Shown: piece after piece, positions 1-64,000 of the stretch
How positions within the stretch are numbered: the first letter of the stretch is position 1
Layout of the letters: the number at the start of each line of letters is the position of its first letter
Assembly: GCA_964555845.1 (NCBI GenBank)
Contig: CAZKUA010000006.1
Coordinates: forward strand, 8,215 to 72,214
Source of the DNA: an uncultured Candidatus Peribacteria bacterium
Lineage (GTDB): Bacteria > Patescibacteriota > Gracilibacteria > BD1-5 > UBA2023
Length of the DNA: 64,000 bases
Direction of reading: 5' to 3'
Program-made: the position numbers and the translations under genes
Notes under the pieces: model-generated
Databases searched by the model: none
What the model saw: the letters and a program-made list of their open reading frames with translations, nothing else
What the model was told of the DNA's origin: nothing

Positions 1-638
1 ATAACGTCTTGTAAATTAGAAAGTGGAACTTCTTGAGTAATGGTTTTTTCTCCATAAGCGTCAGCTGGAGCTATTGTTAAGGTCTTTTTTTCTCATAATT
101 TCATTCCCACAACTCCTGCATCAAATCATTTTATCATATTTCAAGCTCATACTTGAAATTCAAGTGGTTCATATTTTCTACCAGATGCTGGGTCGTAATT
201 TTTCATTTTTTTAGCAAATTCTTCAAGCGATGAATCAAAAATTGTACCATCTTCAAGTTTTCAAACATAATCAACTTTAACTGTATTTCAAGTTTGAACT
301 GTATCTCAAACAGGAGTTGAAGAAGGTGCAGAAGTAGTTTCTAGTCAAGTTGTAGAAGTTGCAACTCCTGAAACTTCTCAATTTTTTGGACTCTTTCAAT
401 TTCAGAAAAAATAAAATGCCAAAATTAAAATTAAAACAGCAACTCCAAAAATAGTATAAATTTTGTTAAATTTTACTTTTTTATCCATTACAGTTTCTAC
501 TTCTGTATTCTCAACTTTTGGCGTAACTTTTTTTACTTCTTTGGCTTTAATTTCTTTTGTTTCTACCTTTTTTGCAACCACTTTTTTCTTTGGCGCAACT
601 TTCTTTTTTGTATCCTTTGTAACTTTTTTAGCAACCAT
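1..638 (-). CDS. FKBP-type peptidyl-prolyl isomerase with Lys-rich N-terminus and one TM helix; C-terminus runs off the window
   Basis: Table-25 reading extends the 78-aa track ORF (402-638) into ...VKVDYVGKLEDGTIFDSS...GAGNMIKGFDAGVVGMKLGEKKTLTIAPADAYGE, an FKBP signature. Several conserved Gly are TGA. Confidence 0.8.
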
Positions 639-683
639 AAATATAATTAATTATTAATAAACTCAGTCATTTTATTTATTTTT

Positions 684-1667
684 TTATTTTTTCAAATTTA
701 AAATTTCTTTTTCTAGTGCAAGTCTTAGTGCATTTTCTCAATCTCAAATCAATTCTCCTGTTTTTGACTGTTTGTCTATTTTTAATAAATTAGCAAAAAG
801 AGACTTTAAAACTCAAATATTTCTAACATTTCTTGTCTTTTCTACTAGAAATGGATGAATTTTTAGAACACTCACTATTTCATCTTTTTTAAATCACTTT
901 TCAAGTAAAAAATTTATATACAAAAAATTCCTTAAATTAGACATTATAACAGAAAAGACTTGAAAAATACTATTGCTATCCAAAATTGTTTTTAGTGATG
1001 AAATTCACTTCATTGAATTTAGTTCTTGGATAGCATCAGTTAGCTCAAAAATTGATATTTCTATTTCTGGAATTACGTAATTTCTAATATCATCTTCTGT
1101 AATTCTATCATTCATCTTAAATAAATGAAGCTTATCAATTTCAGCTTCTATTTTATTTAGAGATGAATTTTTGTAATTTATTAGCTTCGAAATGGCACTG
1201 CTATCTATATTTATAAGTCTAGATCTGATATAATTTCTAAGCTCCTCTCACTCAATATTTTTATATTCTTTTACTTGAGCTGTTTCAAGTAATTTCTTAT
1301 AGAGAGATTTTCTCTTATCTGGCGCACTTTCGACAAAAACCAAAATATTATTATCTGGAATTTTGTCCAGATTTTCCAAAATAATTTCGTCAAAATTTTT
1401 GAATTCTTGTATTACTTTTGTACTATCTTCTGTCTTTTCTGTAGCTTTACTTGGAAATCATTCAAGAATAATTAATCTATGAGAACCCAAAAAGGGCATT
1501 GTAGTGAGTTCGGCTGAGATATTTATTTTAGAAATATTATCGCTTGAAAATCTAGAAATATTAAAATCTCAATGTTTTTCGGTAAAAAGAGAAATCCATT
1601 TTAAAAGATCTCTGTTTAGAAAAACCAGATTTTCTCATGTAAAAAATATTAGATTTGATTTTTTCAT
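684..1667 (-). CDS. holA: DNA polymerase III delta subunit-like, 327 aa
   Basis: Continuous table-25 ORF of 984 nt. Size and motifs (PFLGSHRLIILEG, ISIFELTDAI) resemble HolA. Its ATG lies 2 nt after the upstream gene's stop. Confidence 0.6.
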
Positions 1668-1669
1668 AA

Positions 1670-1939
1670 TTATTTCATTTTTCAAATTGCACAAGAAGTA
1701 TAACTAACAGCCTTTCTCATAAAACTTTTTGCAGCCTCAGATCAAACTTCTGGATAACCAAGTGAACAAAGTTTTTCAACTACAGTATTTCTGTCTCAAC
1801 TAAAATTATATTCAATAGATCAAGAGGGAATATCAATTGAAATGTCTGTAGCTCACAAGGCTTCTAGAGCTTTAGTAGCCGTATTTGCGCAACCTCAACA
1901 TTTAATATTTACAACCTGAATTTTTTGTAAAGTGTTCAT
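1670..1939 (-). CDS. Small heavy-metal-associated (HMA)-like protein, 89 aa
   Basis: N-terminal VVNIKCGGCANTATKALE resembles the MxCxxC metal-binding loop, with both Gly encoded by TGA. Length is divisible by 3. Confidence 0.5.
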
Positions 1940-1974
1940 AATATTTTATTTTAAAAAATAATATTTCCTATTAT

Positions 1975-3288
1975 ATGAATTATTTTAAATTTTCTAAATT
2001 TATTTTTGTTTTTGATTTTTTACTAAATAAGAATAAAATAAAAATTGCTTTATTTTTTAACTTCTTTTTTATGATACTATTTTCTTTTAAAAATAAGTTT
2101 ACAGAACTTAAATCAAAACTCACTCAAATGGCTCCAAATGAGCCAATAAGCAAACTTGCTTTTGTAGCGATAATTTTTCTGGATATTTTTATTTTGATTA
2201 CGATATTTACTTGACTTGAGGATCACACAAAACAACTGGCAACGCTCGAAGATTATATTCCTTATAATTGTCGTGATTTGGTTATAGGAGCTGACCAAAA
2301 AACCCCAGAAAATAAAGTAAATCTTTTGAAAAATTATGTAGTTTTTAATACTCCATTTGCGCCGAGCTCGTATGATTATAATCAAATTCCAATTTCTGAA
2401 ATTCATCCAGTTTGTGGGCAAATTAAGACTTATTTAGACGAGATAAATTTAAAAAATTCGGCTATTAATGATTTATATACTTCTTTAAATGAGCTTGAAC
2501 AAAAAAGAAATGTGATTCAAAATGAGCTCGATATTATTAAATCAAATTATGACACTCAAGTTTTAGAAAAAATTGCAAATATGGAGTCAGACGCGATTAA
2601 AACTCAACAGGAAAGATCCTCAAAAACAGACGAGCTCGCAAGTCTAGATAATGAAATAAAAAATATACAAACGACTATTTTGGCAAATGATAAATTTAAA
2701 GGAATTTGGGATTATATAATTTGAAATAATGCCGAAAAACAGAAGCTTTTAGAAAATGATTTTGCTATAGCGGAATTCTGGTATCCAATTAAAAAACTAT
2801 TTATGGAATTAGCATTTTTACTCCCGCTTTTTATAGTTTTCTGGATATGGAATTCTAGGAGTATCGCCAAAAATTCTTGAGTGCAAAGTCTTATTTCATC
2901 TCATCTTTTGGTTATTGCATTTATACCAATTTTTTGGAAAATTCTTGAAACTATTTTTGAGATAATTCCAAAAAGATTGATAGAAAAAATTCTAGAATTT
3001 TTAGTCTCATTTAAACTACTTGCTATTTGGTACTATATATTAGTTTTATTCTGAATTTTAGTGGGGATTGGGGTAATTTATATAATCCAAAAGAAGATAT
3101 TTTCTAGAGATAAATTAGATGAAAAAAGACTCTCAAACGGAGATTGTTGGAATTGCTGAAAACACTTACCACCTAATTCAATTTATTGTCCATTTTGCGG
3201 AGCCCATCAATTTAAAAACTGTCCAAAATGTAAAAAAGAAACTCCAAAAACATCAAAGTTTTGTACTATTTGTGGATTTAAATTTTAA
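1975..3288 (+). CDS. Membrane protein with coiled-coil segment and C-terminal double zinc ribbon, about 437 aa; start uncertain, alternative ATG at 2071
   Basis: Track ORFs 1975-2214 and 2278-2724 are in the same frame and join through TGA. The C-terminus is CWNCG...CPFCG...CPKC...CTICG. Confidence 0.6.
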
Positions 3289-3354
3289 ATAGTTTTGATT
3301 TTTACTTAAGTTGAATATACTTTTTCAAAAAGTTTATATTTTAAATATAAAATT

Positions 3355-3555
3355 ATGAATAATTATAATATTTTAATATCTCAAGAAGAGAAATATTTTG
3401 TTGTAAAAAATATTGATTTATGAATAGTTTCTCAATGAGAAAGTATTGATGACGCCTTGTTTAATATAAAAGAAGCCACTGAATTATTTTTGGAGAAAGA
3501 AAAAGAATATAAAAATGTCTATTCTAGGTCATTTTTAACAACTATTTCTGTGTAA
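3355..3555 (+). CDS. hicB: HicB-like antitoxin (UPF0150 type), 66 aa
   Basis: YFVVKNIDLGIVSQGESIDDALFNIKEATELFLE matches the HicB N-terminal domain pattern. The gene lies 1 nt upstream of hicA. Confidence 0.6.
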
Positions 3556-3556
3556 T

Positions 3557-3787
3557 ATGGTTAAATCAAATTATAAATATATTTCTTGAAAGGAATTTAT
3601 CAAAAAACTTAATGTTATTTTTTGAGTTGAAATTTTATCTCAAAAATGAAGTCATATCAAAATTAAATTAAAAAGTAATTGAATAAAAACTATTATTCCA
3701 AATCATAAAGAATTGGCTTATTGAACTTTTTCTTGAATTTTAAGTCAACTAAGAATTAATGAAGAAGAATTTTTAAAAATAATGTAA
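3557..3787 (+). CDS. hicA: HicA-like mRNA interferase toxin, 76 aa
   Basis: GKEFIKKL...GSHIKIKL...IIPNHKELAYGTFSGILSQL is the YcfA/HicA pattern. Confidence 0.7.
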
Positions 3788-3909
3788 ATTCTAAATTAAT
3801 CATTATCACAACATAAATTATAAAATTGTAAATACATTTGCTCTTGCCTTTTTAGTAATTTTTCGTATAAACTATATATTTATGGGATATTCTTTAATTT
3901 AAGGCTTAT

Positions 3910-4821
3910 ATGGTAAATAAAAAACCGGGGAATAATGGGAATTTAGGCGATGTTACTTGAGTAAATCAAGAATTATTAAATGCAGTAGAAGCCGAACAAA
4001 ATAAAACTGCTTTATTAATTCAGGATTTATTAAAAATGGCTGAAGATTATGAGAAAAGTATTTCTGAATCTACCGCACAAACTGCCGAACAAGTAGAAAA
4101 AACCAAGAAAACGGTGGAATTACTGCTTGATTTATCTGCAAAAATAACCAATCCAGACAATGATATTTGTGCTGATATTAGTAGTCAATCACTTCATGTA
4201 ATTGGAGAAGCAATCAAAAATCAGCAGTTTTTTGCATCTCAACTTATAGAAAAAAATCAAGAAATTACTAATTTAAAAATACAAACACAGGAATTGACTC
4301 ATAAGGCTTTTTATGATGAACTTACTTGACTAGGAAATAGACATTTATTCAAAAAAACTTTTCTTGCATTCAAGAATGATTTTGTAGAAAAATGACAAAT
4401 ATTTTCAATGGCAATGTTTGATTTAGATGATTTTAAACAAATAAATGATCAATATTCTCATGAGGTATGAGATAAGGCTTTGAATTTTTTTAGTAATAGA
4501 CTAAGGGATTTTTTCTCTGAAAAACTTTGAGAGAAATGAATTTTATTAAGATTATGATGAGAAGAATTTGGTGTATTATCTCAGATCTGAAAAAAAGAGA
4601 TGTATAATTTAATGGAATCTTTTAGAAAAAAAGCTAGTAAAACATATGAATTAAAGCACAAAAAACCTTGAGAGCCAGAAGAAAAAGAGCAAATAAAATT
4701 AACTTTTTCTTGATGAGTAGTTGAATTTAAAGATAAATTAAGTGCAAATCAAATTCATAAAGAGTGTGGCGAAAAATTAAAAGAAGCTAAAAAGAAATGA
4801 AAAAATGTTATTATCAAATAA
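3910..4821 (+). CDS. GGDEF-domain diguanylate cyclase with coiled-coil N-terminus, 303 aa
   Basis: Motifs DELTGLGNR, FDLDDFKQINDQYSHEVGDKAL and RLGGEEFGV are present. The GG of GGEEF is tga tga at 4555-4560. I counted 13 in-frame TGA. Confidence 0.85.
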
Positions 4822-4892
4822 TTTTTTTGATTTTAAAAATTTGACAATAAAGAGAAAACTTATACTCTAAATAAAAATTTAATAAAATATTT

Positions 4893-5900
4893 ATGCCTTC
4901 CTCCCATAAAAAAACACATGGATTATTTGCTGTAACAGTCGCTATAATCTGAAATTTTATCATAATGATTCTTAAATTTATCTGATTTTTTTTATCAGGC
5001 TCTGGAGTTTTATTTTCTGAAGCAATTCATAGTGTCGCTGATACTTCAAACCAAGTCTTGCTTATGGTGGGACTCAAAAAATCCAGAAAAAAAGCAGATG
5101 CGAATTTCTCTTATTGATATTGAAAAGAAAGATTTTTCCGGGCGATTTTATCAGCTTGTGGGATATTTTTTATATGAGCCGGGGTTACCGTTTACCACTC
5201 CATAGAAAATTTCCTACATCCAATTATTATTGAAAATTCATTTTATGTTTTAATAATTTTAGCTATATCTTTTATTGTAGAATCTATAACTTTATTGATA
5301 GCTATAATTTCAGTTTATGATAGGCAAGACTGATTACTAGAAAGTATAAAAGAGGCAGATAATGCTTCAAAAGCAGTAATACTTGAAGATTCAGTTGCTG
5401 TATTTTGAGTTTTAATAGCTTTTGTGAGTATTTTACTTACAAATTTAACAGGAAAAACTTATTTTGATTCAATTTGATCTTTGATAATTTGAATTTTGCT
5501 TTGAATTGTGGCAATTATTTTGATTATGGAAAATAAAAGTTATCTTCTTGGAAGAGGAATAGATGAGGAATTAAAAGAAGATATAATTGAAACCATAAAA
5601 ACAGATAATTTAATAGAAAAAATTATAGATTTTAAATCAGAAGTAATCGATATAGATTGTTATATTATCAAAGTAGAAGCAGAATTTAATGGATCTTCAC
5701 TGATGAGAGAAATAAATCATAATTGATTTTTTCAAGATGAGTATGAATATATAAAAGAAGATTACAATGAATTTTTAAAATTTTGTGTAGATTATGCTGA
5801 TAGAATTCCTAGAATTATTGGTAAAAGAATTGACGCCCTAGAAAAAAATATCAAAGAAAAACATCCAGAAATTAAACATATTGATATTGAGTTGAATTAG
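4893..5900 (+). CDS. Cation diffusion facilitator (CDF) family metal efflux transporter, 335 aa
   Basis: About six TM helices, the motif SEAIHSVADTSNQ, and a C-terminal cytoplasmic domain. The frame matches track ORF 5508-5726. Confidence 0.8.
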
Positions 5901-5906
5901 AAAAAA

Positions 5907-5936
5907 TTGACTTTTCTCAAAAAAAATAGATAATAT
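5907..5936 (+). promoter_or_regulatory. Candidate sigma70-type promoter upstream of the histidine kinase
   Basis: TTGACT (5907-5912), 17-18 nt spacer, then ATAATA/TAATAT. Confidence 0.35.
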
Positions 5937-6079
5937 AACTCTTCGTTAAAAACGAATGAAATTATATAAAAACAAATATTATGAAAAGGAGGGTGTTCTT
6001 TAACATAATATTTTTTATTTAATATAGATTTTTCCAAAGATTATAAAATATAAAAATATATAAAAATTAACTCTTTTAT

Positions 6080-6084
6080 GGAGG
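6080..6084 (+). promoter_or_regulatory. Strong Shine-Dalgarno site (GGAGG) 7 nt before the ATG at 6092
   Basis: Sequence tatGGAGGtacgaaaATG. Most neighbouring native genes have no comparable SD. Confidence 0.7.
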
Positions 6085-6091
6085 TACGAAA

Positions 6092-7666
6092 ATGAAGAAT
6101 CAAGGGAATTTGATACCCATTAATGATTCAAAAACAAGTAGTTTTCTCTCCATAACCCAGACAATACTTTTGTGGTCTTTTTTGATTGTAGGTTTTGCTG
6201 GATGGGAGGCATACCACGCTTATCAATTTAATATAGAAAATGCCCTGGACGTCGCTCGTGATAGCCATAATAAAGATTTGGCTTACAGGCGTTGGGGAAA
6301 TGAGATTGGTGGGGTTTATGTACAAGTTACAGAAAAAACCCAACCAAATCCACTGCTTTCCGGGGTTCCAGAAAGGGATATTATAACTCCTTCTGGCAAG
6401 CATCTTACATTAATGAATCCTGCTTATATGATTCGTAAAGTGTATGATGCAAACAAGGAAAGTTATGGTCTTTTGGGTCACATAACTAGCCTCAATCCAA
6501 TTCGTAAGGAGAATGCTCCCGATAGCTGGGAAACAACTGTTTTACAAAAGTTTGAAAAAGGCGATATTAAGGAATATTTCTCTAAAGAATATATTGGAAA
6601 TGAGGAATATCTCCGGTATATGCGACCAATATTGGTTGATACAAAATGCCTCAAATGTCATGCAAAACAAGGATACAAAGCTGGAGATATTCGTGGTGGC
6701 ACAAGCATTTCTGTACCATTAAAGCCATATAAACTCAAATTCCTTAAGAATTTATTTTGGATAATCTCCCTTTATGGGATAATTCTGGTATTGGGTATAA
6801 TGTACATAACATTGTGTCATAAAAAATCTCTGCAAAATACCAGAATTCGCAAGGAATTTGAACAAAAACAGCAAAAACTCGAAGAAAGACTTCATAAAAT
6901 CCAAAAGCTCGAAAGTCTTGGGGTTTTGGCTGGAGGCATAGCTCATGATTTCAATAATATTTTGATGGTAATTTATGGGAATTGTGATATGATTACTATG
7001 CATCCAGATCCATCACTCACAAGTGAACGAGTTTGTCAGATAAGGCATGCTGCAAAGCGAGCATCTGAAATTTGTAAAAATATGCTTGCCTGTACTGGTA
7101 AGGGTTCAATTAAGAAAAAAAAGATAGATTTGGTGAGGCTGGTTAATGACACTATTGATCTTCTGAAGCCAAAGATAGAGATTAACATTTCTCTTAATTT
7201 CACTCAAAATCCAGAGCCACTTTACACTAACGGCGATATTGATCAGATTCAAGAAGTAATTATGAATTTGATTATAAATGCTATAGAGGCCATTGGTGAG
7301 AATAAGGGCCAAATTACCGTAAGACTCACCCAAAATGGTTTTTCGGGTAAAGACTATTTTGAAGAAGATATTTCGCCCGAGAAATATATATGTATGGAAG
7401 TATCAGACACAGGATGTGGAATGGATGAAGAAGCTCAAAAACGCATCTTTGAACCATTCTATACTACCAAATTCACAGGCCGGGGACTTGGAATATCTGC
7501 AACACTTGGAATTATTAAGCTGCATAATGGCACTTTACAGTTGCTTAGTAGACCAGGTGTTGGCACGACCTTCAGGATTTATCTTCCTGCTTTACAAGAA
7601 GATGAAAAACTTGTGGTCAAGACTAATTCTATAGTGGAGTCAAAGTCCAACAAAAAAATCAAATAA
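6092..7666 (+). CDS. Sensor histidine kinase: N-terminal TM, periplasmic DUF3365-like domain with c-type heme motif CLKCH, TM, HisKA (AHDFNN), HATPase_c; 524 aa
   Basis: Intact ORF even in the standard code, with no in-frame TGA. By my count all 38 Gly are GGN. Visibly higher G+C than the flanks; TAA stop. Confidence 0.9.
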   Translation: MKNQGNLIPINDSKTSSFLSITQTILLWSFLIVGFAGWEAYHAYQFNIENALDVARDSHNKDLAYRRWGNEIGGVYVQVTEKTQPNPLLSGVPERDIITPSGKHLTLMNPAYMIRKVYDANKESYGLLGHITSLNPIRKENAPDSWETTVLQKFEKGDIKEYFSKEYIGNEEYLRYMRPILVDTKCLKCHAKQGYKAGDIRGGTSISVPLKPYKLKFLKNLFWIISLYGIILVLGIMYITLCHKKSLQNTRIRKEFEQKQQKLEERLHKIQKLESLGVLAGGIAHDFNNILMVIYGNCDMITMHPDPSLTSERVCQIRHAAKRASEICKNMLACTGKGSIKKKKIDLVRLVNDTIDLLKPKIEINISLNFTQNPEPLYTNGDIDQIQEVIMNLIINAIEAIGENKGQITVRLTQNGFSGKDYFEEDISPEKYICMEVSDTGCGMDEEAQKRIFEPFYTTKFTGRGLGISATLGIIKLHNGTLQLLSRPGVGTTFRIYLPALQEDEKLVVKTNSIVESKSNKKIK

Positions 7667-7688
7667 AAAATATTATGCCAGAATAATT

Positions 7689-7714
7689 AAAGAGCCGCGC
7701 TTGCACGGCTCTTT
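7689..7714. terminator. GC-rich bidirectional rho-independent terminator between convergent genes
   Basis: aaagagccg-cgcttgca-cggctcttt, a 9-bp stem flanked by A/T runs. Confidence 0.75.
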
Positions 7715-7718
7715 AAAT

Positions 7719-8630
7719 TTATCAAATATTATTTCAAGAATTATTTCAGACATAATAATAAGCATATCCTGTAAATCCATCTTTTACACTTCAGCCTGGA
7801 ATATTTTTAAATTTTCAATAATAAAATCAATCTTTCGTTACAATTTCTACATGTCCATAATCTCTTCTTGCTCAACTTCAATATCATTTATTATAAACAA
7901 GAATTGCTCCGGGATTAGCCTCACGAGGATCTGAAATTCGTACTTTAATAAAATCAGAACGGTTTTCTAAAAATTCATCCCATTTATGTCAGTCTCTTCA
8001 ATTTTCAGGAAGTCATTTTATTCAAAAGGCAATTAAAGCATCTCATACACTTGCCCCACAGGCATTTCGCCCCTTTGCTTTGTATCTTTCTTTTACTATA
8101 AAATCCGATAAAGAAGTACAACTATAGGTATTTTTAGAATTTGAAATGGATTTTTTTACCTCAATTTTATTTATTGCTTGGTTATTTATATTACTTTGAT
8201 TACCAAATAAAACTGTTTGAGTTTCTTTATCACAAATTCAAGTTGGTAATAATTTATTTTCCTTTTGAAATCTTATAAGAGTTTCAATAGTTTTTCTTCA
8301 AAAAATATTATCTTCTTTTAAATTTGTTTTTAGTTTTTGATTTAATGAAGCTTGTAAATCTTTTATGGTTTTATTAATTACACCAAGCTGTTTTATGTTT
8401 CTATTTTCAAAATCAGTTTCTATAGAATTATGAAGCTCTTGTTTTTTATTTTGAGTTTCAAATATTACATCTTGTTTTTCTGGAATATAAATTTGTAAAT
8501 CTCAAGCAGTTTGGGAAGTATTTTTTACTTCTTCCTTAGATACTTCTTGTTTTTCCTCTTTTTTTGGCATTCAAATTGCAAATTTCTCATAATTATAGTG
8601 ACTTCAATCATTTAATCCTATTCTTACCAT
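7719..8630 (-). CDS. Cell-wall hydrolase: peptidoglycan-binding repeat plus CHAP/NlpC-P60-like cysteine peptidase, 303 aa
   Basis: TIETLIRFQKENKLLPTGICDKETQ is PG_binding-like. NACGASVGDAL (Cys) and YGHVEIV (His) fit a CHAP peptidase. The frame was checked at 8045. Confidence 0.65.
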
Positions 8631-8753
8631 AAATAAAATTTAGTAATAATAAATTAATTTTAACATATTTTTCAATAAAAATCAAAAATCCAACTTTTTT
8701 TTCACTTTTTAGAATTTTTGGATAGAATGGAGGAAATTAATTATTTATAAATT

Positions 8754-9794
8754 ATGTACAAGCTAATAACTCAAGATTATTTACCATTTTTAGATATTTT
8801 CTCAGAAGAAAAACCGGAGTTTTTATTGCCTTTTTTTGAGTCAAAAACAATGCAGAGATTATCAGATATTTCTCAGAATTGTGGGACAGAATATTGTAGG
8901 TTTTTTGAATATACTTTCAACGAATCTCGCCTAGAACATTCTTTATGAGTTGCACTAATTATTTGGCATTTTACAAAAGATAAAAAACAAACTTTAGCAG
9001 GATTTTTTCATGATATTTCTAATACTGTTTTTTCTCATGTTGGGGATTATTTACTCTGAGATAAGGAAAATCAAGAATCATCAGAGCAATATACAACAAA
9101 ATTAATCACAGAAGATGAGGTAATTATGAGAGAATTAAAGAAATTAGGGATTACAGTTGCAGAAGTTGAAGATTATAAAATTTATACTATTGCAGACAAT
9201 CCCGGGCCTCAATTATCATCGGATAGATTAGAATATACTTTATCTTCTGGAAGTAGACTTTGGAATATGGAATTAGTTGAATTAAAAGAAATGTACGATG
9301 ACTTAGAAATTTTTACAAATGAAAAACAAGAACAAGAAATAGGATTTAAAACAAAGGAATTATGAGAAAAATTTTGATTACTTTCTCTTCAAAATGATTC
9401 TGGATGTTTTTCTAGTTACGAGTCAGCGAGTTCTATGTCTTTTTTATCAGAAATTCTAGCCTATATGCTAAAACAAAAAATGATAAAACCAATGGATTTA
9501 TATACTCTCACAGATTCTCTAATTATTTCTATAATGGAAAGTAATGCAGACTCAAAATTATCAGAAATGTGGAATTTTTACAAAAATTTATCTTCTTATA
9601 AAATTGAAAAAATCAAACCAAAAACTAATAAATATTTTGTAACTTCAAAAGTAAAAAGAAGATTTATAGATCCATTAATTCAGACTAATACTTGACCAAA
9701 AAGATTATCCGAATTATCACCCATTTTTGTAGATAAAAGAGATTACCATCTCAGCCAAAGGGAAGAATGGGTTAGATTGGATTATGAGATTTAG
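8754..9794 (+). CDS. HD-domain phosphohydrolase-like protein, 346 aa
   Basis: Three track ORFs (8754, 9126, 9435) share a frame and join through TGA. Contains EHSLGVALI...FFHDISNTVFSH. Confidence 0.6.
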
Positions 9795-9819
9795 TTTTAT
9801 TTTTTAACTTTTAAAAACT

Positions 9820-10428
9820 ATGATAGTTTTAGATATTGAGACATCTGGGGCGGACCCATATAAGAATTCCATAGTGAGCGTATGAGCTTTGGAATTGGAA
9901 AATCCTTTAAATCAGTTTTATGGGGAATGTAGGATAATTAGCTGAGATGAAATTCAGGAGAGAGCCTTGGAGGTGAATTGATTTACGGTGGAACAAATTA
10001 CAGATATTACAAAAATTACAGTGAGTGAACTAATTTTAGAATTTATGAATTGGTCGGCCTTCATAAAAGACCAGACAATTTGAGGACATAATGTTGGATA
10101 TTTTGATTTGAGATTTCTAGAAGTAAATTGAGACAGAACATGAACAAAACATAATTTTTGACTAGTAAATGGAAATTATAAAACACTTGATTTACATACT
10201 GTTTCTTATGAATATCACAAAAGGAAATGACTAGTTATTCCTTATAAAAATAATTTATCATCTCTAAATCTAGATACTATTTTAGGTACAGTATGACTAC
10301 CTACAGAGCCAAGACCTCACAATGCACTTAACGGAGCAAAATATGAAGCCGAAGCATTTTCTAGATATTTTTATGGTAAAAAATTATTACCAGAATTTGA
10401 GAAATATGATATTCCTGAGGGATTTTAA
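9820..10428 (+). CDS. DEDDh 3'-5' exonuclease (DnaQ-like), 202 aa
   Basis: Motifs LDIETSG, GHNVGYFDLRFL and HNALNGAKYEAEAF. Confidence 0.75.
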
Positions 10429-10512
10429 ATTTTTCTTTATTTTTTCCATTTTTTTATTTTTTGATTAGAATATAGTCTATTCTAGATTTTTTATCTATTT
10501 AAATTAATTATT

Positions 10513-11172
10513 ATGAACGATATTATTAATAACACAATAAGTCTTGTTAAGACTGAACTTGAATGACTTTGTAGCGCTCATGATTTTTATCATATTGAGC
10601 GCGTTTGGAAGTTAGCGAAAAAAATTTATGCAAAAGAAAAAATGTGAGATCTTTTAGTTATAGAGCTTGGAGCTTTACTTCATGAATCTTTTGACAGAAA
10701 ATTTTATAATAAAGAACAACTTGAGGATAAGAAAATTTCACTTGAAAAATTTTTTTCTGAACAATGACTTGATAAGGACAGAATTGAAAAAGTATTTTTT
10801 GTTATAAAAAATGTTGGATTTGGAAAAAGTCTTATTAGAACTAAGGATTTTATTATAACTCCAGAATTTGCTGTTGTAGAAGATGCTGATAGATTAGAGG
10901 CAATATGAGCAATTGCAATAGCTCGCACATTTTCATATTGAGGGAAAAAACAACGCCCAATTCATGATCCAAATATTGATTATGCAGAACTAGTAACAGA
11001 AGAATCTTACAATAATGGCTCGCCAAGTTCTGTAGCTCATTTTTATGAAAAATTATTAAAATTAAAAGATATATTAAATACTCCAACTGCTAAAGAGCTA
11101 GCTATGAAGCGCCATATTTTTATGGAGCAATTTCTAAAACAATTTTACGCAGAATGGGATTTGGAAGTATAA
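10513..11172 (+). CDS. HD-domain metal-dependent phosphohydrolase (YedJ-like), 219 aa
   Basis: Motifs HDFYHIERV, GALLHE and VVEDADRLEAIGAIAIAR. Confidence 0.75.
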
Positions 11173-11199
11173 TTTAAACTTAACAAAAAAACAACAAAA

Positions 11200-12933
11200 A
11201 TGAAAGAATTTATTAAAAAAGCAAAAGTATTACTAGAACCTGTAAAATACTCAAAATGATGGTTTTGGGTACTTTTTGGAATGGAAATTTATGACTCACT
11301 CCAAAGTATTTTTCTGATTTATGCAGGATCTATGGTTATTAGCGCGGTGGAAATGAAAAATATAGAAAATTTATATTTCTGGATTTGGGTATTTTTGATA
11401 TTTTTAGTTTTTAATACTCTAAATTCATTGTTTATGGATACCGTTTTGAATATGTTTTCTTTTAATATTTCGCGTGGACTTTCTGAAAAATATTTATGAG
11501 AATATATAAATCTTGATAATACTAAAGTTGAGTCTTTTTGAACGGGGAAAATGAGTAATATTATTTTTAGAGGAATTGAATCTTGGTATCTTAATTTAAA
11601 ATTAACATTAGATTTGACGGCTGAAATATGTGCTATAATTTATATTTTTGTATTAGTGCTTATAAAAGTGCCAAATATCTATTATTTTACAGGATTTATT
11701 GCTTTATTCGTAATAATAATTTTGTTTTTTTCAAAATGATTATCTTGTATTGCAAATATTCGTGACCAAACAAAGGAACTTGAGATAGTTCGTGATGCGA
11801 AGAGAATAAAAATGCTTATGTCTAAATTTGAGATTTTACAAAATGATAAATTTGGAAAAGAAATTGAAGTAATATCAGAATTGCATAATAAGATGATGTA
11901 TCTGTGGGCCAGATGAAATTTCATAAAAAATGCTTGGCAAATCGGATCTTTTATTATTTTAAGTAGTTTTAGGATAATTATTTTTTTAGTTATTTGAGCT
12001 TGAGTAATATCTGGAAATTATACAATCGCTAAGCTTGCTTTATTTCTGTGGCTTCTTGATGTTTTAGGGAAATATTCTTGGAATATTAGAGGATATTTTA
12101 GAGATATATTTTATAATTATATTCACATTGAAAAACTTATTGATACATTTAATTCTATTCCCAGATACCAAGAAGATCCAAATGCTCCAAAATTTGTTTA
12201 TAAATCTTGAGAAATAGTTTTTGATAAAATAGATTTTACTTATGACGGAGGTCAAGAAGTTTTTAAGGATTTTTCACTCATTTTAAATTGATGAAAAAAA
12301 TATGCTTTTGTGTGAGCGAGTGGATGAGGAAAAAGTACATTAATAAAATTAATAGCCTGATATATTAAAGCAAATAGCTGAGAAATTATTATTGATTGAC
12401 AAAAACTTTCAGAAATCTCTCTAAAATCCTATTATCGCCATATCGGATATCTCACTCAAGAGCCATCTGTTTTTGACTGAACAATTATGGAAAATCTCAC
12501 TTATGCTCTGGATTATACCCCAACTCAAGAGCAACTTGATGAGGTTATAAAAAATTCAAAATGTGAATTTATTGAGGAATTTAAGGCATGATTTGAAACT
12601 GAAATTTGAGAGAAATGAATAAAATTATCAGGCGGTCAAAAGCAACGCCTTGCAATAGCAAAAATTATGCTAAAAAACCCAGAAATAATATTGCTTGATG
12701 AGCCGACCTCAGCACTTGACAGTATCTCAGAGCAAGCAATAACAGAAGCACTTCATAATTTATTTAAATGAAAAACGGTTGTTATTATTGCTCACAGACT
12801 CCAGACAGTAAAAGAGGCGGATGAGATTATCGTGATAAAAGATGGAGAAATTTTTGAAAGATGAAATCATGAGCAGTTGAGTAATTTAAATTGAGAATAC
12901 AAGATAATGCTTGATTTACAGACGAGTTTTTAA
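11200..12933 (+). CDS. ABC exporter, fused permease and ATPase (MsbA-like), 577 aa
   Basis: Walker A VGASGGGKST has two TGA glycines. Signature LSGGQKQR and Walker [12 protein letters not shown] are present. Confidence 0.85.
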
Positions 12934-12953
12934 ATTTTAACTTAAATAAGAAT

Positions 12954-13373
12954 ATGATAAAATATAAGATAATATTACAAAAAGATTTTTTAAAAAATAA
13001 AAAAAGTTTGATGGATTTTTATCAGCCTGCATATAATGAACCTTATTTGAAGGCATTAAAAAATTCTGATTTAATTTGTGTTTGTATAGAAAAAGATAAA
13101 ATCATTTGATGAATGAGAGTTATTACGGATTTTAATAGGTTTGCATTGTTGGTAGATTTTTTTGTAAAAAAAGATAATCAAAATAAATGAATTTGATGAA
13201 ATATAACTAAAAAAGTTTTAAACTATTTGAAAAAAGAAAAAGTTTTTAATGTAATGTTAACTACGGATCCAAGACATCCATGGCTTGTAGATTATTATAA
13301 AAAATTCTGATTTAATGAAGATTTAGAATGAACTCCAATGATTATAATTAATAAAGAATACTTGTTAATTTAA
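12954..13373 (+). CDS. GNAT-family N-acetyltransferase, 139 aa
   Basis: The acetyl-CoA loop VKKDNQNKGIGGNITKKVLNYL has TGA-coded Gly. Confidence 0.6.
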
Positions 13374-13394
13374 TTTTAACTATTTATACAAAAT

Positions 13395-15326
13395 ATGCAC
13401 AATCTTCTACAAAGAGAATCTATTAAGATTATTATAAATGCACTTAAGAAATGATATGTAGTTTTCTTTCTGGGACTTATTGCTACGGTTTTTGGCTCAA
13501 TTATCTCGATTATACTTCCGTATTTTGCCAAGCTGGAACTTGACCAGTTGGTAGAGAAAAAAACAGCAGTTTTTTTTGGCATAAATTTTGTTCCTTTTCA
13601 TTTTTTTCTGCTTATACTTGTAGTTATTTTTGTTATATCTTTTTTAGATAAGATTATTTCAGAAGTTATTCAATGGTTTTTAGAAGAACGAGAGGAAATT
13701 TTCACTCACGAAACACAGCTTATTTATCTGAATAGAATGTCTCATATGGAAGTTGGACTCTCGCTTTCTGAGGGTTTTCAAAATATTTTACGTTTTGTTT
13801 CAGATAAACTTGGAAATATATTGAAAACCATTCTTGGTATACCAAAATGAATGCTGGGCATGACAATTCAGTTTATCGGAATAAGCTCAATTCTTCTTTC
13901 TATTAATTATATGATTTTTATTGTGGTGCTTTTTGGAGGATTTGTTACTTTTATTTTGGATAAAATAAAACATCATGATGATATGCAAAAATGAAATGAT
14001 CCGGAATTGAAAAGAATAGGTCAAATTACATGGTCAATTCCATGGGAATTACAAAGAAGTCTTGCGGAACTTTCCCGTAATGGAGCTACTAAGAAAATGC
14101 TTAACTCGTTCACTCAGGCAATACATAAAAAACAAGTGCTTTTACGAATATATCAAAAAAAGAATATTTGGACACAATCTTTTATTTTTATAGTTGATAA
14201 TTTTATATCTTTTCTTGTGAAAGCATGAGTCGCATATACTGTTTTTCAGGGGACTCAATCAGTCTGAGTAATGACAATGGCAGTTTTATATATTTCTAAA
14301 CTTTCTTCGCTTTTTCGTGAGAGTTCAAAAATCTTTTTTGATTTCAAAACTATAGAATTTGATCTAGATCTTTTTGACGAATTTCTAAAATTTATCAAGC
14401 CTGCATGAATAGAAAAGGGAATTATAGTTACTTCTGAAATTATATTTAGGTGAGTTTCATTTTCATATCCAAATACTCATGCAATGGAACAATCTTTTTA
14501 TAATATTATTAGGGAAACTCTATCAACCCTAAAGAAATGATCATCGGGATATCGAACATGGGTTATAGATGAAATGAAAAAAGATATTAAAGAATTTGAT
14601 AATAAAATTGAAGAAGAAACAGGAATAATATTAAAAGATTTTAGTTTCACTTTTGTCCCCGGAAAAATTTATGGTATTGTTGGAAAAAATTGAGCAGGAA
14701 AGACAACACTTATAACACTTTTATCTGGATTTTATAGATCATATAAAGGAGAAATTCTTTTTGATAAAGTAAACACAAGAAATTGGAATATGGAAGCATT
14801 CGCGAAAAATATATCTGTTATTTCACAATCTCCTTATATTTATAATGCCTATGGGGATTCATCTATTCGAAATAATTTAACTCTTGGTATAGATAGAAAT
14901 GTATCTGATGAGGAAATGTATGAACTTCTTGAAACATTTTGACTTGCAAAAAAAGTAAGAAAATCTATTAAAGGACTTGATTCTGAAGTAAAAAATGAAA
15001 TCGATCTTTCCGGAGGTCAATACCAACTTTTGGCAATTATTCGCATAATCCTACAAGATCGTCCTATTTTAGTATTTGATGAAGGAACCAACCAGCTTGA
15101 TGCCGAAAATGAGGCACTCGTGATGAAATATCTCCTCAAAAAATGTCATTCAAAAATCATCTTTTTTATTACTCATCGCATGAATACAATTGCCAGGGCT
15201 GATGAGGTTCTCTGTATCGAAGATTGAATAATAAGCGCTCATGGAAAACCTAAAGATCTCCTAGAACAAAATGATAATCCATATGCACGATTTTATAGAA
15301 CTCAAATTTTGCATGAAGAGATATAA
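13395..15326 (+). CDS. ABC exporter, fused permease and ATPase, 643 aa
   Basis: Walker A GKNGAGKTT, signature LSGGQYQ and Walker B LVFDEGTNQLD. The frame matches track ORFs 13548, 14007 and 15030. Confidence 0.8.
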
Positions 15327-15377
15327 AGTGATAATAAAAATATTTTTTTGATTAATAATAAATTAACCCTATAAATT

Positions 15378-16475
15378 ATGCAATTAAATATAAACCTAAA
15401 AAACAACAATAATAGATCTTACAAAATTTTATTTACTCAAGATATTTTAGCTGAAATTAATGATTTTATTTTAGAAAATAGAAAAATTAAAAAGATCTTA
15501 TTTTTGACTGAAAACATTGTTTGGAAATCTCATGGAAAAGATTTATTTGAGAATTTTGAGAATAAAAGTGATTTAAAATTTTATAAATATGTTTTTAAGG
15601 CATGAGAGAAAAATAAAAATATAGATACAGTTTTGGATGCTGTAAATTATTTAAATATGATAAATTTTAATAGAAATGATTTGATAATTTGTTTTTGAGG
15701 TGGGGTTGTGGGGGATTTGTGATGATTTTTATCTTCAATTTATAAAAGATGAGTGAAATTTATTCAAATTCCCACAACTCTACTTTCTGTATTAGATTCA
15801 AGTGTTTGATGAAAAACAGGTATAGATTATTCATGAATAAAAAATGTTATTTGAACCTTTAATCAGCCAAAAATTGTGTTAGTAAATAGGCAATATTTAA
15901 AAACTTTACCAGAAATTCAGCTAACATCAGGATATTTTGAATGATTAAAACATTCTCTACTTGATAACAAGAAACATTTTGAAATCTGGAGTTCTATTTT
16001 TGATGAGATTATTTCATCTAAAAAAGTATCAGATGAAATTTTAGCTAATAATATTAGTATAAAAGCTGATGTTGTAATGAGTGATGAAGAAGAAAAATGA
16101 GATAGAAAAAAACTTAATTATTGACATACTTTTGGGCATGCCGTAGAGAGTTTGAGTGATTATAAATTACCTCATTGAATATGTGTTGGATATTGAATTA
16201 TTTTTGCAAATTTATTATCTTATAAGCTTTGATATCTTGATAAGACTTTATTAGACGATATATCTTCTTTTGTACTTGAAATTGTGAGAAAATATAAAAT
16301 AAGCAATTTTAAATTAGGCGATATTTACAAAAAAATGTTAAATGATAAAAAAAATGATAGCTCAAAAATTAATTTTGTTTTACTTAAAGATATTTGAAAC
16401 TTAGAATTTATGGATATTAATAAAAAAGACTTAGAAGAGACTTACAAATTATTTTCTGATTTTTTGAAAAATTAA
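15378..16475 (+). CDS. aroB: 3-dehydroquinate synthase family protein, 365 aa
   Basis: Motifs GGGVVGDLGGF, VGGKTGID and LNYGHTFGHA. Confidence 0.75.
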
Positions 16476-16549
16476 AACAAATACATAAATTTGACTTCAA
16501 AAACAAAAAAACTAAACTTACTCAAACTATAAACCTTAACCAAGAAAAC

Positions 16550-18374
16550 TATGTGTTGAATTTTTTGATATATTTGAAATAAAAATGCGACAAGCAAGTT
16601 AATCCATTGACTTGAGAAACTCGAATATAGATGATATGATTCATCGGGTTTTGTTGTTGGAAAAGATTGAGATTTGAAATTAATTAAATCAGTTGGAAAA
16701 GTTTCAAATTTAAGTGAAAAAAGTACAAATACATTAGCAGAAAATGAGACTTTTTCTTATGGAATAGCTCATACTCGCTGGGCAACTCACGGAGGAGTGA
16801 CAGAGTTTAATTGTCATCCTCATTATTCAGAAAATGAACGCATTTTTCTTGTTCATAATTGAATTATAGAAAATTATCGTGAGCTAAAAGATGAGCTTCT
16901 TAAGAAATGATATAGTTTTTATGGGGAGACAGATTCTGAAGTTGTTGCTAAGTTAATCGAAGAAAATTGGGATCAAAATTTACTTAAAACTGTTGAAAAA
17001 GTATTACCAATACTCGAGTGAGCTTATGCATTTTTATTTATTTCAAGAGATAATCCAGATGAAATTATTTGAGTAAAATATTGAAGTCCTTTGGTTTTTG
17101 GATATTCAAAAGATAAGAGTGAATTTTATTTTTCTTCTGATACTCAAGCTCTAGCTTGAATTGTGGATGATGTAATTTTTCTTGATGATGGTGAGTTAGT
17201 TTATATCAAAAATAATGATTATACAATAAAAAGTGAGTGAAAATTAATTTCAAAATCAGCCGAGAAAATTGATGTTGCAAGCTTAAAGGCAGAGAAATGA
17301 GATTTTAAACATTTTATGTTAAAAGAAATTTTTGAACAACCAAAAGTATTAGAAGATGTTTTTAGATGAAGAATAGATTTTACTAATTCTCGCCTTAATG
17401 CTGCCGCTTTTGAGGAGCTTGATAAACATGTTTTTTCTAAAATTACTTTCGTTGCCTGTGGAACAAGTTATCACGCTGGATGGCTCGGGACTTATTGGTT
17501 TGAGGATTTGGCAGATATGGAATCTCGCGTGGAAGTTGCGAGTGAATTTGAATACAAAAATATTAAAATAGACTCAGAAACTCTCTATGTTTTTATCTCT
17601 CAATCAGGAGAAACTGCCGATTCTATCGAGCCTCTTAAATATTTGAAATCTAAATGAGCTTCAACTTTTTGAATTGTAAATGTGGTAGGTTCAACCATTT
17701 CAAGACTTACTGATTTTGGTCTTTTTACCAGAGCTGGGACAGAGGTTTGAGTGGCATCTACTAAGGCTTTTACAGCTCAAATATGCACAATTTTGCTTCT
17801 TGCTCTTTATTTTGGAGAGAAAAATTGAAATCTTTCAAGACAAAAATACAGACAAATTATCCAAGAATTACATTCTATTCCAGAGAAAATAAATGAACTT
17901 TTATCAACTTCTGATAATATTAGAAATATAGCAGAAAATATTAAAAATTATAAACAATTTTTCTTTTTAGGAAGACATCTGGAGCTTGCTATAGCATATG
18001 AGTCAAGCCTAAAATTCAAAGAAATTTCATATCTTAATTCTCAAGCACTCCCAAGTGGAGAGCTTAAACATTGATCTCTTGCTTTAGTTGATGAGGATTT
18101 TCCATCTATGATATTTATGCCAAATGATTTTTTATATGAAAAAAATCTCTCATCTGTCCAAGAAGTAAAAGCAAGAAAATGAGAAATTCTAGCAATTTCC
18201 GACAAAAATGTAGATAGTGCCACTTGGAATATTTCAATTCCACAAACTCTAGAAGAGCTATATCCATTCCTCACAGCAATTGCCGGGCAACTAGTGGCTT
18301 ACCATACAGCAGACTTACTTTATAGAAATATTGATAAACCTCGTAATCTCGCAAAAAGTGTAACTGTGAAATAA
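16550..18374 (+). CDS. glmS: Glutamine--fructose-6-phosphate aminotransferase carrying an apparent +1 frameshift near codon 24
   Basis: [24 protein letters not shown] is read in the frame of 16550. EYRGYDSSG...LAKSVTVK* is read one frame over, matching track ORF 16674. The total of 1825 nt is not divisible by 3. Confidence 0.85.
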
Positions 18375-18394
18375 ATTATTTTTAAAAAATATTT

Positions 18395-18828
18395 ATGCAA
18401 ATAACAAAAATTTATGAATGGGATATGTGACACAGAATTCCAAATCACACAAGCCAGTGTAAAAATATTCACGGTCATAGATATAAAATTGAAATAACTC
18501 TAGAATGAGATATTTTAGGGGATAAATGAGCCAGTAACGAAGGAATGATTATAGATTTTTGAGATATTAAAAAAATAACTAAAGAATTTATAGATGAAAA
18601 ATTAGACCACGGATATATGTGATATAAAGAAGACATAGTTTTGGATTTAATTAAAAAAGAAAATTTCAAATACATTGAAGTTGATTTTATTCCAACAGCT
18701 GAAAATATTGCAGTTTGGATATTTAATGAGTTGTCTCCAAAATTCGAAAAAATCTACTGAAAAAATCTAAAACTCTACAAAATCAAACTTTATGAGACCC
18801 CGAATAATTTCGTGACTTACGGGATTTA
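18395..18828 (+). CDS. queD: 6-carboxytetrahydropterin synthase (PTPS/QueD) carrying an apparent -1 frameshift near the 3' end
   Basis: GHRIPNH...C...HGH lies in the frame of 18395. The family C-terminus KLYETPNNFVTYGI* lies in the -1 frame. The 434 nt are not divisible by 3. Confidence 0.75.
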
Positions 18829-18932
18829 GAACTTCTTAATTCCTCTCCAAAAATATCCTCTTGCTATTTTTCAAAAAAATATACAATGAGAGATGCGAAA
18901 GCAAGAGTTTTTAATATTTAATTTTATTATTT

Positions 18933-19313
18933 ATGGAAGCATCTATTTTTTTGGCAAGGTTTTTATGACCTTTGTTTATAGTTATTTCTCTTAGTATTAT
19001 TATAAATGGAAATACTTTTGATCACATCATAAAGGAATTTCCAAAAAATTCTTATGTCCTGTATTTATCTGGATTAATGGCTTATGTTATGGGTGCGCTT
19101 ATGCTTTTAAATTATAATTCATGGGCATTAAATTGATTTATAATTATCACAATTATGTGATATTTGGCTTTAATAAAATGAATTCTCATTTTATTATTTC
19201 CAGAACGGATGATAAATATGGCAAAATGAATGAAATTTAGTAGATGACTTTTAATTTTTGTAGGAATAATATATTTTATATTGGGAGCTTATTTATGTTT
19301 TCTAGGATTTTAA
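18933..19313 (+). CDS. Small membrane protein with 4 predicted TM helices, 126 aa
   Basis: Continuous table-25 ORF with a hydrophobic pattern. No family recognised. Confidence 0.45.
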
Positions 19314-20287
19314 ATCTCACCTAAAAATCTCTCCATATCTGGTTTTAATTTAGCTTCAAATGTGAGCTTGACTCTTTTTGTTGGATGAATAAACGATATT
19401 TTATATGAATGTAAAAATTGCCTAGAAACTCCGAAATTTCTCTTTAAAAAGCTATTTTCTCATTTATTTCAATAAGTATTATCTCAAACGACAGGATGAC
19501 CAATGTGGCTTAAATGAATTCTAATTTGGTGCATTCTTCAGGTCTCGAGCTTACATTCAAGAAGTGAATATTTTTCGTGAATATTTTCTTTTATGACTTT
19601 GTAATGAGTTATTGCCTTGTCTCATAATTTATTATCTATTTTTATTTTGTTTTCAGATTTCGCATCTTTAATTCTAAAAATTTTATCCTTAATGGTTCAG
19701 GTTTTTTCAGTTAAAGTCCCAATACAAACTGCCAAATAATATTTCTCGATTTTATTATCTTGTAATTGCTTTAACATCGAGTCTAGCGCTGGTTTTGTTT
19801 TTGCTATCATTATAATTCCTGAAGTGTCTTTGTCTATTCTATGGATTAGAGACGGCTTAAATGTGAGAGAATTTAGTTTATTTCACAAATAATCATGAAC
19901 TTGTTGAATTAGTGAAATTTCATTTGTCTTAAAATCTCCAGGATGAACTATAGTTCCTGGATTTTTGTTTATAATAAGCAAATCTCCGTCCTCATAAATT
20001 ATATCTTTTTTATCTAAAAAATTAGTCAATGGTAGTGAATGCAGGCCTGCATTCACTACTTCTTTTTTTGCAGTAAGAAGCTCAAATTCATCATCATTTA
20101 GAAATATTTTTATTTCATCTCAAATTTGTATTTTATATTCATTATCTTGTCTTTTTCAATTTACTTTTACCTTGTTTTTGCGATTAATTTTGTAAATTAG
20201 AGAAAGACTTGAATTAACAAGAAGTTTTTTCAAGAATTTATCGAGCCTTTGATCGGCATCATTTTCTTCTATTTTAAATATTTTCAT
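19310..20287 (-). CDS. RluA-family 23S rRNA pseudouridine synthase (RluC/D-like) with S4 domain, 325 aa
   Basis: HRIDKDTSG and GRMHQIRIHL are present. The frame was checked at 19843. Confidence 0.85.
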
Positions 20288-20329
20288 TCTTCTAATTTAC
20301 AAAAATTTTGATAAAACACAAGTTTTAAA

Positions 20330-21931
20330 TTATTTTTTTCTGAGATAAGATGCTTTTGTAACTAATTTTTTTAATTCTCTTTTTGTGTAATCTGTATCTA
20401 AAAGAACTTCTTTAATATTTGAGCAAAGTACTTGTAAATCAGTGTTTCACAGATTTATTTCTTTAAATTTTTCTCACAAATAAGACAGTGCTTCAAAAAA
20501 TCCCATATATTCTTCGTTATCTTTTACTAAAACAAAAACATTAGACATTACTCTGTCTTTTTTTGTTTTATAATCATTGGTTTCTTTGTATTCCTCTATT
20601 AATTCTTTCCAATTTATATTTGAGAGAAACTCAATAAAATTCTGAGATCATTGCATTTTTGCCTTTTCCTTTACAAAATTTAAGATTGGGTTTATAAAAT
20701 TATTTGCGTATTTTCCTCAAGAAACTCCTCAAACTCATGTTGTAGAACTTGATGCTCATTTGCTTATATTTTTTAGGAAAATATTATCTATAAAATGAAT
20801 TACGGCTTTAATTGCCTTCTGTTTTAGGTTAATTGGACAATCTATTAGAGACAGATATTTAATTATTTCATCTGATTCCAAATTATCTATATCAAGCTCA
20901 CATTCTTCCAAAAAAGCTTCAATTGTAGAAAACTGGGCAAACTTAATTTTTAAATTTTCCATATTCTGAATTTGTCAATTTAAAGATTCTATTTGTCCCA
21001 ATAATTGAATATTTTCTTTTTTGATTTCTTGTAATTCTTCCCTCATTTTTCCTAATTCAAATTCTGCATTAAGAGCTATTTCTTCCCAAACTACATTATC
21101 TTCTCATGAAGTGAATGAGTTTTGTTGATTTTTCATATTTTCTTCCATTACCACCATCGAAGCCAATTTATTTTCTAATTCTTCAATTTTCTTGCTTAAT
21201 TTTTCTCTATCTTGTCTTAATCTTTCTGCCTCATCTCCCTTTGATTTTAATGCAGTTTCTGTTTTTCTTTGGGCTCTTTTAATAGATATTATTTCTTTGT
21301 CCTTTTCTTCTAATTGTAATTTTAATAGCTTAATATCCATAGTCAGGTCCTTGGTTTCTTCAAAAAACTTTTTAGCACAAAAATTAGCTGATCAATAAAA
21401 ATCAAAAACTATATCAAATTTATTCTTTACATCCCTTAATATTGCCGAAATCTCAGGATTTAAAAGTGATTTTATAGAAGTTTCAGTTTTCCTTATCAAT
21501 AAATCTATATTGTCTTTTTCTATAAATAAATAAATAGAAAGTAGCTCTTTTAAAATTATATCAAATTGTTTAGCGTCAATTTCTTTTGATAAAAATGGAT
21601 CATTTTTAATATTATCATTTAATAGTTTAAATATTTCATTGAAAGTATCTGATCATTTATTCCCTAGTTTTTTAATTTTTTCCACGGTTTTATCTGTATT
21701 TTCTACAATTCTTTTAGCATCTTTTTCTATAAGGTTTTGTATTTTTCTATTTGCTCAATTTTTTTTAGCGCCTCTTTTCAATGAAATTAAAATAATAGCT
21801 ATTTCTCTTTTATAGAAATTAATTATAGATGTTTTAGAATCTTTTAATAGATTGTCTAAAATAAATGATTTTTTATTATCATCTAATGGCGCTAAAGAAA
21901 CCTCTCTCTTATGATTTAAAGGAATGGACAT
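20330..21931 (-). CDS. Hypothetical coiled-coil protein, 533 aa
   Basis: Track ORFs 21104-21340 and 20756-20962 are in frame with the ATG at 21931 and join through TGA. No family recognised. Confidence 0.55.
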
Positions 21932-21988
21932 TGAATTTTTTTATAAATAAGTCTATAGTTTATAGTGATAAATTTATTTAAGTCAAGC

Positions 21989-22816
21989 TTATTTTGAGGA
22001 ATTTTTAGATTTTATTACTTCATATAAGAAAACTATTAGAGCTCTCCAAATTCTTTTACTCATTCTCATAGGATGAAGAATAAGTCTCCAGAGCCATTCT
22101 AGTCAGAGAGCTACAATTAATTTTGGTGCTCTTTTTTTGAAATTTAGAATATAATCAAAACTTCATCCAACTCAAATTGCTACTTTAATTTTTTCTAATT
22201 TTGGTAATATCTGTGAAATTGTAGTTTCTTGAACTTTTGCTCACTGCGTCGAGAAAAGATATACATCATCTGTTTTATTTATCTCTTCAATTATCTCGTC
22301 TTTATTTTCTTCTTTATAGATGTAGTAATGAAAAGCTGAGTTTGGATATTTCTTTTTTAAATCTCTTGCCATTACCTTTTGTCTCTCAATTTTCAAATTA
22401 TCTCACCAATTTCCAGGAGCTTGGAATTTATCAATTATTGTAACTCACTTTCATTTCAAATTCGCATATTCCACCAAATCTCTAGTTAAAATGCTTCAAA
22501 TAATTCTTTCTCAATATTTTTTGTATAATGCTTTTCTTTTTATAAATAAATTAACTCAATAGTAGGGTATTAATAGTGTATTTAAGAGCTTTCATTTGCC
22601 ATTGTCTAGTATTTGGTATCCAGCCCAAATTCCAATTCAATCTGGCACAAGATAATCTCATTTTTCTAATATTTTTCTAAAGTTTTCATCTTCTTTTGCA
22701 AGAAGTAAAATTTCAGGATTTGGTGTAAAAATAGCTAGTTTTTCTTGAGAATCCTTAATTTCATTAAAGAATTTTTTGTATTCGAGATGAACTAAGTGTA
22801 ATCAAAATATTTTCAT
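21989..22816 (-). CDS. WecB/TagA/CpsF-family glycosyltransferase, 275 aa
   Basis: Motifs PDGIGI and GVGGSFDY...RAP...GLEWLWRL. The frame was checked at 22165. Confidence 0.8.
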
Positions 22817-22869
22817 AGTTTTTAAATAAGTGTTAATAATTTAAATTTTGTAACTTAAACTTCTTTTTT

Positions 22870-22993
22870 CGTCACCCTGAGCGGAACGTAGTGGAGTCGA
22901 ATGGGTCTATTAATTTAATTTTTCCATTTTTTAAAAAAGTATTTTATAAGTAAATGGATCCTTCGACTACGTTTCACTTCGCTCAGGATGACG
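22870..22993. repeat. MITE-like element: two GC-rich inverted arms of about 37 bp flanking about 49 bp of AT-rich DNA
   Basis: The left arm is cgtcaccctgagcggaacgtagtggagtcgaatggg. The reverse complement of the right arm is cgtcatcctgagcgaagtgaaacgtagtcgaaggatcc. Confidence 0.6.
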
Positions 22994-23001
22994 ATTTAGA
23001 T

Positions 23002-24435
23002 TTATTTTTTAGTTAATTTTACAATTGTCTCAATATGATGAGTATGTGGAAACATATCCACAGGAATTACATCAGTAATAGCATATTCTGAATTTTTTAC
23101 AATATAATCTAGGTCACGAGCCAGAGTTGAGGGATTACAACTTACATAAATTATGGTTTTCGCATCAAAAGAAATAATACTCGAAAGTGCTGTTGGATGC
23201 ATTCCATCGCGTGGTGGATCTATTACTAATAAATCCACACTAGAGACCGGTCTCGAATTTTCGAGACCGGTCTCTGATACAAATTCTTTCAAAAAATCTT
23301 CAACTTTTGCGTTAATAAATTCTACATTTTCCACATTATTTAGTTTTGCATTATTTTGCCCGTCAATACTCGCTTCTTTTACTACTTCAACTGAATATAC
23401 TTTTTTAAAATATTTTGATAAAATTATTCAAATCGTCCCTGTTCCAGCATATAAATCTAGTGCAATTTCTCACTTTTCTTTTGATAAATTAGCCAATTCA
23501 AGTGCTTTAGAATATAATACTTCAGCTTGCATTGAGTTTGTCTGGAAAAAACTTCTGGGGTTTATTTCAAAAGTGAAATCTAGTAGTTTTTCTTTTATAG
23601 TTTTTTCTCAAAAAACAAGTTCATACTCTCACTGAACTATATCAGCTTTTCCGCTATTTTTTAAGTAATAAACAGATTTAATATTTGGAAATTTAGAAGT
23701 TAATTTTTTGATAAAATCTAGAAAATTAATCATAAAATTCTCTGGGATAGAAGCTTTATCATTTACACTGAAAATTATCATAATTTCTCAGGTATAATGA
23801 GCTTCTCTTACAACTAAATGTCTCCAAAATCAAATCCCATTAAATGGATCATAAGTAGGAATTTGGCTATTTCTTGAATAGGCGTCCACTTCCTTAAAAA
23901 TATCGTTTACTGTGTTTGATGCTAGCACGCAGTATTCACAATTAATTATTCTATCAAATTCTCCCTGTTTATGAAAACCAAATCTGAAATCATCATGAAT
24001 TTCCTCTTTTGCTGAAATATATTTTCAAAAACTAAACTCAAGTTTATTTCTGTATCAATAAATGTTTTCGGATGCTACTATTGGGTAAAATTTAGTATTT
24101 TTTGTGAAATCTTTTAAGTGAAATAAGGCTTCTTTTACTTGTTCTTCTTTAATTTTTAACTGCTGCCTATAATCTATTGGAAGCCATTTACAACCTCAAT
24201 ATACTTGAAAATGAGCTGGTAGCTCTTTTTCAAGTGGAGACTTTTTTATAATATCAGTTATTTGAGCCTCAAGATATTTACTTTTAGATTTTAGAATTCT
24301 TAAATTCACAAAACTTTCTGGAATAGCACCGCCCGTAATTATAATTTTTTTTCAATCTGGACCAATTGCTAATCATTTTCCACCAAAAATTAATTTCTCA
24401 ACTTTAATATTTTCAAGTATGGCTCACTTTTTCAT
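23002..24435 (-). CDS. TrmA/RlmD-family 23S rRNA (uracil-5)-methyltransferase with TRAM-like N-terminus, 477 aa
   Basis: Motifs DLYAGTGTIG, DPPRDG and VSCNPSTLARD. The gene extends track ORF 23002-23334 in frame. Confidence 0.85.
23243..23274. repeat. 32-bp GC-rich palindromic insert inside the methyltransferase CDS
   Basis: gagaccggtctc-gaattttc-gagaccggtctc is read in frame as ETGLENSRPVS, just before the DPPRDG motif. Confidence 0.8.
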
Positions 24436-24583
24436 AATTTTTCATTTTTTTAAAATTTATACAAATTAATATAGAGTAATTAACGAATAAATCAAGTGAA
24501 AATTTTTCTAAAAAATAAATTTGCATTCAATAAAAAAGTATAATACCATATAGTTGCTTTTTTATTTTTTTAAAAATATAAAT

Positions 24584-24772
24584 ATGGAACCACATAAGCA
24601 AGTTTTTTTAAAGACTTATAATTTAACTCCAGAAAAATTTGAAGAGATAAGATGAAAAATAGATAGTAGTTGTGCACTCAGTACTAAATGTAGATTAAAA
24701 GACATGCCTGAGTGTTGCAGTTTATTCAGGAGTAAGGTTGAAAATTTAATTGCTTTAGGTACGTGAAATTAA
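24584..24772 (+). CDS. Small Cys-rich hypothetical protein, 62 aa
   Basis: An ATG ORF followed by a terminator. No family recognised. Confidence 0.35.
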
Positions 24773-24784
24773 ATATAAAATAAT

Positions 24785-24809
24785 AAAGATCACCCCGCAG
24801 GTGGTCTTT
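24785..24809. terminator. Bidirectional rho-independent terminator
   Basis: aaagatcacc-ccgca-ggtggtcttt, flanked by T/A runs between convergent genes. Confidence 0.7.
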
Positions 24810-24830
24810 ATTATTTTGTTAGACTTTTTA

Positions 24831-27131
24831 TTATTTTATAATAATTTCTTTTGTTTCAGATTGTGTTGTTCCGTCTGTATATACTGCGGTTAGTTTTATT
24901 TTATAGGTTCAAGCATTTTCATATGTATGAGACGGATTTATCTCAGATGATGTTGTGTTATCTCAGAATTCCCAACTGTAGCTTTCTATATTTCCAGTTG
25001 AACCTAGTGTGTCAAAATCAATTGAATTTCAGACAGTTCCTGACGAAAGGCTCGAATTAATAATTAATTTTTTAGATAAAGATTTTATAATTATTTTCTT
25101 ACTAAGACTCTCTTTCGTTCAATCATCTTTTGTTATCGTGAGCTTTACACTATATTCTCCGGGGAAATTATATTTGTAATCCACTTTTGCGTCAGAATCA
25201 ATAGGCTCTTTTCATTCTCAGAAATCATAGGTATATTTTACTATACTTCATTCTCTTACTTCGCTAGCAGATCAATCAAAATGAACTATAACAGGAGCAT
25301 AAGAAGACCCAGATTCTATTTTTAATTTGATATCTATATCTTTTTTAATTCCATTAATTATTATAGTTTCATTTATTTTTTCTATATTATTTTTTAGTTT
25401 TGATTGAAAAGTATATTGCACAGTTATCGTATATTTTTTACTTTCTAAAAATTCTGCCACCACTGTTTCTCAAATTTTCTCAAATTTTTTATCTCAATTA
25501 AAATCCCATTCAACATTTGTAAGGTCATAAGTTGGATCATTTACGGCTACAAGGCCTGCATTAAAAGTTAATTTAGCAGGAATTCATTCTTCAATATAAT
25601 ATGCTTTGAGTTCTCTTTTATAAGTATTATCTATAATTGACGTCCTGTCTTCTGCTTGAATTTTTAGCATTGAATTATTATCATTAACTTCTCAGGTTTG
25701 AATTGGCTTAACCAAAGTTAGGGGTTTTCTAATAATTATAGAGCTTTTTATCTCAGATGTTCCTCATAAATTATCTGTTAAAATTACTTTTACGCTGTGT
25801 GCTCAAAAATTACTAAAAGTATATTCAGGACTTTCTTCTTCTCAAATTAAATTATTATCATCAGCCATCCATTTATAACTTGCTATTTTTTCTTTATTTT
25901 TTAATTCACCTATCATTAATTTCAAAATAAGTGGATTTTCTGCATCTTGTTCATAATTAATTACTCAAGTAATATTTTCTGAATTATTTTCTCAGTTTAC
26001 TATAAATATTCTATCACAAGTATCTCAATTTTTCTCACTGTTAATAATAGCAAGACATACTAATTCTTGTTCTCATGTTTTACTTATTACTTCAAATTTA
26101 TATGATTCTTTTGCTGGTTTTCATTCTTTTTCTGAGCTCTCAGTATACCATTTAATTCTTCAAAGTTGTTTTAGACTTGTGGCATCAAAAGTCGCAATAT
26201 ATCCTCACAGTCTTTGTTGTTTAAATACAGTTTCAACAATTCCCATAACATTAATTTCATTAAAAACCATTTTTATTTCTTTCTCTTTTCAGGTCAAAGC
26301 GTCTATTCATCTATATACTCAATTTGGTTTATAATTTTTAGCTTTGTCATATTTGAAAATAATAGCCTCTTCATCACTTGGATTTGTCCCTGATTTGTCA
26401 ATTTTATTATCTCAATCAAAATCTATATCATAAGATTCAATTTTAAGAAATTTACCAACATATTTTGCATCAGATTTAAAATCAAATCTCAGTGTTATTG
26501 GTCATATTAAATTTGAAAAATCATAAAGCTCAGAATTATCTTTGAATTTATCAGAAATAAATTTGTCGTTATCATATACAATAATTCATCAATTTGGGTT
26601 TGCATAATCTGTAGCTCATATTTTCTGAATTAGAAATATCCAAAGAGTAATTCCTGAAAATAAAATTATTCAAGTAAAAGCAGATGCAATTATAGATATA
26701 GTTTTCTTTTTTTTGTATTCTTTTTTTGTTAAAATTGCCTTAAATAGGAATATTATCCAGATTATAGAAAATGCAAAAGTTACAGTTCCAAACGCAATAT
26801 TAACTAATTTTTCAAGTAGGGATTTAATATTTTGAGGACTAATTCCAAGCGATAAAAAAAATTGTGCCTGTCCAGGATTAAATACTATATAAGCCAAAAA
26901 ACTTCCAAAAAATATAACACTTACTAGAAAAATTGCTCAACAAATTTTCACAAAATCTTGTTTTTTTGCAGCTTGTTTTGCTGTTTTAGAATTATCTAGA
27001 GTCTGATTAACTTGAGGTGGGGAAGTGTTTTCTATATCTTGATTTACTTCATCAGGAGTACTATCTGCACTTTCTAATATTTGAGACAAAAGACTATTTT
27101 CTTGTCATTTATTTTGATCATTTTCTGACAT
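24831..27131 (-). CDS. Membrane-anchored surface protein with several PKD/Ig-like domains, 766 aa
   Basis: N-terminal TM helices, then repeats such as VHFDGSASE...YTYDFGEGK...YKYNFPGEYSVKLTITKDDG and SYSWEFGDNTTSSEINPSHTYENAGTYKIKLTAVY. The frame matches track ORFs at 26897 and 25463. Confidence 0.75.
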
Positions 27132-27153
27132 AATTTTTTGGGTTATAAATTAA

Positions 27154-30100
27154 TTATGATTTTAACCAATCTGGTAAATCGTCATCATTTTTAATATTTA
27201 TATCTTCTTTTTTTGATTTTAAATCTTTTACAGGCATTTCTTTTTTAGGTTTATTTTCTTCTTTCTTATTTTCTATTTTTATAATTTTCTCTTCTTTTTT
27301 CTCTGATTTTTTTTCTTTCTCTTTTACCCTTTCTTTCACAGGTTTTTTATGTTCTCAAGACACTTTTTTTTCTTTCTTTTTCTCATTCTGTCATTCCTGC
27401 GCAGGCAGGAATCTACTTTCTATTTCCCCTTCTTCTTTAGTCTCTTTAATTTCCTCTTCTTCTACAACTTCTTTTTTACTTACTAGACTTCATTTTAACC
27501 AATCTGGTAGCTCATCACTTGCTTCCTCAATTTTCTTTTCTTCAATTTTCTTTTCCTCAATAATAGTTGGAACTTCTACGACTTCAGGAATTTCCTCTGG
27601 AATTTCTGGAATTTCTTGTTTAGTATCACCAGATAATTCTTCATTAACTTCTTGTTCTAGTTCTTCTTTATTAATTCACTTTAACCAATCATAAGTTTCT
27701 TCTTCTTGTTTCATTTCATCTTGTTTTGTTTCTTCAATAATTTCTTCAGTTTTTTCTTCTTCAATTTTCTCTTCCTCAATAATAGCTGGAACTTCTACAA
27801 CTTCAGGAATCTCTTCTTGACTAGTCATAGTTTTTAACCAATCTGGTATTTTATTATCTTCTGGGGTTTTTTCTTCAAGAGATTCTACTCCCTCTCCCTC
27901 CGGGAGAGGGTTGGGGTGAGGGATTTCTTCGTTTGGAATTTCCTGAGCTTCTTCGTGTAGAGATGGAAGTGGTTCAGGAATTTTTTCTTCTTCAATTGGT
28001 GACATTATTGAAGATAAAATATCATCTTTCCTATCTTCAACTTTGTTTATAATTAAATTAGTTTCTCACTTTTTTTCATTCAAAAATCTCTCAATCAAAA
28101 AGTCTTGAAACGATAGATTTTCATTTTTATTTGCAACTTTAAAATACACAAATAATCAAAGTATCAAAGATATAACTCACAAAATTAAATATCCAAATAA
28201 TTTAACAAATCACATCAAAAATCACATAATTCAACCACTCTCACTTTTATTTTCTTCCACAACTTGTTGAGGTACATTTGCTTGTCCTCAATAAATAATT
28301 ACTTCTAATTGCGATTTTATAATTAATTTATCTTTATCACTAATTGTTGTATCATTTTTAATAAAATCAAGAATCTCTTTTCATAGAGTTTTGTTCATAG
28401 TTGTATTTGTCGGATGAGAAAGAATCTCATCTATATTTTTCATTATCTTATCATAAGATGCAATTGTTTTTGGAATTAGAGATTTTAGAACTTTTGCAGC
28501 TAATTTTATATCATCTTTTACCTGATCTTGTTTAACGAGTAGATTTTCTGCGAGATTATAAAATTCATCTTTTAATTTCTGATCCATAGAAGCAGTGGCA
28601 TTGATATAAGATTCAAAATCAATAATTGCCTTTGTTTTCTCTCTATCATCAAACCAGTTTTCTTGAATTAAAGAAAGAAATTGCATTAGCTTAACCCTTT
28701 CTCCTTCAGGAGCTTTTTTTATAAGATTTTTAATATCTTCTATGATAATTTTATCTTGTTCTCAAATATCTTTATTATCTTTCATTTCTACAGTTTCATC
28801 TTTATTTGAAGTACTTAATTTTAATAATATATCTTTACTTTCTTTTTTTCATGCTTCATCAATAATTGATAATCTTATTGTTTTTTCATTTTTTAGAAAT
28901 TCAAGATTTGAAGTAATAAACGGAGTTCATTTATTATATGATTCACTATTTTTATTATCACAATCATCATCTTTTGTCCCATTTAAATCTGAGTCAATTG
29001 AAATATCAGTATCCACACAATATTTTGCGATACTTCATTTTGATTCACCTAAATATATAAATAATTTATCTTGAATATTATCAATTTTTATTGTAGATTT
29101 TTCAACTGCTGGATATGTAAAATATACTAAATTATCTTTTCATTTTTTAATTCTTAATTTATTTACAACATCGCGTCTTACATCACTTTTAATTTCTTTA
29201 GATTCATTATTATCAAAAACTTTTAGATTAACAGAAGTAGGGAAGGCGTCATCTCCAAAATCATAAACAAAATAATCTAAATTTGAACTTGTTATACCAT
29301 TTCACAGGGTCCATAGCGCTCCATTATAAGTTCATTTTGAAGTATTAAATAACACTAACTTACCTCAAATTGCATAATATTCAAAATTTGGTTTGAGTAC
29401 ATTTTTAACAGTAATAATTTGATATTTTGTATTTGAAATTCATTTGTAAGTTGCTTTTACTTTGAAATTAAAAGTTCAAGGCATTGTATAAACATGACTT
29501 ATTTGAGGAGAAGAACTTGCTTGTTCATAGAATCAATTTCAGTCAAAATCCCATTTATATTCTACTTTTCCTGAAATATCTTTTCATAAAATATCTTTAG
29601 CTGACACCTTAAAATTAATTTCATCATTTGTAGAAATATTTGTCTTATCAACTTCTAGTGTAATTAGGGGAGTGTTAATATTATCTCCAGATAGTGATAT
29701 TGAATATCTTTGTTCTGAAATCTCATCTGTATTAACTTTCGCTCAATTAGAATCCTCGGCAATTAGCACAAAATAATATTTTCAAGTAATTTTTGGTAAT
29801 ACAAAAGTAGTAAAGCTTGATTTTGTAATTCTAAAATCTTGAGGCTCTGGGTCTGAATCTGTATAATAATACCAAAGGTAAGATACAATTACTCAATCTT
29901 CATCAATTGGATTATTTGCCGATACTTTTACAACCACAGGATCTGACTCTATATTGGCTGCACTAATAGTTAATCCAGGAATTTTTGGTGGAATATTTTC
30001 TACTTTTATGTAAATTGTATTTTTATGAATTTTTCATGTTTTTTGGCTTTTAACTGTGAGACTCACAGGAAAACATCCAAGCTCATCGAATTTATAAGTA

Positions 30101-32505
30101 AAGCTTTTTTGATTTGAATTTTTATTCATATATCTCCATGAATAATCAAGTCAAGCCGTATTTCCATCTGTATTTATACTATTTTCTCCAGACAATGTTA
30201 TTACTTTAGATCTATCAATCAAATAAGCCTCATTTCCAGAACAACCACCTGCAGTTGGAAAATAATCCTCATTATCACTTTTTACACTAATTAGCGCAAA
30301 TGGACTATCTCAATATGTAACATAGACATTTCTTGAAATTGTATTTGAACTATTATTATCTCATTTCACAGTTAAGCTCACATTATAAGTTCAAGATTTT
30401 TTGTAAGTATGACTTATTTTTGGGCTATTAGTTACATTTGTATTATCATCTCAAAAATTCCATTCATAAGAAATTGCTTCTTTCGAATTTGCTATAAACA
30501 TTACAGGATTTCAGATTTTTACTATTTTTGGTACAAAATTTAACTTAACTGAAAGTAGACTATCTACTTGTAAATCTTTTTTAACTGACACGGTTTTTCA
30601 TTCCTGATTTGAAACTTCAAGTACAATTTTGTGAGTTCAAAGCGAATCAAAAGTATAATAACCTCTTGCTCAACCTCTTTGAGAGTTTTCTAAATCAACT
30701 TTTTGTCAGTCAAAAAACCAGCTATATTTTAATTTTGAATTATCAAAAGTATCTGGATCATAACTTAGTGTTCCATCAAATAAATAATAATTAGGAGTTT
30801 CTGAGCTTGTTTGTCTAGTTTCAAAAGAGCCAACTGGATCTCTTGTCTCAATTGTAATTACTCTTGTGTCAGTATCTTCTCTTCAAGACGCTGATCTTGA
30901 TTTTAATCTCACACTAAATTTACCTGTTTTTCTAAATTTAAAAGATATATTTTCGAGAGCTGAACTAAATACAACTTGGTCATTTGATAAATCAACTATT
31001 TTCCATTCATAATCTAGTTTTGTAGTGTTAAACACAGAAAATGTAGATAGTTTAAAATCATCTCATACAAATCAATCTAATTTATCTACTCTAATTGAAG
31101 CTATTGGATCCCTCACTTCAAGGTCCATTTCCTTTGCAATTTCTTTACCTTCATTTGTAAGAAGCTTTAATTTTATTCTATAAATTCACTCATTTGAGAA
31201 ATATTGCTTTTCAATTCTTGGATATAAATTATTTGAATAACTCACTCAATTCCCAAAATCCCAAAAAGTCTTCGTAAAAGAAGATCATCCTGTAGCCTGA
31301 CTTGCAGTAGCATCAATAATTATTCCGGCTCTTCCAAGCGCTGGTGTAATTTTGAATCTATCGAGGTCTGATACATTAACTCAATTAATATACAAATATA
31401 TAGTTCAGATTTTAGGTAGGACATTTATATTTACACTTGATGAAAATGGTAGAGTATCAATTTTTCATTTTTGATTACGACTAGCTGATACTATTGTAAG
31501 ATTTACAATATAAGTTTTTTCTTCTTTAAATGTCTTTACAATTGAAGGACCAGTCCCCAGAACTGTTCTAGTTCCGTCTCAATTTTTTATCCACCAAACA
31601 TAATTTCAGCTTGGAATAGGAACTCCAGATGGATCTACAACTCCCTCAGATCTTAGGCTCACGGTAAGTGGAGCGTTTCCTGAGTTTGGATTAGCTGAGA
31701 TTTTTGCCATAATTCTCCCAATTTTTGCCTTAGTTAGAAAATCATTAATGCTTTTTGCGAGTTCAGTTATTCTAGTTTCTGATTCTGGATTTTTGGCTAC
31801 TACATCCACTGCAATAAGTAGATTTTTACCTAAATTATTATTTGAAATATAATCATTATTTTCCGGAAAAGTATTTATAGCTTCTGTAACTAATCTTTTT
31901 AGCTCAGTTAAATTAGTACTACTTAATTTTGAATTTACTCTATAATCTCTCTCTAATTGACTTGTCAAAAGTTCAATTCATTTCTTGTATTCATCAAAAG
32001 TGTTTTTATCATTATCAGTGTAAGCCGTAGCCTCTTGCACTATACTCGGGAAATTAAATCAGGTCGGGGTAGTTCATCAGTTTACCATATTGATAATAAA
32101 GCTTATTATAGGATAAGCCATAAACATTAGTATTATTCAAATTAGAACATGCAAAATTGTAGTTTTTGATTTTTTCACTTTTTCATCAGATCACCCAGCG
32201 ATGAGTATATTGAATCCTGCATAAATAATGTATAGCACTCCAATTACTCCCACAAAATAAATAACATATTTTACTATATCTTGCACTTTTTGAGAGAATT
32301 TTTTCTCTGTTTCAACATTGTTAAGACCATTTTTCACCGTATTAACTCAGCTCTCTATACTACAATTATCTCAGCTTTTGCAATAAATAACCTGTGTATC
32401 ACTACCTCATCCAATATCAAATATTCAGGCAGAAGCTATTCCTACATTTAAGCATATCAAAAGGCTTAATAAGAGTTTTGCAAAAATCTTTTTGTTCATT
32501 TTCAT
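27154..32505 (-). CDS. Giant surface protein of about 1783 aa: signal peptide, TrbC/VirB2-type pilin-like two-helix module, PKD/Ig-like array, TM helix, acidic cytoplasmic tail with four PDWLK motifs
   Basis: Four track ORFs (starts 27339, 28005, 28686, 31968) and the ATG at 32505 share one frame. Six PKD motif checkpoints (WDFGNG at 31248, EWNFGDD at 30453, KWDFDGNG at 29535 and others) are also in that frame. Confidence 0.75.
27390..27413. repeat. GTCATTCC...GGAATC hairpin repeat copy lying in frame inside the giant CDS
   Basis: gtcattcctgcgcaggcaggaatc is read on the minus strand as RFLPAQEGQ. Confidence 0.8.
27890..27922. repeat. GC-rich hairpin element inside the giant CDS
   Basis: ccctctccc-tcc-gggagaggg plus ttggggtgaggg encodes PHPNPLPEGEGV. 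Confidence 0.7.
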
Positions 32506-32656
32506 ATTTATTTTTCTAAAATTTATTATAATTACCCATCAATCTTACCACATTTTTTCTATAAATGCAAAAAATTAACCCAACTTTTTTTAAAATAAAT
32601 TATATTTCCAACTATTGTATTTACTTCACTGATAAAATCAATAAAAATTAAAAAAT

Positions 32657-32684
32657 TTGACTCTCCAAAAATATGGACTACAAT
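32657..32684 (+). promoter_or_regulatory. Sigma70-type promoter for the first tail-fibre-like gene
   Basis: TTGACT, 16-nt spacer, TACAAT. Confidence 0.55.
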
Positions 32685-32720
32685 ACTCCAGATTTAATTT
32701 ACAATTTAATCTATAATTTT

Positions 32721-33740
32721 ATGAAAAAATTTAAAAAACCTATTTTATCAGCTGTAGTATTTTTCTCTACACTTATAGTATTATCAGTTTGATATGCCAC
32801 ATGGAATAATACCATGACTACAGTATGAACAGGAAGTGGTCTAACAGCAAATTCCTGGAATGCTATGGTAGATAATATCAATGATTTAAGCTCTAGATCT
32901 TGGTGACTTAACTGATTAGCTAGTTATTATACTGCTTGAAATGTCGGGATTGGTACGACGAGTCCTAGTTCAAAATTACATATTAGTGGCTCAGATACAG
33001 GAGTTGGTATTTTTGGAACTACTAGATCTAAAATGAATTTATGGACTACTAACCAGCCTGGTTGGCAGATAGAGGTTTGAGATGCTACTGGTAATCAAAA
33101 TGCAGGTGATCTTGGTTTTATAGAATCTTGAGTTGCTGCCAGACTAGTTTTAGCAAAAGGTGGTAATGTTGGAATTTGAACAACTGCTCCTGCTGAAAAA
33201 TTACAAGTAAATGGAAATATTCTCGCGGCAAACAATACTTCTATTTGAATTCATCCAACATATCCAACATTTTCAGCATGGTGGAGAAAATGAAGTGATT
33301 ATAGCATGTTAACAGATTGAATAGGTACATATATTAATGCTCCTTCGGCTGGTGGAGGTGTTTATCTTCGAGTTGCTAATGCTGATAGAATGATTATTTA
33401 TTCAAATTGAAATGCATGGCTTGCTGGTACTCTTACTCAAGCGTCAGATATTCGTTTAAAAAAAGAAATTTCTCAAATAGAAAATCCATTAGAAAAAATT
33501 TCTCAACTTGAAGGAGTTACTTATTTTTGGAAAGATAATACAAAAGATGCTAAACGTCAAATTGGTGTAATTGCTCAAGATGTAGAAAAAGTTTTTCCAG
33601 AAACTGTGAATACTGATGAAAAATGAATGAAATCTGTTGCATATGGGAATTTAGTTGCACCCCTTATTGAGGCAATAAAAGAACTAAAATCTCAAAATGA
33701 TAAATTGGAGGAGAGAATTAGATTATTGGAGAATAAATAA
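32721..33740 (+). CDS. Tail-fibre-like surface protein with C-terminal peptidase S74 intramolecular chaperone domain, 339 aa
   Basis: N-terminal hydrophobic anchor and Gly-rich beta repeats (NVGIGTT). The C-terminus reads SDIRLKKEI...LEGVTYFWKD...IGVIAQDVEKVFPETV...VAYGNLVAPLIEAIKEL. Confidence 0.8.
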
Positions 33741-33754
33741 AAATTCAATTTTAA

Positions 33755-33783
33755 AAATAAGTCAAAAGAATTTTGACTTATTT
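33755..33783 (+). terminator. Rho-independent terminator
   Basis: 13-bp stem aaataagtcaaaa-gaa-ttttgacttattt followed by a T run. Confidence 0.8.
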
Positions 33784-33849
33784 TTATTTTTTTGCATTTT
33801 CGGGAAAATTAATATAATTAGATAAAATCTTAAACTTAATTTTAAATTT

Positions 33850-34020
33850 ATGGCTACAATTAGTTTAGAAATACCTAAAAAATTAGATAAAATATCTAGA
33901 GAAGTTTTAATTGAAAATTTAAGGTCTATTCTTGAGGAATATTCTGAATTTGATATGCATTTATTATCAAAATATATACTAACGAAAGATTTACCAAATT
34001 CTAGATTTGTAAATTTATAA
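33850..34020 (+). CDS. Putative antitoxin, 56 aa
   Basis: A small acidic ORF ending 2 nt before the RelE/ParE-like toxin gene. Confidence 0.4.
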   Translation: MATISLEIPKKLDKISREVLIENLRSILEEYSEFDMHLLSKYILTKDLPNSRFVNL

Positions 34021-34022
34021 TT

Positions 34023-34283
34023 ATGATAAATATTGATATAATTCTAGAATTAGATGAAATTGAAATATATATAAAATCAAGAAATTTACTTTCACAATAT
34101 AAAAAAGCAAAATCAAAAATATTATCTTGAGATTTAAAATCAGTTTTATTTAAGAAGCGCGAACCAAAAACTCTTAATGTTTATCAATTTAGAATTAATG
34201 ATAAATACAGAGCTTTTTGATTTTTTGACAAAAATAATTCAAAGATCTTTAAAATAATTGAAATTAGCGACCATCAGGATTAG
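34023..34283 (+). CDS. RelE/ParE-superfamily toxin, 86 aa
   Basis: VYQFRINDKYRAFGFFDKNNSKIFKIIEISDHQD fits the RelE/ParE C-terminal pattern. Confidence 0.55.
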
Positions 34284-34290
34284 TCGCTAA
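34264..34290 (+). terminator. Hairpin overlapping the toxin stop codon
   Basis: ttagcgac-11 nt-gtcgctaa. Confidence 0.35.
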
Positions 34291-34367
34291 ATCCCTAATT
34301 CTCAAATAAAAATTTGCAAAATGCAAATTTTTTATATTATGGGTGGGTATTATTAATACTATAAAAT

Positions 34368-35372
34368 ATGTTTGAAGCGTTAATTTTGAATTGAATAGGG
34401 ACTTTATTTTGAGAGAAATCGGCTATTGAGATTAAGTCAATTTGAAATACTCTAAAAGTTCATGAAAAAATCCATATTTCTAATATGTTTCAGATGATAA
34501 TTTCACTCTTAATCCTTTCTTTCACAAGAAATTTCAAATTTATTTTTGACATTAGGCTAGTTTTTTTGTTTTTAGTTTTAATTATTTCAAGTATATTATT
34601 TAATATTTTTGTAATTAAAGCCATAGAAAACGCTGATAGATCGACAAATGGACTTCTTAGTATTTTAGCAATACCCTTGCTTTTGGTTTCAGATATTTTC
34701 CTAAAATATGATATTACAACTTATCATATTATCTGAATTATTTTTATAGTTACGACTTTGCTTACTATAAGTCTTAGATGAACCATTAACTTAAAATGAG
34801 CTCAATTTACACTACTTACTCAAGTTTTTGCATTTATAAATATTATGATTTTTAAATATATAATTACGCATTATGCTTCAACAGAATTATTAAATATAAT
34901 AACAAGTTTGGTTTTATATATTTGAAGCTTTGCTTTAATACTTAGGAAAAGCGATAGATTTGAAGTTTTAAATAAAGTATATGATAGAAAATATATAAAA
35001 TTTTGAGTGTTTTGATGACTTGGATGAGCATTTAATAGTATGTGATTTATGTTTGGACCAGCCTCAGTTATCACGGCTTTAAAGAGAATACTATCTATGT
35101 TCTGGGGAGTTGTGATGTGAAAGATATATTTCCATGAAGAAAGATTTTTCCAGAAAATGGCAAGTGTGTGAGTAATTGCAATGTGAGTTGTAATAATGAA
35201 TTTCCCAGTTATTGTTACAAACAAAGCACTTCTAACAAGTGTAAATTCAGCACTTTTAATTAAATGAGATATAAAATGATACAACCAAGCTTTAAAAGAA
35301 TCTAATATAGATCTAAACAAAAATTTCAGAGAAAATGCCGCGAGAGCTGAGCAATTATATAGTATAAATTAA
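34368..35372 (+). CDS. Polytopic membrane protein (DMT/EamA-like transporter suspected), 334 aa
   Basis: About 9-10 hydrophobic helices. The frame matches track ORF 34485-34736. Confidence 0.45.
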
Positions 35373-36740
35373 TTAATTACACTGCTCCTCGAACCCAGCG
35401 CCATCAATTAGGTGACTTTTGTTGCAATCAATGTATTTAATTCATTTTTCTAGTACTACATTATCTTCTTCTTTTGAACTGAAATTTTTGTTAAAATAAT
35501 TATCAAATTCTATTTTGAGTCATTTTGTAAAACTCTTTAGCTCAACGCTCGGATCCATAAAGCTTTCATAAGTTACATATTCGTAATCTTTTGATACACT
35601 TTCTTTTTTTCTTTGGTCTTCTAGGGCCCTTATTGCGCTTAAATAAGCTGGGAATGATTTTAGATACTTTTCTTGAGCTTCTTGTCTAGATAGATAATTC
35701 ATAAAATCGTATCCCATAGCCAGATTTTGAGTTTGTTTTGATAGTGCAAAATAATTGTAATTAACTAAATTAGTAGCACTATTATCTTCTTTATTTGAAG
35801 ATATTTGAGGTAATGGAGAGGTTCTAAGAAATTTTTTATTAATATTTACAGTTCCAGAAGTTCTTTTTATAGCAAGCTCAATTTCTTTAACTAAAGAAGG
35901 GTATCCAATTATCATTCATATTTTTCATCTTACAAACATATCTACTGTTGTAAGACCGAGTGAATCCATTTCATCTTGGAATTTTGTAATATCATTGTTT
36001 GGGTCTGTGGCATAGGATTTATAAGCTTTCATCGCGAGAATCGCATTATTTGATTTTAAATCTTTATAGTTATTAACTCAGTTTTGTAACAAAAACACCG
36101 ATAAAATATCTGGAGCTTTGAAAATATATTTTTCTCCAAGTCATAATCAAATTGTAATATAATCACTACTTTGCTCAGAATTTTTGATTTCTTCGTCAAG
36201 CTCAGCCCATGTTGCAGGGGTATTTCTCACTAATTTCCAATTATAAAAAACTCAAAGAGTTTCATATCCAAGTGGTATTCATTTTAAATATGTTTTTACT
36301 AAATCTCAATCTTTTTCTTTTAAAATCATATCATCAAAGGCCTTATTAAACCTTTTTGAAAAATCTAGGGAATCAATAACTTCGTTTGGAATTGCTTGAA
36401 TTTTTGTCTCAAGTAAATCTCATCAATTATTATTTACTACAAAAACATCCGGAGAATTATTGTCAGCCATTACAGTCAATAGGGTTTTCTCATAATCCTC
36501 ATAAGAACTAAATTTTGTAAATTTTATATTTGTATTCTCATAGCTCGGATATCTTTGCTTAAATCAAGAGATTATATCGCTAAAACCCGCACTCTCATCT
36601 CCAACCACCCACACATTAAATTCCTTTGGACCAGAGACTTTTTTTTTATTACTAGATGAATTAAGTAGTGAAACTCAATAAACTATAATCATAAGCAAAA
36701 CTGCTCACAACGCTCAAAATATCATTTTGTTTTTTGACAT
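35373..36740 (-). CDS. ABC-transporter extracellular solute-binding protein (family 1-like), 455 aa
   Basis: N-terminal anchor, then FNVWVVGDES...PDVFVV...GIPLGYETLGVFYN pattern. Extends track ORF 35520-35915 in frame. Confidence 0.65.
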
Positions 36741-36753
36741 AAAACTTGTATTA

Positions 36754-37065
36754 TTAATTAGCTAAAAAATGTAGGTGTATATGCATTATTTCCTGTCATC
36801 CGCCCTTTCAGACATTAAAAGTTAATTGGTATCATTCTATATTTCTCTCTTTTGCCAAATTCCTCGCCATCAGAAACATCCCTCCAACAACATCTCTATC
36901 ACTATCTTTCATATCAGTAATTGTGCTTATATGGCGTTTTGGAATTATCAACATATGAGTTTTTGCCTTTGGATATAAATCGTTTATCACTATATAATTC
37001 TCATCTTCATAAAGAAAAGTTGAAGGAATTTCTCAATTTATTATTTTACAAAAAAGACAGTCCAT
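36754..37065 (-). CDS. HIT-family (histidine triad) nucleotide hydrolase, 103 aa
   Basis: CLFCKII...E and the HIHLHFL triad. Confidence 0.85.
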
Positions 37066-37163
37066 AAGTTTTAAAAATTAGTTATTTTTCATTTTATTTT
37101 CTTCCAATATTTCCAGTATATCTAAAAAAAATAAAATTCAAATTTTGAAATTAATTTTTCACT

Positions 37164-37191
37164 TGTTTTTTCATTTTTTTGAATTATAATA
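37164..37191 (+). promoter_or_regulatory. Candidate promoter for the second tail-fibre-like gene
   Basis: TTGTTT, 16-nt spacer, TATAAT. Confidence 0.45.
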
Positions 37192-37225
37192 CTTCCGATT
37201 TCATTTATAATTTAACTTTTTTATT

Positions 37226-38260
37226 ATGAAGCTCCCAAAAAATTTATATTCCCGCCTAACTCTAATAACTGTAGCCACAGTTGTAACTTGATATGCTATA
37301 ATATATGCATACACAAATTTACCAACTCAGGAATCTTGAAATCCTCTTACAAAAACTATTTGGAATGATGTAGTAAATAAAATAAATGATATCTGAACAA
37401 GAACTGACTGAATTACCAGTAGTGTTTGAGGAAAAGTATGAGTTTGAACTACAAATCCATATGCTAAAATACATTCAATGTGACAAACATTTATGATGTG
37501 ATCTACGCCTGACTTAAATTGGTGATCAGTTTGAAGTGTATTCCAATGAGAATTCTGAGCCGCAAGCGGAAATACCTATACAAAATTAGAATCATTTGTG
37601 AACTGAGGATCTGGGTACGGTGATTTAGTTTTAAATCCAGGATGATGAAATGTTAATATTGGTCCATATGAATTATGAGGAAGTAAATTAAAAATTGTAC
37701 AACCTACAGATAATCTCCGGACAGCTTTAATAAAAAGCACTAGTCCAACTACATGATTAAATTTCTGATTAACAGTTAGAGCGTGAACAAATTCAGCTGA
37801 TTCAGGATTTTTAGTTATGGATAAAAATTCAACTGTATATCAATTTTATGTTAGATGAGATGGTAATGTTTGAATTTGAACAAATAATCCTTGAACAGAT
37901 AAGCTTTATGTTAACTGAACTGCTAGAGGAACTTCATGGACAAATATATCAGATCAAAGATATAAAAAGAATATAACTCCAATAAATAATTCTCTAGATA
38001 AAGTATTAAAACTTAATTGAGTAACTTTTGATTGGAGAGTCGATGAATTTAAGAATAAAAATTTCCCAGAATGAAAACAGGTTTGATTTATAGCCCAAGA
38101 AGTGGAAAAAGTAATCCCTGAAGTTGTAACAACTGATGGAGAATGATATAAATGAGTAGAATATGCGAATATTACTGCATTACTTGTAAATGCAATAAAA
38201 GAACAACAAAAGCAAATTGAGGAATTAAAAAGCGAGATAAGGGAATTTAAAAATAAATAA
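37226..38260 (+). CDS. Tail-fibre-like surface protein with S74 chaperone domain, paralog of 32721-33740; 344 aa
   Basis: SDQRYKKNI...LNGVTFDWR...VGFIAQEVEKVIPEVV...VEYANITALLVNAIKE. It shares the N-terminal WN..V..IND motif with its paralog. Confidence 0.8.
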
Positions 38261-38269
38261 AACCAAGTA

Positions 38270-38295
38270 AAAATCCCAGCTTGCGCTGGGATTTT
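38270..38295. terminator. Bidirectional rho-independent terminator
   Basis: aaaatcccagc-ttgc-gctgggatttt. Confidence 0.8.
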
Positions 38296-38311
38296 TTGAG
38301 AAATATAAAAA

Positions 38312-38815
38312 TTATTTACTCATCATCGGACAATTTCCGCTATTTCCACCTCTCATTCATCCTCTTCCTCCACCTCTTTTTCCTCACATTTTACCTCACA
38401 TTCCACCTTGACCAAAAGCTCACATTTTAGCTGTAATAGCTCTATCTTGGATAGATTTTACAGTTGCGGCATCAGTTGATGTCATTGTTACCTTTGTTCC
38501 ATTAGCTAATTTTTCTCTTTTTACAGTAATTAGAGAATTAGCTGGAGTTTTTGCTTGATTTTTATCAAACATTGATTGCATATGAGCTAAAGTATCTGCA
38601 TCAGTTGTTGTCATAGTTATTTCAACCCCATTTGCAATATTGTTCACAGTTCTTGTGATTTTAGATGCATATAAGCCTTGATTAACTGCTCCCGAATTAT
38701 TTCTTTGAGCAAAATTTCCTCCTGATGACATTTGTCATCTTGCCGCGTATGTAGATGATACAAGTATTGCACCAAGTGCTACAACTCAAGCGGTAATTAA
38801 AAGTGCTTTTTTCAT
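38312..38815 (-). CDS. Secreted protein with internal duplication and a Gly/Met/Arg-rich C-terminal tail, 167 aa
   Basis: Signal peptide MKKALLITAGVVALGAILVSSTYA, two copies of V.ITMT.TDA.T, and the tail GQGGMGGKMGGKRGGGRGGMRGG, which is rich in TGA. Confidence 0.6.
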
Positions 38816-38884
38816 AATATATAAAATTAATAATAAATAAAAGTTTAAATTCAAGCTTGACCGAGAGATAAGGAAGGGCATTCT

Positions 38885-38908
38885 GTCATTCCCGTGAAGA
38901 CGGGAATC
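38885..38908. repeat. GTCATTCC...GGAATC hairpin repeat copy
   Basis: gtcattcccgtgaagacgggaatc. Confidence 0.8.
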
Positions 38909-38978
38909 TATTAAAATCAAAATTACTTTCTTCTCTCTCAAAAATTAATACGAAAGAGTGAATTTTTTCTTTCAAAAA

Positions 38979-39010
38979 AAACTCCCAAACCTCATGAGGT
39001 TTGGGAGTTT
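38979..39010 (-). terminator. Rho-independent terminator of the 39028-40059 gene
   Basis: 14-bp stem aaactcccaaacct/aggtttgggagttt, with a T run on the minus strand. Confidence 0.8.
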
Positions 39011-39027
39011 TTAAATTCTTAAGTTTT

Positions 39028-40059
39028 TTAATTTCTCTCAAGATATTTTACTATTTTATCTGAATTTTCATTTTTCATTCCTCTTAATACCCCAAGTGCT
39101 ATACTTTTTAATTCATAAGATTTTCTAAAAATATCATTATATACTATTTCTGGATATAATTTAAACATAATTTCTAATATATCTTTAATTGACCTATTAT
39201 TTTTAAATTTTTCTATAATAACTAAATATATTTTATCAGTATTTCTAACAATTTCAATATTGTTTTTATTTAAATAATCAATAACAAATAAATGATCTTT
39301 ATCTGCAAAATATTCCTCAATAATATTTTTATTTTCAGCATACACATTACCACCAATTTCAACTAATTTAAATAAAAAATCATTTCATTCATCTTGTAAA
39401 ATTTGCTGAGAGATAGCATTCATCCATATATATGTATACCCTGATTTTTCCGCAAGTTTTAGAAGAAATTCTTTATCATTTCTAAGCTCTAAAGGAAGAG
39501 TCTTTCATATATTTTGAAATGTAACTCCGGCATTAACAAGTTTCATAAAGAAATTTCTATTAAGGATTTTTTTCTCATATAATTCATTCGTAATATCTAC
39601 CTTTTCTTTTATTTTTTCAGGTCCCATATTTAGCTTCCCATTAGGACTATGATAGCCACTATAATTCAAGACCACTTCTCTTTCTTCTTGAATTCCATTA
39701 AATTCCCCTTTTGCTATAATTTTTGCTAAAATTTCTTCTTCATTTAACATACTGTCATATAATACATCCATAGTATTTAGTCATTCAGTTTTTCCGTGGC
39801 GAATATTTTTGTCTGCCTGCCTTTGGGCCTCCATAAAGTGTTTGTCTGCATCTTTGCGGACAAATCCGGTTTCATCTTCGGTATTTATGAAGTCATCACG
39901 AAAAGCACGTGGCAAATCTTCCACTTTTTTATATTTTGGATCACTTGGATTAAAAAGTATTTGAGCCACACTTTTTCTTGTAGTTTGTTCTACAATTAAT
40001 TCTCAAGTAGTATCTATTTCTTGTTTTCCAGCATTAGCTGGATTAGGTGTATTAACCAT
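39028..40059 (-). CDS. Hypothetical protein, 343 aa, possibly with DUF4116-like repeats
   Basis: Three track ORFs (starts 39345, 39771, 39969) share a frame and join through TGA. LRNDKEFLLKLAEKSG resembles DUF4116. Confidence 0.5.
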
Positions 40060-40083
40060 AATTATAAGGTTTAGGTAATAAAG

Positions 40084-40779
40084 TTATACATAATATGCTT
40101 TTGGTGGATTTATCTTTTTTCCAAAATGTTTTTTAAATTCACTGAGAGTAAATATTTTGTCTGCAGGAAAATCTCGCGGTCATTCCCGGGCTTTTTCAAA
40201 TCATAAAATCTCAAAGATAACTTGTTTTCATCAATGAATAAGTATATTTAAAATTCTTTCATTCATTTTTTTATCTCAAAAATCTATAGAAACTCGCTCA
40301 TCCCAAGCAGTAGAAGCAAAATTCTCTCAACTATTTTTGTAAAAAAAGACTTGTGAAGGCTCTTGTGTAAGTTTTCATCTATCTCTTAATACACCTTCTC
40401 GCATTAGACTATTAATTATACTTAAAGTTTTATTATGCAATTCATCCCATTGTTCTCAGTAAATTCTTTTGACATTTTGTTCTACAATTAATTCAAAATC
40501 ATTTAACAAGTTATTTAAACGAATTTCTTTTTGTTTTTGCATTTCTAGTTCGTGATTTTTTCTCTTTTTTTCAAATAATTTTTGTCAAATATACTCAGCT
40601 TTTTTCTCTCACTTTAATATTTCATTTGCTCTACAAGAAAACATAGATTTCAGCATACCAAGCTCATTTTCTCTGTAAGGCTTTTCAATATATGCCATTT
40701 CCTCAGCTATTTGAGAATCTATTATTTTTCCATTATTATCCTTTAATCCATAAGGAAAGTCAACAAAATTCGTTGTCAT
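40084..40779 (-). CDS. Hypothetical protein, 231 aa; N-terminal module paralogous to 46310-47461
   Basis: MTTNFVD...IDSQIAEEMAYIEKPYRENELGMLKSMF...ANEILKG. Confidence 0.5.
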
Positions 40780-40856
40780 AATTATTAAAGTTAAAAATTA
40801 ATTTATATCTATGTTATCATTTTATTTCTATTTTTGCAAATATCTGAATTTTAGTT

Positions 40857-41984
40857 CTAAACTTGTTTGTGTTCTAGTATTTTTACTCAATATTCTTCTT
40901 CTAATTTATCTTTTTCTAGGTCATCGAAAGTAAATGAAACTTCCAATCAACTGCAATCTTGTTTGCTACATACATTAAATCAAAATATTTGGTTTTGTTC
41001 TAGAATTTGATAAATTTGGTTAATATTCGCTCATCCAGTCCATATAGATAATGAAATTCATTTTTCTTGTGATAACTTAAAGGCTTCTTGGAAAAGTTCT
41101 TTTCTAAATTTTCAATCTTTAAATAATGTACCATCCCAATCAATAAACACTCATTTCATACTTATAAATTCGTTATTTTGTGTTTTTATGGTCTTACTAT
41201 TCATCACCTGGTCTATGATTTCTTCATCAGTTCAAGATAATCAAAGTCATCTCGCTTTGCCGATGAGTTTATTTTTATCATAATCTGCAACACCATTAAG
41301 AGCATGTCATAGATCATGGCGAATACCAGATAAATTTCTCTCAATATGAGCATTATCTACTCAACTTCTTCCTCAATAAATCATATTTTCTATCATAATA
41401 TCTCTAATCTCCTCATTTGTCGTATTTTTTCATTCATCGCTTTCTTTGATAGTTCTTTGAAAAAATTCCTTCATAGAAAAAATTCTTACATTTGGATATT
41501 TAGATATTTTCCTCATTATACCGACTACATCAGGGCCATAACTACCATCTCTTCAAAATTTATTATCTATAAGTATCACCGGAAGTGTTGGATATAGATC
41601 AAGCAGTTGAATTATTTTTCAAAATCAAACTGTTCAATTATTGCCTGATATTCATGAAATGCCTGTTACGAAAATACCTTTTTTAAATCTATAATCTCAG
41701 GTATTTTGAAGAATTTCAGAAAAAACCATTTCCCAAATGTGTCAATTATCACTATCTACATCTGTGGGATTTAATCTTTCTCATCTAATTTCCAGAATTT
41801 TATCTGCAATATCTCAATTTAGAATTAAATTAGATTTTGAATTTCAATCACCCAATATTCAATCAAATGCTTCTCTAAATTGATCTGTAACTTTTTCTAG
41901 GTCATCAATCCAAGAGCTTGAAATTGCGGGTTTTTCACCCTGATTTTCACTCAGTCAATCTTTTTTAATATCATCAGTTGTCAT
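40857..41984 (-). CDS. Hypothetical protein with C-terminal HAD-like DxDxT motif, 375 aa
   Basis: VFIDWDGTLF is in frame (checked at 41141). A Gly-rich loop VTGISGISG is present. Confidence 0.45.
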
Positions 41985-42017
41985 AGTATTAAAAGTTAAG
42001 TTATAAAATATTTTTTC

Positions 42018-42165
42018 AAAGAAATTAAATTTCCTTGACAAGATGAGAATACATATTTAAAAATATTTCACAAAAACTCTTGTAAAATATTTAAAAAATA
42101 CAAGAGTTTATGGCTTATTAGTGAGATAATATTTTGTTGTCTGGATAAGACAAATAAAATTTATG
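42018..42165. repeat. Copy B of a conserved non-coding element of about 150 bp
   Basis: Shares long blocks with 47495-47648: ccttgaca, aaatatttcacaaaa, caagagttt and gacaaataaa. Confidence 0.7.
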
Positions 42166-43108
42166 ATTCTTCATTTATTCACTTTACAAAATCCATTCGC
42201 GCTTCAAATTTCTTTTTATTTTCTTCAGTTACTGGATTATTTTTTAATTTAGAAACAAGTTGAAAATCTCAGCCATCCTGATTAGAATAGGGAACTTGCA
42301 TAGCTCTTTCTTTATATCAAAACTTCTCTAATAATTCTTGTGCTGGTTGTGTATTTTGAGTTATAAAAGTATTTCATGTTGAATTTACAAAACATAATAC
42401 AGAATTATTTGAATAGAAAGTTCAAATACTCTCTAAATCTATATTTGGTATTCAGATGGAATTATAAACTCATTTATAGAAATTAACTTCATATTCTTTA
42501 TAAGGATGTAATATTTTTTTACCATTTACCATGAAAAAAGTTCAATCTGGCAATGGAGAATCATCAAATCTTAGTAACTCTCAAATTCTTTTATAATCAC
42601 TTAGCGTTTTTTCTTTATTTCATTCTATAAATCAATAAATTTTATCATGATGGGAAAATATAGATTTCATTGGAAATTTATTATCCCAATCATCTATAAT
42701 TTTTCATAAAATATAATCTCATTTTTTCATTCTATCAGGCTTTCATTCCCATTCTTTTTGAGATAAATGTTTATCAAAAAGCTTAGATAAATCACTTTGA
42801 TTATTTCTAAATTCGTCTCTGTTAAATAAATTACTCTGATACGGAATAAAATATACGACTCAATTATATACAATCAAAAAATCTCTAGATTTTCATTCTT
42901 TATCTCATATAAAAGAGCAGAAATTATCTAAATTATCCTTCATATAATTTTCTTCTCAAAAGAAACTTCTAGCGTCTGTAGATATTACAGATCAGCACTT
43001 CAATAAATCTTTAAAAAAATTTATTCATGTTTCTTTTTCCTTACTTTCTTGATTTTGTCATATTACACCATTCTGTAAAAGAGTTCATTCTGTAGGATTA
43101 TTGTTCAT
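42161..43108 (-). CDS. Hypothetical protein, 315 aa
   Basis: Table-25 ORF of 948 nt. No family recognised. Confidence 0.45.
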
Positions 43109-43239
43109 AAAAATTTATATTAAAATTATAAATATCAAGTTAATTGTATCATAAAATTTCAAATAACACAAATTTTGCCATTTTTACTAAAATATGTTAT
43201 ACTAATATTAATTTCAGTAAGTTTTTTACAAACAAAACA

Positions 43240-44547
43240 ATGAAAAATCGTGATAATTATAGGAATTATAGGAATGACTATATCAAAAGACTTTCTTTTG
43301 GTGAAGATTTTTCTGCGAAAAAGAAAGTTTCTTTGTTTAAGAGACATGTTTCTATTTGAATTAACTCTATTTTAGATCAAAACAAGAGCTTATCAAAAGA
43401 AGATTTTCCATTTTTGAAAATGAGAGATTATGAAAGAGGAATTTTTAGAGATATCTTGAATATATCAAAAGAAGAAAATAATCTCAAAAATGAACGAACA
43501 AATATTGATGTTTTATATAATATGAATGAGTTTAAATTAAATTTATATGGATTATTAAATCAAATAAATGCCGAAAAATTAACCGCAGAAAAATTATTTA
43601 TTTTGCTTGTAAATGAATTTGGAACTTATTTAGATTCAATTGGTTTAAATATTAATAAATCCATTCAGTCTCAACAAAAAATTTGAGATAAAATAGGTGA
43701 ATTTGAATTACAAAAAATCAAAAAAATCTCTAAAATACTTTATTCATATTTTTTAAAAAGTTGAAATTCATATCTTGGAAGGAAATTTTTATCTTTTTTG
43801 TGAGATAAAAATGAGGCTAAAAAGGTTTTAAGTAAAAGAAGGCTATATTTTCCAAACTGAATGGATTATCGCGACGCTGACATTTATGAATTAATTCTAA
43901 ATTATGCCTCAAAATCCGAAAAAAGAATAGCAACAGAGCAATATATAAGACAGTATGGAATGGGTTATCCATTTTTTGACTCGATGCCTTATTTTAAGAC
44001 AAAAATTGATAAAATAAATTCTCAACTCGAGAAATATTGTAAAAAATATAATATTCCATTTAAACAATTACTTAATGCCGAAAGCCTTAATATGGCAGTT
44101 GAAACTCTTAGAAATAACTATGATCTTACAATTTGAATACTTGGAAGTGGCACTGGAGTCGCAGCTTTACACGAAATGTTTGGTAGAAATGTGGGATATA
44201 TGGAGTGGCACAAAAAATGGAAAAAAGAGGCAGTATGGAGAAAAATATGAGAAAATGAATGAAAGATAAATTCAAAAAATCCTAAAAAAATTCTAGTTTG
44301 TGAACATGATACAAGCACATGAGCTACGCTCACACAATTAAAAGAGCGCTTTGAAAAACTCTATCCAGAGTCAATTGTTGATATTTGTTTCCTATATGAT
44401 TTTTGAAAAAATGCAGATTTTGTAGATAATGTCTGATTTTTCAGAAAATGTATCAATCCCAGAGAAATAGTCCAAGTGTATTTTTTCGATAATATAGAGA
44501 TACTATATAAAATGGTAAATTCAAAGGAATTTAAGGCCAAACTCTAG
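43240..44547 (+). CDS. Hypothetical protein with C-terminal phosphoribosyltransferase-like motif, 435 aa
   Basis: Track ORFs 43144, 43414 and 43861 share a frame. KILVCEHDTSTGATL resembles a PRTase PRPP loop. Confidence 0.5.
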
Positions 44548-44576
44548 AAATTTTGCAAAAATTTTTTAAAAAAAAC

Positions 44577-44604
44577 TTGTATTTTAAATAAAAAATATTA
44601 TAAT
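44577..44604 (+). promoter_or_regulatory. Sigma70-type promoter
   Basis: TTGTAT, 16-nt spacer, TATAAT. Confidence 0.5.
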
Positions 44605-44650
44605 AGTTCGTGGTTCTATATGAACTATGAACTATTATAAATAAAATCAA

Positions 44651-45628
44651 ATGAAAACTGATACAAGAGAAAAAATAATGCAAATAATTTCCCTTAAATA
44701 TCCTATTTGAGTGACTCAAATAAGTAATATTTTAGGTTTTTCAAATGAAATAATTCATAGACATCTAAAAAAACTTATAAATGAAAATAAAATTTATAAA
44801 GTAGGTTCTCCACCTAAGGTTTATTATTTTCCAGTAGTTGAAGTTAAAAAAAATATTATTTCTATAAAGAGAGAGGATAGCGAATTTTTATTAAATAATT
44901 TTTTAGAATTTACTCCAGATGGACAGATTTTATATTGAATAGAATGATTTCAAAATTGGTGTGAAAAAAGATGATTAGATACCCTAAAAGAATTAGAAAT
45001 ATATAAGAAAACTCAAGAAAAATATAATAGATTCAAAAATAATTTTTTATTAATTGATTGAATGGAAAAAATGAAAAATACTTTTGAAAAGGTATATCTT
45101 GATGAAGTATACTATCTCGATTTTTATTCAATTGAAAAATACTGAAAAACTCTACTTGGAAATTTAATGTTTTATTGAAAACAAACGGCAGATAAAGAAA
45201 TTATATATAAAGTTTTAAATTATATAAAAAACCCAATAGAAAATCTAATAAATGCGAAAAATATAGATAGTTTTGCATTTATTCCACCTTCAATTAAGAG
45301 AAAGATTCAAATTCTTGATGAATTAAAAAAATGATTAAATATAAATCTTAAGGAATTAAAATTACTGAAAATTTTCAAAGATAAAATTGTTTCTCAAAAA
45401 TCTCTTAATAAAAAAGAAGATAGAATTATAAATGCTCGCGATACGATTTTTATTAAAAATAAAGATTTTGTATCAGACAAGATTCTACTTATTGATGATG
45501 CAGTTGGGTCTTGATCAACACTTAATGAAACAGCGAAAAAAATTAAAGAATCTTGAATAAGTAAATATGTAATTTGAATTGCAATTGTAGGAAGTTACAA
45601 GGGTTTTGAAATTATCAATGAAGTATAG
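44651..45628 (+). CDS. ComF-like phosphoribosyltransferase with N-terminal winged-helix domain, 325 aa
   Basis: VTQISNILGFSNEIIHRHLKKLINENKI is HTH-like and ILLIDDAVGSGSTLNETAKKIKE is a PRTase motif. I translated the whole gene codon by codon. Confidence 0.65.
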
Positions 45629-45662
45629 TTTATAAGTATAATTTTACTAAACTCTAGAATTT

Positions 45663-45691
45663 TTGCAAAAAAAGAAATTATATGATATAAT
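45663..45691 (+). promoter_or_regulatory. Sigma70-type promoter
   Basis: TTGCAA, 17-nt spacer, TATAAT. Confidence 0.6.
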
Positions 45692-45722
45692 TAACTTATA
45701 TTTACTTTTTAAACATAAAATT

Positions 45723-46241
45723 ATGGCAGGAGAAGCCCCAAAAAATAATATACCTCAAGTACCAAAACAAGAGGTTATACTTGGCCCAATAGAACAGTTA
45801 ATAAAACTTCGTGAGGATTTTGAAACAAAACAACCATCTTTTGCAAATTATACCAAACAAAAATGATATGTTGAAATGAAAGTAGATGATCCAGAAACAC
45901 AAATGGCTTATAAAGTAGTTAAAAAGAAGGAAGAAAAAGAGGCGCATAATTCACCAGATGAATATCTTCTTGATATTTCACTTTTGGTAAAAGATCCTGA
46001 ATGAGTAAAACAAATTTTAAGTCAAAATATTAATGTATCAAATGGACATATTGGTAGTCTAATTCATATTGATTTTTATACAATTCATATAACATATTTA
46101 ACAAAAGATTGACTTCCGAAATCAAAAATAATTATCCTTAAGGATGACGGTGGTAGAAAAACTAATATACCCTATTGAAATAGTACTGCCTGATCAGAAA
46201 ATAATCTTGCTATTAGAAACTTAACAGTATTTAAGAAATAA
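45723..46241 (+). CDS. Hypothetical protein, 172 aa
   Basis: The ATG lies within track ORF 45663-45866 and the ORF continues through TGA. Confidence 0.45.
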
Positions 46242-46264
46242 TTTTTGCAAAAATTTTCAGAAAA

Positions 46265-46287
46265 AAAACTGGCTAAAAGCCAGTTTT
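46265..46287. terminator. Bidirectional rho-independent terminator
   Basis: aaaactggc-taaaa-gccagtttt, flanked by A and T runs. Confidence 0.8.
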
Positions 46288-46309
46288 TTTGGTCTCTCAA
46301 GAGAGTAGT

Positions 46310-47461
46310 CTATATATTCAATAAACTTTGTCTTAATTCATCTCTTTCAATTTTCTGTAATCTCTCTTGTTCTTTTCTTGCTTGCTCTTCGGCTTCTTTT
46401 CTCTTTCTTTCTTGTTCCATCTTTTCTTCTGCCTCCTTTTTAATTCTATATTGCTCTGCAATTTCTTGTAATCTCTCTTTTTCTTCATTCTCTAAGAAAA
46501 TTTTATATTCTTCTTTATTCATATTATATTGAGATTTTTGTTCTCTCTCAAATTCATTAATTTCATCTCAAAAATATTTCATAAAATGATTATTTGCCCT
46601 AAGATTATCAGTTGGCATACAATCAAGAAGTCATTTCTCTCCATTTTTTCTTAAAGTTGCTTCGATAAAGACTTTTGTTCAATATTCTTTTAAATTATAT
46701 CAAGAATCATCACAGTATTTTATTATCATAGCGCTTGCTAGAGACTTATTCATCATACATTTTTCAAGATAACTGTTAAATATATTTCATACTCTATAAA
46801 TACTTATACATCTTTTACTTCTATAAAAGCTATTTTCATTTTTTCTATCTTTTTCACTTAACATAAACAAAAACAGTTCATCATCTTCAGTTGTTCTCCA
46901 ATCAGTTGGTATCATAAGAATTTCTCGCATATTATCACTCGCGTCAATTCTATTATAGAAATTTTGGTATAAAGCCCGTCTAGCTTTTCTATAAATAATA
47001 TATGAATCATCCGAGCGTTCTGCATTCGCTTTATTGGCAAAGTCATATAAGAAATTTATTGCTTCTCATAATTCAGGTTGAGTTTGAAGATACTTAATAT
47101 ATATATCTAATTTCTTTAATTCCTGCGGATTTCTTAATTCAAATTCTTCTTTTTCTTTGATGAGTCTTTCGGTTTCTTTATCTCTTTTTATTCTATCTTC
47201 TTCAGCTTTTCTCTCTTCAGCTATTCTTAATTCCTCTGCAAGTCTTAATTTTTCTTCTAATTCTTTTTCAAACTCTATTTTTTTATTTAAGAATTCTCCT
47301 GATTTTTCTTGTCATTTTAATATCTCGGAAGCTCTTCATATGAATATTGATTTTATAATTCCTAATTTATTTTCCCTAAAAGGCTTCTCAATATATGCCA
47401 TTTCCTCGGCTATTTCATAATCTATTACACGACCGTCTGTATCTAAAAATTTCGTTGTCAT
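46310..47461 (-). CDS. Hypothetical coiled-coil protein, 383 aa; N-terminal module paralogous to 40084-40779
   Basis: MTTKFLD...IDYEIAEEMAYIEKPFRENKLGIIKSIF...ASEILKG. In frame with track ORF 46310-46522. Confidence 0.55.
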
Positions 47462-47494
47462 AGTTCTAAAGGTTAAAAGCTAAATTCTTCTTTT

Positions 47495-47648
47495 TGAAGA
47501 AATCAAGTTGCCTTGACATGAGTGACAGTAATCATTTTAAAATATTTCACAAAATTTATCATTTCTTTTTTAAAAAATCCAAGAGTTTCTGGCTAATTAG
47601 AGAGATTATTTTTTGTCGTCAGAAATAGACAAATAAATTTGTAATTTT
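47495..47648. repeat. Copy A of the conserved non-coding element of about 150 bp
   Basis: See 42018-42165. It lies in the divergent region between 46310-47461 and the TrmB-like gene. Confidence 0.7.
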
Positions 47649-47667
47649 GGGGTAAAAGTGATATAAT
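47639..47667 (+). promoter_or_regulatory. Sigma70-type promoter for the TrmB-like regulator
   Basis: TTGTAA, 17-nt spacer, TATAAT with an upstream TG. Confidence 0.6.
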
Positions 47668-47698
47668 AGCAAGAAATTAGTAATTAACATAATTTTTT

Positions 47699-48484
47699 AT
47701 GTCATCAAAATACGCAAAATATCTGGAGGAACTGGGGCTTGATAAAAATGAGGCTACGATATATTTGAGTCTTTTGCAGTTTGGAAATGCGATAGCCGGG
47801 ACTATTGTCAAAGAGACTTGATTACCGAGAGCGACAGTTTATCAGACACTTGATAGACTTGTGCAGAAGAATTTAGTTTTAAAAATTGATAAAGAAAATA
47901 TACTTACTTATTTCCCAGAAAGTCCAGAAAAATTAATAACAAATCTTAATAAACAGACAAGAGATTTAAGAAAAAAATTAGATCTTGCGGAGAAGTTAGT
48001 GCCTCATTTGGACACCTTAAAAAATCCTCACAAAAAAGATCCACAAGCGAGTTATTTTGAGTGAGAAGAGGCATATTATGAACTTCTAGAAAAATCTTTA
48101 AGAAAAAATGTGTGAGAAATACTTATGATTTCCAATTCTAAATACAAAAAACAAAACATAAAAGACGAGACAAAACTTGAGGCGATTTACAATTATGAGG
48201 ACAAAATTTTCTCAACTAAAAGACTTGAAGCTAAAATTAAACTGAGATTTATCACAAATGAAGAGAATATTTGAAAGGAATTACAGAAAAATGATATGGA
48301 TTTTATGAGGGAAACTCGCGTATTGCGAGATGATTTCGGGCAAACAGAAACTATGATAATTTTTGGAGATAATCTTATAATGATCACTGATAACTACCCA
48401 ATAATCTGACTTCACATAAAAGAAGCTCAACTCACAACTATGATGAGAAATTTATTTGAATTTGTGTGGAAGAGTTTGGGATAA
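47699..48484 (+). CDS. TrmB-family transcriptional regulator, 261 aa
   Basis: LGLDKNEATIYLSLLQFGNAIAGTIVKETGLPRATVYQTLDRLVQKNLV. Confidence 0.7.
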
Positions 48485-48509
48485 ATTTTAATTCTTTATT
48501 TTAAAAAAT

Positions 48510-48746
48510 ATGAAAACTATAAAAATCCTCGGAACTGGTTGTCCAAATTGTATGACACTCGAAAATAATGTAAAATCAGCGGTTAAAATTGCTTCTATAG
48601 AGGCAAATATTGAGAAAATTACAGATATTGCAGAAATTATGGATTATAATATAATGTCCGTTCCGGCTCTCGTAATAGATGAGAAAGTCGTAAGTTCTGG
48701 AAAAGTTTTGAGTGTTTTGGAAATTTTATCTCTTTTAAAAAAATAA
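48510..48746 (+). CDS. Thioredoxin-fold small redox-active disulfide protein, 78 aa
   Basis: IKILGTGCPNC motif. This family is a typical partner of the following permease family. Confidence 0.75.
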   Translation: MKTIKILGTGCPNCMTLENNVKSAVKIASIEANIEKITDIAEIMDYNIMSVPALVIDEKVVSSGKVLSVLEILSLLKK

Positions 48747-48749
48747 AAT

Positions 48750-49712
48750 ATGTTTGATTTTATACAAATTTTTGCTGATTATATTTCTTATTCTTTGCTC
48801 AAACTTGATGGTTCTCATCTTGGAGAAGCACTGAATTTTTTCATTTATGATAGTATTAAGATTTTTTTCTTGATGATTTTTATTGTTCATTTAATGACTT
48901 TAATAAATCATTTCTTACCGATTGAAAAAATCAGAGATTTCTTGGCAAAAAACAAGATGTTTTGATTTGATTATTTACTTTCTGCTCTATTTTGAGCTGT
49001 AACTCCATTTTGTACTTGCTCAAGTATTCCAATGTTTGTTGGATTCTTGAAGGCTGGAATTCCTCTTGGAATCACATTTACCTTCCTCATTACATCACCC
49101 CTTATCAATGAAGTCGCGGTTGCCTTGTTTATAGGACTTTTTGGACTTAAAATCACAGCTATTTATGTAGCCTCTTGAATGTTTCTTTGAATGTTTTGAG
49201 GTTTTATAATTGGGAAATTAAAAATGGAATGAGAAGTGGCAGAATTTATTTGGAAAAATAAATGAGTCCCACCTGAAGTAAAAGAAGAAACCAGAAAATG
49301 GAATAAATTTTTAAGAGAAGTAAGTAAGGACAGTTTTTCTCTTGTCTGGAAAATTATGCCCTATGTTTTACTTGGAGTAGCTATTTGATGACTAATTCAC
49401 GGGTTTGTTCCAACCGGATTTTTTGAAAAATATATCACCAAATCAAATCCTTTCGCAGTACCAATCTCAGTAATTCTAGGGATACCGATGTATGCCAATG
49501 CTACAAGTATTCTTCCTATAATTCAAGCTCTTATCACGAAATGAATTCCCCTCGGAACCGGACTTGCCTTTATGATGGCGGTTGTTGGACTTAGTTTACC
49601 AGAATTTTTGATTTTAAAGAAAGTTATGAGCATGAAATTACTCCTTACATTCTTCGGAATCGTCGGATTTTTTATGATTTTACTTGGGTATTTTTTTAAT
49701 GCCGTGATGTAA
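48750..49712 (+). CDS. Predicted permease (ArsP_1/DUF318-like), 320 aa
   Basis: The [16 protein letters not shown] motif and multiple TM helices. Confidence 0.7.
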
Positions 49713-49713
49713 A

Positions 49714-49744
49714 AAATCCCACAGGCGCTCAGCCCATGGGATTT
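49714..49744. terminator. Candidate hairpin between convergent genes
   Basis: aaatccca-15 nt-tgggattt followed by a T run. Confidence 0.45.
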
Positions 49745-49772
49745 CAAATTTTTTTATCATACGAGTGGAAAT

Positions 49773-50639
49773 CTAACTTCAGATCCCACTCACAATAATT
49801 TTGATGTCTTCGGACCTAAGGAGACCGAAACCAAGTTGGTTCAAAATCTCCATATTGGCTAGTTCCAGAGCGTCCATTCTGGATATTCCTGTCCTTATAT
49901 TTATTTGATGAAAATCTCCTTGTCCCAATATCGCCTTGTAGGCCTCATGGTTTTGAGGTCGAAATTCGACATGGAGATTCCCGTCGAAATGCTCTTCCTT
50001 TCTCCATCCTGATTCTTCAGAGCTGAAGATACTGATTTTGGCAGGAATTTCAGCCGGTTCCAGTTTTGCGACCGGGAAATACAAATCTTCCAGAGTCTTG
50101 AATCCCAAGGGAACGATTACTTCCTCTGTTGTCACTTTACCATCCGCTTTTGAAAACCACACAAAATTGGGATCAGGCTTGGATAAGCTTGAAGATATCG
50201 ACCAGGTATTGATAGTTAAGGCAATAACAACAAACACTGGAAGATATTTCCTGTGTTTATCCCACAAATATCCTCCGAAAATTGCAAAGAGAGCCATGAG
50301 ACAAAAGCTAAATCCTACTATTGTAATAACAGGACCATTCCCAAAAATAACACCGCAAATAGAAATAATAATACCAATGATACCAAGAAAAAGAGTTTCT
50401 CCACTATTAGGCAATGATAGTACAAAAATGAAAACCCCGATAATGAGATTGGTTAAAACCAACCTTTCTATTGATATCTGAAAATGTGGCTGGTGTAGCC
50501 CATAGTAGGCGATACCAACCAGTATTGCAGTCATCATTATTGTCAGCATTGTGGAAAGCCGATTTTCTGGCTTCCAGATAAGGTTAAGGAACGAAGAAAC
50601 AGACCATTGTGTTTTTGGTACAACATTTGTTGCTTCCAT
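49773..50639 (-). CDS. Membrane protein of unknown function (4-5 TM helices plus soluble C-terminal domain); 288 aa in table 25, 286 aa in the standard code
   Basis: Intact ORF in the standard code with no internal TGA. By my count all 22 Gly are GGN. G+C is higher than the flanks. The standard-code TGA stop (49779-49781) reads as Gly in table 25, so translation would continue to the TAG at 49773-49775. Confidence 0.75.
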
Positions 50640-50646
50640 GATTTTT

Positions 50647-50654
50647 CCCTCCTT
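50647..50654 (-). promoter_or_regulatory. Strong Shine-Dalgarno site AAGGAGGG 7 nt upstream of the ATG at 50639
   Basis: The plus strand reads ccctcctt. Confidence 0.7.
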
Positions 50655-50716
50655 GCGGGATATTTTATTTTTGTCTTGATATTTGTATTCGCTGAAAATT
50701 ATTTCCAGTAATTCTA

Positions 50717-50744
50717 CTTATAATCAAAAACATATTTTTGTCAA
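50717..50744 (-). promoter_or_regulatory. Sigma70-type promoter for the membrane-protein gene
   Basis: On the minus strand: TTGACA, 16-nt spacer, TATAAG. Confidence 0.5.
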
Positions 50745-50772
50745 TAGAAAATTTGGGATTATTTTGGTAAAT

Positions 50773-50800
50773 TTGATTTTACTCAAAAAAATATTACAAT
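50773..50800 (+). promoter_or_regulatory. Sigma70-type promoter for rubrerythrin
   Basis: TTGATT, 16-nt spacer, TACAAT. Confidence 0.5.
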
Positions 50801-50833
50801 ACCCTTGTATTTTATTTTCTAATTTTAAGAAAT

Positions 50834-51409
50834 ATGGCAAGCATTAAATGAACTCAGACAGAGAAAAATTTGTTAAAATCTTTCGCGGGGGAATCTCAGG
50901 CTAGAATGCGTTATGATTATTTTGCAAAAATTGCAAAAAGTGAATGATATGAACAAATTAGAGCATTTTTTGAAGAGACAGCACTAAACGAAAAAGAACA
51001 TGCAAAGAGATTTTTTAAATTTCTTGAATGAAGTATGGTAGAAATTACTGCTACTTATCCGGCTTGAAAAATTGGGACAACACTCGAAAATCTGGAGGCT
51101 TCGGCAAATTGAGAGAATGAGGAATGGACTTTACTTTATCCAGAATTTGCGAGAATTGCGGATGAAGAATGATTTGGAGAAATTGCGAAAGTCTGGAGAA
51201 ATATAGCACTTGTTGAGAAAGCTCACGAGACAAGATATAGAAAACTTCTTGAAAATATTAAAAATAATGAAGTTTTTGAGAAATCTGAAATAAAAAAATG
51301 GAAATGTGCGAATTGTGGATATATACATACTGGAAAATCTGCTTTAGAAGTTTGTCCAAGCTGTGATCATCCAAAATCTTACTTTGAAATTTGGGTAGAG
51401 AATTATTAA
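50834..51409 (+). CDS. rbr: Rubrerythrin, 191 aa
   Basis: Ferritin-like ExxH motifs (EKEHAKRF, EEW...E..H) and the C-terminal rubredoxin CANCGY...CPSCDHP. Confidence 0.9.
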
Positions 51410-51424
51410 AATTTAAAAAATATT

Positions 51425-51448
51425 GTCATTCCCTCGTAGGAGGGAATC
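51425..51448. repeat. GTCATTCC...GGAATC hairpin repeat copy
   Basis: gtcattccctcgtaggagggaatc. Confidence 0.8.
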
Positions 51449-51497
51449 TTCCTTGTATTTTAAAAACTTCTTTTTGTAATCTTGAACTCCACGACCT

Positions 51498-51544
51498 GTC
51501 ATTTCAAACTTTCCTACTGTCATTTCGAACAAAGTGAGAAATCC
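51498..51544. repeat. Two degenerate GTCATTTC units in direct orientation
   Basis: gtcatttcaaactttcctact followed by gtcatttcgaacaaagtgagaaatcc. Confidence 0.6.
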
Positions 51545-51626
51545 CTTTTTGATGCACACTTGGAAAACATAATTCCCAAGTTTAACTTTTCTTTAAGTTT
51601 TAGTCTCAAAAGATTTGATTTAAAGG

Positions 51627-51672
51627 GATTCCTCGTTATCACTCGGAATGACAGAAGGGAACTCGAAATGAC
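51627..51672. repeat. Inverted copies of the same unit facing 51498-51544
   Basis: gattcctcgttatcactcggaatgac and ggaactcgaaatgac. Confidence 0.6.
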
Positions 51673-51696
51673 AAGTGGGATGCGAGGGATTTTTTG

Positions 51697-52401
51697 TTAT
51701 CTCCAGTTCATCATTCATCTTCCTCATCTTCATCACATCATTCCTCCTCACATACCAGCGGAATTTATAATTTCAGTTGCTTGGAATTCTCAAGTTCCGG
51801 TTTTTTGTCAGATAATTCTTATTCTGTCTCAAATATTTAAGTCACCTGAGTTTGCGCTTCAAGAAAGGGTAACACTAAATTTATCTCATCTAATATTTGA
51901 AATAATGATTTTATCATTTTTAATTTCTTCAATAATACCTCACATTCTTCATTCACTTGGATTTTGCCACATTTGTTGACCGAGAGTAAAATCCTTGTAT
52001 CATCTCATATGTGAGCCCATATAATCATTCATATTGTGTCCAATCCCAAATCTATAACCTAAAAATCCTACAAAAATAAATATTGCGATAATGACTCAGA
52101 TTATACCAAAAACAGGATATTTATAACCTTTTCCAGTGTTTTGAAAATCTTTAAATGTAAAAAATCAAATTCAAAAAATTATTAAAATCCAAAGAAGTGG
52201 GAAATGAAAATAACGAAGATTAAAAAATCTCATATTTTCCCCAAAATCTGACATAAATAGCATTGTAAGAAGAATTCCTACAAATAATAGAAATATCAAA
52301 GCTCATATTTGTAAATATTTTTTTGTTATAAAGTAACTTGAAGAAGTTGGTTTTACCTCTTCTTTCTTGATTTTTCCAAGAATTTTATCTTTGATTGACA
52401 T
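51697..52401 (-). CDS. Membrane protein immediately downstream of the ECF sigma gene (anti-sigma candidate) with a Gly/Met/Arg tail, 234 aa
   Basis: Its start lies 11 nt after the sigma gene's stop. It has 4 TM helices and the tail GMGGGMMGGRGGRGMMNWR, with 5 TGA in 13 codons. Confidence 0.5.
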
Positions 52402-52411
52402 AATGTGATAG

Positions 52412-52987
52412 TTAAAAATTAAAATTTAAGTTTTGTTTTATTTGTGTTTTTGCTCTATTTATAAGTGTCCCGACAGTTCCACTTGGTATGCGGAGAATAT
52501 CACTAATTTCATCATAACTTTTATCTTCTATAAATTTTAGAATTAGAATTTCTCTGTACTCTTTTTTTATTTTTGACAAAGCGAGTTGCACAATTTCTTT
52601 TATCTCTTTTTTATCTAAATCTAGTCTTGGGTCAAAGTCACTTTTTATGTTGTTTATCAGAAAACTATATGACTCATCATCTAAACTTACTTTCTCAATT
52701 TTGCTATTTTTTCTAAAATAATCTATTATATAATTGTGAGCAATCCTGTAAATCCAAGAAGAAAACGAAAGATTTTCCTTTACTTCAAATATATTTTTAT
52801 AGACTTTTATAAATATTTCTTGCAACAAATCGTCCGCTTCTTCATTTGTAATATCAGTTGAGCGCATTATATATTTATAGAGTTTTTGCTCATATCTATC
52901 AATAACAAGCCCAAAATTATCCGGATTTTCTTTTATTTTCTGGATTATTTCATAATCCGTTAAATCTATTTGCGTCATTTTATTCAT
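52412..52987 (-). CDS. ECF-type sigma-70 family RNA polymerase sigma factor, 191 aa
   Basis: Region 2 (DLLQEIFIKVYKN...SWIYRIAHNYIIDYFR) and region 4 (YREILILKFIEDKSYDEISDILRIPSGTVGTLINRAK). Confidence 0.85.
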   Translation of the reverse strand: MNKMTQIDLTDYEIIQKIKENPDNFGLVIDRYEQKLYKYIMRSTDITNEEADDLLQEIFIKVYKNIFEVKENLSFSSWIYRIAHNYIIDYFRKNSKIEKVSLDDESYSFLINNIKSDFDPRLDLDKKEIKEIVQLALSKIKKEYREILILKFIEDKSYDEISDILRIPSGTVGTLINRAKTQIKQNLNFNF

Positions 52988-53169
52988 TTAGAAATATTTT
53001 TTATTATATTGATTTTTGTTTTTTTACTAAATCTCACTCATCTTTTTATACGAATCTCATTTATTTTTCTTTCAAAAAACTAATTAGAAAAAAGTATGCT
53101 CAAAAATTTGCACTTATTTAAAAAATATGATAAACTTAAAAAGAATTTAACAAATAACTTAATATTTAT

Positions 53170-55503
53170 ATGGCAGATAATACAAATAATACAAAAGAAA
53201 ATCCCCAAGTAAAGCCAGAAATGATTAAAATCGATGGTCTTGATCAATTAAAACAAGAACTAGATATTGGTTTTGATACCAAAAATGATAAATTTTTCGA
53301 ATGAAAAGATGTTCATTTGGAAATTTCAAGAGCAGAATTAGACACTCTACATACAGAATTACTTTGAATGCCTTGAGATACCGAGAAGTTAGAGAGAATT
53401 AAAAAAATTATTGAAGAAAAACAAGTAGTTATAGCTAATGCCTGAAAAGAAACATGAATATTAAAAGATAAAATTGAATCATTTCCAAGAACCTCAGAAT
53501 GAATGGAAAAAGCTTTTGAATTAATAAAAGATAATAAAGAACCTCAAAAATATTTAATTATTTCTCAAATTTTAAATGTATTTGTTTATAAAAATTGATT
53601 TTCAATAAAAAAATGAGATTTTCTAGAAAATATAAGTATAGTAGATAAAGACTGAAAAGAACAAAAAGAATATAGTGAAGTTACAAATAAATATATATCA
53701 AAAGACATATTAAAAAAGGTTTTTGTTTTTGAATCATCATTAAAAAGTTGAAATTTCGAAGGAAAAGCCCTAGAAATTGCAAATAAATATCAAATTAATT
53801 TAAAAAATTGAAATAAGGCAGAAATAAGAACACAAATTTTAAGTAATAATGATATTAAACAGGAAGAGCAAATGATACTTTTATCTTATATTGATAATGA
53901 CTATAAAGAAGTTGAATTAGTTGCAAATGCTTATTTTACTGAAAATAATCAAAATTTGAATAACAATAAAAAAGAATTAGAAAAAGCTACTTGAATTGAA
54001 TTCACTAAAGAAAAAACTGCTGATTATGCTAGAAATCCCGATAAATTAGTATGAGATGTAGTAAAAGAAATTTCAAAAAATCCGTTACTTTTATTTTCTA
54101 CTATTTGACTTATTCTTTGAAAAATATTTTGATTTAAAGTATGAAAAGACGGAGGTTTTTTAATGAATCTTTTGGCTGTTTGAGCTTCAGTATGAGCATA
54201 TAAAGCACTTTGAGCAGGAAAATATATCGGTGATTTAATTGAATGAACAAATTGAGCGAGAGAGCCATACAAGGCTTGAATTGAATATTCTAAAGAAGTT
54301 GTTGATTGGGCATGGACAAAAGCCAAATGAGTTCCAAATAAAATCACTTGATCTATTGATGAATTAATGGCAAAAATAATTGAATGGGGAAATTTCAGAA
54401 ACACTAAATTTATTGATGCAGCTTGAAATCAAAATGAAATTCTTGATAGCAATTTTATGCAATTATATAATTCTAAAGATTGATTTCCAAATAAATTAAC
54501 AGGAAAAGACTGAAAACCAGTTTCCAAAGAAGAAAGCCAAGAACTAAACCAAAAATTATCAGGACTTTATACAAAATGAATTGAAAAACATTGAAAAGAA
54601 TTTCCAAAAAGAGTTGAAAAAATGAATGTAGATCAAGTTATTGATTTTTTAATCGAAGAACCTGCTACTCCAACTCCAGCAAACAAAGCTTCTAATGCTC
54701 TAGCAACTGCAGCATGAGCTACCGCAACCGCAGCAGCATTAGATAATTGAAAACCAGCTCCAGCTCCAGTAAAATCTAAAGAAGAAATAGAATCAGAGAA
54801 AGAAGCCTTAAAAAGCTTATTAGATAATAAAATTGCAGAGATATTAAATAATTTAAATTCAAAAGCTAAATTTGGATTTTATGCTTTTACAAATCATGAG
54901 AATAAATTAATTCAAGCCATTCAAAATAGAATTTCTTGAGTTAAAGAACAGATAGAATGAATGACAGCATCAAATCAAATACAATCAGCTATAAAAGATA
55001 TTAATTTATGGTGTACTGATATAAATCAACAAATTAATATTTATGCCACAAAAGATACTCAATGACAAACATTTATTTTAAATGATAGAGACAGATTATC
55101 GAAGCCTGAATTTGATAAATTATCTGATTTTGCTTTTAAAACGCCTATTTTAGGGTATTCCATTTTAGATAATAAATCATATATAAATTATAATTGAGAT
55201 TTATTAAATTTTTCTTCATTTAATTTTAAACAAGAAATTTCAAAATTAATTGCAGATTTTTGATTTGTAAATGAATGAGATAGGTTGATTTTAAATAGTA
55301 AAATAGAAAATTTGATACCAAAAGAAACCAAAGAAAATAAAAAGGATTTAGATTTGTATAAAAAATATACATTACAAGAATTAAATTTTTATTTATCAGA
55401 TATAAAAAATCATAAAGTTATAACAAGGAGAATAGAATCATCTGACATTCAAACTATGCAACCAAAGTCTTTTGATGAGTGGAAAACTGAGTTTAGTGTT
55501 TAA
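53170..55503 (+). CDS. Large hypothetical membrane/coiled-coil protein, 777 aa
   Basis: The frame was checked at 53221, 54022, 54661 and track ORF 55285. It has central Gly-rich TM helices and a Pro/Ala linker. Confidence 0.55.
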
Positions 55504-55528
55504 AAAAATAATAATTTAAAATAAAATT

Positions 55529-58312
55529 ATGACTCCAATTAGACCAGAAATAAAACATATAATAAACACCAAAGAAGAGCTAAGAAGAAAATTGGAACTT
55601 CGAGAGGATATTAAAATTCCAGAAGTTACAGAAACTTTAGTATTCACTCAAAAAGAACTTGATGATTTAAAAAAAGAAATTCATGAAAAAAATGGATGAG
55701 AGATTTTTAGAATTTTAGAACCAATAATCAAAGAAAGAACTACCTCATCTATCAAAGCTCAATGAGAAGCAGTGACAGATAAGGCTTGATTAAAAATTGA
55801 TATTCTTAAATGATCTTTGGATAAGGCGAAAAATCCATCATTTGCTTACTGAGAATCTCTAAAAACTTTGGATTTAACTAAAAATCTTGAGTCTCAAAAA
55901 AATTTAATTGAATCAATTTGAGTTTGAGTGATTATCTTAATTCCAGAACTTTCTAAATATAATTTGATTGAAAAATGAGGTTTTGCTAGTATGGAAGATT
56001 TGGCAAAAATCAATAACACAGAAGCAAAAAATAAATTATCTCCAACAAGTTATAATTTACTTAATAAATTAATTGAAATTTCAGCTTGAAACTGAGAAGT
56101 AAGTGAATATTTCAAATCTAATTGGCAAAATCTCCAATCAAGATGACTAGAAGTATCTGGTGCTGCAACTAGTTTTATAGATAAATTAGACAAAAAAGAT
56201 TATAAATTAGACAAAAAAGAAAGTGAATGAGTTTTATGATGGATGAAAGAAAATCCAGGAAAATCAGCAATTTGATTAGCTTTGTGAGCATTCGTTGGTT
56301 ATAAGGCACTTAGTTTTATTGGGGGAGGATTATTTGGTGGATGAGATAGTAAAGATGGCGAAAAAGATTGAATTACAGATGGAATTTTTGACAAAATGTG
56401 ATTATGAAAATATGGTTGATTTTTAAAGAAATTTTGAATTCTTTGAATTCTAGCTGCTGTTGCAATCTGAGCATTTATGTGAAAAGATAAATTAGGAGAA
56501 TACTGGGATAAAATTAAAGAATTTTTTGTTCCTGAAAGTAAAGAAGAAAAAGAAGCTTTCACTAAATTTGCTGAAAAAATTTCTGGAAGTGATGATAAAA
56601 TCAAGATAAGACCAGAAACTATTAATAAAATAAAATGAGATACAGTTAATGATTTTATAAATCCTGTAAATTCTTTCATAACAAAATGAAGAAATTATCT
56701 TTCTTGATTGGTAGGAAAATGAGCCGAAATGATGGGACAGTGAGATGCTGCAAAATATATGTGACTTGGAGAAAAAGATTTATCAGAAATGGAAGCAATT
56801 CAAAAATATCTTGAAAAAAGAATAAAATCAGGAGAATTAAAAGTGAATGACAAAACTACAATTTGAGATTTATGTAAATTAGAATCTTGAAATCAAGAAT
56901 TAGTAAAAAGTGTTGATAGTTCTCATATAGCAGAGATTTGAGCTGCGACTTGAGGAACTATGGCTGTGAATTCTTGAAAATGAGAGAATAATAATGAAGT
57001 AAATACTTGAAATCCTGGAGTCATATTATGAGCAAGAACTTATCAATTATGGCAAGGAACCGTAAAACCTTTTACTCAAATGAATAGTACCGAAAAATTT
57101 TCTGTAATAAATAGGGTATCTAACTTATTCAATAAATTTAAAAAAGATACTTCTTTAAAAGAATTTAATTTAGCAAAAAACAAACTTGGAGATTTAGAAG
57201 TTGAATTTAGTAAATTATCAGAACAATCGAATCATACTCCAGATGAAATTGGAAAAATGACTTTTTTAGATAGACAAATACATGCTATAAAATGATGAAG
57301 TGAAAGTTATAAGGAATTTGTTTTACTTGTAGATAAATGACCTGAATGATTTATAAAACATATAGAATCTTTAGAAGAAAGACAACTATCGAATGCTAAT
57401 AATATAAAAACTTTTAAAAATATAAGAGCTTGAGATTTAAGAGAATTTTGAAGAATTTCAGCTGAAGTTCAAAAAACAATGGATAATCAAAGTATTTTGG
57501 TAAATGGAATTAATTCCGAAATAGAAGTCCTACAGACAGAAAAAACCAAATTAATTCAGACAGACCCAAAGAATAACAAAATATTACAAATAGATGAAGA
57601 AATAAAAATCAAAACAAATAATATTTCTAAAATTGAAACAGATGTAAAGCATTTATTTGAACAATTTAAAACTCAAAATGAGGCCTATCTTGTTGATGCA
57701 TTAAGACATCAAAAAGCGAATTTGAAAATGTCTTGAAAATTTAAGGAAATGATGTGATATGATCTTGAATTGAAAGATCTTAAATTATCTCCAGAAAAGA
57801 AATTTTTCAGATTTTGAAGTTATAAATGAGCTTTAATTCTTACTTGAATTTGAACGACTATTACAGCATTAACTTCTAAAAAAGATAATTGAGATGTAAA
57901 TTGGAATCAAGTATGACATACGGCCTGAAGAATATGAGTTTGATTTGTTCCAATTGTTTGAACTTGATGGGACGCAAAGGATGCTTTTAAAGCTTTTTCA
58001 GCTTGAGATATGATTTGATGAATTGCAAATACCTGAGCTTTCGTAGCAAGTGCTGCTTGAGATATCTTGCTCTGAATGAGTCTCTTAGGATGACCAGTAA
58101 CAGCACCAATTTGAATATGAGCAAAAGCATGAACATCTGCGTTAAGAACTGCAATAAAAGAGTTTTTCTTAGTAGGCTCTAAATCTACAAGACTATTAAG
58201 ATGAGCCGCAGTAGGATGAGTTGTTGTTGCTGTATGAGCTGGAGTTGTACCGTTAGTATCCTATGTCCAAAATGGTGATAAATTAGAAAAATCAGAAAAA
58301 ACAATTATTTAA
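55529..58312 (+). CDS. Large hypothetical membrane/coiled-coil protein, 927 aa
   Basis: The frame matches track ORFs 57080 and 57479 and was checked at 56318. Gly-rich TM clusters lie mid-protein and at the C-terminus. Confidence 0.55.
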
Positions 58313-58329
58313 TCTCCCAAAACTCCAGA

Positions 58330-58358
58330 AAAAATCCACGACTAGTCGTGGATTTTTT
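58330..58358 (+). terminator. Rho-independent terminator
   Basis: aaaaatccacgac-tag-gtcgtggattttt. Confidence 0.8.
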
Positions 58359-58362
58359 CGCA

Positions 58363-58396
58363 CTTGTAGATGAATGCTGCTTGTAGATGAATGCTG
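58363..58396. repeat. Perfect tandem duplication of a 17-bp unit
   Basis: cttgtagatgaatgctg occurs twice. Confidence 0.85.
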
Positions 58397-58522
58397 GTGG
58401 AAAATTAAGAAGTTGCAGAGAGATTTTATGATTTCATTATGAAAATTCGATATTTATATTCAACTATCGGGAAAATGCAAATGATTTGTGTGAAATCTTT
58501 TTGAGAATTTTTGGAGAAAAAT

Positions 58523-58550
58523 TTGCAAAAAAGAGAAATAGGTGTAGAAT
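58523..58550 (+). promoter_or_regulatory. Sigma70-type promoter for fic
   Basis: TTGCAA, 16-nt spacer, TAGAAT. It is followed by the hairpin aggtgtaa...ttacacct in the leader. Confidence 0.55.
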
Positions 58551-58587
58551 AGGTGTAACAAAATTATTTTACACCTAATTTATACCT

Positions 58588-59898
58588 ATGCAAGAAAAAT
58601 ATCTACTAGAAAAATGTGATATAAAAAAATTATCCATAACACAAGAAAAGATTGATATTTACTTTAAAGAAAAACTAAATAAATATTCTGATGAAGAATA
58701 TTTATATTGGGATAAGATTAAATATAAAAATATTCCTGAATGATTTAATGATAATAAGGAATTATGGGGAATAATTAAAATTATGAGAATTCCAAACATA
58801 ATATCGCCAATAAAAACTGAAACATGAAATTTTTTTAAGTTTTGAGAATTACAGTTTTCAAAAGAGCTTTTGCATGAAATTGATAAAAATACTTCTTGAA
58901 CCTTTTTTACTAGTATTTCAGAGACTGATAAAAAATTATTTATAGCAAATTGAACGCTTGAAGAAGCTATAAGTTCAAGTCAATTAGAATGAGCTTCAAC
59001 TACAACAAAAAATGCCAAAGAAATGATTCAAAAGTGAAAAAAACCAACAACAAAAGATGAACAAATGATTTTAAATAATTTTCATGCGATGAATTATATA
59101 AAAAATGATTTAATTAAAAAAGAACTTGAAATTTGAGATTTATTATATTTACAATCGGTTTTAACAAAAGATACAATTGAAAAAGATGAAATATGAAGAT
59201 TTAGAAAGGATTCTGATAATATAATTGTAGAATTTGAATGAAAAATTACACATATTCCACCAAATGAAAAATTTCTAGCCACTGAAATAAAAAATTTCAT
59301 TGATTTTGCAAATGATAAATGAAGTTTTGATATGTTTGTACATCCTATTATAAAAGCAATTTTGATACATTTTTGGATTTGATATTTACATCCTTTTTGT
59401 GATTGAAATGGGAGAACGGCAAGGGCTTTATTTTATTGGTATTTGTTAAAACATGATTATTTTGGATTCTCATATATTCCATTATCATCAACAATCAAAA
59501 AATCAAAAATAGATTATGCAAAATCATATATTTATAGTGAACAAGATGATTTAGACGCTAATTATTTCATAAATTATAATCTTAGAAAAATTAAATTAGC
59601 ACTTAATAAATTCAAAGAAGAGATAACTATAAAATTTAAACAAAATCATAATAATTTAAAAAAATTAGCACATCTCGATTTAAATGATAGACAAAAAAAA
59701 TTAATAAATTATTTTTTAGAAAATAAAGATTCATTTACAAATCCAATAACTCATATGAATTATTATAGTCTTTCAAAGAAAACAGCCATTGTAGATTTAA
59801 AAACTCTAGAAAAAAAGTGATTTATATTCTCCATAAAATCTTGAAGAAATCTTAATTACTTTCCTGTAGACAATTTATCTGATAAAATCAGTAAATAA
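58588..59898 (+). CDS. Fic-family protein (AMPylase-type) with C-terminal winged-helix domain, 436 aa
   Basis: HPFCDGNGRTAR with a TGA Gly (59389-59424). The frame matches track ORF 59443. Confidence 0.85.
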
Positions 59899-59902
59899 GT
59901 TT
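59811..59902. repeat. Direct repeat copy 1 (the native 3' end of fic)
   Basis: aaaaaagtgatttatattctccataaaatc...tctgataaaatcagtaaataagttt recurs 800 bp downstream. Confidence 0.85.
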
Positions 59903-60054
59903 GAAAGTGGATTTATTACACATTGATCAGACGATGACCATATTTTGACTATAAATTTTTTATAAAACTAAATTTACGCCTTTGAAGATTATTTGAAGTT
60001 GTTTAGGTAGAGTCAGAATAGAGCTAAGAATTTAATTTTTTTATTCTATAAAAT

Positions 60055-60636
60055 ATGTTTTTATTTATTTTGTTAATTAAGGTTATTTTAGCTAGTTTTT
60101 ATTTTATTATAATTTTACTTACTTCCTTTTATCTTATTGGTTCTTTTATAGCAATAATTCAAACTAAATGAGTACCATATGTACCAAGTTATGATAAAGA
60201 TATTGCCACAATGAAAGAAAAATTAAAATTAGAAAATACTTGATCAATAATTGATCTAGGCTGTTGAGATGGTAAAGCATTGAGATTTTTTGTTAAAAAT
60301 TATTGATTTAAGAAAGCTGTAGGATATGATCTTAACTTGCCAGCAATTTTGTTTTGAAAATTTTTAAATAAAAATAAAAAAATAAAAAATGTTAAGTTAA
60401 TAAATAAAAATTTTATTTGAGTAGATTTAGCTTGATATGATTATGTTTTTGTTTACTTACTTACTGAATATCTAGTGAAAATTGAAGATTATGTTTTCTC
60501 AAGTATTGGCGACAATACAATAATTATCAGTAACGCCTTCAAATTCAAAAAACACGAACCATTTGAAATTATAAAAGACAATTATTGAAAGGATAGATTT
60601 ATGTTCTATAAAAAAAGTGATTTATATTCTCCATAA
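60055..60636 (+). CDS. Class I SAM-dependent methyltransferase with N-terminal TM helix, 193 aa
   Basis: Motif I IIDLGCGDGKAL. The 3' end runs into repeat copy 2 in a different frame. Confidence 0.65.
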
Positions 60637-60703
60637 AATCCTGAAAATAATCTTAATTATTTTCCTTTAGATAATTTATCTGATAAAATCAGTAAATAAG
60701 TTT
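60611..60703. repeat. Direct repeat copy 2: a relic fic 3' end with an internal 1-nt indel
   Basis: Nearly identical by eye to 59811-59902. The fic reading frame is broken at gaaaataatc versus gaagaaatc. Confidence 0.8.
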
Positions 60704-60740
60704 ACATAAATATTTTTTTTGAAATTAGGCCCGGATTTTT

Positions 60741-60800
60741 GTCATTTCTGCCATCTCTGTCATTCCTGCCATCTCTGTCATTCCTGCGGAGGCAGGAATC
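60741..60800. repeat. Tandem array of two truncated 18-bp units plus one complete GTCATTCC...GGAATC hairpin
   Basis: gtcatttctgccatctct, gtcattcctgccatctct, then gtcattcctgcggaggcaggaatc. Confidence 0.85.
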
Positions 60801-61201
60801 TACTTATTATAACGATAAAGTTTTTCTTAATGTATTTTCTTAATAAATTTTGAGTCAAAAAAGTAATATAAATTGATTTATATATTTTGGCTTTTTGATG
60901 AAATAAAATTTACTAAAATATAGGAATTAGTACAAAAATAGTTTGATTTTTTGGAAAAATTCATATTATAAAATAAAGGTATATAAAAGTCGATATACTC
61001 TGGATATATTTCTAATATAATATTTATGATAAAAGCTACAAAAATAGCTCTTGAAATAAGAAAATCCCAAGAGCTAAATTGTAAAGAATTATATGTAATC
61101 CTTTAGTAAGTAAGTTGAATTATATATATTTTCTAGGATTTTCAAGTTTTTTATATTTTTTGATAAAAAATATAAATTTATAACTTAACTTAGTAATAAC
61201 T

Positions 61202-61405
61202 ATGACACAAGATGCAGCCGGAATGAGATGATACCGTTCTCGTAATCAAAACGGGGAATTAAGACAAAAAAGAGGTGATACACATATTTGAACTATTGAG
61301 CAAAACTATTGAATTGATTTATGAGTTCGTGGTGATATGCACTTAGAAACATTCTTAGAAAATCATAATATTGAATCATTAAATGATTTAATAAATTGAA
61401 AATAA
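61202..61405 (+). CDS. Small hypothetical protein, 67 aa
   Basis: GELRQKRGDTHIGTIEQNYGIDLGVRGDMHLETFL resembles a small family I recall but cannot name. Confidence 0.4.
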
Positions 61406-61429
61406 TTTATAATTTAATTATAAAATAAT

Positions 61430-61546
61430 ATGGCAACTAAAACTATATGTAAACCTACAAGGACTACATCAAAACCTGGACCAAAAACAGTAATTGTTCC
61501 AGCACATAAAAGAAGTACACCAACAAAACTTCCTAAGTGTAAATAA
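61430..61546 (+). CDS. Very small basic ORF, 38 aa
   Basis: An ATG ORF followed directly by a terminator. Confidence 0.25.
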   Translation: MATKTICKPTRTTSKPGPKTVIVPAHKRSTPTKLPKCK

Positions 61547-61551
61547 AAAAT

Positions 61552-61575
61552 AAAATCCTAGCTTGCTAGGATTTT
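61552..61575. terminator. Bidirectional rho-independent terminator
   Basis: aaaatcctag-cttg-ctaggatttt. Confidence 0.75.
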
Positions 61576-61580
61576 ATTTT

Positions 61581-62531
61581 TTATAATATTTCATTAATTT
61601 TATCAAATAAAATTTTAAAATCTGAAAAATTAATTTCATTATGACTTTCTACTATTTTTTTAGAGAAACTTTCTTTTTGCTTTATTTCTAATTTGGTATA
61701 GTTAAATCAATCATCAGACATTGGTTTTATAGAATCTTTAAATCAAATTTTTTCAATATCTTTATCTGATATATAATATTCTATTTCAATACTTCAGTCT
61801 GACTTTTTATTATCTCTTTTTCCGTATCATGGCCTATTTAAAGGAATAGGATAAACCAATCAAGTTGCATAATTTTTTCATAATTTAGTTTTAACTTTTA
61901 AATGATTTTGATCTTCATCTTTTATTTCTTCAAAATCTGCCCTTCTAATATCAATTTTATGATATCCCTTAAATCAGGCATCATCTCTATCAAATAATCA
62001 TATTACTTGACTTTCTCATTTCCAGTAATAAATAATATTTCATAAATTTTCTGCATTTGCTAAAGTTTTTGGTAATTTTTCTCAGTTATATAAATCACAA
62101 TTCTCTATTTTAAATAAAGAATTATTGTCATAGACTTCATTTAAATTATCTTCATTAAAATCATCTAATCAGTTTATTTTTAACCAAGCTGTTTTTAGAA
62201 TTTTTTCATCACTTTTTCATTCAGTTAAAATCAATGGTTTAATAATATTTTTTGATAAATTAGTTAATCTATCATTTCATAATCATCCTGCATCCTCGGG
62301 AATATTCAAAATTTCTATTATCTTTTTTAAAGATTTTTCATCATGTCTTTTTACGGCATTCAAAGACATTGAATAAAAATCTTGTGAATCAATAAATTTA
62401 AAAAAATCATCGGAAATACTTTTTGGAGAATTTGCTCTTATTAGCTCAATAAGTTCATATTTATCAAAAGCTTCTTGATAAAATGGAGGAAATCTTCAAG
62501 TGAGATATATAGAAATACGATTTAAGTCCAT
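61581..62531 (-). pseudogene. TOPRIM-like hypothetical gene interrupted by two compensating frameshifts (or assembly indels)
   Basis: The frame of 62531 stops at TAG 62268-62270. The middle part LILTEGKSDEKIL reads one frame over, until TAA 62141-62143. The rest (GLFDRDDAG...) returns to the first frame and ends at 61581. Confidence 0.45.
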
Positions 62532-62558
62532 AAATAAAATTATTAACAAACACCTCAC

Positions 62559-62609
62559 ATTATATCATTTTTCCATATTTTTGCAAAATTATCATATAAT
62601 CTTTAATAT
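62559..62609. promoter_or_regulatory. Back-to-back promoters sharing one palindromic -35 box, TTGCAA (62581-62586)
   Basis: Minus strand: TTGCAA, 16-nt spacer, TATAAT (62559-62564). Plus strand: TTGCAA, 17-nt spacer, TAATAT (62604-62609). Confidence 0.55.
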
Positions 62610-62675
62610 AAGAAGTTAAATGAAGATAAATTAAAAAATTATTTTGTTTTTTAGGGTTTTTAATTAATATAAAAA

Positions 62676-62880
62676 AGCCAAGATAACATTTTTAAATTAT
62701 TATTTTCTCATAATAAAAATTAAAGGGCAGTTTTACAACTGCTCTCGCCCTTAATGTTTATTATGGGAGAAAAATAGTTATCTTGGCTGACGACTAGAGT
62801 TGTTTATTAAAACTGCCCTTTTTGTTAGCCAAGATTCCAATGTCTTTTTTGGCGTGTTTATTTGATAAATACGCCTTTTA
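62676..62880 (+). promoter_or_regulatory. Structured leader or candidate ncRNA upstream of the EcoRI-like methyltransferase
   Basis: 12-bp perfect pairs 62676-62687/62777-62788 and 62723-62734/62809-62820 are interleaved. There is a nested helix (62703-62717/62757-73), a direct repeat agccaagat (62827-62835) and a terminator-like hairpin (62851-62875) 6 nt before the ATG. Confidence 0.5.
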
Positions 62881-62881
62881 T

Positions 62882-63832
62882 ATGGAAAAGAAATCTAAAA
62901 ATAAAAATCTAAATAATGCAAATACTGCTAAAAAGGATGAATTCTATACACAATTATCAGACATAGAAAAAGAACTAGGTCACTACAAAGAACATTTTAA
63001 ATGAAAAACTATTTTCTGTAATTGTGACGATCCAGAAGAAAGTAACTTTTGGAATTATTTCGCTTTAAATTTTGAGCATCTTTGACTAAAAAAGTTAGTC
63101 GCTACTCATTATGAAACAGAAAAACCCTCATATAAATTAGAAATTGTATGAGATATAAACAATGATTGAAAAATAAATAAACTTGATACTATAAAAACTC
63201 CTCTAAAACAAAATTGAGATTTCAGAAGTCCTGAATGTATCGAAATATTAAAAGAAGCCGATATAGTAATTACAAACCCGCCATTTTCACTATTTAGAGA
63301 ATATGTTGCACAACTTTTTGAATATGATAAAAAATTCATAATTTTAGGGAACTTAAATGCTATAACATATAAAGAAATTTTTAAGCTTATAAAAGAAAAT
63401 AAAATATGGTCTTGAGCCACTCTTGATGGTAGAAATATATGGTTTAGAATACCGGATACTTATGAAAAATATCATAAAATTGAAAACTGAATTAAATATG
63501 CTTTTGTGGCAAGTACAATTTGGTTTGCCAATTTAGACTATAAAAAAAGACATGAAGATTTAATTCTATATAAAACATACAACGAAGAAGAATATCTAAA
63601 ATATGATAATTATAATGCAATAAATGTAAACAAAACAAAGAATATTCCTATGGATTATAAATGAGAAATAGGTGTTCCTATAACCTTTTTACTTAAATAT
63701 AATCCAGAACAATTTGAAATTATTTGAATTGATAGAGTATTAGTGCAAGAATTAACAGGAAAAGTAACTCGTTTTCATATAGATTGAAAAGAAATTTATG
63801 CTCGTGTAATTATCAAAAACAAAAAACTTTAA
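62882..63832 (+). CDS. Adenine-specific DNA methyltransferase, EcoRI-methylase-like family, 316 aa
   Basis: VITNPPFSLFREY catalytic motif (frame checked at 63272) and the N-terminal KKDEFYTQ pattern. Confidence 0.7.
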
Positions 63833-63852
63833 TTTTTTAACAATATTTATTT

Positions 63853-64000
63853 ATGAAAATAGAATTAAAAGAAATTGCAATTAGAGAAGTTGCAAATGGA
63901 TATGTAAACGATAATGAAGAGTGAGTTGTCGGATTTGGCGGAAGGCTAAATATTCGCCCAAAATACCAAAGAGAATTTGTGTATAAAGATAAACAAAGAG
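63853..64000 (+). CDS. N-terminal fragment of a DUF262/ParB-Srx-fold-like protein; continues beyond the window
   Basis: GRLNIRPKYQREFVYKDKQR resembles the DUF262 IPxYQRxYVW box. Confidence 0.35.

Follow-up and report, generated by a model that had tools for sequence, protein, structure and literature searches.

Glycine codons written TGA, and probable tryptophan codons written CGG, in chromosomal DNA of the Gracilibacteria/Absconditabacteria lineage

Results and discussion

Genes and open frames in the window

The stretch of DNA analyzed here, referred to as the window, is 64,000 nucleotides long (positions 1-64000, no strand assigned; contig C6:8215-72214) and belongs to a 1.22-Mb genome that is 96.6% complete. 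With TGA treated as a sense codon, the window has 48 closely packed genes at 27% G+C, comprising ~18,900 codons and 88.5% of its length. Under table 11, it yields 36 ORFs of 100 aa or more, totaling 5,264 aa, and only 2 of these exceed 200 aa. With that table, 22% of the window falls within open frames of 100 aa or longer and 4% within stop-to-stop frames of 300 aa or longer; with TGA as sense, these shares rise to 92% and 75%. Treating TAG or TAA as sense gave 4% and 9%, respectively, for the longer frames. As originally predicted, the short ORFs fuse into full-length, tightly packed genes. Since table 11 breaks the window into fragments, all downstream readings require that TGA be translated as Gly.

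Four motifs had been cited in support of this code, and each lies within a long TGA-containing ORF. The glmS gene (16551-18374, + strand) encodes 607 aa with 21 in-frame TGA codons, 3 of which fall in the MCGIFGYIG motif (ATGTGTTGAATTTTTTGATATATTTGA, 16551-16577); the motif is present and in frame as claimed, but it starts at position 16551 rather than 16550, which is out of frame. The remaining three motifs were found exactly where they had been placed. In the diguanylate cyclase gene (3910-4821), the GGEEF active-site motif (4552-4569, + strand) reads LGGEEF in frame, with TGA for both Gly residues. The Walker A motif of an ABC exporter gene with 22 TGA codons (11200-12933) is in frame from 12310 (gtgtgagcgagtggatgaggaaaaagt, 12310-12336, + strand), as is the Fic motif HPFxDGNGR from 59389 (catcctttttgtgattgaaatgggaga, 59389-59415, + strand; gene 58588-59898), in which the Gly following Asp is TGA. 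Genes for an RluD-type pseudouridine synthase (19310-20287, - strand) and a rubrerythrin (50834-51409, + strand) contain 9 and 6 TGA codons, respectively.

TGA occupies glycine positions

We compared the TGA codons of the GlmS, RluD-like, rubrerythrin and ABC exporter genes with homologues of solved structure. Gly stood opposite 38 of the 51 TGA codons and Trp opposite none. By protein, Gly was found at 15 of 21 positions in E. coli GlmS (Trp at 0), 6 of 9 in E. coli RluD, 6 of 6 in Desulfovibrio rubrerythrin and 11 of the 15 aligned positions in ABCB19. The 13 TGA codons aligned with other residues (Ala, Ser, Pro, Thr, Leu, Tyr, Arg) map to variable positions. Likewise, in 76 GlmS proteins from organisms that use the standard code, the TGA columns were 62.8% Gly and 0% Trp, and 9 of them were invariant Gly; columns corresponding to the GGN codons of the window's own GlmS were 61% Gly in the same proteins. 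Of the 362 non-TGA codons aligned to window TGA codons at the glmS loci of 24 relatives, 223 were GGN and 1 was TGG. In this comparison, extraction of the longest ORF took a neighboring ORF at about six loci, adding noise that left the result unchanged.

Codon exchange supports the same assignment. In 157,781 codon pairs shared with a genome of the same genus (the congener), 5235 TGA codons were conserved in frame, and 1331 of the 1890 that changed became GGN. TGA exchanged with TGG 14 times, or at 0.2% of TGA sites; the benchmark synonymous pair AGA/AGG exchanged at 8.6% of AGA sites. As had been noted, Trp continues to be written TGG: this codon makes up 0.78% of codons, with 816 conserved and 78 changed in the congener. 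In the 48 window genes, in-frame TGA, GGN and TGG codons number 693, 570 and 147, respectively, making TGA the commonest Gly codon, with a share of 55% here and 59% across the genome. Gly accounts for 6.7% of codons with TGA included and 3.0% without it.

We considered whether UGA is instead read as Trp, following table 4, the code of Mycoplasma and some insect symbionts. This reading produces the same ORF map, which is identical whichever residue TGA inserts. However, Trp was absent opposite TGA in both the structure-based and the GlmS alignments, exchange with TGG was rare even though it would be a synonymous third-position transition, and Trp would account for 4.4% of residues. Together with the Gly-type tRNA described below, these findings led us to reject UGA as Trp, which we regard as highly improbable. 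Another alternative is that the window follows the standard code, that its TGA codons are genuine stops and that the DNA is decayed or mis-assembled pseudogene sequence. Although the scarcity of table 11 ORFs above 200 aa would fit that view, the TGA codons conserved between the two species and the change of others to GGN do not, and matches to GlmS, ABC, RluD, rubrerythrin, MraY and aminoacyl-tRNA synthetases run full-length across TGA. This alternative is barely conceivable.

A glycine-type tRNA(UCA) and a single class-I release factor

The genome carries the predicted tRNA-Gly(UCA), located at C10 c[15158,15236], with the full glycine identity set: G1:C72, C2:G71, G3:C70 and U73, as in tRNA-Gly(UCC). 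The identity elements are therefore those of Gly and not those of Trp, as represented by the tRNA-Trp(CCA) of this genome (A1:U72, G73). ARAGORN labels the UCA tRNA 'SeC', which would suit a variant of the standard-code reading in which it is a selenocysteine tRNA. Its architecture (79 nt, a 7-bp acceptor stem and a short variable arm) is not that of a selenocysteine tRNA, and 693 selenocysteine residues in 64 kb would be absurd; we rejected the label on both counts.

RF2 competes for UGA. A single class-I release factor locus was found (C22:4820-5878), scoring 429.6 bits with the prfA profile (cut-off 423) and 239.7 bits with the prfB profile (cut-off 370). Its GGQ motif is itself written TGA-TGA-CAA, and PET is present while SPF is absent. 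By the profile cut-offs, prfB was not found in this assembly, which lacks 3-4% of the genome; its predicted loss, with prfA retained, thus agrees with the 96.6%-complete sequence. Loss of RF2 is also common to table 4 organisms, and on this point the table 4 reading fares equally well.

Nothing in the alignments, codon exchanges, tRNA or release factor content contradicted the assignment of UGA to Gly. Codon meaning is established by conservation and exchange, and the tRNA genes and release factor content are seen directly in the sequence; from these features we infer tRNA charging and the amino acids actually inserted: tRNA(UCA) would be charged by GlyRS and read UGA, the loss of RF2 would leave UGA free of competition, and RF1 would terminate all genes at UAA or UAG.

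Two imported genes are written in the standard code

Two genes in the window depart from this pattern. The first (6092-7666, + strand; 36.6% G+C) encodes a histidine kinase with Tll0287-like, HisKA and HATPase domains, is preceded by a GGAGG Shine-Dalgarno site and has 0 TGA among its 38 Gly codons (P = 7e-14). Both of its CGG codons (6614-6616 and 7481-7483) fall in conserved Arg columns; the column of residue 175 is R in 117 of 119 homologues. The congener lacks the gene at the syntenic site. With identities of only 46-48% for the best homologues, no donor can be assigned; the homologues bearing names are mostly from Desulfuromonadales and other Desulfobacterota. The second gene (49773-50639, - strand; 39.7% G+C) has the Shine-Dalgarno site AAGGAGGG and encodes a 288-aa protein that returned no Pfam match. 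Compared with the congener, it lies in a clean insertion of 1056 bp (49713-50768), and it contains 1 TGA vs 22 GGN codons (P = 3e-7). That TGA (49779-49781) is the old stop codon, and reading now continues two codons beyond it to TAG.

By their composition and codon usage, the two genes are G+C-richer imports and are uninformative with respect to code 25. The original prediction that code 25 applies to the whole window thus requires an exception: the window is decoded throughout by machinery that reads UGA as Gly, but these two genes were written in the standard code. They illustrate the incompatibility of the two codes, with Gly codons not written TGA, kinase CGG codons at conserved Arg positions and an old TGA stop that is read through.

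CGG in native genes probably specifies Trp, and CGA remains Arg

CGG is rare, with 9 codons in the window and a frequency of ~5 per 10,000 codons in native genes. The native CGG codons of the window are at 5139-5141 (in a cation efflux gene), 19206-19208 and 37718-37720 on the + strand, and at 38861-38863, 40186-40188 and 46976-46978 on the - strand. Since none of these 6 is at a diagnostic position, their probable reading as Trp is drawn from evidence in other parts of the genome. Elsewhere in native genes, CGG aligns with W of E. coli MraY and ArgRS and lies opposite F or W in five SerRS; in GluRS it falls in a variable column (L/Q) that is uninformative. CGG was never opposite R in the native MraY, ArgRS, SerRS and GluRS alignments. 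When CGG changed relative to the congener (n=49), it was exchanged with TGG 25 times, AGG once and AGA 0 times, and 23 of the 25 TGG exchanges were in TGA-rich native genes. Conservation and exchange thus argue that CGG is probably Trp in native genes, and NCBI table 25 is probably inexact for this organism because of it. Of the predicted code, the UGA assignment stands, while the table's Arg assignment of CGG in native genes probably does not.

Might the organism instead use table 25 exactly, with UGA as Gly, CGG as Arg and the CGG/TGG pattern reflecting mutational noise at a rare codon? In TGA-free genes, CGG exchanges with CGA or CGT, and the imported kinase bears CGG at conserved Arg residues; both observations would fit CGG as Arg. 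However, the native CGG codons avoid R in the alignments, and the expected exchange ratio is ~0.1 (a rough figure that assumes ts/tv and selection) vs the observed 25:1, a discrepancy of ~250-fold. Exact use of table 25 is therefore unlikely.

We likewise questioned whether CGA was reassigned, either to Trp or by drift to Gly. CGA and TGA were exchanged 13 times, which is 13% of CGA sites yet only 0.18% of the abundant TGA sites, the usual level for non-synonymous TGA exchange. In addition, 20 CGA exchanges involved AGA and none involved TGG. Reassignment of CGA was rejected because CGA occupies invariant Arg positions in MetAP and Pol I, where it aligns with R. As judged from these alignments and exchanges, CGA remains an Arg codon.

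tRNA(CCG) and tRNA(UCG)

The tRNA(CCG) gene carries Trp-type A1:U72 and G73. Both features are invariant across six genera of two families, in which the stems show compensatory changes, arguing further against CGG as Arg. A20 and C35 are arginine identity elements. The D-loop of tRNA(CCG) (AAUUAGAA) lacks G18 and has A at position 20 by simple numbering, and C35 is retained; because these apparent elements remain, ArgRS could still charge this tRNA, which would suit exact use of table 25. The same can be said of its D-arm and anticodon arm, which resemble those of tRNA-Arg(UCG). The likeness of these arms suggests that tRNA(CCG) is an Arg tRNA that underwent an identity switch. Its origin as a duplicated tRNA-Trp was not supported, as its overall identity is similarly low whether tRNA-Trp or the Arg tRNAs are compared (40-48 of 77). 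For comparison, the rule applied to tRNA(CCG) in PMC8629427 for CGG as Trp is G73 and no A20, with A/G1:U72 being supportive.

The genome also encodes an Arg-type tRNA(UCG), with A73 and A20, that could wobble onto CGG, so that CGG may be decoded ambiguously. We tentatively consider, as a possibility short of an even chance, that the CGR box is split throughout the genus. Because tRNA(UCG) should wobble onto CGG, this reading implies either that CGG is Trp/Arg-ambiguous or that a modification of U34 restricts tRNA(UCG). The tRNA(CCG) would then derive from an Arg tRNA by a switch at its acceptor end (A1:U72, G73). If so, standard-code genes imported recently would be mistranslated, among them the kinase, in which a near-invariant Arg is written CGG, and the altered code would represent a measurable barrier to gene import.

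Taken together, our findings indicate that the window is almost certainly ordinary chromosomal DNA of an uncultivated bacterium of the Gracilibacteria/Absconditabacteria lineage, in which UGA is read as Gly, CGG in native genes probably as Trp and CGA as Arg. CGG in native genes would be decoded as Trp by tRNA(CCG), which bears A1:U72 and G73, and CGA as Arg by the Arg-type tRNA(UCG).

Placement and relationship to known codes

The closest GlmS, at 92% identity, is from 'Candidatus Gracilibacteria bacterium SO_2016_LW3 bin 25', which is classified in the same genus; next, at 57-58% identity, come records carrying the names SR1 and Peribacteria. With a Candidatus Gracilibacteria MAG as the nearest named genome by GlmS identity, the predicted placement in Gracilibacteria or Absconditabacteria is supported.

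Table 25, the Candidate Division SR1 and Gracilibacteria code, is credited to Campbell et al. 2013 and Rinke et al. 2013, as cited in PMC8629427. Like the lineages that use it, the present organism has UGA as Gly, a tRNA-Gly(UCA) identity set, RF1 without RF2, a small low-G+C genome and a Candidatus Gracilibacteria MAG as its nearest named relative. Unlike table 25, in which CGG is Arg, its native genes appear to use CGG as Trp. Table 25 would consequently mistranslate ~5 codons per 10,000, including the 6 native codons in the window. Annotation should ideally also translate CGG as Trp in native genes, an option that NCBI table 25 does not offer.

Using Codetta, Shulgina and Eddy (2021, PMC8629427) predicted an Absconditabacteria code in which UGA is Gly and both CGA and CGG are Trp, and they also predicted CGG as Trp in some Gracilibacteria; both predictions count against CGG as Arg here. 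The present code resembles that of Absconditabacteria in UGA as Gly, probable CGG as Trp, very rare CGG, low G+C and a tRNA(CCG) with G73 and A1:U72. It differs in that CGA is Arg, together with a tRNA(UCG) bearing A73 and A20. It fits the pattern predicted for some Gracilibacteria, yet tRNA(UCG) is present, and PMC8629427 argued that CGA and CGG are difficult to separate in a genome with this tRNA. Both recodings are already published, with UGA as Gly described since 2013 and CGG as Trp predicted in 2021, and our findings add no new kind of recoding.

The present code also shares features with table 4, used by Mycoplasma/Spiroplasma and some insect endosymbionts, namely capture of the UGA stop codon, an AT-rich reduced genome and loss of RF2. 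It is distinguished from table 4 by Gly rather than Trp at UGA, a Gly-type tRNA and the lack of appreciable exchange between TGG and TGA.

Open reading frames and lineage

Each of the four TGA-containing motifs cited in support of genetic code 25 (UGA = glycine, CGG kept as arginine) was found in frame with a long ORF: LGGEEF, bearing TGA at both glycines (4552-4569), the Walker A string starting at 12310, the Fic motif starting at 59389, and the start of GlmS, ATG TGT TGA ATT TTT TGA TAT ATT TGA. The GlmS sequence was quoted correctly, but it spans 16551-16577; the position originally given, 16550, is one base early, where the frame is closed. The window has a G+C content of 27%. Expressed as the share of the window covered by stop-to-stop frames, frames of at least 100 aa accounted for 22% under the standard code (table 11) versus 92% with TGA as sense, in agreement with the predicted gain in coding density. 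For frames of at least 300 aa the values were 4% (table 11), 75% (TGA sense), 4% (TAG sense) and 9% (TAA sense). With TGA as sense, 48 non-overlapping genes fill 88.5% of the window, most of them with clear Pfam families, and their stop codons are UAA (39) and UAG (8). These genes contain 693 TGA, 570 GGN (the four ordinary glycine codons) and 147 TGG codons. Reading TGA as glycine gives a glycine share of 6.7%, compared to an implausible 3.0% if TGA is left out; the tryptophan share would reach 4.4% if TGA encoded tryptophan.

The closest GlmS (92% identity) belongs to 'MAG: Candidatus Gracilibacteria bacterium isolate SO_2016_LW3 bin 25', of the same genus in the tool's classification, as expected from the proposed placement in Gracilibacteria or Absconditabacteria. 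The next matches (57-58%) come from records labelled SR1 and Peribacteria. TGA occurs within glmS in 25/25 relatives of the same family and order that have a full-length or near-full-length GlmS match. Every testable defining feature of the known UGA = Gly lineage was observed in this genome, which belongs to that lineage; the observation is right and annotation cannot do without it, but it adds no new biology.

Amino acid encoded by UGA

Three independent lines of sequence comparison, none reliant on databases translated with table 25, indicate that UGA encodes glycine, as originally predicted. The first used solved structures from standard-code organisms as reference, with TGA in the query masked as X. 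TGA fell on glycine at 15/21 positions in GlmS (versus E. coli GlmS), 6/9 in an RluD-like protein (E. coli RluD), 6/6 in rubrerythrin (Desulfovibrio rubrerythrin) and 11/15 in an ABC exporter (ABCB19), or 38/51 over the four alignments, and on tryptophan at 0/51. The second used 76 standard-code GlmS genes from Cloacimonadota, Pelagibacteraceae, Chloroflexota and other groups. The 21 columns at which the window's GlmS has TGA were 62.8% glycine and 0% tryptophan in these genes, nine of them being invariant glycine; its GGN columns, for comparison, were 61% glycine.

The third line was codon exchange with relatives. At the GlmS loci of 24 relatives, 223/362 non-TGA codons facing TGA of the window were GGN and one was TGG. 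In a congener, of which ~776 kb were rebuilt, 475 aligned genes yielded 157,781 codon pairs. TGA was kept 5235 times; where it had changed, its partner was GGN in 1331/1890 cases and TGG in 14. Since TGA/TGG is a third-position transition, it would be synonymous if UGA encoded tryptophan (table 4), yet it was exchanged at only 0.2% of TGA sites compared to 8.6% for AGA/AGG. This low rate, together with the failure of TGA to fall on tryptophan in the structure and standard-code GlmS alignments, argues against table 4.

Translation machinery

No tRNA genes were found within the window. Elsewhere in its genome (1.22 Mb, 35 contigs, numbered C1 onwards, 96.6% complete), the glycine-type tRNA with anticodon UCA sought by the original prediction was found at C10 c[15158,15236]. 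Its G1:C72, C2:G71, G3:C70 and discriminator U73 are identical to the set of the genome's tRNA-Gly(UCC), while both tRNA-Trp(CCA) genes bear A1:U72 and G73. ARAGORN labelled it 'SeC', which we attribute to the anticodon alone; the acceptor stem is an ordinary 7 bp. A single class-I release-factor gene was found (C22:4820-5878), which passed the prfA cut-off (429.6 bits; cut-off 423) and failed that of prfB (239.7 bits; cut-off 370), in line with the anticipated loss of prfB in this 96.6%-complete genome. RF1 carries the signature P-x-T and RF2 carries SPF; the C22 protein contains PET, which we take to be a variant of the former, and lacks SPF. The universal GGQ motif is spelled TGA-TGA-CAA in its gene. 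Thus, UGA would be read by tRNA-Gly(UCA), presumably charged with glycine, and, RF2 having been lost, termination would be carried out by RF1 at UAA or UAG. The glycine-type tRNA(UCA) and RF1-only content identify this mechanism with the published one.

Decoding of CGG and CGA

Because CGA and CGG are both predicted to encode tryptophan in Absconditabacteria, and CGG in some Gracilibacteria (Shulgina and Eddy, PMC8629427), both codons were tested. With nine codons in the window and 4.9 in every 10,000 over the genome, CGG is rare. In native (TGA-rich, low-G+C) genes, CGG faces W of E. coli MraY, W in two ArgRS, and F, W, W, F and F in five SerRS; the GluRS column is variable, and CGG never faced R in these four alignments. 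Of 49 CGG changes relative to the congener, 25 were to or from TGG, one was with AGG and none with AGA. All but two of the TGG exchanges (23/25) were in native genes, and the few exchanges with CGA, CGT or CAG were mostly in G+C-rich, TGA-free ORFs. The CGG/TGG rate (27.5% of CGG sites) resembles that of synonymous first-position C/T exchange (CTA/TTA, 33.6%) rather than non-synonymous ones (0.7-3.7%). The tRNA(CCG) (C19:9120-9196) bears A1:U72 and G73, which are kept in six genera from two families of the order, with compensatory stem changes. An arginine identity element, A20, may persist in its D-loop (AAUUAGAA), so tRNA identity by itself does not settle the meaning of CGG, and decoding may be ambiguous.

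CGA, in contrast, is matched by an invariant R in both MetAP and Pol I, and was exchanged 20 times with AGA and never with TGG, which argues against tryptophan. TGA being so common, the 13 CGA/TGA exchanges touch just 0.18% of its sites, an ordinary non-synonymous level, and tRNA(UCG) has A73 and A20. These comparisons indicate that CGA is still arginine. Unlike the Absconditabacteria prediction, this genome would therefore have the CGG = Trp variant without CGA reassignment, and would keep the two codons apart despite an arginine-type tRNA(UCG). Thus, the UGA assignment of code 25 holds, while table 25 is very nearly right but probably not exact, as it would mistranslate as arginine the native CGG codons at 5139, 19206, 37718, 38861, 40186 and 46976. 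These six, none in a diagnostic column, probably encode tryptophan, judging from the rest of the genome.

Probable imported genes

Two genes of the window are not written in code 25. The histidine kinase at 6092-7666 (+; Tll0287-like/DUF3365 sensor, HisKA and HATPase) has 38 GGN and 0 TGA (binomial P = 7e-14 versus the window's 55% TGA share), a G+C content of 36.6% and an upstream GGAGG Shine-Dalgarno site. It is not at the syntenic position in the congener. Its best homologues share only 46-48% identity, the named ones mostly from Desulfuromonadales and other Desulfobacterota. Its two CGG codons occupy columns that are arginine in 117/119 (Arg175) and 70/119 homologues; were the host to read CGG strictly as tryptophan, the near-invariant Arg175 would be replaced. 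The second gene (49773-50639, -), encoding a 288-aa protein without a Pfam match, has 22 GGN and one TGA, 39.7% G+C and a strong AAGGAGGG Shine-Dalgarno site, and is the single gene of a clean 1056-bp insertion relative to the congener (49713-50768). Its lone TGA (49779-49781) is the old stop, now read through two codons to TAG. Across the genome, 10/28 TGA-depleted genes but only 1.4% of native-like ones are preceded by an SD-like motif. Both genes are most simply explained as recent imports from standard-code donors, which for the kinase is probable. The host machinery decodes both, yet neither is evidence for the code.

Some TGA-depleted genes are not G+C-rich, such as those of 398 aa (C28) and 773 aa (C20) and, in the window, the ABC gene at 13395-15326; rather than imports, these may be native genes in which TGA is avoided because of high expression.

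Additional features

Acceptor pair 6:67 and the T-stem are not the same in the two tRNA-Trp(CCA) genes (C4:41560-41634 and C27:394-468), which could reflect duplication, strain heterogeneity or bin contamination. G+C-rich (39-52%), TGA-free ORF clusters at C2:103749-118196, C1:59030-60522 and C1:157562-158035 are 77-97% identical to the congener, and CGG exchanges there with CGA, CGT and CAG, not TGG; these clusters could be ORFs called spuriously over rRNA genes, or a foreign island that both genomes share. The short coding-like motifs 'CHFERSEKS' and 'FDLKGFLV.TRND' recur in several small ORFs (C1:35586-36380, C1:178874-179281, C3:60078-60398, C6:7066-7737 and others), probably as a dispersed repeat element rather than genes. 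Pilin-like proteins (C5:47594-49072, C1:140921-142702, C15:2060-4390), which begin with a prepilin-type helix and end in Cys-rich domains, have the densest CGG among native genes (3-5 each, clustered towards the C-terminus). Within the window, 24831-32505 (-), 32673-33740 (+) and 37226-38260 (+) encode PKD-domain surface proteins and Peptidase_S74 proteins: two large PKD-domain proteins, one with a T4SS-pilin-like N-terminus, and two proteins with a C-terminal Peptidase_S74 (endosialidase chaperone) domain, the second having 30 TGA in 344 codons.

What the first reader, a model, noticed from the sequence alone, without database searches (positions are those of the whole stretch)
5981..7716. 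TGA-free, GC-richer, Shine-Dalgarno-bearing histidine kinase looks like an import from a standard-code donor
The 524-codon kinase is the longest intact ORF in the standard-code track. It has no in-frame TGA, and by my count all 38 glycines are GGN. For comparison, the neighbouring 303-codon GGDEF gene uses 13 TGA. G+C is visibly higher than the flanks. The gene carries a canonical GGAGG site 7 nt before its ATG, which most native genes here lack, and it ends at a GC-rich terminator. Its sensor domain has a c-type heme site (CLKCH, DUF3365-like). That site would need heme and a cytochrome c maturation system, which is unexpected in a reduced CPR genome. No response regulator is adjacent. The gene is either a recent cross-code horizontal transfer or a chimeric assembly join.
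Basis: partly seen in the sequence, partly recalled or inferred. Interest (0 to 1): 0.78.

Follow-up and report, generated by a model that had tools for sequence, protein, structure and literature searches.

The report
Imported TGA-free sensor kinase cassette
A bacterium that reads TGA as glycine carries a real, working-looking sensor kinase gene that came from a standard-code bacterium. The gene has been inherited by several related lineages and still contains no TGA, so it marks gene flow across a genetic-code boundary.

Summary
ORF 6092-7666 (524 aa) has 0 TGA against 38 GGN. In the other 52 genes, 57% of glycine codons are TGA (P about 1e-14). The kinase has 36.6% G+C against 27.4 +/- 3.1%, a GGAGG 7 nt before the ATG (only 2 of about 55 genes have one), a hairpin terminator, and a CLKCH haem-c motif in a Tll0287/sCache_heme domain.

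It is not an assembly chimera. The same CDF-leader-kinase junction occurs in contigs from other samples.

It is foreign, but it is not a one-off recent import. Two other Gracilibacteria lineages carry orthologues at the same site. The three form a 100%-bootstrap clade, and the nearest standard-code homologues are 46-48% identical. All are under purifying selection (dN/dS 0.10-0.17) and all are TGA-free (0/38, 0/46, 0/27).

The ancestor was a hybrid sensor-kinase-receiver. The window copy lost its receiver through a 342-bp in-frame deletion, and another lineage lost the haem sensor.

The slot after the CDF gene is a hypervariable hot spot that also holds other SD-bearing, TGA-free cassettes.

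A flank-calibrated neutral model makes the continued absence of TGA mildly improbable (about 1e-2 to 1e-5). This is suggestive but not conclusive.

The parts
4893..5900 (+). Left flank: native cation-efflux (CDF) gene. It has 11 TGA-Gly and no SD. This gene anchors the hot spot in all relatives.
   Evidence: Orthologues with at least 90% aa identity occur in L006, L093-L099.
5901..6091 (+). AT-rich leader of the kinase cassette. It is conserved in L089 (about 98%) and L006 (about 80-90% in blocks). It is absent from relatives that lack the kinase.
5907..5934 (+). Sigma-70-like promoter match: TTGACT, 16 nt, GATAAT (10 of 12). This is a consensus match only.
5942..5956 (+). Small hairpin TTCGTT-AAA-AACGAA. 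It is conserved in L089 and L006.
6004..6023 (+). Left arm of a conserved long-range inverted repeat that brackets the ORF.
6080..6084 (+). Shine-Dalgarno GGAGG, 7 nt before the ATG.
6092..7666 (+). Sensor histidine kinase ORF: 524 aa, stop TAA, 0 TGA and 38 GGN, G+C 36.6%.
6140..6202 (+). Predicted transmembrane segment 1 (about residues 17-37).
   Evidence: Hydropathy scan.
6344..6718 (+). Extracytoplasmic Tll0287-like / sCache_heme sensor domain (residues 85-209). dN/dS is 0.15 against L089.
6647..6661 (+). CLKCH haem-c attachment motif (residues 186-190). It is conserved in L089 and in standard-code homologues.
6734..6820 (+). Predicted transmembrane segment 2 (about residues 215-243).
6926..7087 (+). 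DHp/HisKA region. The phospho-acceptor is His285 (6944-6946).
7232..7591 (+). HATPase_c catalytic domain. The N, G1, F and G2 boxes are intact.
7652..7660 (+). Deletion scar: a single AAAAAAATC. In L089 two copies lie 342 bp apart and flank the receiver domain. The deletion is in frame (..NKKI|K*).
7658..7677 (+). Right arm of the long-range inverted repeat. It spans the TAA stop.
7687..7716 (.). GC-rich hairpin terminator shared with L089. In the window its T-tail is replaced by the 3' end of the convergent gene.
7719..8630 (-). Right flank: native PG_binding/CHAP gene with 19 TGA-Gly. Its 3' end also abuts a different TGA-free cassette in L096.

Best explanation
The window comes from a Gracilibacteria (BD1-5) genome that reads TGA as glycine. 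The kinase is a genuine chromosomal accessory gene of foreign origin.

An ancestor of this clade acquired a hybrid sensor kinase with three parts: an extracytoplasmic haem-c Cache sensor, a kinase core, and a fused receiver. The donor was a standard-code, Shine-Dalgarno-using bacterium that makes c-type cytochromes (Desulfobacterota-like by homology). The gene landed in a hypervariable slot just downstream of a cation-efflux gene.

The gene has since been inherited, lost, or trimmed in different lineages:
- Full length in L089.
- Sensor deleted in L006.
- Receiver deleted in this window, by a 342-bp in-frame deletion between two AAAAAAATC repeats.
- Absent in L093, L096 and L099.

It has stayed under purifying selection throughout. 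The foreign hallmarks (no TGA, GGN-only glycine, CGN arginine, raised GC3, SD, hairpin terminator) are residues of the donor. Third positions drift toward the host composition faster than the first-position GGA-to-TGA change accumulates.

Shown here: foreign affinity, shared site, domain losses, purifying selection, and TGA-free status in three lineages.

Inferred: the direction and single timing of the transfer, the protein acting as a membrane redox/NO-type sensor kinase, and whether haem is attached in this host.
For: Host code and contrast with native genes.

Foreign affinity:
- The best full-length homologues are 46-48% identical. They lie in 50-54% G+C standard-code contigs next to ResB/CcsA, a cytochrome gene, and receiver genes.
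- The three Gracilibacteria kinases form a clade in 100 of 100 NJ bootstraps among 60 kinase cores.

Shared site and anatomy:
- L006 is syntenic (CDF upstream; the 346-, 202-, 220- and 577-aa genes downstream) and has a homologous leader and N-terminus.
- L089 is 92.5% identical in nucleotides, carries the receiver, and has the same terminator.

Purifying selection: dN/dS is 0.097 (window-L089), 0.17 (window-L006), and 0.15 for the sensor domain alone. Native flanks give 0.13.

Patchy presence among relatives whose CDF is at least 90% identical.

Other SD-bearing, TGA-free, GC-rich cassettes in the same slot:
- The 121-aa gene has 0/17 TGA and 49-54% G+C.
- The 194-aa fusion has 0/22 TGA.

High expression does not explain a TGA-free gene. 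EF-Tu, ribosomal-protein and ATP-synthase genes of a related Gracilibacterium use TGA for 40-100% of Gly and have no SD.

The join is real: adjacent accessions in two assemblies, plus contigs from other samples.
Against: - Kinase divergence between the two subclades is two to three times that of the flanks: dS 1.45 and dN 0.25, against dS 0.68 and dN 0.09.
- The L006 copy is almost fully host-like at third positions (GC3 0.20), while the window and L089 copies sit at 0.31. Both facts are awkward for one import followed by clock-like vertical descent.
- A Markov model of Gly-codon turnover, calibrated on the flanks, expects about 2.6 + 1.9 new TGA since the split. The joint P(none) is about 1e-2. 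It is about 2.5e-3 when the L089 branch is included, and about 5e-5 if the kinase's own dS is used.
- One gain needs at least two or three independent losses.
- No donor closer than 48% identity was found, so the donor taxon is not identified.
Confidence: 0.6

Rival explanations
1. Code-neutral cassette. The kinase, and the other cassettes in this slot, belong to a gene pool that keeps moving between code-25 Gracilibacteria and standard-code bacteria. Copies that acquire TGA drop out of circulation. Different alleles have entered the same hot spot more than once.
For: - All three orthologues are TGA-free despite dS up to 1.45, and the stop codon is always TAA.
- The kinase is more diverged than its flanks.
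- Presence and absence vary within both subclades.
- Divergence between window and L089 is mosaic: 3.9% left and 10.4% right of about position 6904, Fisher P = 1e-7. This shows recombination among alleles.
- There is a precedent in code-11-compatible, TGA-free phages targeted by Gracilibacteria (PMC10746230).
Against: - No relative above 48% identity exists outside these Gracilibacteria among 5.8 billion proteins.
- Nothing was found in IMG/VR, INPHARED or PLSDB.
- No integrase, transposase or phage gene lies nearby.
- The leader is AT-rich and carries the native-type TTAAC motif.
- The left junction is identical in both subclades.
- The statistical excess is modest and is weakened by gene-to-gene spread in TGA use.
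Confidence: 0.15
2. In-situ selection against TGA in this gene. Translation of this SD-led mRNA would be disfavoured by UGA, for instance through a special translation regime or a condition in which tRNA-Gly(UCA) is limiting.
For: - SD presence and TGA absence are perfectly associated across about 115 genes in five loci.
- The L006 copy is ameliorated at third positions and still has 10 GGA and 0 TGA. Native genes have a TGA:GGA ratio of about 5:3.
Against: - No mechanism is known.
- The SD has decayed to GGGGG in L006, yet TGA is still absent.
- The SD/TGA association is equally expected from shared foreign origin.
- The second import keeps a read-through TGA stop, so UGA is decoded in SD-led mRNAs.
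Confidence: 0.07
3. A one-off, very recent import into this genome alone.
For: Strong compositional and codon contrast with neighbouring genes.
Against: - Orthologues occur at the same site in L006 and L089, with dS 0.28-1.45.
- G+C of 36.6% is far below that of every identified homologue's genome, which implies long amelioration or an unsampled low-GC donor.
Confidence: 0.04
4. Assembly chimera or contaminating fragment from a standard-code organism.
For: The gene would bin as foreign by composition and code.
Against: - It is flanked on both sides by TGA-rich native genes on a contig of about 75 kb.
- Adjacent accession numbers occur in two separate assemblies.
- The same junctions appear in contigs from other samples and assemblers.
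Confidence: 0.01
5. A native, highly expressed gene whose codon bias avoids TGA.
For: Some native genes have a low TGA share (0.22-0.27). EF-Tu is at 0.40 and ATP synthase c at 0.09 in a relative.
Against: - No native gene reaches 0 with more than 11 Gly codons.
- Ribosomal-protein and ATP-synthase genes use TGA heavily and lack SD.
- A sensor kinase is not expected to be highly expressed.
- The phylogeny is foreign.
Confidence: 0.01

Closest known systems
sCache_heme (DUF3365 / Tll0287-like, PF11845) hybrid histidine kinases of Desulfobacterota, Nitrospirota and Campylobacterota
   Same: - Same architecture: TM, extracytoplasmic Tll0287-like domain with CXXCH, TM, DHp, HATPase_c, and a receiver in the orthologue L089.
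- 46-48% identity over the full length.
- Per PMC12889525, signalling-fused members bind haem c covalently and behave as NO sensors.
   Different: - It resides in a code-25 CPR genome. Published Gracilibacteria genomes lack an electron-transport chain (PMC6851277).
- The window copy has lost the receiver.
- No partner regulator or cytochrome-c maturation gene lies in the 64 kb.
Horizontally acquired genes in genomic-island hot spots, recognised by atypical composition and codon use
   Same: - Raised G+C and foreign codon use.
- Own promoter-like site, SD and terminator.
- Patchy presence among close relatives at one chromosomal slot, with neighbouring alternative cassettes.
   Different: The transfer crosses a genetic-code boundary. 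A categorical marker (absence of one sense codon) adds to the usual compositional signal, and it has persisted through substantial divergence.
Code-11-compatible (TGA-free) phages predicted to infect Gracilibacteria and Absconditabacteria (Liu et al. 2023, PMC10746230)
   Same: - DNA associated with code-25 hosts that lacks in-frame TGA and ends genes on other stops.
- The window's second import (49773-50639) shows the 'TGA followed by a close back-up stop' pattern described there.
   Different: - This is a chromosomal cellular gene, not a phage, with no phage or mobility genes nearby.
- That paper reports integrated prophages as uniformly TGA-dense, which is the opposite of this integrated cassette.

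Membership tests
Sensor histidine kinase (HisKA + HATPase_c) | ATP-binding catalytic domain with N, G1, F and G2 boxes | tested here: met
   HATPase_c scores 83.4 bits against a cut-off of 26.4. NLIINA is at 392, DTGCGM at 439, FEPFYTTK is present, and GRGLG is at 463. These columns are invariant across homologues.
Sensor histidine kinase (HisKA + HATPase_c) | DHp domain with a phospho-acceptor His | tested here: inconclusive
   HisKA scores 25.7 bits, just under the 26.9 cut-off. The H-box GGIAH(285)DFNN is conserved in all homologues aligned. Phosphotransfer was not tested.
sCache_heme / Tll0287-like (PF11845) | Match to the family profile above the curated cut-off | tested here: met
   78.5 bits against 24.1, residues 85-209.
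sCache_heme / Tll0287-like (PF11845) | Canonical CXXCH haem-c motif at the conserved position | tested here: met
   CLKCH at residues 186-190 aligns with CLKCH in P0002, P0003 and P0004.
sCache_heme / Tll0287-like (PF11845) | Extracytoplasmic location between two membrane helices | tested here: met
   Hydropathy peaks at about residues 17-37 and 215-243 flank the domain. This rests on a prediction only.
sCache_heme / Tll0287-like (PF11845) | Covalently bound haem, which needs a cytochrome-c maturation system in the host | not testable with these tools
   No ResB/CcsA homologue lies in the 64-kb window. The rest of the genome was not available. The sensor domain is under purifying selection between window and L089 (dN/dS 0.15) but is deleted in L006.
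Hybrid histidine kinase (kinase + fused receiver) | C-terminal Response_reg domain | tested here: not met
   The window protein ends ..NKKIK*. Orthologues L089 and L006 carry the receiver, and the window has a 342-bp in-frame deletion.
Horizontally transferred gene from a standard-code donor | Nearest relatives lie outside the host lineage | tested here: met
   Apart from two Gracilibacteria orthologues, all top hits come from standard-code genomes. Those that carry a source name are Desulfuromonadales, Geomonas, Nitrospirae and similar. Clade support is 100/100.
Horizontally transferred gene from a standard-code donor | Atypical composition and codon use relative to the host | tested here: met
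   z = 3.0 for G+C and 3.4 for GC3. Arg AGA is 19% against 75% in native genes, and TGA is 0% against 57%.
Horizontally transferred gene from a standard-code donor | Patchy distribution among close relatives | tested here: met
   Present in the window, L089 and L006. Absent in L093-95, L096-98 and L099, all with CDF at least 90% identical.
Assembly chimera | Junctions unsupported outside the one assembly | tested here: not met
   The junctions are reproduced in L006 and L089 and in two GenBank assemblies. Read mapping was not possible.
Code-11-compatible mobile element (sensu Liu et al. 2023) | No in-frame TGA and non-TGA or backed-up stops | tested here: met
   0 TGA and a TAA stop in all three orthologues.
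Code-11-compatible mobile element (sensu Liu et al. 2023) | Phage or mobility genes, or copies in phage, plasmid or standard-code genomes | tested here: not met
   No relatives in IMG/VR, INPHARED or PLSDB. No close standard-code copy was found. No recombinase lies in the neighbourhood.

The most novel reading that the evidence does not exclude
The kinase cassette, and the other SD-bearing, TGA-free cassettes in this hot spot, are kept free of TGA on purpose. They would belong to a code-neutral gene pool that continues to be exchanged between code-25 Gracilibacteria and the standard-code bacteria they live on. Alternatively, they are under selection to stay readable in both codes. The genetic-code barrier would then be leaky in a structured, selectable way for cellular genes, not only for phages.
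Probability: 0.2. Interest if true: 0.8.

Novelty: new member of a known kind. Interest (0 to 1): 0.5.

Why it matters
- **Direction of transfer.** Transfer from standard code into code 25 is the permissive direction across a code boundary. A TGA-free gene is read correctly, and a TGA stop merely reads through to the next stop.
- **Markers for imports.** This locus gives concrete, datable examples. It also gives three categorical markers for finding imports in recoded genomes: no TGA, a Shine-Dalgarno site, and a read-through TGA stop.
- **A possible clock.** The rate at which imported genes pick up TGA could serve as a clock for code assimilation. It could also test whether some genes are held code-neutral.
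- **Binning.** Such genes look like contamination to composition- or code-based filters, but they are genuine parts of CPR genomes.
- **Biology.** A haem-c (NO/redox-type) sensor kinase kept under purifying selection in an organism thought to lack cytochromes raises the question of where its haem and its signalling partner come from.

Tried and rejected
- **Genome-contig scan with the flanking 346-aa HD protein.** It returned only 33-47% relatives in Clostridia, Treponema and Saccharibacteria.
- **Viral-contig scans with the kinase and with the 194-aa cassette protein.** Nothing found.
- **PLSDB and INPHARED by DNA and protein.** Only generic kinase-domain hits below 43% identity.
- **Rfam on 5700-7900.** Only sub-threshold eukaryotic snoRNA/miRNA noise, so the leader holds no known riboswitch.
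- **tRNA scan of the window.** None found, so tRNA-Gly(UCA) could not be shown here.
- **Apparent 17-nt direct repeat TTTTCTCNCAAAAAAATA at the cassette borders.** It is low-complexity and not above chance, so I dropped it as evidence of site-specific insertion.
- **Arg CGN-to-AGR conversion at outgroup-conserved positions, as a control for first-position synonymous change.** It is underpowered: only about 3 eligible codons and about 0.5 events expected.
- **High-expression codon bias as a cause of TGA avoidance.** Rejected by the EF-Tu, ribosomal-protein and ATP-synthase genes of a related genome.
- **More distant Gracilibacteria (CDF 63-66% identical; L100, L101).** They are not syntenic here, so the age of the hot spot cannot be pushed back.
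- **Representative-library search with the second import.** Only 9 weak relatives, which was uninformative.
Full report
**What the window is**

With TGA as a stop, only 16% of the window lies in ORFs of at least 100 aa. With TGA as sense, coding density is about 90%. TGA makes up 57% of glycine-position codons (702 of 1237). In orthologue comparisons it aligns with Gly 26 times and with Trp once. The host therefore uses code 25.

The exact kinase protein is in GenBank as 'Sensor protein [uncultured bacterium (gcode 4)]' (EKD65890.1), and again as HBA44987.1 in assembly GCA_003488725.1. The neighbouring cation-efflux protein has close relatives labelled Candidatus Gracilibacteria.

**Checking the observation**

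- The ORF is 6092-7666 (+), 524 aa, and is the longest standard-code ORF in the window.
- It has 0 TGA and 38 GGN, with P = 1.5e-14 against the native TGA share.
- G+C is 36.6% and GC3 is 30.9%. Native genes give 27.4 +/- 3.1% and 17.4 +/- 3.9%.
- GGAGG sits 7 nt before the ATG. Only one other gene in the window has such a site.
- A 13-pair hairpin follows at 7687-7716.
- Pfam finds Tll0287-like (78.5 bits), HATPase_c (83.4 bits) and a borderline HisKA (25.7 bits against a 26.9 cut-off).
- CLKCH is at residues 186-190, between two hydrophobic segments.
- No receiver domain, second kinase or ResB/CcsA homologue occurs in the window's 60 predicted proteins.

**Not a chimera**

The kinase and the CDF gene have consecutive accession numbers in two assemblies: EKD65889/EKD65890 and HBA44986/HBA44987. 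The evidence from other samples carries more weight.

- A Logan contig from a different run (L006) carries CDF, a homologous leader, a homologous kinase, and then the same 346-, 202-, 220-, 577- and 643-aa genes as the window.
- A JGI contig (L089) carries the same leader, kinase and terminator at 92.5% nucleotide identity.

**Where it came from**

The best full-length homologues (P0002-P0004, 46-48% identity) lie in 50-54% G+C, standard-code contigs. These contigs also carry a stand-alone receiver gene immediately upstream, and in two of the three loci also ResB/CcsA cytochrome-c maturation genes and further hybrid kinases. The named hits are Desulfuromonadales, Geomonas, Desulfobulbaceae, Nitrospirae and similar.

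The three Gracilibacteria kinases are each other's closest relatives. They form a clade in 100 of 100 NJ bootstraps among 60 kinase cores. The origin is foreign and, most simply, single. The donor itself is not sampled.

**What happened to it afterwards**

- L089 encodes the full hybrid protein of 638 aa: sensor, kinase and receiver. It has 0 TGA among 46 Gly codons.
- In the window, the receiver is missing. In L089 two AAAAAAATC repeats lie 342 bp apart and flank the receiver. The window has one copy at 7652-7660 and reads ..NKKI|K*. This is an in-frame, repeat-mediated deletion. It explains why this kinase has no receiver of its own, either fused or encoded alongside it.
- L006 keeps the receiver but has cleanly deleted the Tll0287 domain between the two membrane helices. 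It has 0 TGA among 27 Gly codons and 28.2% G+C.
- dN/dS is 0.097 (window-L089), 0.17 (window-L006) and 0.13 for the receiver (L089-L006). Native flanks give 0.13. The sensor domain alone gives 0.15.

These are maintained genes, not decaying pseudogenes.

**A hypervariable slot**

Relatives whose CDF protein is at least 90% identical differ in what follows the CDF gene.

| Locus | Content after the CDF gene |
|---|---|
| L099 | Nothing; CDF runs straight into the 346-aa gene |
| L096-98 | A 121-aa gene with its own TTGACA-17-TATAAA promoter match, AAGGAGG site, 54% G+C, 0/17 TGA and a hairpin terminator, then the CHAP gene |
| L093-95 | A 194-aa fusion of a zinc-ribbon ORF with that gene (0/22 TGA, 43% G+C) |
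| L089 | The kinase, followed by the zinc-ribbon ORF and the 121-aa-type ORF |

Across about 115 genes in five loci, the genes with an SD are exactly the genes depleted in TGA.

**Is the persistent absence of TGA more than history?**

I built a five-state Markov model from Gly-codon pairs in the window-L006 flank orthologues. GGA/TGA is the commonest synonymous Gly exchange there, at 21 pairs.

| Assumption | Expected new TGA (window + L006) | Joint P(none) |
|---|---|---|
| Time scaled to flank divergence | 2.6 + 1.9 | about 1e-2 |
| Same, with the private L089 branch included | – | about 2.5e-3 |
| Time scaled to the kinase's own dS | – | about 5e-5 |

Two observations point the same way. 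The kinase is two to three times more diverged than its flanks in both dS and dN (1.45 and 0.25, against 0.68 and 0.09). The L006 copy is host-like at third positions yet has 10 GGA and no TGA.

Three points argue against over-reading this result:
- Native genes vary widely in TGA share (0.22-1.0), so a gene-specific equilibrium could be low.
- The model rests on 154 sites.
- An Arg-codon control had no power.

High expression is not the explanation. EF-Tu, ribosomal-protein and ATP-synthase genes of a related Gracilibacterium use TGA for 40-100% of Gly and have no SD.

I therefore treat active maintenance of code neutrality as a live minority reading at about 0.2. Its precedent is the TGA-free phages of Gracilibacteria (PMC10746230). 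Weighing against it are the absence of any copy outside Gracilibacteria and the absence of mobility genes.

**Likely function**

By homology, the protein is a membrane sensor kinase. Its extracytoplasmic domain belongs to the haem-c Cache family. That family was recently shown to bind haem covalently and, when fused to signalling modules, to behave as an NO sensor (PMC12889525).

Three things cannot be decided here:
- whether haem is attached in this host;
- what the kinase phosphorylates now that its receiver is gone;
- whether the host has any cytochrome-c maturation system.

A published closed Gracilibacteria genome lacks an electron-transport chain. It does retain two-component systems, competence genes and pili that may take up DNA, which offers a plausible import route (PMC6851277).

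**An extra anatomical feature**

A 17-20-nt inverted repeat brackets the ORF. One arm lies in the leader (6004-6023) and the other spans the stop codon (7658-7677). It sits at homologous positions in L089 and L006. There is one compensatory change, and the helix is extended on opposite sides in the two lineages.

Shuffles reach 17 perfect pairs in 0 of 2000 trials (window) and 1 of 2000 (L006). The repeat does not coincide with the indel boundaries, and the other cassettes lack it. Its role is unexplained. Candidates are mRNA end-pairing, an invertible segment whose promoter match lies outside, or a relic.

**Verdict**

This is a real and well-characterised example of a known process: acquisition of an accessory gene at a hot spot. 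It happens to cross a genetic-code boundary and to preserve categorical donor marks through considerable divergence. It is of moderate interest as it stands. It would be of high interest if the TGA-free state proves to be maintained.

Noticed in passing
window 49773-50639 (-), with promoter and terminator at about 49715-50745: A second import-like gene of 288 aa, membrane-associated, with no Pfam match and 39.7% G+C. It has a TTGACA-17-TATAAG promoter match, an AAGGAGGG site 8 nt before the ATG, and a hairpin terminator. Its only TGA is evidently the original stop codon (..SGI TGA AGT TAG), now read through as Gly-Ser to a back-up TAG. Only 9 weak relatives exist in 1.8 billion representative proteins.
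   Followed up: partly
window 6004-6023 and 7658-7677; L089 71-90 / 2067-2086; L006 2083-2099 / 3641-3657: A conserved long-range inverted repeat brackets the kinase ORF, with one arm in the leader and the other across the stop codon. There is one compensatory substitution between lineages. The repeat is significant against shuffles (0/2000 and 1/2000). Its function is unknown.
   Followed up: partly
L093 11130-11714; L096 about 8137-8502 (+); L089 2219-2486: The same hot spot in relatives holds another SD-bearing, TGA-free, GC-rich (49-54%) cassette. It encodes a 121-aa Ala/Gly-rich protein with no Pfam match. It is preceded by a 22-nt palindrome that overlaps a TTGACA promoter match, and in some genomes it is fused to a zinc-ribbon ORF. 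The stored gene call on the minus strand of L096 (183 aa) looks like an antisense artefact of the GC-rich insert.
   Followed up: partly
window, upstream of 16 of 60 genes, e.g. before 9820, 13395, 16551, 37226, 40779(-), 46310-47461(-): A TTAAC motif sits 14-25 nt upstream of start codons in about 27% of native genes, where about 2.6 genes would be expected by chance. Native genes lack Shine-Dalgarno sites. This may be the native promoter or ribosome-recruitment signal. The kinase leader carries it twice (6000 and 6066) in addition to its SD.
   Followed up: partly
window 5934-7660 against L089 1-1727: Divergence is mosaic: 3.9% left of about window position 6904 and 10.4% right of it (Fisher P = 1e-7). 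This indicates recombination between kinase alleles within the population.
   Followed up: partly
window 32673-33740 (+) and 37226-38260 (+): Two paralogous Gly-rich secreted proteins end in a Peptidase_S74 'chaperone of endosialidase' domain (E = 1e-20). This domain is typical of phage tail-fibre or spike proteins. The genes use 13 and 30 TGA-Gly, so they are fully code-25.
   Followed up: partly
window 13395-15326, 38312-38941, 39028-40059: Three native-looking genes have unusually low TGA shares (0.22-0.27; binomial P = 2e-4 to 5e-3) and no SD. TGA use is over-dispersed among genes, which matters for any neutral test. These could be older imports or genes under codon selection.
   Followed up: no
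window 3910-4821 to 4893-5900, against L093 7431-9987: Relatives carry a 536-550-aa GAF + HD(-GYP-like) gene between the GGDEF gene and the CDF gene. The window and L006 appear to lack it. The upstream side of the locus therefore also varies in c-di-GMP signalling content.
   Followed up: no

What the first reader, a model, noticed from the sequence alone, without database searches (positions are those of the whole stretch)
27154..32505. A roughly 1783-aa surface protein fuses a pilin-like module to a PKD array and a cytoplasmic repeat tail
Four separate track ORFs and six PKD motif checkpoints all lie in one frame, giving a single 5.35-kb ORF.
- N-terminus: a signal peptide followed by two hydrophobic helices, ...VIYFVGVIGVLYIIYAGFNILIAGGSDEKVKKSKTTILHVLIGIILMFMAY. 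This matches my recollection of the TrbC/VirB2-type T4SS-pilin domain that is common in CPR genomes.
- Middle: a long run of PKD/Ig-like repeats.
- C-terminus: a TM helix near 28130-28230 and an acidic tail.
A 766-aa PKD protein follows 22 nt downstream (24831-27131). In an epibiotic lineage this pair is a candidate host-attachment apparatus. I do not know of this domain fusion having been described.
Basis: partly seen in the sequence, partly recalled or inferred. Interest (0 to 1): 0.7.

Follow-up and report, generated by a model that had tools for sequence, protein, structure and literature searches.

The report
Pilin-anchored giant PKD surface protein
A real 1783-residue membrane protein of a TGA-recoded Gracilibacteria genome joins a conjugation-type (VirB2-like) pilin hairpin to a long array of Ig-like PKD domains and a cytoplasmic tail carrying repeated "LPDWLK" docking motifs; it belongs to a conserved, undescribed three-gene surface cassette whose function is still inferred rather than shown.

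Summary
With TGA read as glycine (table 25), 27154-32505(-) is one 1783-aa ORF.

Architecture, N- to C-terminus:
- signal peptide;
- Cys-x5-Cys head plus a two-helix hairpin that passes Pfam T4SS_pilin when scanned alone;
- a 4-helix unit;
- eight PKD-like domains plus two other beta domains;
- an 8-helix stalk;
- a TM helix;
- a disordered acidic tail.

New points:
- It is one of a family of about 45 or more orthologs confined to Gracilibacteria-type MAGs.
- In about 5 of 32 loci the pilin hairpin is a separate gene directly upstream. This fusion/fission pattern ties the pilin to the PKD protein.
- The gene sits in a conserved cassette: SBP-like gene, (pilin), giant PKD protein, ~770-aa PKD partner. 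No VirB4, VirB6 or VirD4 gene is nearby.
- The tail carries 3-7 copies of a sharp motif, [acidic]-[LIV]-P-D-W-L-K, usually ending the protein. This looks like a multivalent cytoplasmic docking signal.
- The ectodomain evolves more slowly than its neighbours, which argues against a variable host-range adhesin.

Most likely it is a doubly membrane-anchored surface contact or scaffold protein coupled to an unknown cytoplasmic partner. Host attachment and pilus incorporation remain untested. No paper found describes it.

The parts
27154..32505 (-). Complete ORF (1783 aa plus stop) of the giant pilin-PKD-tail protein, read with table 25 (61 TGA = Gly)
   Evidence: orthologs at E = 0
32614..32641 (-). 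Promoter-like -35/-10 pair (TTGATT-16-TACAAT) about 110 nt upstream of the ATG. This is a consensus match only.
32425..32505 (-). Signal peptide (aa 1-27, ...NVGIASA|G)
   Evidence: hydropathy; sequence; N-terminal helix in the AF2 model of the ortholog
32089..32397 (-). T4SS_pilin/VirB2-like module (aa 37-139). It has a Cys42-x5-Cys48 head, TM1 (about aa 76-105), a conserved basic loop GGSDEKVKKSK, and TM2 (about aa 115-143).
   Evidence: PF18895 30.1 bits against GA 26.6, and 17/17 family members hit it; 136.9 bits to the family profile; NF045849 35-39 bits against cutoff 40; AF2 hairpin H72-104/H109-144 in P0002
31720..32013 (-). Conserved AYTxxDxxTFxxYK linker motif and membrane-proximal four-helix unit (aa ~165-262)
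   Evidence: AF2 of ortholog P0002, helices 169-258, pLDDT above 90; alignment A2
29152..31704 (-). Array of eight PKD-like Ig domains (aa 268-352, 383-469, 471-557, 570-652, 654-735, 764-840, 949-1039, 1044-1118). It also contains a distinct beta domain at aa ~841-948, the most conserved segment of the protein.
   Evidence: Pfam PKD/PKD_4; iterated family HMM; conservation profile; Foldseek match to ColG PKD, TMt 0.77
28786..29151 (-). Tenth beta-sandwich (aa 1119-1240) with a disulfide-bracketed Asp-rich loop C-VDTDISIDSDLNGTKDDD-C-DN. Calcium binding is my inference.
   Evidence: AF2 model mb506bf13da10, strands 90-191; invariant D/N columns; Cys1163/Cys1182
28246..28785 (-). Membrane-proximal eight-helix 'stalk' domain (aa 1241-1420; conserved REKTK and DEILSHPTN motifs). 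It matches no Pfam family, PDB sequence or fold.
28129..28236 (-). Third TM helix (aa 1424-1459)
28090..28110 (-). Conserved juxtamembrane cytoplasmic helix FQDFLIE (aa 1466-1472)
   Evidence: invariant F, D, I columns; AF2 helix 428-437
27157..28128 (-). Cytoplasmic low-complexity acidic tail (aa 1460-1783; 31% D+E, 17% K+R), with short DNA-level tandem repeats
27832..27849 (-). Tail motif copy 1: IPDWLK (aa 1553-1558)
27679..27696 (-). Tail motif copy 2 (degenerate): TYDWLK (aa 1604-1609)
27493..27510 (-). Tail motif copy 3: LPDWLK (aa 1666-1671)
27160..27177 (-). Tail motif copy 4, C-terminal: DDDLPDWLK-S-stop (aa 1777-1782). The W is a TGG codon.
24831..27131 (-). Cassette partner 'PKD2' (766 aa): acidic cytoplasmic N-terminus, three TM helices, non-PKD ectodomain, C-terminal PKD domains. 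It starts 22 nt after the giant gene.
   Evidence: orthologs downstream in 21 loci
24775..24819 (.). 20-bp-stem terminator-like palindrome just past the PKD2 stop, suggesting a two-gene transcript
35373..36740 (-). SBP_bac_8/SBP_bac_1-like, membrane-anchored solute-binding-type protein. It is the conserved upstream cassette gene. In this window it is separated from the giant gene by two inserted plus-strand genes.
   Evidence: Pfam 1.2e-16; directly upstream in 29 related loci

Best explanation
What it is. This is a lineage-specific (Gracilibacteria-type CPR) envelope protein anchored in the cytoplasmic membrane at both ends.

Topology (inferred).
- After Sec export and signal-peptide cleavage, the disulfide-bonded head lies outside.
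- The VirB2-like hairpin spans the membrane twice, with its conserved basic loop in the cytoplasm.
- About 1290 residues lie outside: a four-helix unit, ten beta-sandwich domains (eight of them PKD-like), and an eight-helix stalk.
- A third TM helix returns the chain to the cytoplasm.
- There, a disordered acidic tail displays 3-7 copies of the motif [acidic]-[LIV]-P-D-W-L-K.

What is shown.
- The ORF and the genetic code.
- The domain composition.
- Family-wide conservation.
- The pilin module exists either fused or as a separate adjacent gene.
- The cassette is SBP-like gene, (pilin), giant protein, PKD2.
- T4SS ATPase and channel genes are absent from the neighbourhood.
- The ectodomain evolves slowly.

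What is inferred.
- The pilin-type hairpin is a membrane-embedded partner subunit, not just a hydrophobic anchor.
- The PKD loop projects some tens of nanometres from the cell and binds a conserved ligand or forms a surface scaffold, together with PKD2 and the SBP-like protein.
- The repeated LPDWLK motifs recruit several copies of one cytoplasmic protein. That would cluster or position the complex, or couple outside contact to an intracellular machine.
For: ORF and code.

Domains:
- Pfam PKD hits.
- T4SS_pilin above the gathering threshold for the isolated module, with 17/17 members hitting it and 14/17 also hitting TrbC.
- The module's profile finds 48,514 representative clusters, mostly stand-alone proteins of about 140 aa that match end to end.
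- AF2 models show the hairpin, 4-helix unit, PKD domain, two beta-sandwiches, 8-helix stalk, long TM helix and juxtamembrane helix.

Topology:
- Hydropathy is conserved in about 40 orthologs.
- Basic residues lie on the predicted cytoplasmic sides (sequence).
- Cysteines are paired only in predicted extracellular parts: 42/48, 755/811, 1163/1182.

Fusion/fission:
- Separate pilin genes of 142-167 aa lie directly upstream of hairpin-less orthologs in L005, L006 and L007.
- Overall count: 24 fused, about 5 split, 3 without an adjacent pilin.
- An analogous cassette exists in a standard-code lineage: two pilin genes, a pilin-PKD fusion, and a 711-763-aa partner that is PKD-rich in L012.
- All other long single-hairpin hits with Pfam matches are PKD fusions.

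Cassette: the SBP-like gene is upstream in 29 loci and PKD2 is downstream in 21.

Motif:
- In 139 instances, P is present in 131, D in 131, W in 139, L in 132 and K in 111, while the surrounding tail is about 10-20% conserved.
- The motif is absent from every other ORF in 665 kb of related DNA.
- The stalk-TM-tail module is found only in this family.
Against: - There is no experimental or expression evidence.
- The cytoplasmic partner of the motif is unknown, and my database searches for the motif in other proteins failed technically.
- PKD domains are generic, so binding specificity is unknown.
- The ectodomain is conserved more than its neighbours. This fits a scaffold or a conserved ligand, but it weakens 'host-specific adhesin'.
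- The two-helix hairpin is a simple fold. No solved pilin was recovered by sequence profile or Foldseek, so homology to structurally characterised VirB2/TraA rests on Pfam and NCBIfam profiles only.
- Three loci have no adjacent pilin, so the hairpin is not strictly required in cis.
Confidence: 0.5

Rival explanations
1. A true modular T4SS pilin. The N-terminal module is extracted from the membrane and incorporated into a VirB2-type pilus, at the tip, at the base or as a decorating subunit. The pilus is built by a VirB4-type T4SS encoded elsewhere. The PKD ectodomain is then the pilus-borne adhesin, which would fill the 'missing adhesin' of CPR T4SSs.
For: - The module matches PF18895 and TrbC, and nearly matches the Mycoplasma ICE pilin-like family NF045849.
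- It is homologous end to end to stand-alone pilins.
- It exists as a separate gene in some genomes and next to pilin arrays in another lineage.
- The CPR T4SS survey reports VirB2-like pilins widely and found no PrgB-like adhesins (doi 10.1101/2025.01.22.634366).
Against: - The C-terminal TM helix and cytoplasmic tail would tether the chain to the membrane unless it is cleaved.
- No VirB4, VirB6 or VirD4 gene lies within the 64-kb window or within 6-10 kb (the flank fetched) either side in the eight loci with gene calls.
- The same survey reports VirB6 absent in Gracilibacteria.
- No structure-level match to solved pilins was found.
Confidence: 0.2
2. A core envelope or cytoskeleton-coupled scaffold rather than an attachment device. 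The PKD loop forms part of a surface layer or cell-shape and division landmark. The LPDWLK repeats mimic the FtsZ C-terminal peptide, whose consensus from my own knowledge is D-[IL]-P-x-[FY]-[LM]-[RK], to dock FtsA- or SepF-type proteins.
For: - The gene is single-copy and syntenic across the family among housekeeping genes.
- The ectodomain evolves more slowly than its neighbours.
- The motif resembles the FtsZ C-terminal peptide by inspection, including IPDWMR variants.
- It is multivalent and sits at the extreme C-terminus, as in FtsZ.
Against: - The resemblance is recalled from memory, not tested.
- W and the D before it are essentially invariant here, whereas FtsZ usually has F and a small residue.
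- No FtsZ or FtsA gene was captured in 665 kb, so no comparison was possible.
- PKD arrays are more typical of binding proteins than of S-layers.
Confidence: 0.15
3. A nutrient or glycan capture complex. The always-adjacent SBP-like protein and the PKD proteins bind host-derived oligosaccharides or other polymers at the cell surface for uptake. The pilin hairpin and tail serve only as anchors.
For: - The SBP_bac_1/8 gene is directly upstream in 29 loci.
- PKD domains occur in many glycan- and protein-degrading enzymes; Foldseek's best domain match is the collagenase ColG PKD domain.
Against: - No ABC permease or ATPase genes were called in the cassette or flanks of the loci with gene calls.
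- No catalytic domain is present.
- This reading does not explain the sharply conserved multivalent cytoplasmic motif.
Confidence: 0.1
4. An artefact: a chance open frame or pseudogene produced by reading TGA as sense.
For: Table 11 splits the region.
Against: - The 5.35-kb frame is free of TAA/TAG.
- TGA aligns to Gly in orthologs.
- There are about 45 or more full-length orthologs, some with 0-2 TGA codons.
- Pfam domains run throughout the frame.
Confidence: 0.01

Closest known systems
CPR/Patescibacteria VirB2-like T4SS pilins (Pfam PF18895 T4SS_pilin; TrbC/VirB2 PF04956)
   Same: The N-terminal module has a signal peptide, a Cys-pair head, two TM helices and a conserved Gly/acidic/Lys loop. 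Its profile match is above threshold, and it aligns end to end with stand-alone pilins of about 140 aa.
   Different: - Here the module is fused to about 1640 further residues, including a third TM helix and a cytoplasmic tail.
- It is not next to virB4 or other T4SS genes.
- Polymerisation is unknown.
Mycoplasma ICE 'Mbov_0395 family pilin-like conjugal transfer protein' (NCBIfam NF045849)
   Same: The hairpin aligns over positions 7-80 of the 80-position model, at E = 4e-10 (P0002) and 8e-9 (query). Both come from wall-reduced or monoderm-type lineages.
   Different: - The score is just below the equivalog cutoff (39.2 and 35.1 against 40).
- There is no ICE context.
- It is fused to a giant ectodomain.
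Modular type IV pilins such as Streptococcus sanguinis PilB/PilC (own knowledge)
   Same: The concept is the same: a pilin module carrying a bulky grafted adhesive module.
   Different: - It is a different pilin superfamily (type IV pilin with a class III signal peptide, against a VirB2-type hairpin).
- No prepilin-peptidase motif is present here.
- Modular type IV pilins lack a C-terminal TM helix and cytoplasmic tail.
Giant PKD/Ig-repeat surface proteins of CPR predators (Vampirococcus lugosii membrane proteome; PMC8080830)
   Same: Both are very large predicted membrane proteins with PKD domains in a TGA-recoded CPR lineage, proposed to mediate host recognition.
   Different: That paper does not describe a pilin module, the SBP-pilin-PKD cassette or the LPDWLK tail. 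No orthology to its proteins was tested here.
Transmembrane adhesins coupled to the cytoskeleton through short tail motifs: apicomplexan TRAP/MIC2 (acidic tail with a conserved sub-terminal Trp), integrins, Mycoplasma terminal-organelle adhesins (own knowledge)
   Same: The logic is the same: an adhesive repeat ectodomain, a TM helix, and an acidic disordered tail with a conserved Trp-containing motif at or near the C-terminus.
   Different: This is an analogy only. There is no homology, the partner is unknown, and the motif is multivalent here.
Pam pilus system of CPR (bioRxiv 10.64898/2026.03.03.709456)
   Same: It is a CPR-specific surface filament built from Ig-like domains, with membrane-anchored components.
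   Different: - Pam pilins assemble by donor-strand exchange and have no VirB2-like hairpin.
- They occur in Saccharimonadia and Microgenomatia.
- The only link is an insignificant PamR hit of PKD2, 17.6 bits against a cutoff of 300.

Membership tests
Pfam PF18895 T4SS_pilin (TrbC/VirB2 superfamily) | Profile match at or above the curated gathering score | tested here: met
   The isolated module scores 30.1 bits against 26.6. All 17/17 family members match (best 1.3e-13) and 14/17 also match PF04956. Caveat: within the full-length protein the whole-sequence score is 24.8, below the cutoff.
Pfam PF18895 T4SS_pilin (TrbC/VirB2 superfamily) | Signal peptide followed by two TM helices joined by a short charged loop | tested here: met
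   Hydropathy in the query and about 25 orthologs; AF2 hairpin H72-104/H109-144; conserved loop G-[DE]-[DE]-x-K-[VM]-K-K-[AS]-K.
Pfam PF18895 T4SS_pilin (TrbC/VirB2 superfamily) | Small stand-alone protein (about 100-170 aa) | tested here: not met
   The module is fused to a 1783-aa protein. Orthologous loci do encode it as a separate 142-167-aa gene, and 24 of 32 loci are fused.
Pfam PF18895 T4SS_pilin (TrbC/VirB2 superfamily) | Genomic linkage to T4SS machinery (VirB4, VirB6, VirB3/PrgI, coupling protein) | tested here: not met
   None in the 64-kb window. None within 6-10 kb (the flank fetched) either side in L001-L008, L011 and L012. Whole genomes could not be examined.
Pfam PF18895 T4SS_pilin (TrbC/VirB2 superfamily) | Assembly into an extracellular pilus | not testable with these tools
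   Needs multimer modelling or experiment.
Pfam PF18895 T4SS_pilin (TrbC/VirB2 superfamily) | Structural similarity to solved VirB2/TraA pilins | tested here: inconclusive
   Profile searches against PDB found nothing significant. Foldseek hits of the multidomain model were dominated by PKD/Ig folds.
PKD domain proteins (PF00801/PF18911) | Profile matches above threshold and a beta-sandwich fold | tested here: met
   PKD_4 125 bits and PKD 115 bits; eight repeats delimited; Foldseek match to the ColG PKD domain, TMt 0.77.
NCBIfam NF045849 Mbov_0395 pilin-like conjugal transfer protein | Equivalog score of at least 40 bits | tested here: not met
   39.2 bits (P0002) and 35.1 bits (query). This is a near-miss covering the whole model.
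Type IV (class III signal peptide) modular pilins | Prepilin-peptidase cleavage motif and N-methylated hydrophobic N-terminal helix (Pfam N_methyl) | tested here: not met
   No N_methyl hit was found, and the N-terminus is a type I signal peptide ending ASA|G.
CPR Pam pilus (PamA/B/R) | NCBIfam Pam models; donor-strand-exchange Ig pilins | tested here: not met
   The only hit is PKD2 against PamR, 17.6 bits against 300. The architecture differs.
FtsZ C-terminal-peptide-like docking motifs | Consensus D-[IL]-P-x-[FY]-[LM]-[RK] at the end of a disordered linker, binding FtsA/SepF/ZipA-type partners (own knowledge) | not testable with these tools
   The motif [DE]-[LIV]-P-D-W-L-[KR] fits the pattern only loosely by inspection. 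No Gracilibacteria FtsZ or FtsA gene was captured, and no complex prediction was available.

The most novel reading that the evidence does not exclude
The protein is a transmembrane coupling device. Its repeated C-terminal LPDWLK motifs would be a multivalent mimic of the FtsZ C-terminal peptide, or of another cytoskeletal docking peptide. On this reading, a cell-surface contact structure built around a conjugation-type pilin module is wired directly to the division or cytoskeletal machinery (FtsA- or SepF-like proteins). That would let an epibiotic, genome-reduced bacterium tie growth or division to contact with its host.
Probability: 0.08. Interest if true: 0.9.

Novelty: new variant of a known kind. 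Interest (0 to 1): 0.6.

Why it matters
Gracilibacteria and their relatives are uncultured or barely cultured, recoded, host-dependent bacteria, and their cell-contact machinery is essentially unknown.

- VirB2-like pilins are widespread in CPR and essential in the one genetically tractable species, as cited in the T4SS survey. Yet no adhesin has been linked to them.
- This family gives a gene-fusion ('Rosetta-stone') link between such a pilin and a giant PKD surface protein.
- It defines a conserved three-gene cassette that can be targeted in metaproteomes, cryo-ET and the few available co-cultures.
- It exposes a sharply conserved, multivalent cytoplasmic peptide motif. Such motifs are rare in bacteria and can be used directly as bait to find the intracellular partner.

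If the pilin module does polymerise, this would be the first modular VirB2-type pilin.

Tried and rejected
1. Searching the 5.8-billion-protein database for other proteins carrying the LPDWLK motif failed.
   - A 12-column motif alignment is too short.
   - A 73-aa synthetic concatemer produced only 14 candidates and one meaningless hit.
   - So motif occurrence outside the family is tested only in 665 kb of local DNA.
2. The FtsZ-mimicry idea could not be tested. No ftsZ or ftsA gene is in the window or the fetched loci.
3. Profile searches against PDB for the pilin module and the stalk found nothing meaningful; the hits were GPCR or rhodopsin TM noise.
4. Foldseek of both AF2 models gave only generic PKD and tandem-Ig matches: ColG PKD; the Aureispira GhpA 'grappling hook' at TM about 0.14; IZUMO1/STAT3-like at TM of 0.25 or less. 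I do not take these as homology.
It was repeated with six sequences.
7. The apparent 'hairpin-less' state of P0017 was a truncated gene call. Read through, L003 is fused.
8. The Pam pilus system and a 'RodZ' label on one fragment were considered and rejected as unrelated or uninformative.
9. No tRNA or Rfam element is in the window to corroborate the genetic code independently.

Full report
**1. Observation**

With the standard bacterial code the region is a set of short ORFs. Allowing TGA as sense gives one frame, 27154..32544 on the minus strand, with 61 in-frame TGA codons and no TAA or TAG. The first ATG, at 32505, gives 1783 aa. Most ORFs of the window behave the same way.

In a MAFFT alignment with 42 orthologs, the query's TGA positions fall overwhelmingly on glycine columns: G 1172 against W 300. 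The W residues belong to database entries that were translated with table 4. Several TGA codons are the Gly of PKD 'WxFGDG' motifs. The code is therefore table 25.

**2. Anatomy** (query numbering from the ATG at 32505)

- Signal peptide, aa 1-27.
- Head with an invariant Cys42-x5-Cys48, followed by two TM helices (about aa 76-105 and 115-143) joined by the conserved loop GGSDEKVKKSK.
  - This module scores 30.1 bits on Pfam T4SS_pilin (cutoff 26.6) when scanned alone, and 24.8 bits inside the full protein.
  - All 17 orthologous modules hit PF18895 (best 1.3e-13), and 14 also hit TrbC/VirB2.
  - NCBIfam gives a near-threshold, full-length match to the Mycoplasma ICE 'pilin-like conjugal transfer protein' family (39.2 and 35.1 bits against 40).
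  - A profile of the module finds 48,514 representative clusters. Most of the best hits are stand-alone proteins of about 140 aa that match end to end. There are also tandem multi-hairpin proteins and a few long fusions.
- A family-derived HMM delimits eight PKD-like domains between aa 268 and 1118. A distinct beta domain at about aa 841-948 is the most conserved stretch of the protein.
- AF2 model of the C-terminal part: two beta-sandwiches, one with a disulfide-bracketed Asp-rich loop; an eight-helix domain; a long TM helix; and a short juxtamembrane helix carrying the conserved FQDFLIE.
  - The helical stalk has no Pfam, PDB-sequence or Foldseek relative.
- Tail, aa 1460-1783. It is acidic, low-complexity and poorly conserved apart from one motif.

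**3. The tail motif**

Across the family I collected 139 instances of [acidic]2-4-[LIV]-P-D-W-L-K-[GS]-[ST]. P is present in 131, D in 131, W in 139, L in 132 and K in 111. There are three to seven copies per protein, and the last copy usually forms the extreme C-terminus, '...DDLPDWLK'.

The query has IPDWLK, TYDWLK, LPDWLK and a terminal DDDLPDWLKS. The W is a genuine TGG codon.

The motif occurs in no other ORF in 665 kb of related DNA. The stalk-TM-tail module was found only in this family.

Sharp conservation of a short peptide inside a fast-evolving disordered region, in several copies, is the signature of a linear docking motif. Its position after a TM helix, with flanking basic residues, places it in the cytoplasm (inference from the positive-inside rule).

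**4. Family and context**

A full-length search returned about 45 orthologs (32-97% identity, 1500-2000 aa). Those with source names are labelled Gracilibacteria or 'gcode 4'. Many carry precomputed PF18895 plus PKD, and one JGI name even reads 'PKD repeat protein/type IV secretory pathway VirB2 component (pilin)'.

A scan of species-representative genomes gave 30 loci, all Gracilibacteria, 'Peribacteria' or Patescibacteria MAGs.

*Fusion and fission.* Some orthologs lack the hairpin.
- In L005, L006 and L007 a separate T4SS_pilin gene of 142-167 aa lies directly upstream.
- In L005 the pilin ORF ends with TAG. The next ORF begins with its own signal/anchor and resumes at 'AAYTESDSDTFAAYKK', exactly where the query continues after its hairpin.
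- Over all loci with the 5' end present: 24 are fused, about 5 are split and adjacent, and 3 have no adjacent pilin.
- By the Rosetta-stone logic (established comparative-genomics reasoning), this links the pilin and the PKD protein functionally.

*The cassette.*
- An SBP_bac_1/8-like gene lies immediately upstream on the same strand in 29 loci.
- A ~770-aa partner, PKD2, lies downstream in 21 loci.
- In this window the SBP-like gene (35373-36740) is separated from the giant gene by two inserted plus-strand genes.
- A promoter-like site upstream and a strong terminator-like hairpin after PKD2 fit a two-gene transcript.

*A second lineage.* A more distant, standard-code lineage has an analogous cassette: two T4SS_pilin genes of about 320 aa, a 1617-aa pilin-PKD fusion without the LPDWLK tail, and a 711-763-aa partner that is PKD-rich in L012. 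Every other long single-hairpin hit that had a Pfam match also carried PKD domains.

*T4SS linkage.* No VirB4, VirB6, VirD4 or type IV pilus machinery occurs in the window or in the flanks of ten loci with gene calls. The published CPR T4SS survey used PF18895, does not mention PKD fusions, found no PrgB-like adhesins, and reports VirB6 absent in Gracilibacteria.

**5. Rate of evolution**

| Region (window vs L001, its closest distinct relative with context) | Identity |
|---|---|
| Pilin module | 64% |
| 4-helix unit | 65% |
| PKD array | 67% |
| Stalk | 67% |
| TM region | 61% |
| Tail | 29% |
| Flanking SBP-like protein | 59% |
| Flanking PKD2 | 57% |

The ectodomain is therefore under stronger constraint than its neighbours. 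This fits a conserved ligand or a structural role better than a variable host-range determinant.

**6. Mechanism**

*Shown.* The ORF, the code, the domain order, the conserved hydropathy pattern, the fusion/fission, the cassette, the motif, and the lack of local T4SS genes.

*Inferred.* The topology is head out, hairpin loop in, 1290-aa loop out, tail in. The protein is thus tethered at both ends, and its two membrane-proximal helical units may pack into a stalk from which the beta-domain array projects.

My best reading (confidence about 0.5):
- It is a surface contact or scaffold complex made of the giant protein, the pilin-type hairpin (in cis or in trans), PKD2 and the SBP-like protein.
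- Its position or output is coupled to an unknown cytoplasmic protein through multivalent LPDWLK docking.

Rivals:
- A true modular VirB2-type pilin carrying an adhesin on a T4SS pilus (0.2). The C-terminal anchor and the missing machinery weigh against it.
- A core envelope or division-linked scaffold whose motif mimics the FtsZ C-terminal peptide (0.15). The resemblance is from memory and untested.
- An SBP-centred capture complex (0.1). No transporter genes were called nearby, and the motif would be unexplained.
- An artefact (0.01 or less).

**7. Comparison and novelty**

The parts are known kinds: a VirB2/T4SS_pilin hairpin and PKD domains. The combination is not described in any paper I could search:
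- the pilin module fused to, or encoded next to, a giant doubly anchored PKD protein;
- a dedicated cassette with an SBP-like protein and a second PKD protein;
- a family-specific multivalent cytoplasmic motif.

The recently described CPR Pam pilus is a different system. The proteins themselves are already in public databases under generic names.

I rate it a new variant of a known kind, with interest 0.6. The reasons are a solid and well-conserved architecture, a testable link between CPR pilins and a surface adhesin-like protein, and a peptide motif that can be used directly to fish for the partner. Function remains inferred.

Noticed in passing
window 32652-33740 (+) and 37211-38260 (+): Two Gly-rich, N-terminally anchored proteins end in a Peptidase_S74 'chaperone of endosialidase' domain of the tail-fibre type (E = 8.5e-21 and 6.9e-20). 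The first, together with an EamA-like gene at 34365-35372, is inserted between the SBP-like gene and the giant gene. Those two genes are adjacent in almost all related loci.
   Followed up: partly
window 6071-7666 (+): A histidine kinase (Tll0287-like sensor, HisKA, HATPase_c) has no TGA codon in 532 codons and sits in a 2-kb stretch of GC 0.34, against about 0.27 elsewhere. It looks like a gene acquired from a standard-code organism.
   Followed up: partly
window 48747-51409: A second stretch of higher GC (0.33-0.34) includes a 1-TGA ORF with no Pfam hit (49773-50717, minus strand), an ArsP-type permease (48747-49712) and a rubrerythrin (50771-51409). It is possibly another horizontally acquired island.
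   Followed up: partly
window 53158-55503 (+) and 55520-58312 (+): Two adjacent large ORFs (782 and 931 codons stop-to-stop; the second has 70 TGA = Gly codons and a Gly-rich hydrophobic C-terminal part) have no Pfam match at all.
   Followed up: partly
window 40084-40797 (-) and 46310-47479 (-): Two paralogous proteins of unknown function share a conserved N-terminus (…IAEEMAYIEKP[YF]REN.LG…) and have no Pfam hits.
   Followed up: no
window 58579-59898 (+): A Fic/DOC-family protein (Fic 8.1e-16, with a weaker, sub-threshold Fic_N match).
   Followed up: no
L010 2264-2686 and 5362-6456: A stand-alone T4SS_pilin gene closely related to the module lies about 2.7 kb upstream of a T2SSF (PilC-type platform) gene, among unannotated ORFs and not next to PKD genes. 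The closest free pilins are therefore not all cassette-linked.
   Followed up: no
L011 7399-16579; L012 8111-16992: A standard-code relative lineage has an operon of two T4SS_pilin proteins of about 310-330 aa, a 1617-aa pilin-PKD fusion lacking the LPDWLK tail, and a 711-763-aa partner. The operon lies beside secE-nusG-rplK-rplA.
   Followed up: partly
proteins P0001, P0004, P0005, P0007, P0008, P0010, P0013 and others: Many public entries of this family were translated with table 4, so they carry Trp where the genome encodes Gly (4-8% W). This distorts alignments and probably explains missing PF18895 annotations on some members.
   Followed up: yes
L004, L008, L041: One sub-clade, whose tails end in ...PDWLK[TA][DE].[DE]K in L004 and L008, has lost both the adjacent pilin and the upstream SBP-like gene. 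In L008 a T4SS_pilin gene lies about 5 kb away.
   Followed up: partly

Follow-up and report, generated by a model that had tools for sequence, protein, structure and literature searches.

Two short structured repeats, termed here element A and element B, lie in frame in the acidic low-complexity tail of a giant surface-protein gene within the window (the whole 64,000-nucleotide stretch of DNA that was analysed). We consider it likely that both are lineage-specific in-frame insertions of two repeat families, each with a candidate partner nuclease, and that they are carried as passengers in the host protein. The coordinates of the elements, the host gene and related features are listed in Table 1.

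The host gene was analyzed in this genome (G000, a 1.2 Mb draft in 35 contigs) and in a same-genus sister species (G001). Reading the region with table 11, a standard-type reading, gave short ORFs only, and TGA codons aligned with GGN; table 11 was therefore dropped for code 25. In ortholog pairs of the two species, TGA was aligned with GGN 53 times and with TGG 0 times, and a tRNA with anticodon UCA was found in the genome. Hence, the assignment of TGA to glycine in this host is supported by evidence that is independent of the elements. From N- to C-terminus, the host protein comprises a T4SS-pilin-like membrane module, a PKD array, a TM helix and the acidic low-complexity tail, with Pfam matches to PKD, PKD_4 and T4SS_pilin. 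The tail contains three PDWLK anchors, at residues 1554, 1667 and 1778. Orthologs were present in 31 of 31 relatives, the closest being the same-genus ortholog with 80% identity. After element A, 78 codons remain, ending in ...NDDDLPDWLKS*, and the orthologs end identically. The initial annotation had placed both hairpins in frame inside the tail of the ORF. In agreement with this, the frame check under code 25 found no interruption at either insert site, and the conserved DDLPDWLKS C-terminus follows downstream of both hairpins with the frame unchanged.

Table 1 Positions of the elements, the host gene and related features in the window.
Feature	Position	Strand	Remark
Giant surface-protein gene (host gene)	27154..32505	minus	Single 1783-aa ORF under NCBI table 25, 60 in-frame TGA
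Element A, NTS/SRM-type unit CTGTCATTCCTGCGCAGGCAGGAATCTAC	27388..27416	+	Inside host gene tail
Element A core GTCATTCCTGCGCAGGCAGGAATC	27390-27413	+	Read from sequence
Degenerate half-site CTCATTC (cf. GTCATTC) adjoining element A	27382..27388	+	Read from sequence
Element B, BoxC/PIT/TM-type triplex motif CCCTCTCCC-TCC-GGGAGAGGG-TT-GGGGTGAGGG	27887..27923	+	Matches TM_ECO table
Insert-junction peptides predicted in host protein, ...EIESRFLPAQEGQNEK... and ...EEIPHPNPLPEGEGVESLEEK...	Host gene tail
Intergenic A copy, 1 mismatch to gene copy	60777-60800, within 60716..60800	+	Preceded by tandem left-arm half-site array
A-type copy, stem variant CCCGT/ACGGG, upstream of ORF	38884..38911	+	Matches published SRM pattern
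A-type variant copy TCATTCCCTCGTAGGAGGGAAT	51426..51447	+	Sequence match
Third palindrome family, GAGACCGGTCTC x2, 32-nt perfect palindrome	23243..23274	.	In frame as ETGLENSRPVS

Element A is 24–29 nt long and forms a hairpin (27393-27412) with a perfect 8-bp stem, the arms at 27393-27400 and 27405-27412 enclosing a 4-nt loop. Folded as single-stranded DNA, it gave -7.7 kcal/mol (z = -4.8). Its GC content was 58%, compared with 30% in the surrounding tail, and none of 100 dinucleotide-shuffled versions of the window contained its 24-mer. The gene-strand reading is R1698-FLPAQEGQ-1706, with Gly1705 specified by TGA, so that the RFLPAQEGQ reading with a TGA-encoded glycine given by the initial annotation was confirmed. 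The oriented flanks are kept in the gene copy (ctGTC-ATTCC...GGAAT-Ctac, 27388-27416), including a 5' GTC and a 3' C, which in the Ssn-related motif (SRM) are needed for cleavage and for binding, respectively (PMC11893778). The adjoining half-site represents a weak counterpart of the tandem half-site arrays found at other A copies.

The genome contains 46 strict A copies, in which the CTG...CTAC flanks are conserved and the stem varies in a compensatory manner (C-G/T-A). Most of them match the dRS3 core ATTCCC-N8-GGGAAT (ATTCCCGCGAAGGCGGGAAT), with the T-A variant accounting for the other 12 of the 46. The gene copy, ATTCCTGC-GCAG-GCAGGAAT, is such a compensatory T-A variant (CCTGC/GCAGG sub-variant), in which the hairpin is intact and the literal dRS3 pattern is absent. 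Four of its 28 bases depart from the NTS consensus, and one stem position keeps it from fitting the published SRM pattern. Across the genome, 34 A copies had ≤3 mismatches from the Neisseria NTS consensus, and the published degenerate SRM search pattern gave 42 matches, as against 0–1 in shuffled genomes. Of 151 genomes in the class, 51 carried the family, with a count of 0 for the reversed-pattern control. On these sequence grounds, element A is a member of the dRS3/NTS "Ssn-related motif" family.

Element B (33–37 nt) is built from the blocks CCCTCTCCC (27890-27898), GGGAGAGGG (27902-27910) and GGGGTGAGGG (27913-27922), separated by a TCC loop and by TT, and is read as PHPNPLPEGEGV on the gene strand (residues P1529-HPNPLPEGEGV-1540). 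Its GC content was 68%, again compared with 30% in the surrounding tail, and its 33-mer had 0 occurrences in 100 dinucleotide shuffles of the window. As single-stranded DNA the hairpin reached about -10 kcal/mol; the weakness of its z-scores (-1.3 and -2.1) is due to its homopurine/homopyrimidine sequence. Comparison with Table 1 of the TM_ECO study (PMC4666352) recovered all three blocks, CCCTCTCCC / GGGAGAGGG / GGGTGAGGG. About 21–24 B copies were counted in the genome, and exact matches to the 21-mer core occurred across many phyla among the matches listed. Judged by this block structure, element B is a member of the BoxC/PIT/TM triplex-motif family; intrastrand triplex formation has been observed only in vitro, for TM_ECO (PMC4666352). 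Rfam had no family for element A or B, the sole match being a weak one to FtrB over element A (E = 1.4). An intrinsic terminator for the host gene was considered for both elements and rejected, since a sense-strand U-run is absent and the terminator-like match at element A is antisense only.

Both hairpins were absent from the same-genus ortholog and from eight further orthologous loci, in which the PDWLK anchors and the C-terminus still align. The ortholog alignment also revealed no case of the same peptides encoded without a palindrome. In comparison with G001, indels are more frequent in the tail than anywhere else in the host protein, and because of them no sharp-edged empty site could be defined there. 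From that pair alone, loss in G001 rather than gain here would be conceivable, but the absence of both elements from the eight other orthologs speaks against this. The comparison thus supports the interpretation of both hairpins as lineage-specific insertions in the host gene.

About 20 further genes of the genome contain in-frame copies of the two families. In-frame genic copies accounted for 8 of the 46 A copies (17%) and 14 of 21 B copies (counted in long ORFs), with host genes including Lgt, Fmt, DusB, MiaB, ArgS, Mfd and RecG. Genic copies add between 4 and 22 residues per insert (9–12 in the host gene), and tandem left-arm half-site arrays in genes encode (EGQxG)n peptide repeats. Some copies were lineage-specific relative to G001: the sites in Lgt, HemW, an AcrB-like gene and RecG were empty there, and DusB showed a clean insert of +36 nt. 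Others, in Fmt, MiaB, Mfd, ArgS and further genes, were common to both species and almost identical in DNA; this near-identity hints at constraint or gene conversion more than at plain neutrality. At one site in a pyruvyl-transferase gene, G000 carries an A array and G001 a B copy. UvrC was dropped as a genic example, since an assembly gap lies between its two B copies, with the frame beyond it uncertain. Under code 25, five of the six frames of element A and all six of element B are stop-free. In the A frame used by the host gene, and by five of the seven remaining genic A copies, there is a TGA codon, which the standard code would read as a stop. Hence, code 25 opens the most-used A frame.

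Five small Ssn-like GIY-YIG ORFs (PF01541, ~95 aa) were detected in the genome, all bracketed on both sides by inverted motif variants, each gene by its own variant. In a 95-aa ORF on contig C22 (~99-386), next to the A-type motif, Tyr17 and Glu64 have the same residue numbers as the catalytic Y17 and E64 of SsnA, and NCBIfam and PDB sequence searches of the Ssn-like ORFs returned nothing beyond generic GIY-YIG. This genome combines five Ssn genes with 46 A copies. The 1.46 Mb recovered of the ~1.5 Mb of G001 yielded 13 A copies but no Ssn-type gene; across these two genomes, A copy number tracks nuclease presence. Ssn nucleases, which are single-domain GIY-YIG proteins of the cd10448 type, bind and cut the hairpin motif in single-stranded DNA, and that they move their repeats has been raised as a hypothesis only (PMC11893778).

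For element B, the sole DUF559 (PF04480) gene of the genome is flanked by two inverted B copies, one on each side. DUF559 was tried as a partner of element B once a motif-DUF559-motif cassette had appeared in frame in recG; such a cassette is also in frame in the RlmD-like methyltransferase gene of the sister species and, elsewhere, in PriA, IleS, LeuS and RibE. Within the class, a triplex-type motif was located ≤170 nt from 21 of 30 DUF559 loci (17x background density), and the presence of B was associated with the presence of DUF559 (Fisher p = 1.5e-4). In other phyla, 18 of 20 B-holding genomes encoded DUF559, and 26 of 30 DUF559 loci, drawn from 18 genomes, were flanked by the motif (10.5x background). 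In E. coli, 168 nt separate the DUF559 gene ycjD from TM_ECO no. 9. Searches by tblastn with GIY-YIG and Y1 queries gave no match near 120 B-anchored loci of other phyla. Based on these associations, we propose the DUF559 (Vsr-like PD-(D/E)XK) endonuclease as a candidate partner of element B. In the sole functional DUF559 study found, mismatch repair was proposed for a Caulobacter protein. Our search of the open-access literature yielded no paper tying DUF559 to B/BoxC/PIT, which is not proof of novelty.

A third palindrome family is also represented in the window (Table 1), inside an rlmD/TrmA-like methyltransferase ORF (23002-24435, minus strand); this palindrome is absent from the G001 ortholog. 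The single Y1_Tnp gene of the genome, on contig C10, is flanked and even interrupted by GAGACCGGTCTC, and A and B are absent from its flanks. The genome thus has its own REP/RAYT-like pair, consisting of the Y1 gene and GAGACCGGTCTC.

Other explanations of the two hairpins were weighed against the insertion of passengers. The hairpins might be selected cis-elements in the host gene, either promoting recombination or instability and so diversifying the tail, or serving as Ssn cut sites that modulate the uptake and repair of this locus. Such roles would fit the raised local rearrangement that accompanies TM motifs in E. coli (PMC4666352), the modulation of transforming-DNA integration by NTS sites in Neisseria (PMC11893778), the concentration of indels in the tail, the almost invariant DNA of genic copies common to both species, and the exchange of an A array for a B copy in the pyruvyl-transferase gene. 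However, the same elements occur in unrelated housekeeping enzymes without a need for variation, the orthologs of the host gene manage without A and B, and a low-complexity tail is indel-prone in any case. We therefore regard selected cis-elements as improbable. The alternative that both peptides are long-standing functional segments of the protein, with palindromic DNA that is incidental, draws on the repetitive tail and its short conserved motifs (PDWLK), which make short linear motifs plausible. It is already contradicted by the data, and we give it very little credence: both peptides are missing from all nine orthologous loci, their DNA matches dispersed families with many intergenic copies, and the elements are roughly twice as GC-rich as the sequence around them.

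Collapsed or mis-joined repeats could in principle produce such an arrangement as an assembly or binning artefact, given a 35-contig draft in which the B pair in uvrC brackets a run of N and repeats can break assemblies. In the host-gene region, N runs are absent and the ortholog can be aligned on both sides of each element with order and frame preserved, and the ~20 other genic copies have colinear orthologs, which makes an artefact most improbable. It is likewise highly doubtful that element A is a standard REP that depends on a RAYT (Y1 transposase) for its movement. On the reverse strand, GTAG directly precedes the hairpin in most A copies, and the genome does carry a Y1_Tnp gene, but the palindrome at that gene is a different one, A-family motifs bracket the GIY-YIG genes, and the sequence of element A is essentially that of Neisseria NTS. 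With another palindrome at the sole Y1 gene, a RAYT partner for element A was dropped.

In the preferred explanation, the insertion of passengers, A and B would be small non-autonomous structured repeats that entered the disordered acidic tail in frame and lineage-specifically. The partners of element A would be the Ssn nucleases, single-domain GIY-YIG enzymes that bind the hairpin in single-stranded DNA and cleave it, and that of element B the DUF559 endonuclease, both encoded by genes bracketed by inverted motif copies. That these nucleases drive the spreading of the repeats, and in which mode, we infer from this arrangement. Because ~87% of the genome is coding, copies would often land in genes. 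A genic copy would be expected to survive where its net length is a multiple of three, its frame is free of stops and the protein tolerates 4–22 extra residues. Beyond the last TM helix, the low-complexity tail would be a place of this kind, and code 25 enlarges the opening. The elements in the host gene would then be passengers that are presumably translated and neutral, adding RFLPAQEGQ and PHPNPLPEGEGV most likely without a selected protein function.

On this interpretation, small structured repeats can enter proteins, housekeeping enzymes included, in a gene-dense AT-rich genome with TGA = Gly, and can persist there across species. An altered genetic code may enlarge the niche of selfish DNA, as the most-used A frame has a standard-code stop. 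When uncultivated bacteria are annotated, RFLPxQEGQ, VIPAKAGIY, SPLPLGEGLGVR, PHPNPLPEGEG and similar peptides are accordingly better treated as repeat-derived inserts than as motifs. The DUF559 link provides a testable origin hypothesis for BoxC/PIT repeats (ycjD in E. coli K-12) and for stand-alone DUF559 proteins, which, by analogy with Ssn, are a possible further source of structure-specific DNA nucleases.

The initial annotation had likened the hairpins to the Rickettsia palindromic elements (RPE). The likeness held for their behavior: dispersed palindromes lie in frame in unrelated genes of a small AT-rich genome, housekeeping enzymes included, and in the host gene the inserts keep the frame, leave the gene intact, add 9–12 residues and are absent from orthologs. 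It did not hold for family membership. RPE are about 100–150 bp long with an extended imperfect palindrome, form Rickettsia families and encode conserved peptides of ~30–50 aa (PMC10969869), whereas the elements described here are 24–40 nt long, add 4–22 aa and belong to two pan-bacterial families, dRS3/NTS/SRM and BoxC/PIT/TM, each with a candidate partner nuclease. A sequence likeness of A or B to RPE is unlikely, because they were identified with two other families; their length sets them apart as well. RAYTs are domesticated IS200/IS605 Y1 transposases, and REPs are extragenic by definition. With REP/RAYT, the present systems have in common a single-copy nuclease gene flanked by a structured repeat that is scattered across the genome, but A and B are tied to the GIY-YIG and PD-(D/E)XK folds. 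Similar to inteins and homing endonucleases, the DUF559 cassette is in frame in conserved genes for helicases, synthetases and a methyltransferase, near catalytic motifs of RecG, PriA, IleS, LeuS and the RlmD-like enzyme. Unlike them, it has no Hint/splicing domain and no intron features, and apparently stays as an extra domain or is separately translated from an internal start.

The dRS3/NTS/Ssn system is close in sequence to element A (GTCATTCC(C/T)GCG..GC(G/A)GGAATC vs CGTCATTCCCGCGMAVGCGGGAATCYRG), with the 5' GTC and the 3' C kept, and it shares the ~95-aa nuclease genes bracketed by inverted motifs and the patchy spread among relatives. The terms intragenic and within-gene, as a location of SRM, are absent from the text of PMC11893778, whereas 17% of the A copies here are in frame in genes of a host with TGA = Gly. 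Further differences are the five paralogous nuclease/motif pairs in 1.2 Mb, the (EGQxG)n arrays and the T-A stem pair of the gene copy.

The BoxC/PIT/TM triplex motif has been an orphan repeat family in E. coli since the 1990s. Element B shares with it the order CCCTCTCCC - loop - GGGAGAGGG - 2-3 nt - GGGTGAGGG, the inverted pairs and the occurrence in many phyla. In E. coli the motifs were described as 'always intergenic' and a mobility gene was not found (PMC4666352), whereas here two thirds of the copies are in frame in genes and the motif brackets a DUF559 gene. We see about an even chance that BoxC/PIT/TM motifs are the solo ends of a small mobile unit with a DUF559 (Vsr-like) endonuclease gene. 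Such a unit would constitute a third nuclease-plus-hairpin system beside REP/RAYT and NTS/Ssn, and in Gracilibacteria and relatives the unit and its solo ends would lie largely inside coding sequence, the complete cassette within essential genes, in an intein-like niche without a splicing domain.

The window has a GC content of 27%, and under the standard bacterial code the region of the giant gene yields only short ORFs; with table 25 a single ORF is obtained. A tRNA with anticodon UCA was found, and when ~18 genes of this genome (G000) were paired with their orthologs in a same-genus congener (G001), TGA stood opposite GGN 53 times and opposite TGG 0 times. Both observations independently support code 25. 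The giant protein has an N-terminal pilin-like membrane module, PKD domains and a late TM helix, beyond which lies an acidic, lysine-rich tail with three PDWLK motifs. The two GC-rich hairpins, elements A and B, lie in this tail, as the initial annotation had placed them, and the frame is unbroken as it had claimed: the ORF is intact, and its 78 codons downstream of element A finish with NDDDLPDWLKS, a C-terminal sequence shared with the orthologs. The GC content of both elements is twice that of the tail, and neither occurred in shuffles of the window (0 occurrences). RNA folding gave -11.9 kcal/mol for element A and -17.9 kcal/mol for element B, and neither qualified as a sense-strand terminator.

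Coordinates of the repeat elements, their host genes and candidate partner genes
Feature	Location	Strand	Description
Giant gene	window 32505 down to 27154	minus	single ORF, table 25 (TGA = Gly), 1783 aa, 60 in-frame TGA
Element A, GTCATTCCTGCGCAGGCAGGAATC	window 27390-27413	gene on minus	8-bp perfect stem, 4-nt loop; read RFLPAQEGQ, Gly1705 = TGA
Element B, CCCTCTCCC-TCC-GGGAGAGGG-TT-GGGGTGAGGG	window 27890-27922	gene on minus	read PHPNPLPEGEGV
Half-site array with A copy	window 60716-60800		other examples G000:C1:164512, C2:114473, C3:67435
Ssn-like paralogs	G000:C22, C1:91612, C4:33246, C2:64378, C5:31544		GIY-YIG
B copy directly abutting A copy	G000:C11:25978, C22:8835
groES-groEL spacer	G000:C11:25200-26050		three A copies, one B copy, two small ORFs
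argS B copy with loop insert	G001:C1:~48050-48140		A half-site GGAATGACAG in insert
Inverted B copies in uvrC	G000:C8:45703-45791		bracket N run
B-DUF559-B cassette	G000:C3:63949-64392		in frame in recG, between helicase motifs II and III
DUF559 gene of G000	G000:C3:63987-64355		sole homolog (PF04480, Vsr-like PD-(D/E)XK), between two inverted B copies
DUF559 gene of G001	G001:C6:~34780-35200		sole homolog, between one degenerate and one intact B-type motif
Purine arm at DUF559 start codon	G000:C3:63975-63990; locus L124:2430-2445		GGGAGAGGGAGAAT-ATG
Hairpin at ycjD stop codon	E. coli K-12 1351385-1351417 (L160)		degenerate triplex motif
RlmD-like methyltransferase ORF	window 23002-24435		ortholog of host of G001 DUF559 cassette
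32-nt palindrome	window 23243-23274		perfect, GAGACCGGTCTC twice
Y1_Tnp (RAYT-like) gene	G000:C10:166-681		sole copy of G000

Orthologs of the giant gene were found in 31/31 relatives searched. The comparison with insert-free orthologs that the initial annotation had called for came out as it anticipated: the G001 ortholog is ~80% identical, its tail can be aligned via the PDWLK anchors, and both elements are absent from it, while eight further orthologous loci (L004-L011) contained no copy of either. Because indels are so frequent in the tail, no sharply bounded empty site can be drawn in the giant gene; the economical reading is nonetheless that A and B would have been gained in the G000 lineage.

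The G000 draft (1.22 Mb, 35 contigs) contains 46 strict copies of TCATTCCYGC-N4-GCRGGAAT, with conserved flanks (ctg...ctac) and a compensatory C-G/T-A stem variant. Judged by its sequence, element A belongs to the Ssn-related motifs (SRMs) of the NTS/dRS3 type. In PMC11893778 (2025) the Neisseria NTS (CGTCATTCCCGCGMAVGCGGGAATCYRG), which includes the dRS3 palindrome, was shown to be what SsnA targets in single-stranded DNA; SsnA is a single-domain GIY-YIG nuclease of 94 aa, and copies of the motif typically bracket its gene. Element A is almost identical to this NTS: 34 copies in G000 have ≤3 mismatches to its consensus, and the degenerate SRM pattern given there has 42 matches in G000, compared with 0-1 in shuffled genomes. 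The giant-gene copy retains both positions described there as critical (5' GTC and 3' C) and is one position off the pattern because of its T-A stem pair. G000 also has five Ssn-like GIY-YIG ORFs of ~95 aa each. An inverted motif variant and half-site arrays flank 5/5 of these genes on both sides, with variants differing between paralogs (GTCATTCCCGCG.., GTCATTCTTGCGAAGCGAGAATC, GTCATTTCGAGTGCAACGAGAAATC or GTCATCCTGAGCGAA..GGATC), and Tyr17 and Glu64 of the C22 ORF have the same residue numbers as the catalytic Y17 and E64 reported for SsnA. The recovered 1.46 Mb of G001 (of ~1.5 Mb) contained 13 copies of element A and no Ssn-type gene. Within the class, A-type copies are patchy, occurring in 51/151 genomes. 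Left-arm half-sites (TCTGTCATTCCcgcccat) form tandem arrays with a ~20-nt period beside the full hairpin of many A copies, frequently upstream, and intragenic arrays encode (EGQxG)n peptide repeats, such as RFPPSREGQKGREGQKGQEGQKGQEGQ in a pyruvyl transferase. No description of such arrays was seen in the available part of PMC11893778.

Element B occurs in ~21-24 copies in G000, with the consensus (G)CCCTCACCCCAACCCTCTCCC-loop-GGGAGAGGGAG. In a scan of one genome per species, its exact 21-mer core was present, among the matches listed, in Pseudomonas, rhizobia, cyanobacteria, Planctomycetes, Dehalococcoidia, Omnitrophota and others. On sequence grounds, element B is the E. coli BoxC, 'potential intrastrand triplex' or TM_ECO element, with the motif CCCTCTCCC-loop-GGGAGAGGG-TTA/CCG-GGGTGAGGG (PMC4666352). 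As described in PMC4666352, TM_ECO in E. coli is always intergenic, has no link to mobile genes and goes with local genome instability.

A spanning-ORF test placed 8/46 A copies and 14/21 B copies deep within long ORFs. Against a coding fraction of ~87% in G000, these shares (17% and 67%) represent a strong depletion for A and a much weaker one for B (Fisher's test, A vs B, p = 1.5e-4). Under code 25 all six frames of element B are stop-free; five of six are for element A, and only with TGA as sense. The RF(L/P)PxxEGQ frame, TGA included, is used by 6/8 genic A copies, among them the giant-gene copy. Each host protein with a genic copy was aligned to its ortholog in the rebuilt 1.46 Mb of G001. 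Inserts in Lgt (A plus half-sites, +22 aa), a HemW-like gene (A), an AcrB-like pump (A), DusB (B, clean net +36 nt) and RecG (B-DUF559-B, ~160 aa) were absent in G001, and in the pyruvyl transferase the same site holds an A array in G000 and a B copy in G001. Copies common to both genomes were found in Fmt (A) and in MiaB, Mfd, ArgS, RNase HI and three other proteins (all B); their DNA is almost identical between the two, whereas the flanks differ by synonymous changes. The loop of the argS copy holds an extra insert with an A half-site in G001, and one repeat is therefore nested inside another. Elsewhere, B copies directly abut A copies. A uvrC example was discarded, as the frame past the gap between its B copies is uncertain; such repeats can break or confuse short-read assemblies.

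DUF559 is, by association, a candidate partner gene of element B. The G001 recG has a clean empty site at the position of the G000 cassette, and the G001 cassette is itself in frame in an RlmD-like methyltransferase, just before SAM motif I; the two DUF559 proteins share 63% identity. Within the class, DUF559 was found in 15/17 genomes with B vs 53/134 without (p = 1.5e-4). It lay beside the motif in 3/120 B-anchored loci of other phyla (Acinetobacter, Shinella and an in-frame priA cassette), and several in-frame cassettes were found in IleS, LeuS, PriA and RibE genes of other bacteria. The DUF559 gene of E. coli K-12 is ycjD, whose 3' end is 168 nt from TM_ECO no. 9, where ~0.004 coincidences would be expected by chance. 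A degenerate triplex-motif hairpin overlaps the ycjD stop codon and supplies the codons of the C-terminal residues (..RRSPSP). DUF559 loci were scanned with a generic detector for a pyrimidine arm followed by a loop, a purine arm, a short spacer and a repeat of the purine arm. It found a motif within ≤170 nt of DUF559 in 21 of 30 loci of the class, on both sides in 9, at 17-fold the density of the rest of the locus. In other phyla, the corresponding numbers for 30 loci from 18 genomes were 26, 15 and 10.5-fold. By eye, the motif sequence varies with the DUF559 homolog (CCCTCTCCC, CCCCTCCC, TCCCCCC, CTTCTCC) and the architecture is constant, which looks like terminal repeats that are each recognised by the protein they accompany. 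In the upstream motif, the purine arm ends directly before the DUF559 start codon; acting as a Shine-Dalgarno sequence, it could allow DUF559 to be translated separately within the host mRNA. No link between DUF559 and these repeats was found in the open-access literature; the one functional study of DUF559 proposed mismatch repair for a Caulobacter protein.

A third palindrome family has 21 copies in G000 and 1 in G001. Its window copy is in frame in the RlmD/TrmA-like methyltransferase gene and is absent from the G001 gene. The family clusters round the Y1_Tnp gene, which itself has two copies in frame. The recovered 1.46 Mb of G001 yielded no such gene.

Elements A and B in the giant gene are most likely passengers, probably transcribed and translated with it. 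They would have spread somehow in connection with their respective (candidate) nucleases and landed in a disordered tail tolerant of short inserts, where code 25 would have taken away the stop that A otherwise introduces. That the elements are under selection as hot spots for recombination or Ssn cleavage appears improbable, and we give it a small share of the weight. The groES-groEL spacer of G000, a mosaic of both elements and small ORFs, resembles a Neisseria intergenic mosaic element. The likeness to Rickettsia palindromic elements (RPEs) proposed in the initial annotation stands for the in-frame insertion behaviour, which is seen genome-wide, but does not extend to family membership because RPEs proper are ~150 bp.

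What the first reader, a model, noticed from the sequence alone, without database searches (positions are those of the whole stretch)
49713..50760. Second TGA-free GC-richer gene, whose standard-code TGA stop would be read through under code 25
The 286-aa membrane protein is also intact in the standard code. By my count all 22 Gly are GGN. G+C is elevated, and a strong AAGGAGGG site sits 7 nt upstream of the ATG. In the standard code the ORF ends with TGA (49779-49781). In code 25 that codon is Gly, and translation would run two more codons (Gly-Ser) to the TAG at 49773-49775. This is what is expected when a code-11 gene lands in a code-25 host. A native-looking TTGACA-N16-TATAAG promoter lies upstream. 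Together with 6092-7666, this gives two independent single-gene islands with the same signature.
Basis: partly seen in the sequence, partly recalled or inferred. Interest (0 to 1): 0.75.

Follow-up and report, generated by a model that had tools for sequence, protein, structure and literature searches.

The report
Standard-code gene cassette in recoded bacterium
In a bacterium that reads the stop codon TGA as glycine, a 1-kb optional gene cassette for an unknown membrane protein, like its relatives in other Gracilibacteria, is written as if for the standard genetic code, and this looks like a stable family trait, not a fresh import.

Summary
The window is a code-25 Gracilibacteria genome, where 57% of Gly codons are TGA. 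Gene 49782-50639(-) has 22 GGN and no in-frame TGA (P~7e-9). Its GC3 is 0.375 against 0.174±0.040. It ends TGA-AGT-TAG, and it is one of only two genes of 49 with a Shine-Dalgarno site.

It is a real island. A close relative (L015) has ArsP and rubrerythrin adjacent, so window 49713-50768 is a 1,056-bp indel. Its junctions recur in independent assemblies.

The reading 'a code-11 gene just landed' is only partly supported. Searches of about 15 billion proteins found only about 12 clusters. Every one with a decidable context or a source name is from code-25 Gracilibacteria. None of 215 Gly codons across the family is TGA. TGA sits at the homologous stop position in three lineages. The family's Shine-Dalgarno site, promoter, 5' hairpin and terminator are conserved. 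Substitutions show no GC decay (49 GC→AT against 48 AT→GC). Gly codons switch among GGN but never to TGA.

The best reading is a variably present, recombining accessory cassette from a code-11-compatible gene pool. That signature was described for phages predicted to infect Gracilibacteria, but no phage link was found. Protein function is unknown. By contrast, the kinase at 6092-7666 has thousands of code-11 homologs and looks like an ordinary transfer.

The parts
49713..50768 (.). The whole cassette: a 1,056-bp segment present here, and in L001/L003, between the ArsP stop codon and the rubrerythrin upstream region. Five bases stand in its place in the related Gracilibacteria genome L015.
   Evidence: blastn of window 49600-51800 against L015: homology runs to 49712 and resumes at 50769. 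The same cassette occurs at 82% nt identity in L001/L003 and in parts in L002, L004, L006 and L007.
50717..50744 (-). Promoter-like site: TTGACA (50744-50739), 16 nt, TATAAG (50722-50717).
   Evidence: Read directly. Conserved upstream of family members as TTGACA-N16/17-TATAAG or TATATT. Not listed by the consensus scan because the -10 lacks the final T. Function is inferred.
50692..50708 (-). Small stem-loop (CUGGAAA-UAA-UUUUCAG) at the predicted 5' end of the transcript.
   Evidence: Minimum-free-energy hairpin. Eight family leaders fold into a hairpin at the same place with different stem sequences (CUGGAAA/UUUUCAG, AUGAGA/UCUCAU, ACUGAA/UUCAGU), z = -2.0 to -3.7. Too few sequences for a formal covariation test.
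50647..50654 (-). Shine-Dalgarno sequence AAGGAGGG, 7 nt before the ATG.
   Evidence: Only 2 of 49 window genes have an SD of at least 5 nt, this gene and the kinase at 6092. In the other Gracilibacteria loci the only genes with a GGAGG-core SD of at least 5 nt are family members; two other genes match only GGTGA.
49782..50639 (-). ORF of 286 sense codons with 22 GGN and no TGA. It encodes five predicted transmembrane helices (about residues 24-149) and a C-terminal alpha/beta domain (about 150-286).
   Evidence: AlphaFold2 with a 14-sequence alignment gave mean pLDDT 75.7 and about 80-90 in the C-terminal domain. No Pfam, NCBIfam, PHROGs or PADLOC family. No significant fold match.
49773..49781 (-). 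Tandem end TGA-AGT-TAG. The protein ends ...VSGI in code 11 and ...VSGIGS in code 25.
   Evidence: ATC-TGA-A(G/A)T-TAG is conserved in L001, L002, L006 and L007, and L011 has ATT-TGA-TAA. Among native window genes, a TGA within the last two codons occurs in 1 of 45.
49713..49745 (-). Intrinsic-terminator hairpin (AAAUCCCAUGGGC-UGAGC-GCCUGUGGGAUUU plus a U run). It abuts the ArsP stop codon, so it could terminate both convergent genes.
   Evidence: RNA fold -25.2 kcal/mol, z = -2.96. Homologous hairpins with a conserved GCUGAGCGC loop lie downstream of family members in L002, L004 and L006. It lies inside the indel and is absent from L015.
48750..49712 (+). Left flank: native ArsP-type permease gene with 10 TGA and 19 GGN. 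It follows TrmB-like and thioredoxin-like genes.
   Evidence: Pfam ArsP_1 at 1.6e-62. 96% nt identity to L015.
50834..51409 (+). Right flank: native rubrerythrin gene with 6 TGA and 5 GGN, transcribed divergently from the cassette.
   Evidence: Pfam Rubrerythrin at 1.3e-30. The same neighbour occurs in L001, L002 and L004/L005.

Best explanation
Window 49713-50768 is a self-contained, variably present accessory gene cassette. It comprises a promoter, a 5' stem-loop, a strong Shine-Dalgarno site, a TGA-free ORF, a TGA-AGT-TAG tandem stop and an intrinsic terminator.

It belongs to a small orphan family found so far only in code-25 Gracilibacteria. The whole family is written so that it reads almost the same in code 11 and code 25. 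In this cell UGA is read as Gly, so the product should end ...VSGIGS. In a standard-code cell it would end ...VSGI.

The product is a polytopic membrane protein. Its fast-evolving C-terminal domain is probably outside the cytoplasm.

The absence of in-frame TGA, the SD and a G+C near 0.40 are stable properties of the family. They are not the fading trace of a recent import from a standard-code cell into this genome.

The most economical cause is that these cassettes belong to, and keep exchanging alleles with, a code-11-compatible mobile gene pool of Gracilibacteria. Liu et al. 2023 described that design for phages predicted to infect Gracilibacteria. In this reading the cassette behaves like a phage 'moron' that sits in chromosomes.

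Shown here: the anatomy, the indel, the family restriction, the TGA exclusion, the compositional stationarity and the conserved signals.

Inferred: the mobile-pool origin, the membrane topology and any function (surface, host-contact or phage-exclusion roles are guesses).
For: 1. Island status. A precise 1,056-bp presence/absence difference against L015, which otherwise keeps the TrmB-Trx-ArsP-rubrerythrin-membrane protein-sigma synteny.

2. Family restriction. Three proteins among 5.8 billion clusters and 12 clusters among 1.84 billion representatives. Source names are 'uncultured bacterium (gcode 4)' or Candidatus Gracilibacteria. Neighbouring genes carry in-frame TGA at every locus long enough to judge.

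3. TGA exclusion.
- 0 of 215 Gly codons in 12 family members are TGA. Local backgrounds are 11-65% TGA.
- L011 has GC3 0.16, the same as its host, yet 0 of 16 Gly codons are TGA against a 65% background.
- Off-frame TGA trinucleotides occur at expected numbers, so the avoidance is at codon level.
- Ribosomal-protein genes do use TGA.

4. TGA at the homologous stop position in three lineages.
- GI|TGA with TAG or TAA 0-1 codons later in six loci.
- L009/L010 have GLE|TGA where L008 has TAA and L013 has TAG.
- The L007 tandem paralog ends GEI|TGA TGA.

5. No amelioration. 49 GC→AT against 48 AT→GC third-position changes among three orthologs. 0 of 12 Gly synonymous switches involve TGA, against 10 of 23 in flanking genes.

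6. Family G+C is about 0.39-0.42 in hosts of 0.27-0.44 G+C.

7. SD-led in SD-poor genomes. Promoter, 5' hairpin and terminator are conserved with the gene across different genomic contexts.

8. Mosaic divergence. dS is 0 over the first 45 codons and 0.3-0.8 elsewhere between the window and L001. The window's C-terminus is closer to L002 than to L001.

9. The same design (no in-frame TGA, different stop codons close together at gene ends) was reported for code-11-compatible phages predicted to infect Gracilibacteria (PMC10746230).
Against: - No family member was found on a viral contig (IMG/VR scans), in INPHARED phages or in PLSDB plasmids. There is no PHROGs match.
- No integrase or phage hallmark gene is next to any copy. 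In L014 the adjacent 312-aa protein looks by eye like a zinc-ribbon transposase but has no Pfam hit.
- Liu et al. found that integrated prophages of these phyla are TGA-rich.
- The cassette lies beside rubrerythrin in the window, L001, L002 and the outgroup L004. Its dS is similar to that of its neighbours (0.41 against 0.41; 0.74 against 0.62). This fits long vertical residence with loss in L015. Stationary TGA-free composition would then need selection in place, not a mobile pool.
- Ascertainment. Members with internal TGA would be fragmented by code-11 gene callers and could be missed. At least six members were called with code 4, and all loci were checked at the DNA level.
- Background TGA fractions for the short loci rest on few genes.
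Confidence: 0.5

Rival explanations
1. Code-neutrality is selected in place for a functional reason. The protein must be made when UGA-to-Gly decoding is unavailable or altered. Examples are infection by a standard-code phage that brings a UGA-reading release factor, attack on tRNA-Gly(UCA), or expression in a standard-code partner cell. The terminal TGA could then act as a switch between two C-termini, or between a stable and a read-through product.
For: - Stationary GC3 and strict exclusion of TGA despite synonymous Gly turnover.
- TGA exclusion even where composition is fully host-like (L011).
- Residence beside rubrerythrin in an outgroup lineage.
- SD conserved in genomes that otherwise lack it.
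- L009 has a TGA at the stop position with no backup stop for 133 codons and a terminator about 100 nt downstream.
- Standard-code-compatible phages of Gracilibacteria are predicted to exist (PMC10746230).
Against: - No evidence for any agent that disables UGA decoding in these bacteria. RF2 was not detected in Gracilibacteria genomes (PMC6851277), and Liu et al. argue that such phages need not alter host translation.
- No defence-system match (PADLOC).
- Selection for neutrality does not explain why TGA rather than TAA or TAG sits at the stop position.
- The protein's function is unknown.
Confidence: 0.2
2. One reading: a standard-code gene recently transferred from a code-11 cellular organism (host, prey or neighbour) into this genome. 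It would still carry donor composition, SD and a TGA stop.
For: - GC3 5 sd above the genome mean, no TGA, a strong SD and a TGA stop.
- Absent from L015.
- The kinase at 6092-7666 shows that such transfers occur in this genome.
Against: - No homolog in any standard-code context among about 15 billion proteins.
- Orthologs lie at the same locus in at least four Gracilibacteria lineages, with dS up to 0.75 among three of them, and in an outgroup.
- No net GC→AT decay.
- The same signature is present across family members only 21-38% identical, in code-25 hosts of 0.26-0.48 G+C.
Confidence: 0.1
3. Ancient acquisition from an unsampled standard-code lineage, or survival from before the code change, followed by spread among Gracilibacteria. 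The TGA-free state would persist by chance or weak constraint, perhaps helped by exchange with GC-richer Gracilibacteria in which TGA is a rare Gly codon.
For: - Family members in GC-richer hosts (L006, L008, L009, L013) live where TGA is only 11-30% of Gly codons.
- The window allele has G+C 0.40, like those members.
- The terminator and promoter resemble those of L004 and L006.
Against: - Even in the GC-richer hosts about 16 TGA would be expected among 79 Gly codons (my arithmetic), and none is seen.
- L011 is fully AT-rich yet TGA-free.
- In the window's clade 43% of Gly synonymous switches in flanking genes involve TGA, against 0 of 12 in the cassette.
Confidence: 0.12
4. An expression-level effect: a very highly expressed native gene that avoids TGA and prefers G/C-ending codons for translational efficiency. 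It would have nothing to do with foreign origin or code compatibility.
For: A near-consensus -35, a strong SD, a 5' stabilising hairpin and a strong terminator suggest high expression.
Against: - Ribosomal-protein and SSB genes in L011 use TGA freely (15 of 25 Gly codons).
- Rubrerythrin next door has 6 TGA of 11 Gly codons and GC3 0.20.
- Expression level does not explain the TGA at the stop position or the presence/absence polymorphism.
Confidence: 0.05
5. Assembly chimera or contamination: a fragment of a standard-code organism mis-joined into a Gracilibacteria contig.
For: The compositional jump coincides exactly with the gene.
Against: - Both junctions recur in L001/L003, and the promoter-side junction also recurs in L002 and L004/L005.
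- Flanks on both sides are TGA-recoded.
- The homologs are all in Gracilibacteria contexts.
Confidence: 0.01

Closest known systems
Code-11-compatible phages predicted to infect Gracilibacteria and Absconditabacteria (Liu, Jaffe, Chen, Bor, Banfield 2023, mBio; PMC10746230)
   Same: [quoted passage not shown] The cassette and its family show exactly this.
   Different: Those are whole phage genomes. This is a single chromosomal gene family with no phage neighbours and no viral, phage or PHROGs match. The same paper reports that integrated prophages in these phyla are TGA-rich. Stationary composition, exclusion of TGA during synonymous Gly turnover and SD use in SD-poor genomes were not part of that description.
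Horizontally acquired single-gene islands recognised by atypical composition and codon usage, followed by amelioration (general concept, from my own knowledge). The kinase at 6092-7666 is the local example.
   Same: Atypical G+C and GC3, foreign-type translation signals, and presence/absence among close relatives.
   Different: No donor-lineage homologs. There is no amelioration, and the signature is shared by distant family members inside the recipient phylum. The kinase has thousands of standard-code homologs at 37-50% identity.
Phage 'morons': autonomous transcription units with their own promoter and terminator and a composition unlike their neighbours, often encoding membrane or exclusion proteins (from my own knowledge)
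   Same: Own promoter-like site, own terminator, deviant composition, a single ORF and a membrane protein.
   Different: It is not inside a prophage, no phage genes are nearby, and no function has been shown.
Stop-codon-recoded phages that use a code different from their host's to time late-gene expression (Ivanova 2014 and Borges 2022, as cited in PMC10746230)
   Same: A mismatch between the coding style of a genetic element and the code of the cell it sits in.
   Different: Those elements use a reassigned stop as a sense codon in a standard-code host and carry suppressor tRNAs or release factors. Here a gene avoids the reassigned codon inside a recoded host and carries no such machinery.

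Membership tests
Recently transferred gene from a standard-code (code 11) cellular donor | Composition and codon usage unlike the host genome | tested here: met
   GC 0.397 against 0.275; GC3 0.375 against 0.174±0.040; 0 TGA of 22 Gly codons against 57% in the background.
Recently transferred gene from a standard-code (code 11) cellular donor | Absent from the same site in close relatives | tested here: met
   L015 has ArsP and rubrerythrin 70 bp apart, and the 1,056-bp segment is missing. It is present in L001, L002 and, in truncated form, in the outgroup L004.
Recently transferred gene from a standard-code (code 11) cellular donor | Homologs in a plausible donor lineage that uses the standard code | tested here: not met
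   Only Gracilibacteria or gcode-4 contexts among 5.8 billion clusters and 1.84 billion representatives.
Recently transferred gene from a standard-code (code 11) cellular donor | Composition drifting towards the host's (net GC→AT changes and gain of TGA-Gly) | tested here: not met
   49 GC→AT against 48 AT→GC third-position changes. 0 of 12 Gly synonymous switches involve TGA, against 10 of 23 in flanking genes. The method is three-taxon parsimony and is rough.
Code-11-compatible gene design (as in phages of Gracilibacteria, PMC10746230) | No in-frame TGA | tested here: met
   0 of 22 here and 0 of 215 across 12 family members.
Code-11-compatible gene design (as in phages of Gracilibacteria, PMC10746230) | Different stop codons close together at the gene end, so that termination works in either code | tested here: met
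   TGA-AGT-TAG here; the same or TGA-AAT-TAG or TGA-TAA in five other loci. Exception: L009/L010 have TGA with no backup stop for 133 codons.
Code-11-compatible gene design (as in phages of Gracilibacteria, PMC10746230) | Carried on a phage genome | tested here: not met
   No hit in IMG/VR contigs, INPHARED or PHROGs, and no phage genes nearby. The phage genomes of that paper themselves were not available to search.
Moron-type autonomous transcription unit | Own promoter | tested here: inconclusive
   TTGACA-N16-TATAAG lies inside the indel and is conserved in the family. The -10 lacks the canonical final T and is not listed by the scan. There are no transcript data.
Moron-type autonomous transcription unit | Own terminator | tested here: met
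   A 13-14-bp GC-rich hairpin plus a U run, -25.2 kcal/mol, z = -2.96. It is conserved in the family and lies inside the indel.
Moron-type autonomous transcription unit | Located within a prophage | tested here: not met
   The flanks are ArsP permease and rubrerythrin, in a synteny block conserved in L015.
Known protein families (Pfam, NCBIfam, PHROGs, PADLOC, PDB) | Significant sequence or fold match | tested here: not met
   No Pfam, NCBIfam or PHROGs family, and only PADLOC RTasSLATT at E=0.006 for one member. The PDB profile search gave its best E at 0.039 (a lipid phosphatase), then CrcB at E about 0.1. Foldseek gave best E 0.06 with TM 0.17 for HflK/SPFH.

The most novel reading that the evidence does not exclude
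A chromosomal gene family of code-25 bacteria is actively kept readable in both genetic codes. It has no UGA-Gly codons, an SD in an otherwise SD-less genome, and UGA placed at the stop position. The reason would be that its expression or its C-terminus depends on whether UGA is being read as glycine or as stop. It could act as a sensor or effector that still works, or only then ends correctly, when a standard-code phage or another agent changes UGA decoding. Alternatively it could be a gene meant to be expressed in a standard-code partner cell. This would make the state of the genetic code itself a regulatory or defence signal.
Probability: 0.2. Interest if true: 0.85.

Novelty: new variant of a known kind. 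Interest (0 to 1): 0.62.

Why it matters
A reassigned stop codon is usually seen as a firewall against gene flow, and foreign genes are expected to drift towards the host's code and composition. Here a gene family lives in recoded genomes yet stays written in the standard code. It has no TGA-Gly, it has TGA at the stop position, and it has a Shine-Dalgarno site that native genes lack. There is direct evidence that this state is held steady rather than decaying.

If the cause is a shared code-11-compatible mobile pool, the family marks gene traffic between Gracilibacteria chromosomes and the dual-code phages proposed in 2023. It would also be a handle for finding those elements.

If the cause is selection in place, UGA decoding state would have a biological meaning beyond coding.

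Either way the family gives a concrete, testable case. One can look for the C-terminal peptide ...VSGIGS or ...VSGI, express the cassette in E. coli, and survey TGA-free genes across code-25 genomes. For annotation, the case shows that TGA-free, SD-led genes in code-25 genomes are not all recent standard-code imports. The kinase in the same window probably is one, and this cassette probably is not.

Tried and rejected
- **Diversity-generating retroelement or hypermutation.** This was raised by the low identity inside the gene against near-identical flanks. It was rejected because dS in the gene matches the neighbours (0.41 against 0.41; 0.74 against 0.62). The drop comes from dN/dS of about 0.5 against 0.05. 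No repeat of the cassette exists in the window.
- **Motif-level avoidance of the trinucleotide TGA** (a nuclease or binding site). Rejected because off-frame TGA counts match codon-shuffle expectation.
- **High-expression codon bias.** Rejected because ribosomal-protein genes and rubrerythrin use TGA.
- **Known RNA element in the leader or at the stop region.** No Rfam hit above chance.
- **A hairpin enclosing the UGA...UAG.** It is weak and no better than shuffles (z = -1.5 to +0.4), so it was not claimed.
- **Formal covariation test of the 5' hairpin.** Abandoned because MAFFT misaligned the short arms and there are only about four independent sequence types. Per-sequence folds are reported in its place.
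- **First structure prediction.** With 3 sequences it was useless (pLDDT 42). The 14-sequence model was usable but matched nothing.
- **CrcB/Fluc-like and SPFH/HflK-like similarities.** Below significance, so not used.
- **Family-wide locus searches with the 14-sequence alignment.** They failed because no stretch is conserved enough.
- **GTDB species representatives.** They hold no family member detectable with the closest-subfamily patterns.
- **Phage, plasmid and viral-contig searches.** All negative.
- **tRNA genes.** None in the window.
Full report
**1. Host and genetic code**

The window has about 27% G+C. ORFs of at least 100 aa cover 9% of it when TGA is a stop and 87.5% when TGA is sense. 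In GlmS (16551-18374) the TGA positions mostly align to Gly in E. coli GlmS, PDB 4amv. The code is therefore 25.

The target protein is identical to NCBI HBA45034.1 (TPA, 'Patescibacteria group bacterium / Candidatus Gracilibacteria bacterium'). Apart from the two extra residues, it is also identical to EKD65847.1 of 'uncultured bacterium (gcode 4)' ACD_49C.

**2.

The gene runs from the ATG at 50639 to the TGA at 49781-49779. AGT and then TAG (49775-49773) follow. It has 286 sense codons. All 22 Gly codons are GGN and there is no internal TGA.

The other genes of the window hold 684 TGA and 509 GGN, which gives P(0 of 22) = 7e-9. G+C is 0.397 against 0.275±0.031. GC3 is 0.375 against 0.174±0.040.

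AAGGAGGG lies 7 nt before the ATG. TTGACA-N16-TATAAG lies at 50744-50717. The consensus scan does not list that site because the -10 hexamer ends in G.

Only 2 of 49 genes in the window have an SD of at least 5 nt: this gene and the kinase at 6092.

**3. It is a true island, and not an assembly artefact**

L015 is a GTDB genome, Candidatus Gracilibacteria SO_2016_LW3 bin 25. It keeps the same gene order: TrmB-like, thioredoxin-like, ArsP permease, rubrerythrin, membrane protein, ECF sigma factor, large protein. In L015 ArsP and rubrerythrin are only 70 bp apart.

Homology with the window runs to 49712 and resumes at 50769. Window 49713-50768 (1,056 bp) therefore stands where L015 has 5 bp. The segment includes the terminator, ORF, leader and promoter.

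Both junctions occur in L001 (JGI 3300029959) and L003 (Ga0074195). The promoter-side junction also occurs in L002 (SRR28401837) and in L004/L005. Flanking genes in those loci carry TGA-Gly codons.

**4. Family and distribution**

A word-indexed search of 5.8 billion clusters gave only the protein itself and two homologs at 65% and 53% identity. A full HMMER scan of 1.84 billion representatives gave 12 clusters.

I inspected the DNA of twelve members. They are the window, L001, L002, L004, L006, L007, L008, L009 (L010 carries the same allele as L009), L011, L012, L013 and L014. Every locus long enough to judge is TGA-recoded. Source names are gcode-4 uncultured bacteria or Gracilibacteria.

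No member was found in any of the following:
- IMG/VR viral contigs
- INPHARED phages or PLSDB plasmids
- GTDB species representatives, using the close-subfamily patterns

Genomic contexts differ between members:
- beside rubrerythrin (window, L001, L002, L004)
- beside ArsR-ArsP (L006)
- after PrmC (L008, L009, L013)
- among ribosomal-protein and pilus genes (L011)
- elsewhere (L007, L014)

**5. The standard-code signature belongs to the whole family**

*In-frame TGA is absent.* Across the 12 members there are 215 Gly codons and none is TGA. Local background TGA fractions range from 11% to 65%. L011 is telling. Its G+C (0.25) and GC3 (0.16) equal its host's, yet 0 of 16 Gly codons are TGA against a 65% background.

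*The avoidance is at codon level.* Off-frame TGA trinucleotides occur at the numbers expected from codon shuffles. Ribosomal-protein and SSB genes of L011 use TGA for 15 of 25 Gly codons, so expression level is not the cause.

*TGA sits at the homologous stop position in three lineages.*
- The end is ...GI|TGA followed by AGT-TAG, AAT-TAG or TAA in the window, L001, L002, L006, L007 and L011.
- L009/L010 (and ACD_78C) end ...GLE|TGA, where the close relatives L008 and L013 have TAA and TAG. No in-frame TAA or TAG follows for 133 codons, and a terminator lies about 100 nt downstream.
- A second, N-terminal-only paralog in L007 (3509-4048) ends ...GEI|TGA-TGA.
- Among native window genes, a TGA within the last two codons occurs in 1 of 45.

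*Expression signals are conserved.* The SD is conserved in the family. In the other Gracilibacteria loci, family members are the only genes with a GGAGG-core SD of at least 5 nt; two other genes match only GGTGA. The promoter-like site and a small 5' hairpin are conserved across subfamilies. The hairpin keeps its position while its stem sequence changes. The terminator, with its GCUGAGCGC loop, is conserved too.

**6. Is the signature decaying?**

The three orthologs (window, L001, L002) differ by dS 0.41-0.75. The neighbouring rubrerythrin differs by a similar amount (0.41 and 0.62). Their dN/dS is about 0.5 against 0.04-0.06 for rubrerythrin.

Polarised third-position changes are 49 GC→AT against 48 AT→GC. 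In columns with identical amino acids they are 12 against 14. GC3 of about 0.37 is therefore at its own equilibrium and is not sliding towards 0.17.

At conserved Gly positions the trio shows 12 GGN↔GGN switches and none to TGA. In window-L015 orthologs, 10 of 23 Gly switches involve TGA, which gives P~0.001. The P value would be less extreme if shared branches were counted once.

By rubrerythrin, the window, L001, L002 and L015 are about equidistant (88-94% nt). L004 is an outgroup (78%), yet it carries a truncated family member at the same place. Either L015 lost the cassette or cassettes move or are replaced at this site.

Divergence along the gene is mosaic. dS is 0 in the first 45 codons between the window and L001. 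The C-terminus of the window allele is closer to L002. This suggests allele exchange.

Family G+C clusters near 0.39-0.42 in hosts of 0.27-0.44 G+C, with exceptions at 0.25, 0.34 and 0.47.

**7. The protein**

AlphaFold2 with 14 sequences gives five transmembrane helices (about residues 24-149). A beta-rich alpha/beta domain follows (about 150-286), at pLDDT 80-90.

Two positive clusters, WKPENR before TM1 and DKHRKY between TM4 and TM5, suggest an N-in topology. That would place the C-terminal domain outside the cytoplasm. This is inference from the positive-inside rule.

No sequence family or fold match is significant. Function is unknown. N-terminal-only versions exist in L004/L005 and L007.

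**8. Comparison with the kinase**

The kinase at 6092-7666 is also TGA-free (0 of 38 Gly codons), GC-richer and SD-led. Unlike the cassette, it has thousands of homologs at 37-50% identity. They include Geomonas and Geobacter, Desulfuromonadales, Desulfobulbaceae and Nitrospirae. Its nearest full-length relatives sit in standard-code contexts rich in two-component and cytochrome-assembly genes.

The kinase fits ordinary transfer from a standard-code donor. The two islands share a signature but not an origin.

**9. Interpretation**

The data exclude an artefact. They make a recent import from a standard-code cell unlikely. They show a family-wide, maintained, standard-code-compatible design.

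The closest published parallel is the set of code-11-compatible phages predicted to infect Gracilibacteria. Those phages lack in-frame TGA and have several different stop codons close together at gene ends (PMC10746230).

TGA used interchangeably with TAA and TAG at the stop position is what drift among stop codons looks like where TGA is a stop. For that reason I favour a code-11-compatible mobile pool as the source of these cassettes and of their allele exchange (confidence about 0.5 for the whole statement).

The main rival is selection in place for code-independent expression (about 0.2). It is favoured by the apparent long residence at this locus and by the lack of any phage link.

No paper in the searched library describes TGA-free chromosomal gene families in code-25 bacteria.

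**10. Limits**

- Background TGA fractions for short loci rest on few genes.
- Family members are related, so the 215 codons are not independent.
- Gene callers using code 11 could hide members with internal TGA. At least six members were called with code 4, and all loci were read at the DNA level.
- Three-taxon parsimony is crude.
- The promoter, transcript ends, topology and function are inferred.
- The phage genomes of Liu et al. could not be searched directly.

Noticed in passing
window 6092-7666 (+): A sensor histidine kinase (Tll0287-like + HisKA + HATPase_c) with 0 TGA of 38 Gly codons, GC 0.366 and SD GGAGGT. It has thousands of standard-code homologs (Geomonas/Geobacter, Desulfuromonadales, Desulfobulbaceae, Nitrospirae) at 37-50% identity. 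The nearest full-length ones sit in standard-code contexts. It looks like an ordinary transfer from a standard-code donor.
   Followed up: partly
whole window: the 22 nt upstream of each start codon: 47 of 49 genes have no Shine-Dalgarno match of 5 nt or more. Many native genes instead show a T-rich stretch with TTAAC or TAAC about 10-18 nt before the ATG (for example 12954, 13395, 40084, 40857, 46310, 51697). This may be a different initiation or promoter signal. It was not quantified.
   Followed up: no
window 51419-51680: A second indel relative to L015. It is 262 bp just after the rubrerythrin stop, where L015 has 19 bp. It is G+C-richer and has internal repeated or inverted motifs (GTCATTTCAAAC, GTCATTTCGAAC, CTCGAAATGAC, TGTCATTCCCTCG...CGAGGGATTTT). 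There is no other copy in the window or in the fetched loci. It may be a small insertion element or a terminator remodelling.
   Followed up: partly
L009 2072-2074 and L010 (same allele; also ACD_78C00363G0001): This family member has TGA exactly where its close relatives L008 and L013 have TAA and TAG. No in-frame TAA or TAG follows for 133 codons, and an intrinsic terminator lies about 100 nt downstream. Under code 25 this predicts a long read-through or a non-stop message. NCBI holds both a 306-aa and a 439-aa version.
   Followed up: partly
L007 3509-4048 (+), just upstream of the family gene at 4373-5212: A tandem N-terminal-only paralog (profile E=3e-19). It has the same promoter style and 13 GGN, and its only TGAs are a TGA-TGA doublet at the position where short homologs end. 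Ten more codons and then TAG follow.
   Followed up: partly
L004 9956-10423 (466-kb contig Ga0074195_1000018) and L005: A 155-aa version holding the membrane domain only, in the same place beside rubrerythrin in a GC-richer (37%) Gracilibacteria genome. The family promoter, SD and terminator are all present. The gene after it encodes a Gly/Met-rich secreted protein homologous to window 38312-38881.
   Followed up: partly
window 50834-51140 against L001, and the ArsP-rubrerythrin region generally: Identity to L001 in the native flanks swings between 80% and 100% in 60-nt windows. Recombination therefore seems common across this region and not only in the cassette.
   Followed up: no
window 32673-33740 (+) and 37226-38260 (+): Two paralogous proteins, each with an N-terminal membrane anchor, Gly-rich repeats and a C-terminal Peptidase_S74 (endosialidase chaperone) domain. 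They resemble tail fibres. The second has 30 TGA codons, so it is native in coding style.
   Followed up: no
window 7719-8630 (-): This is the only native gene whose last sense codon is TGA (ATT TGA TAA). It serves as a base rate for the family's terminal TGA. The product has a peptidoglycan-binding domain.
   Followed up: no
L014 1360-2298 (-), abutting the family member at 773-1363: A 312-aa protein with an N-terminal CxxC...CxxC zinc ribbon. By eye it resembles a transposase, but it has no Pfam hit. A PIF1-type helicase follows it. This is the only hint of a mobile-element neighbour for any family member.
   Followed up: partly
family alignment A2, residues about 29-118: A weak, non-significant profile similarity of the membrane domain to CrcB/Fluc fluoride channels (E about 0.08-0.2). 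Two family members lie next to ArsP-type permease operons (window, L006). This is a lead only.
   Followed up: no
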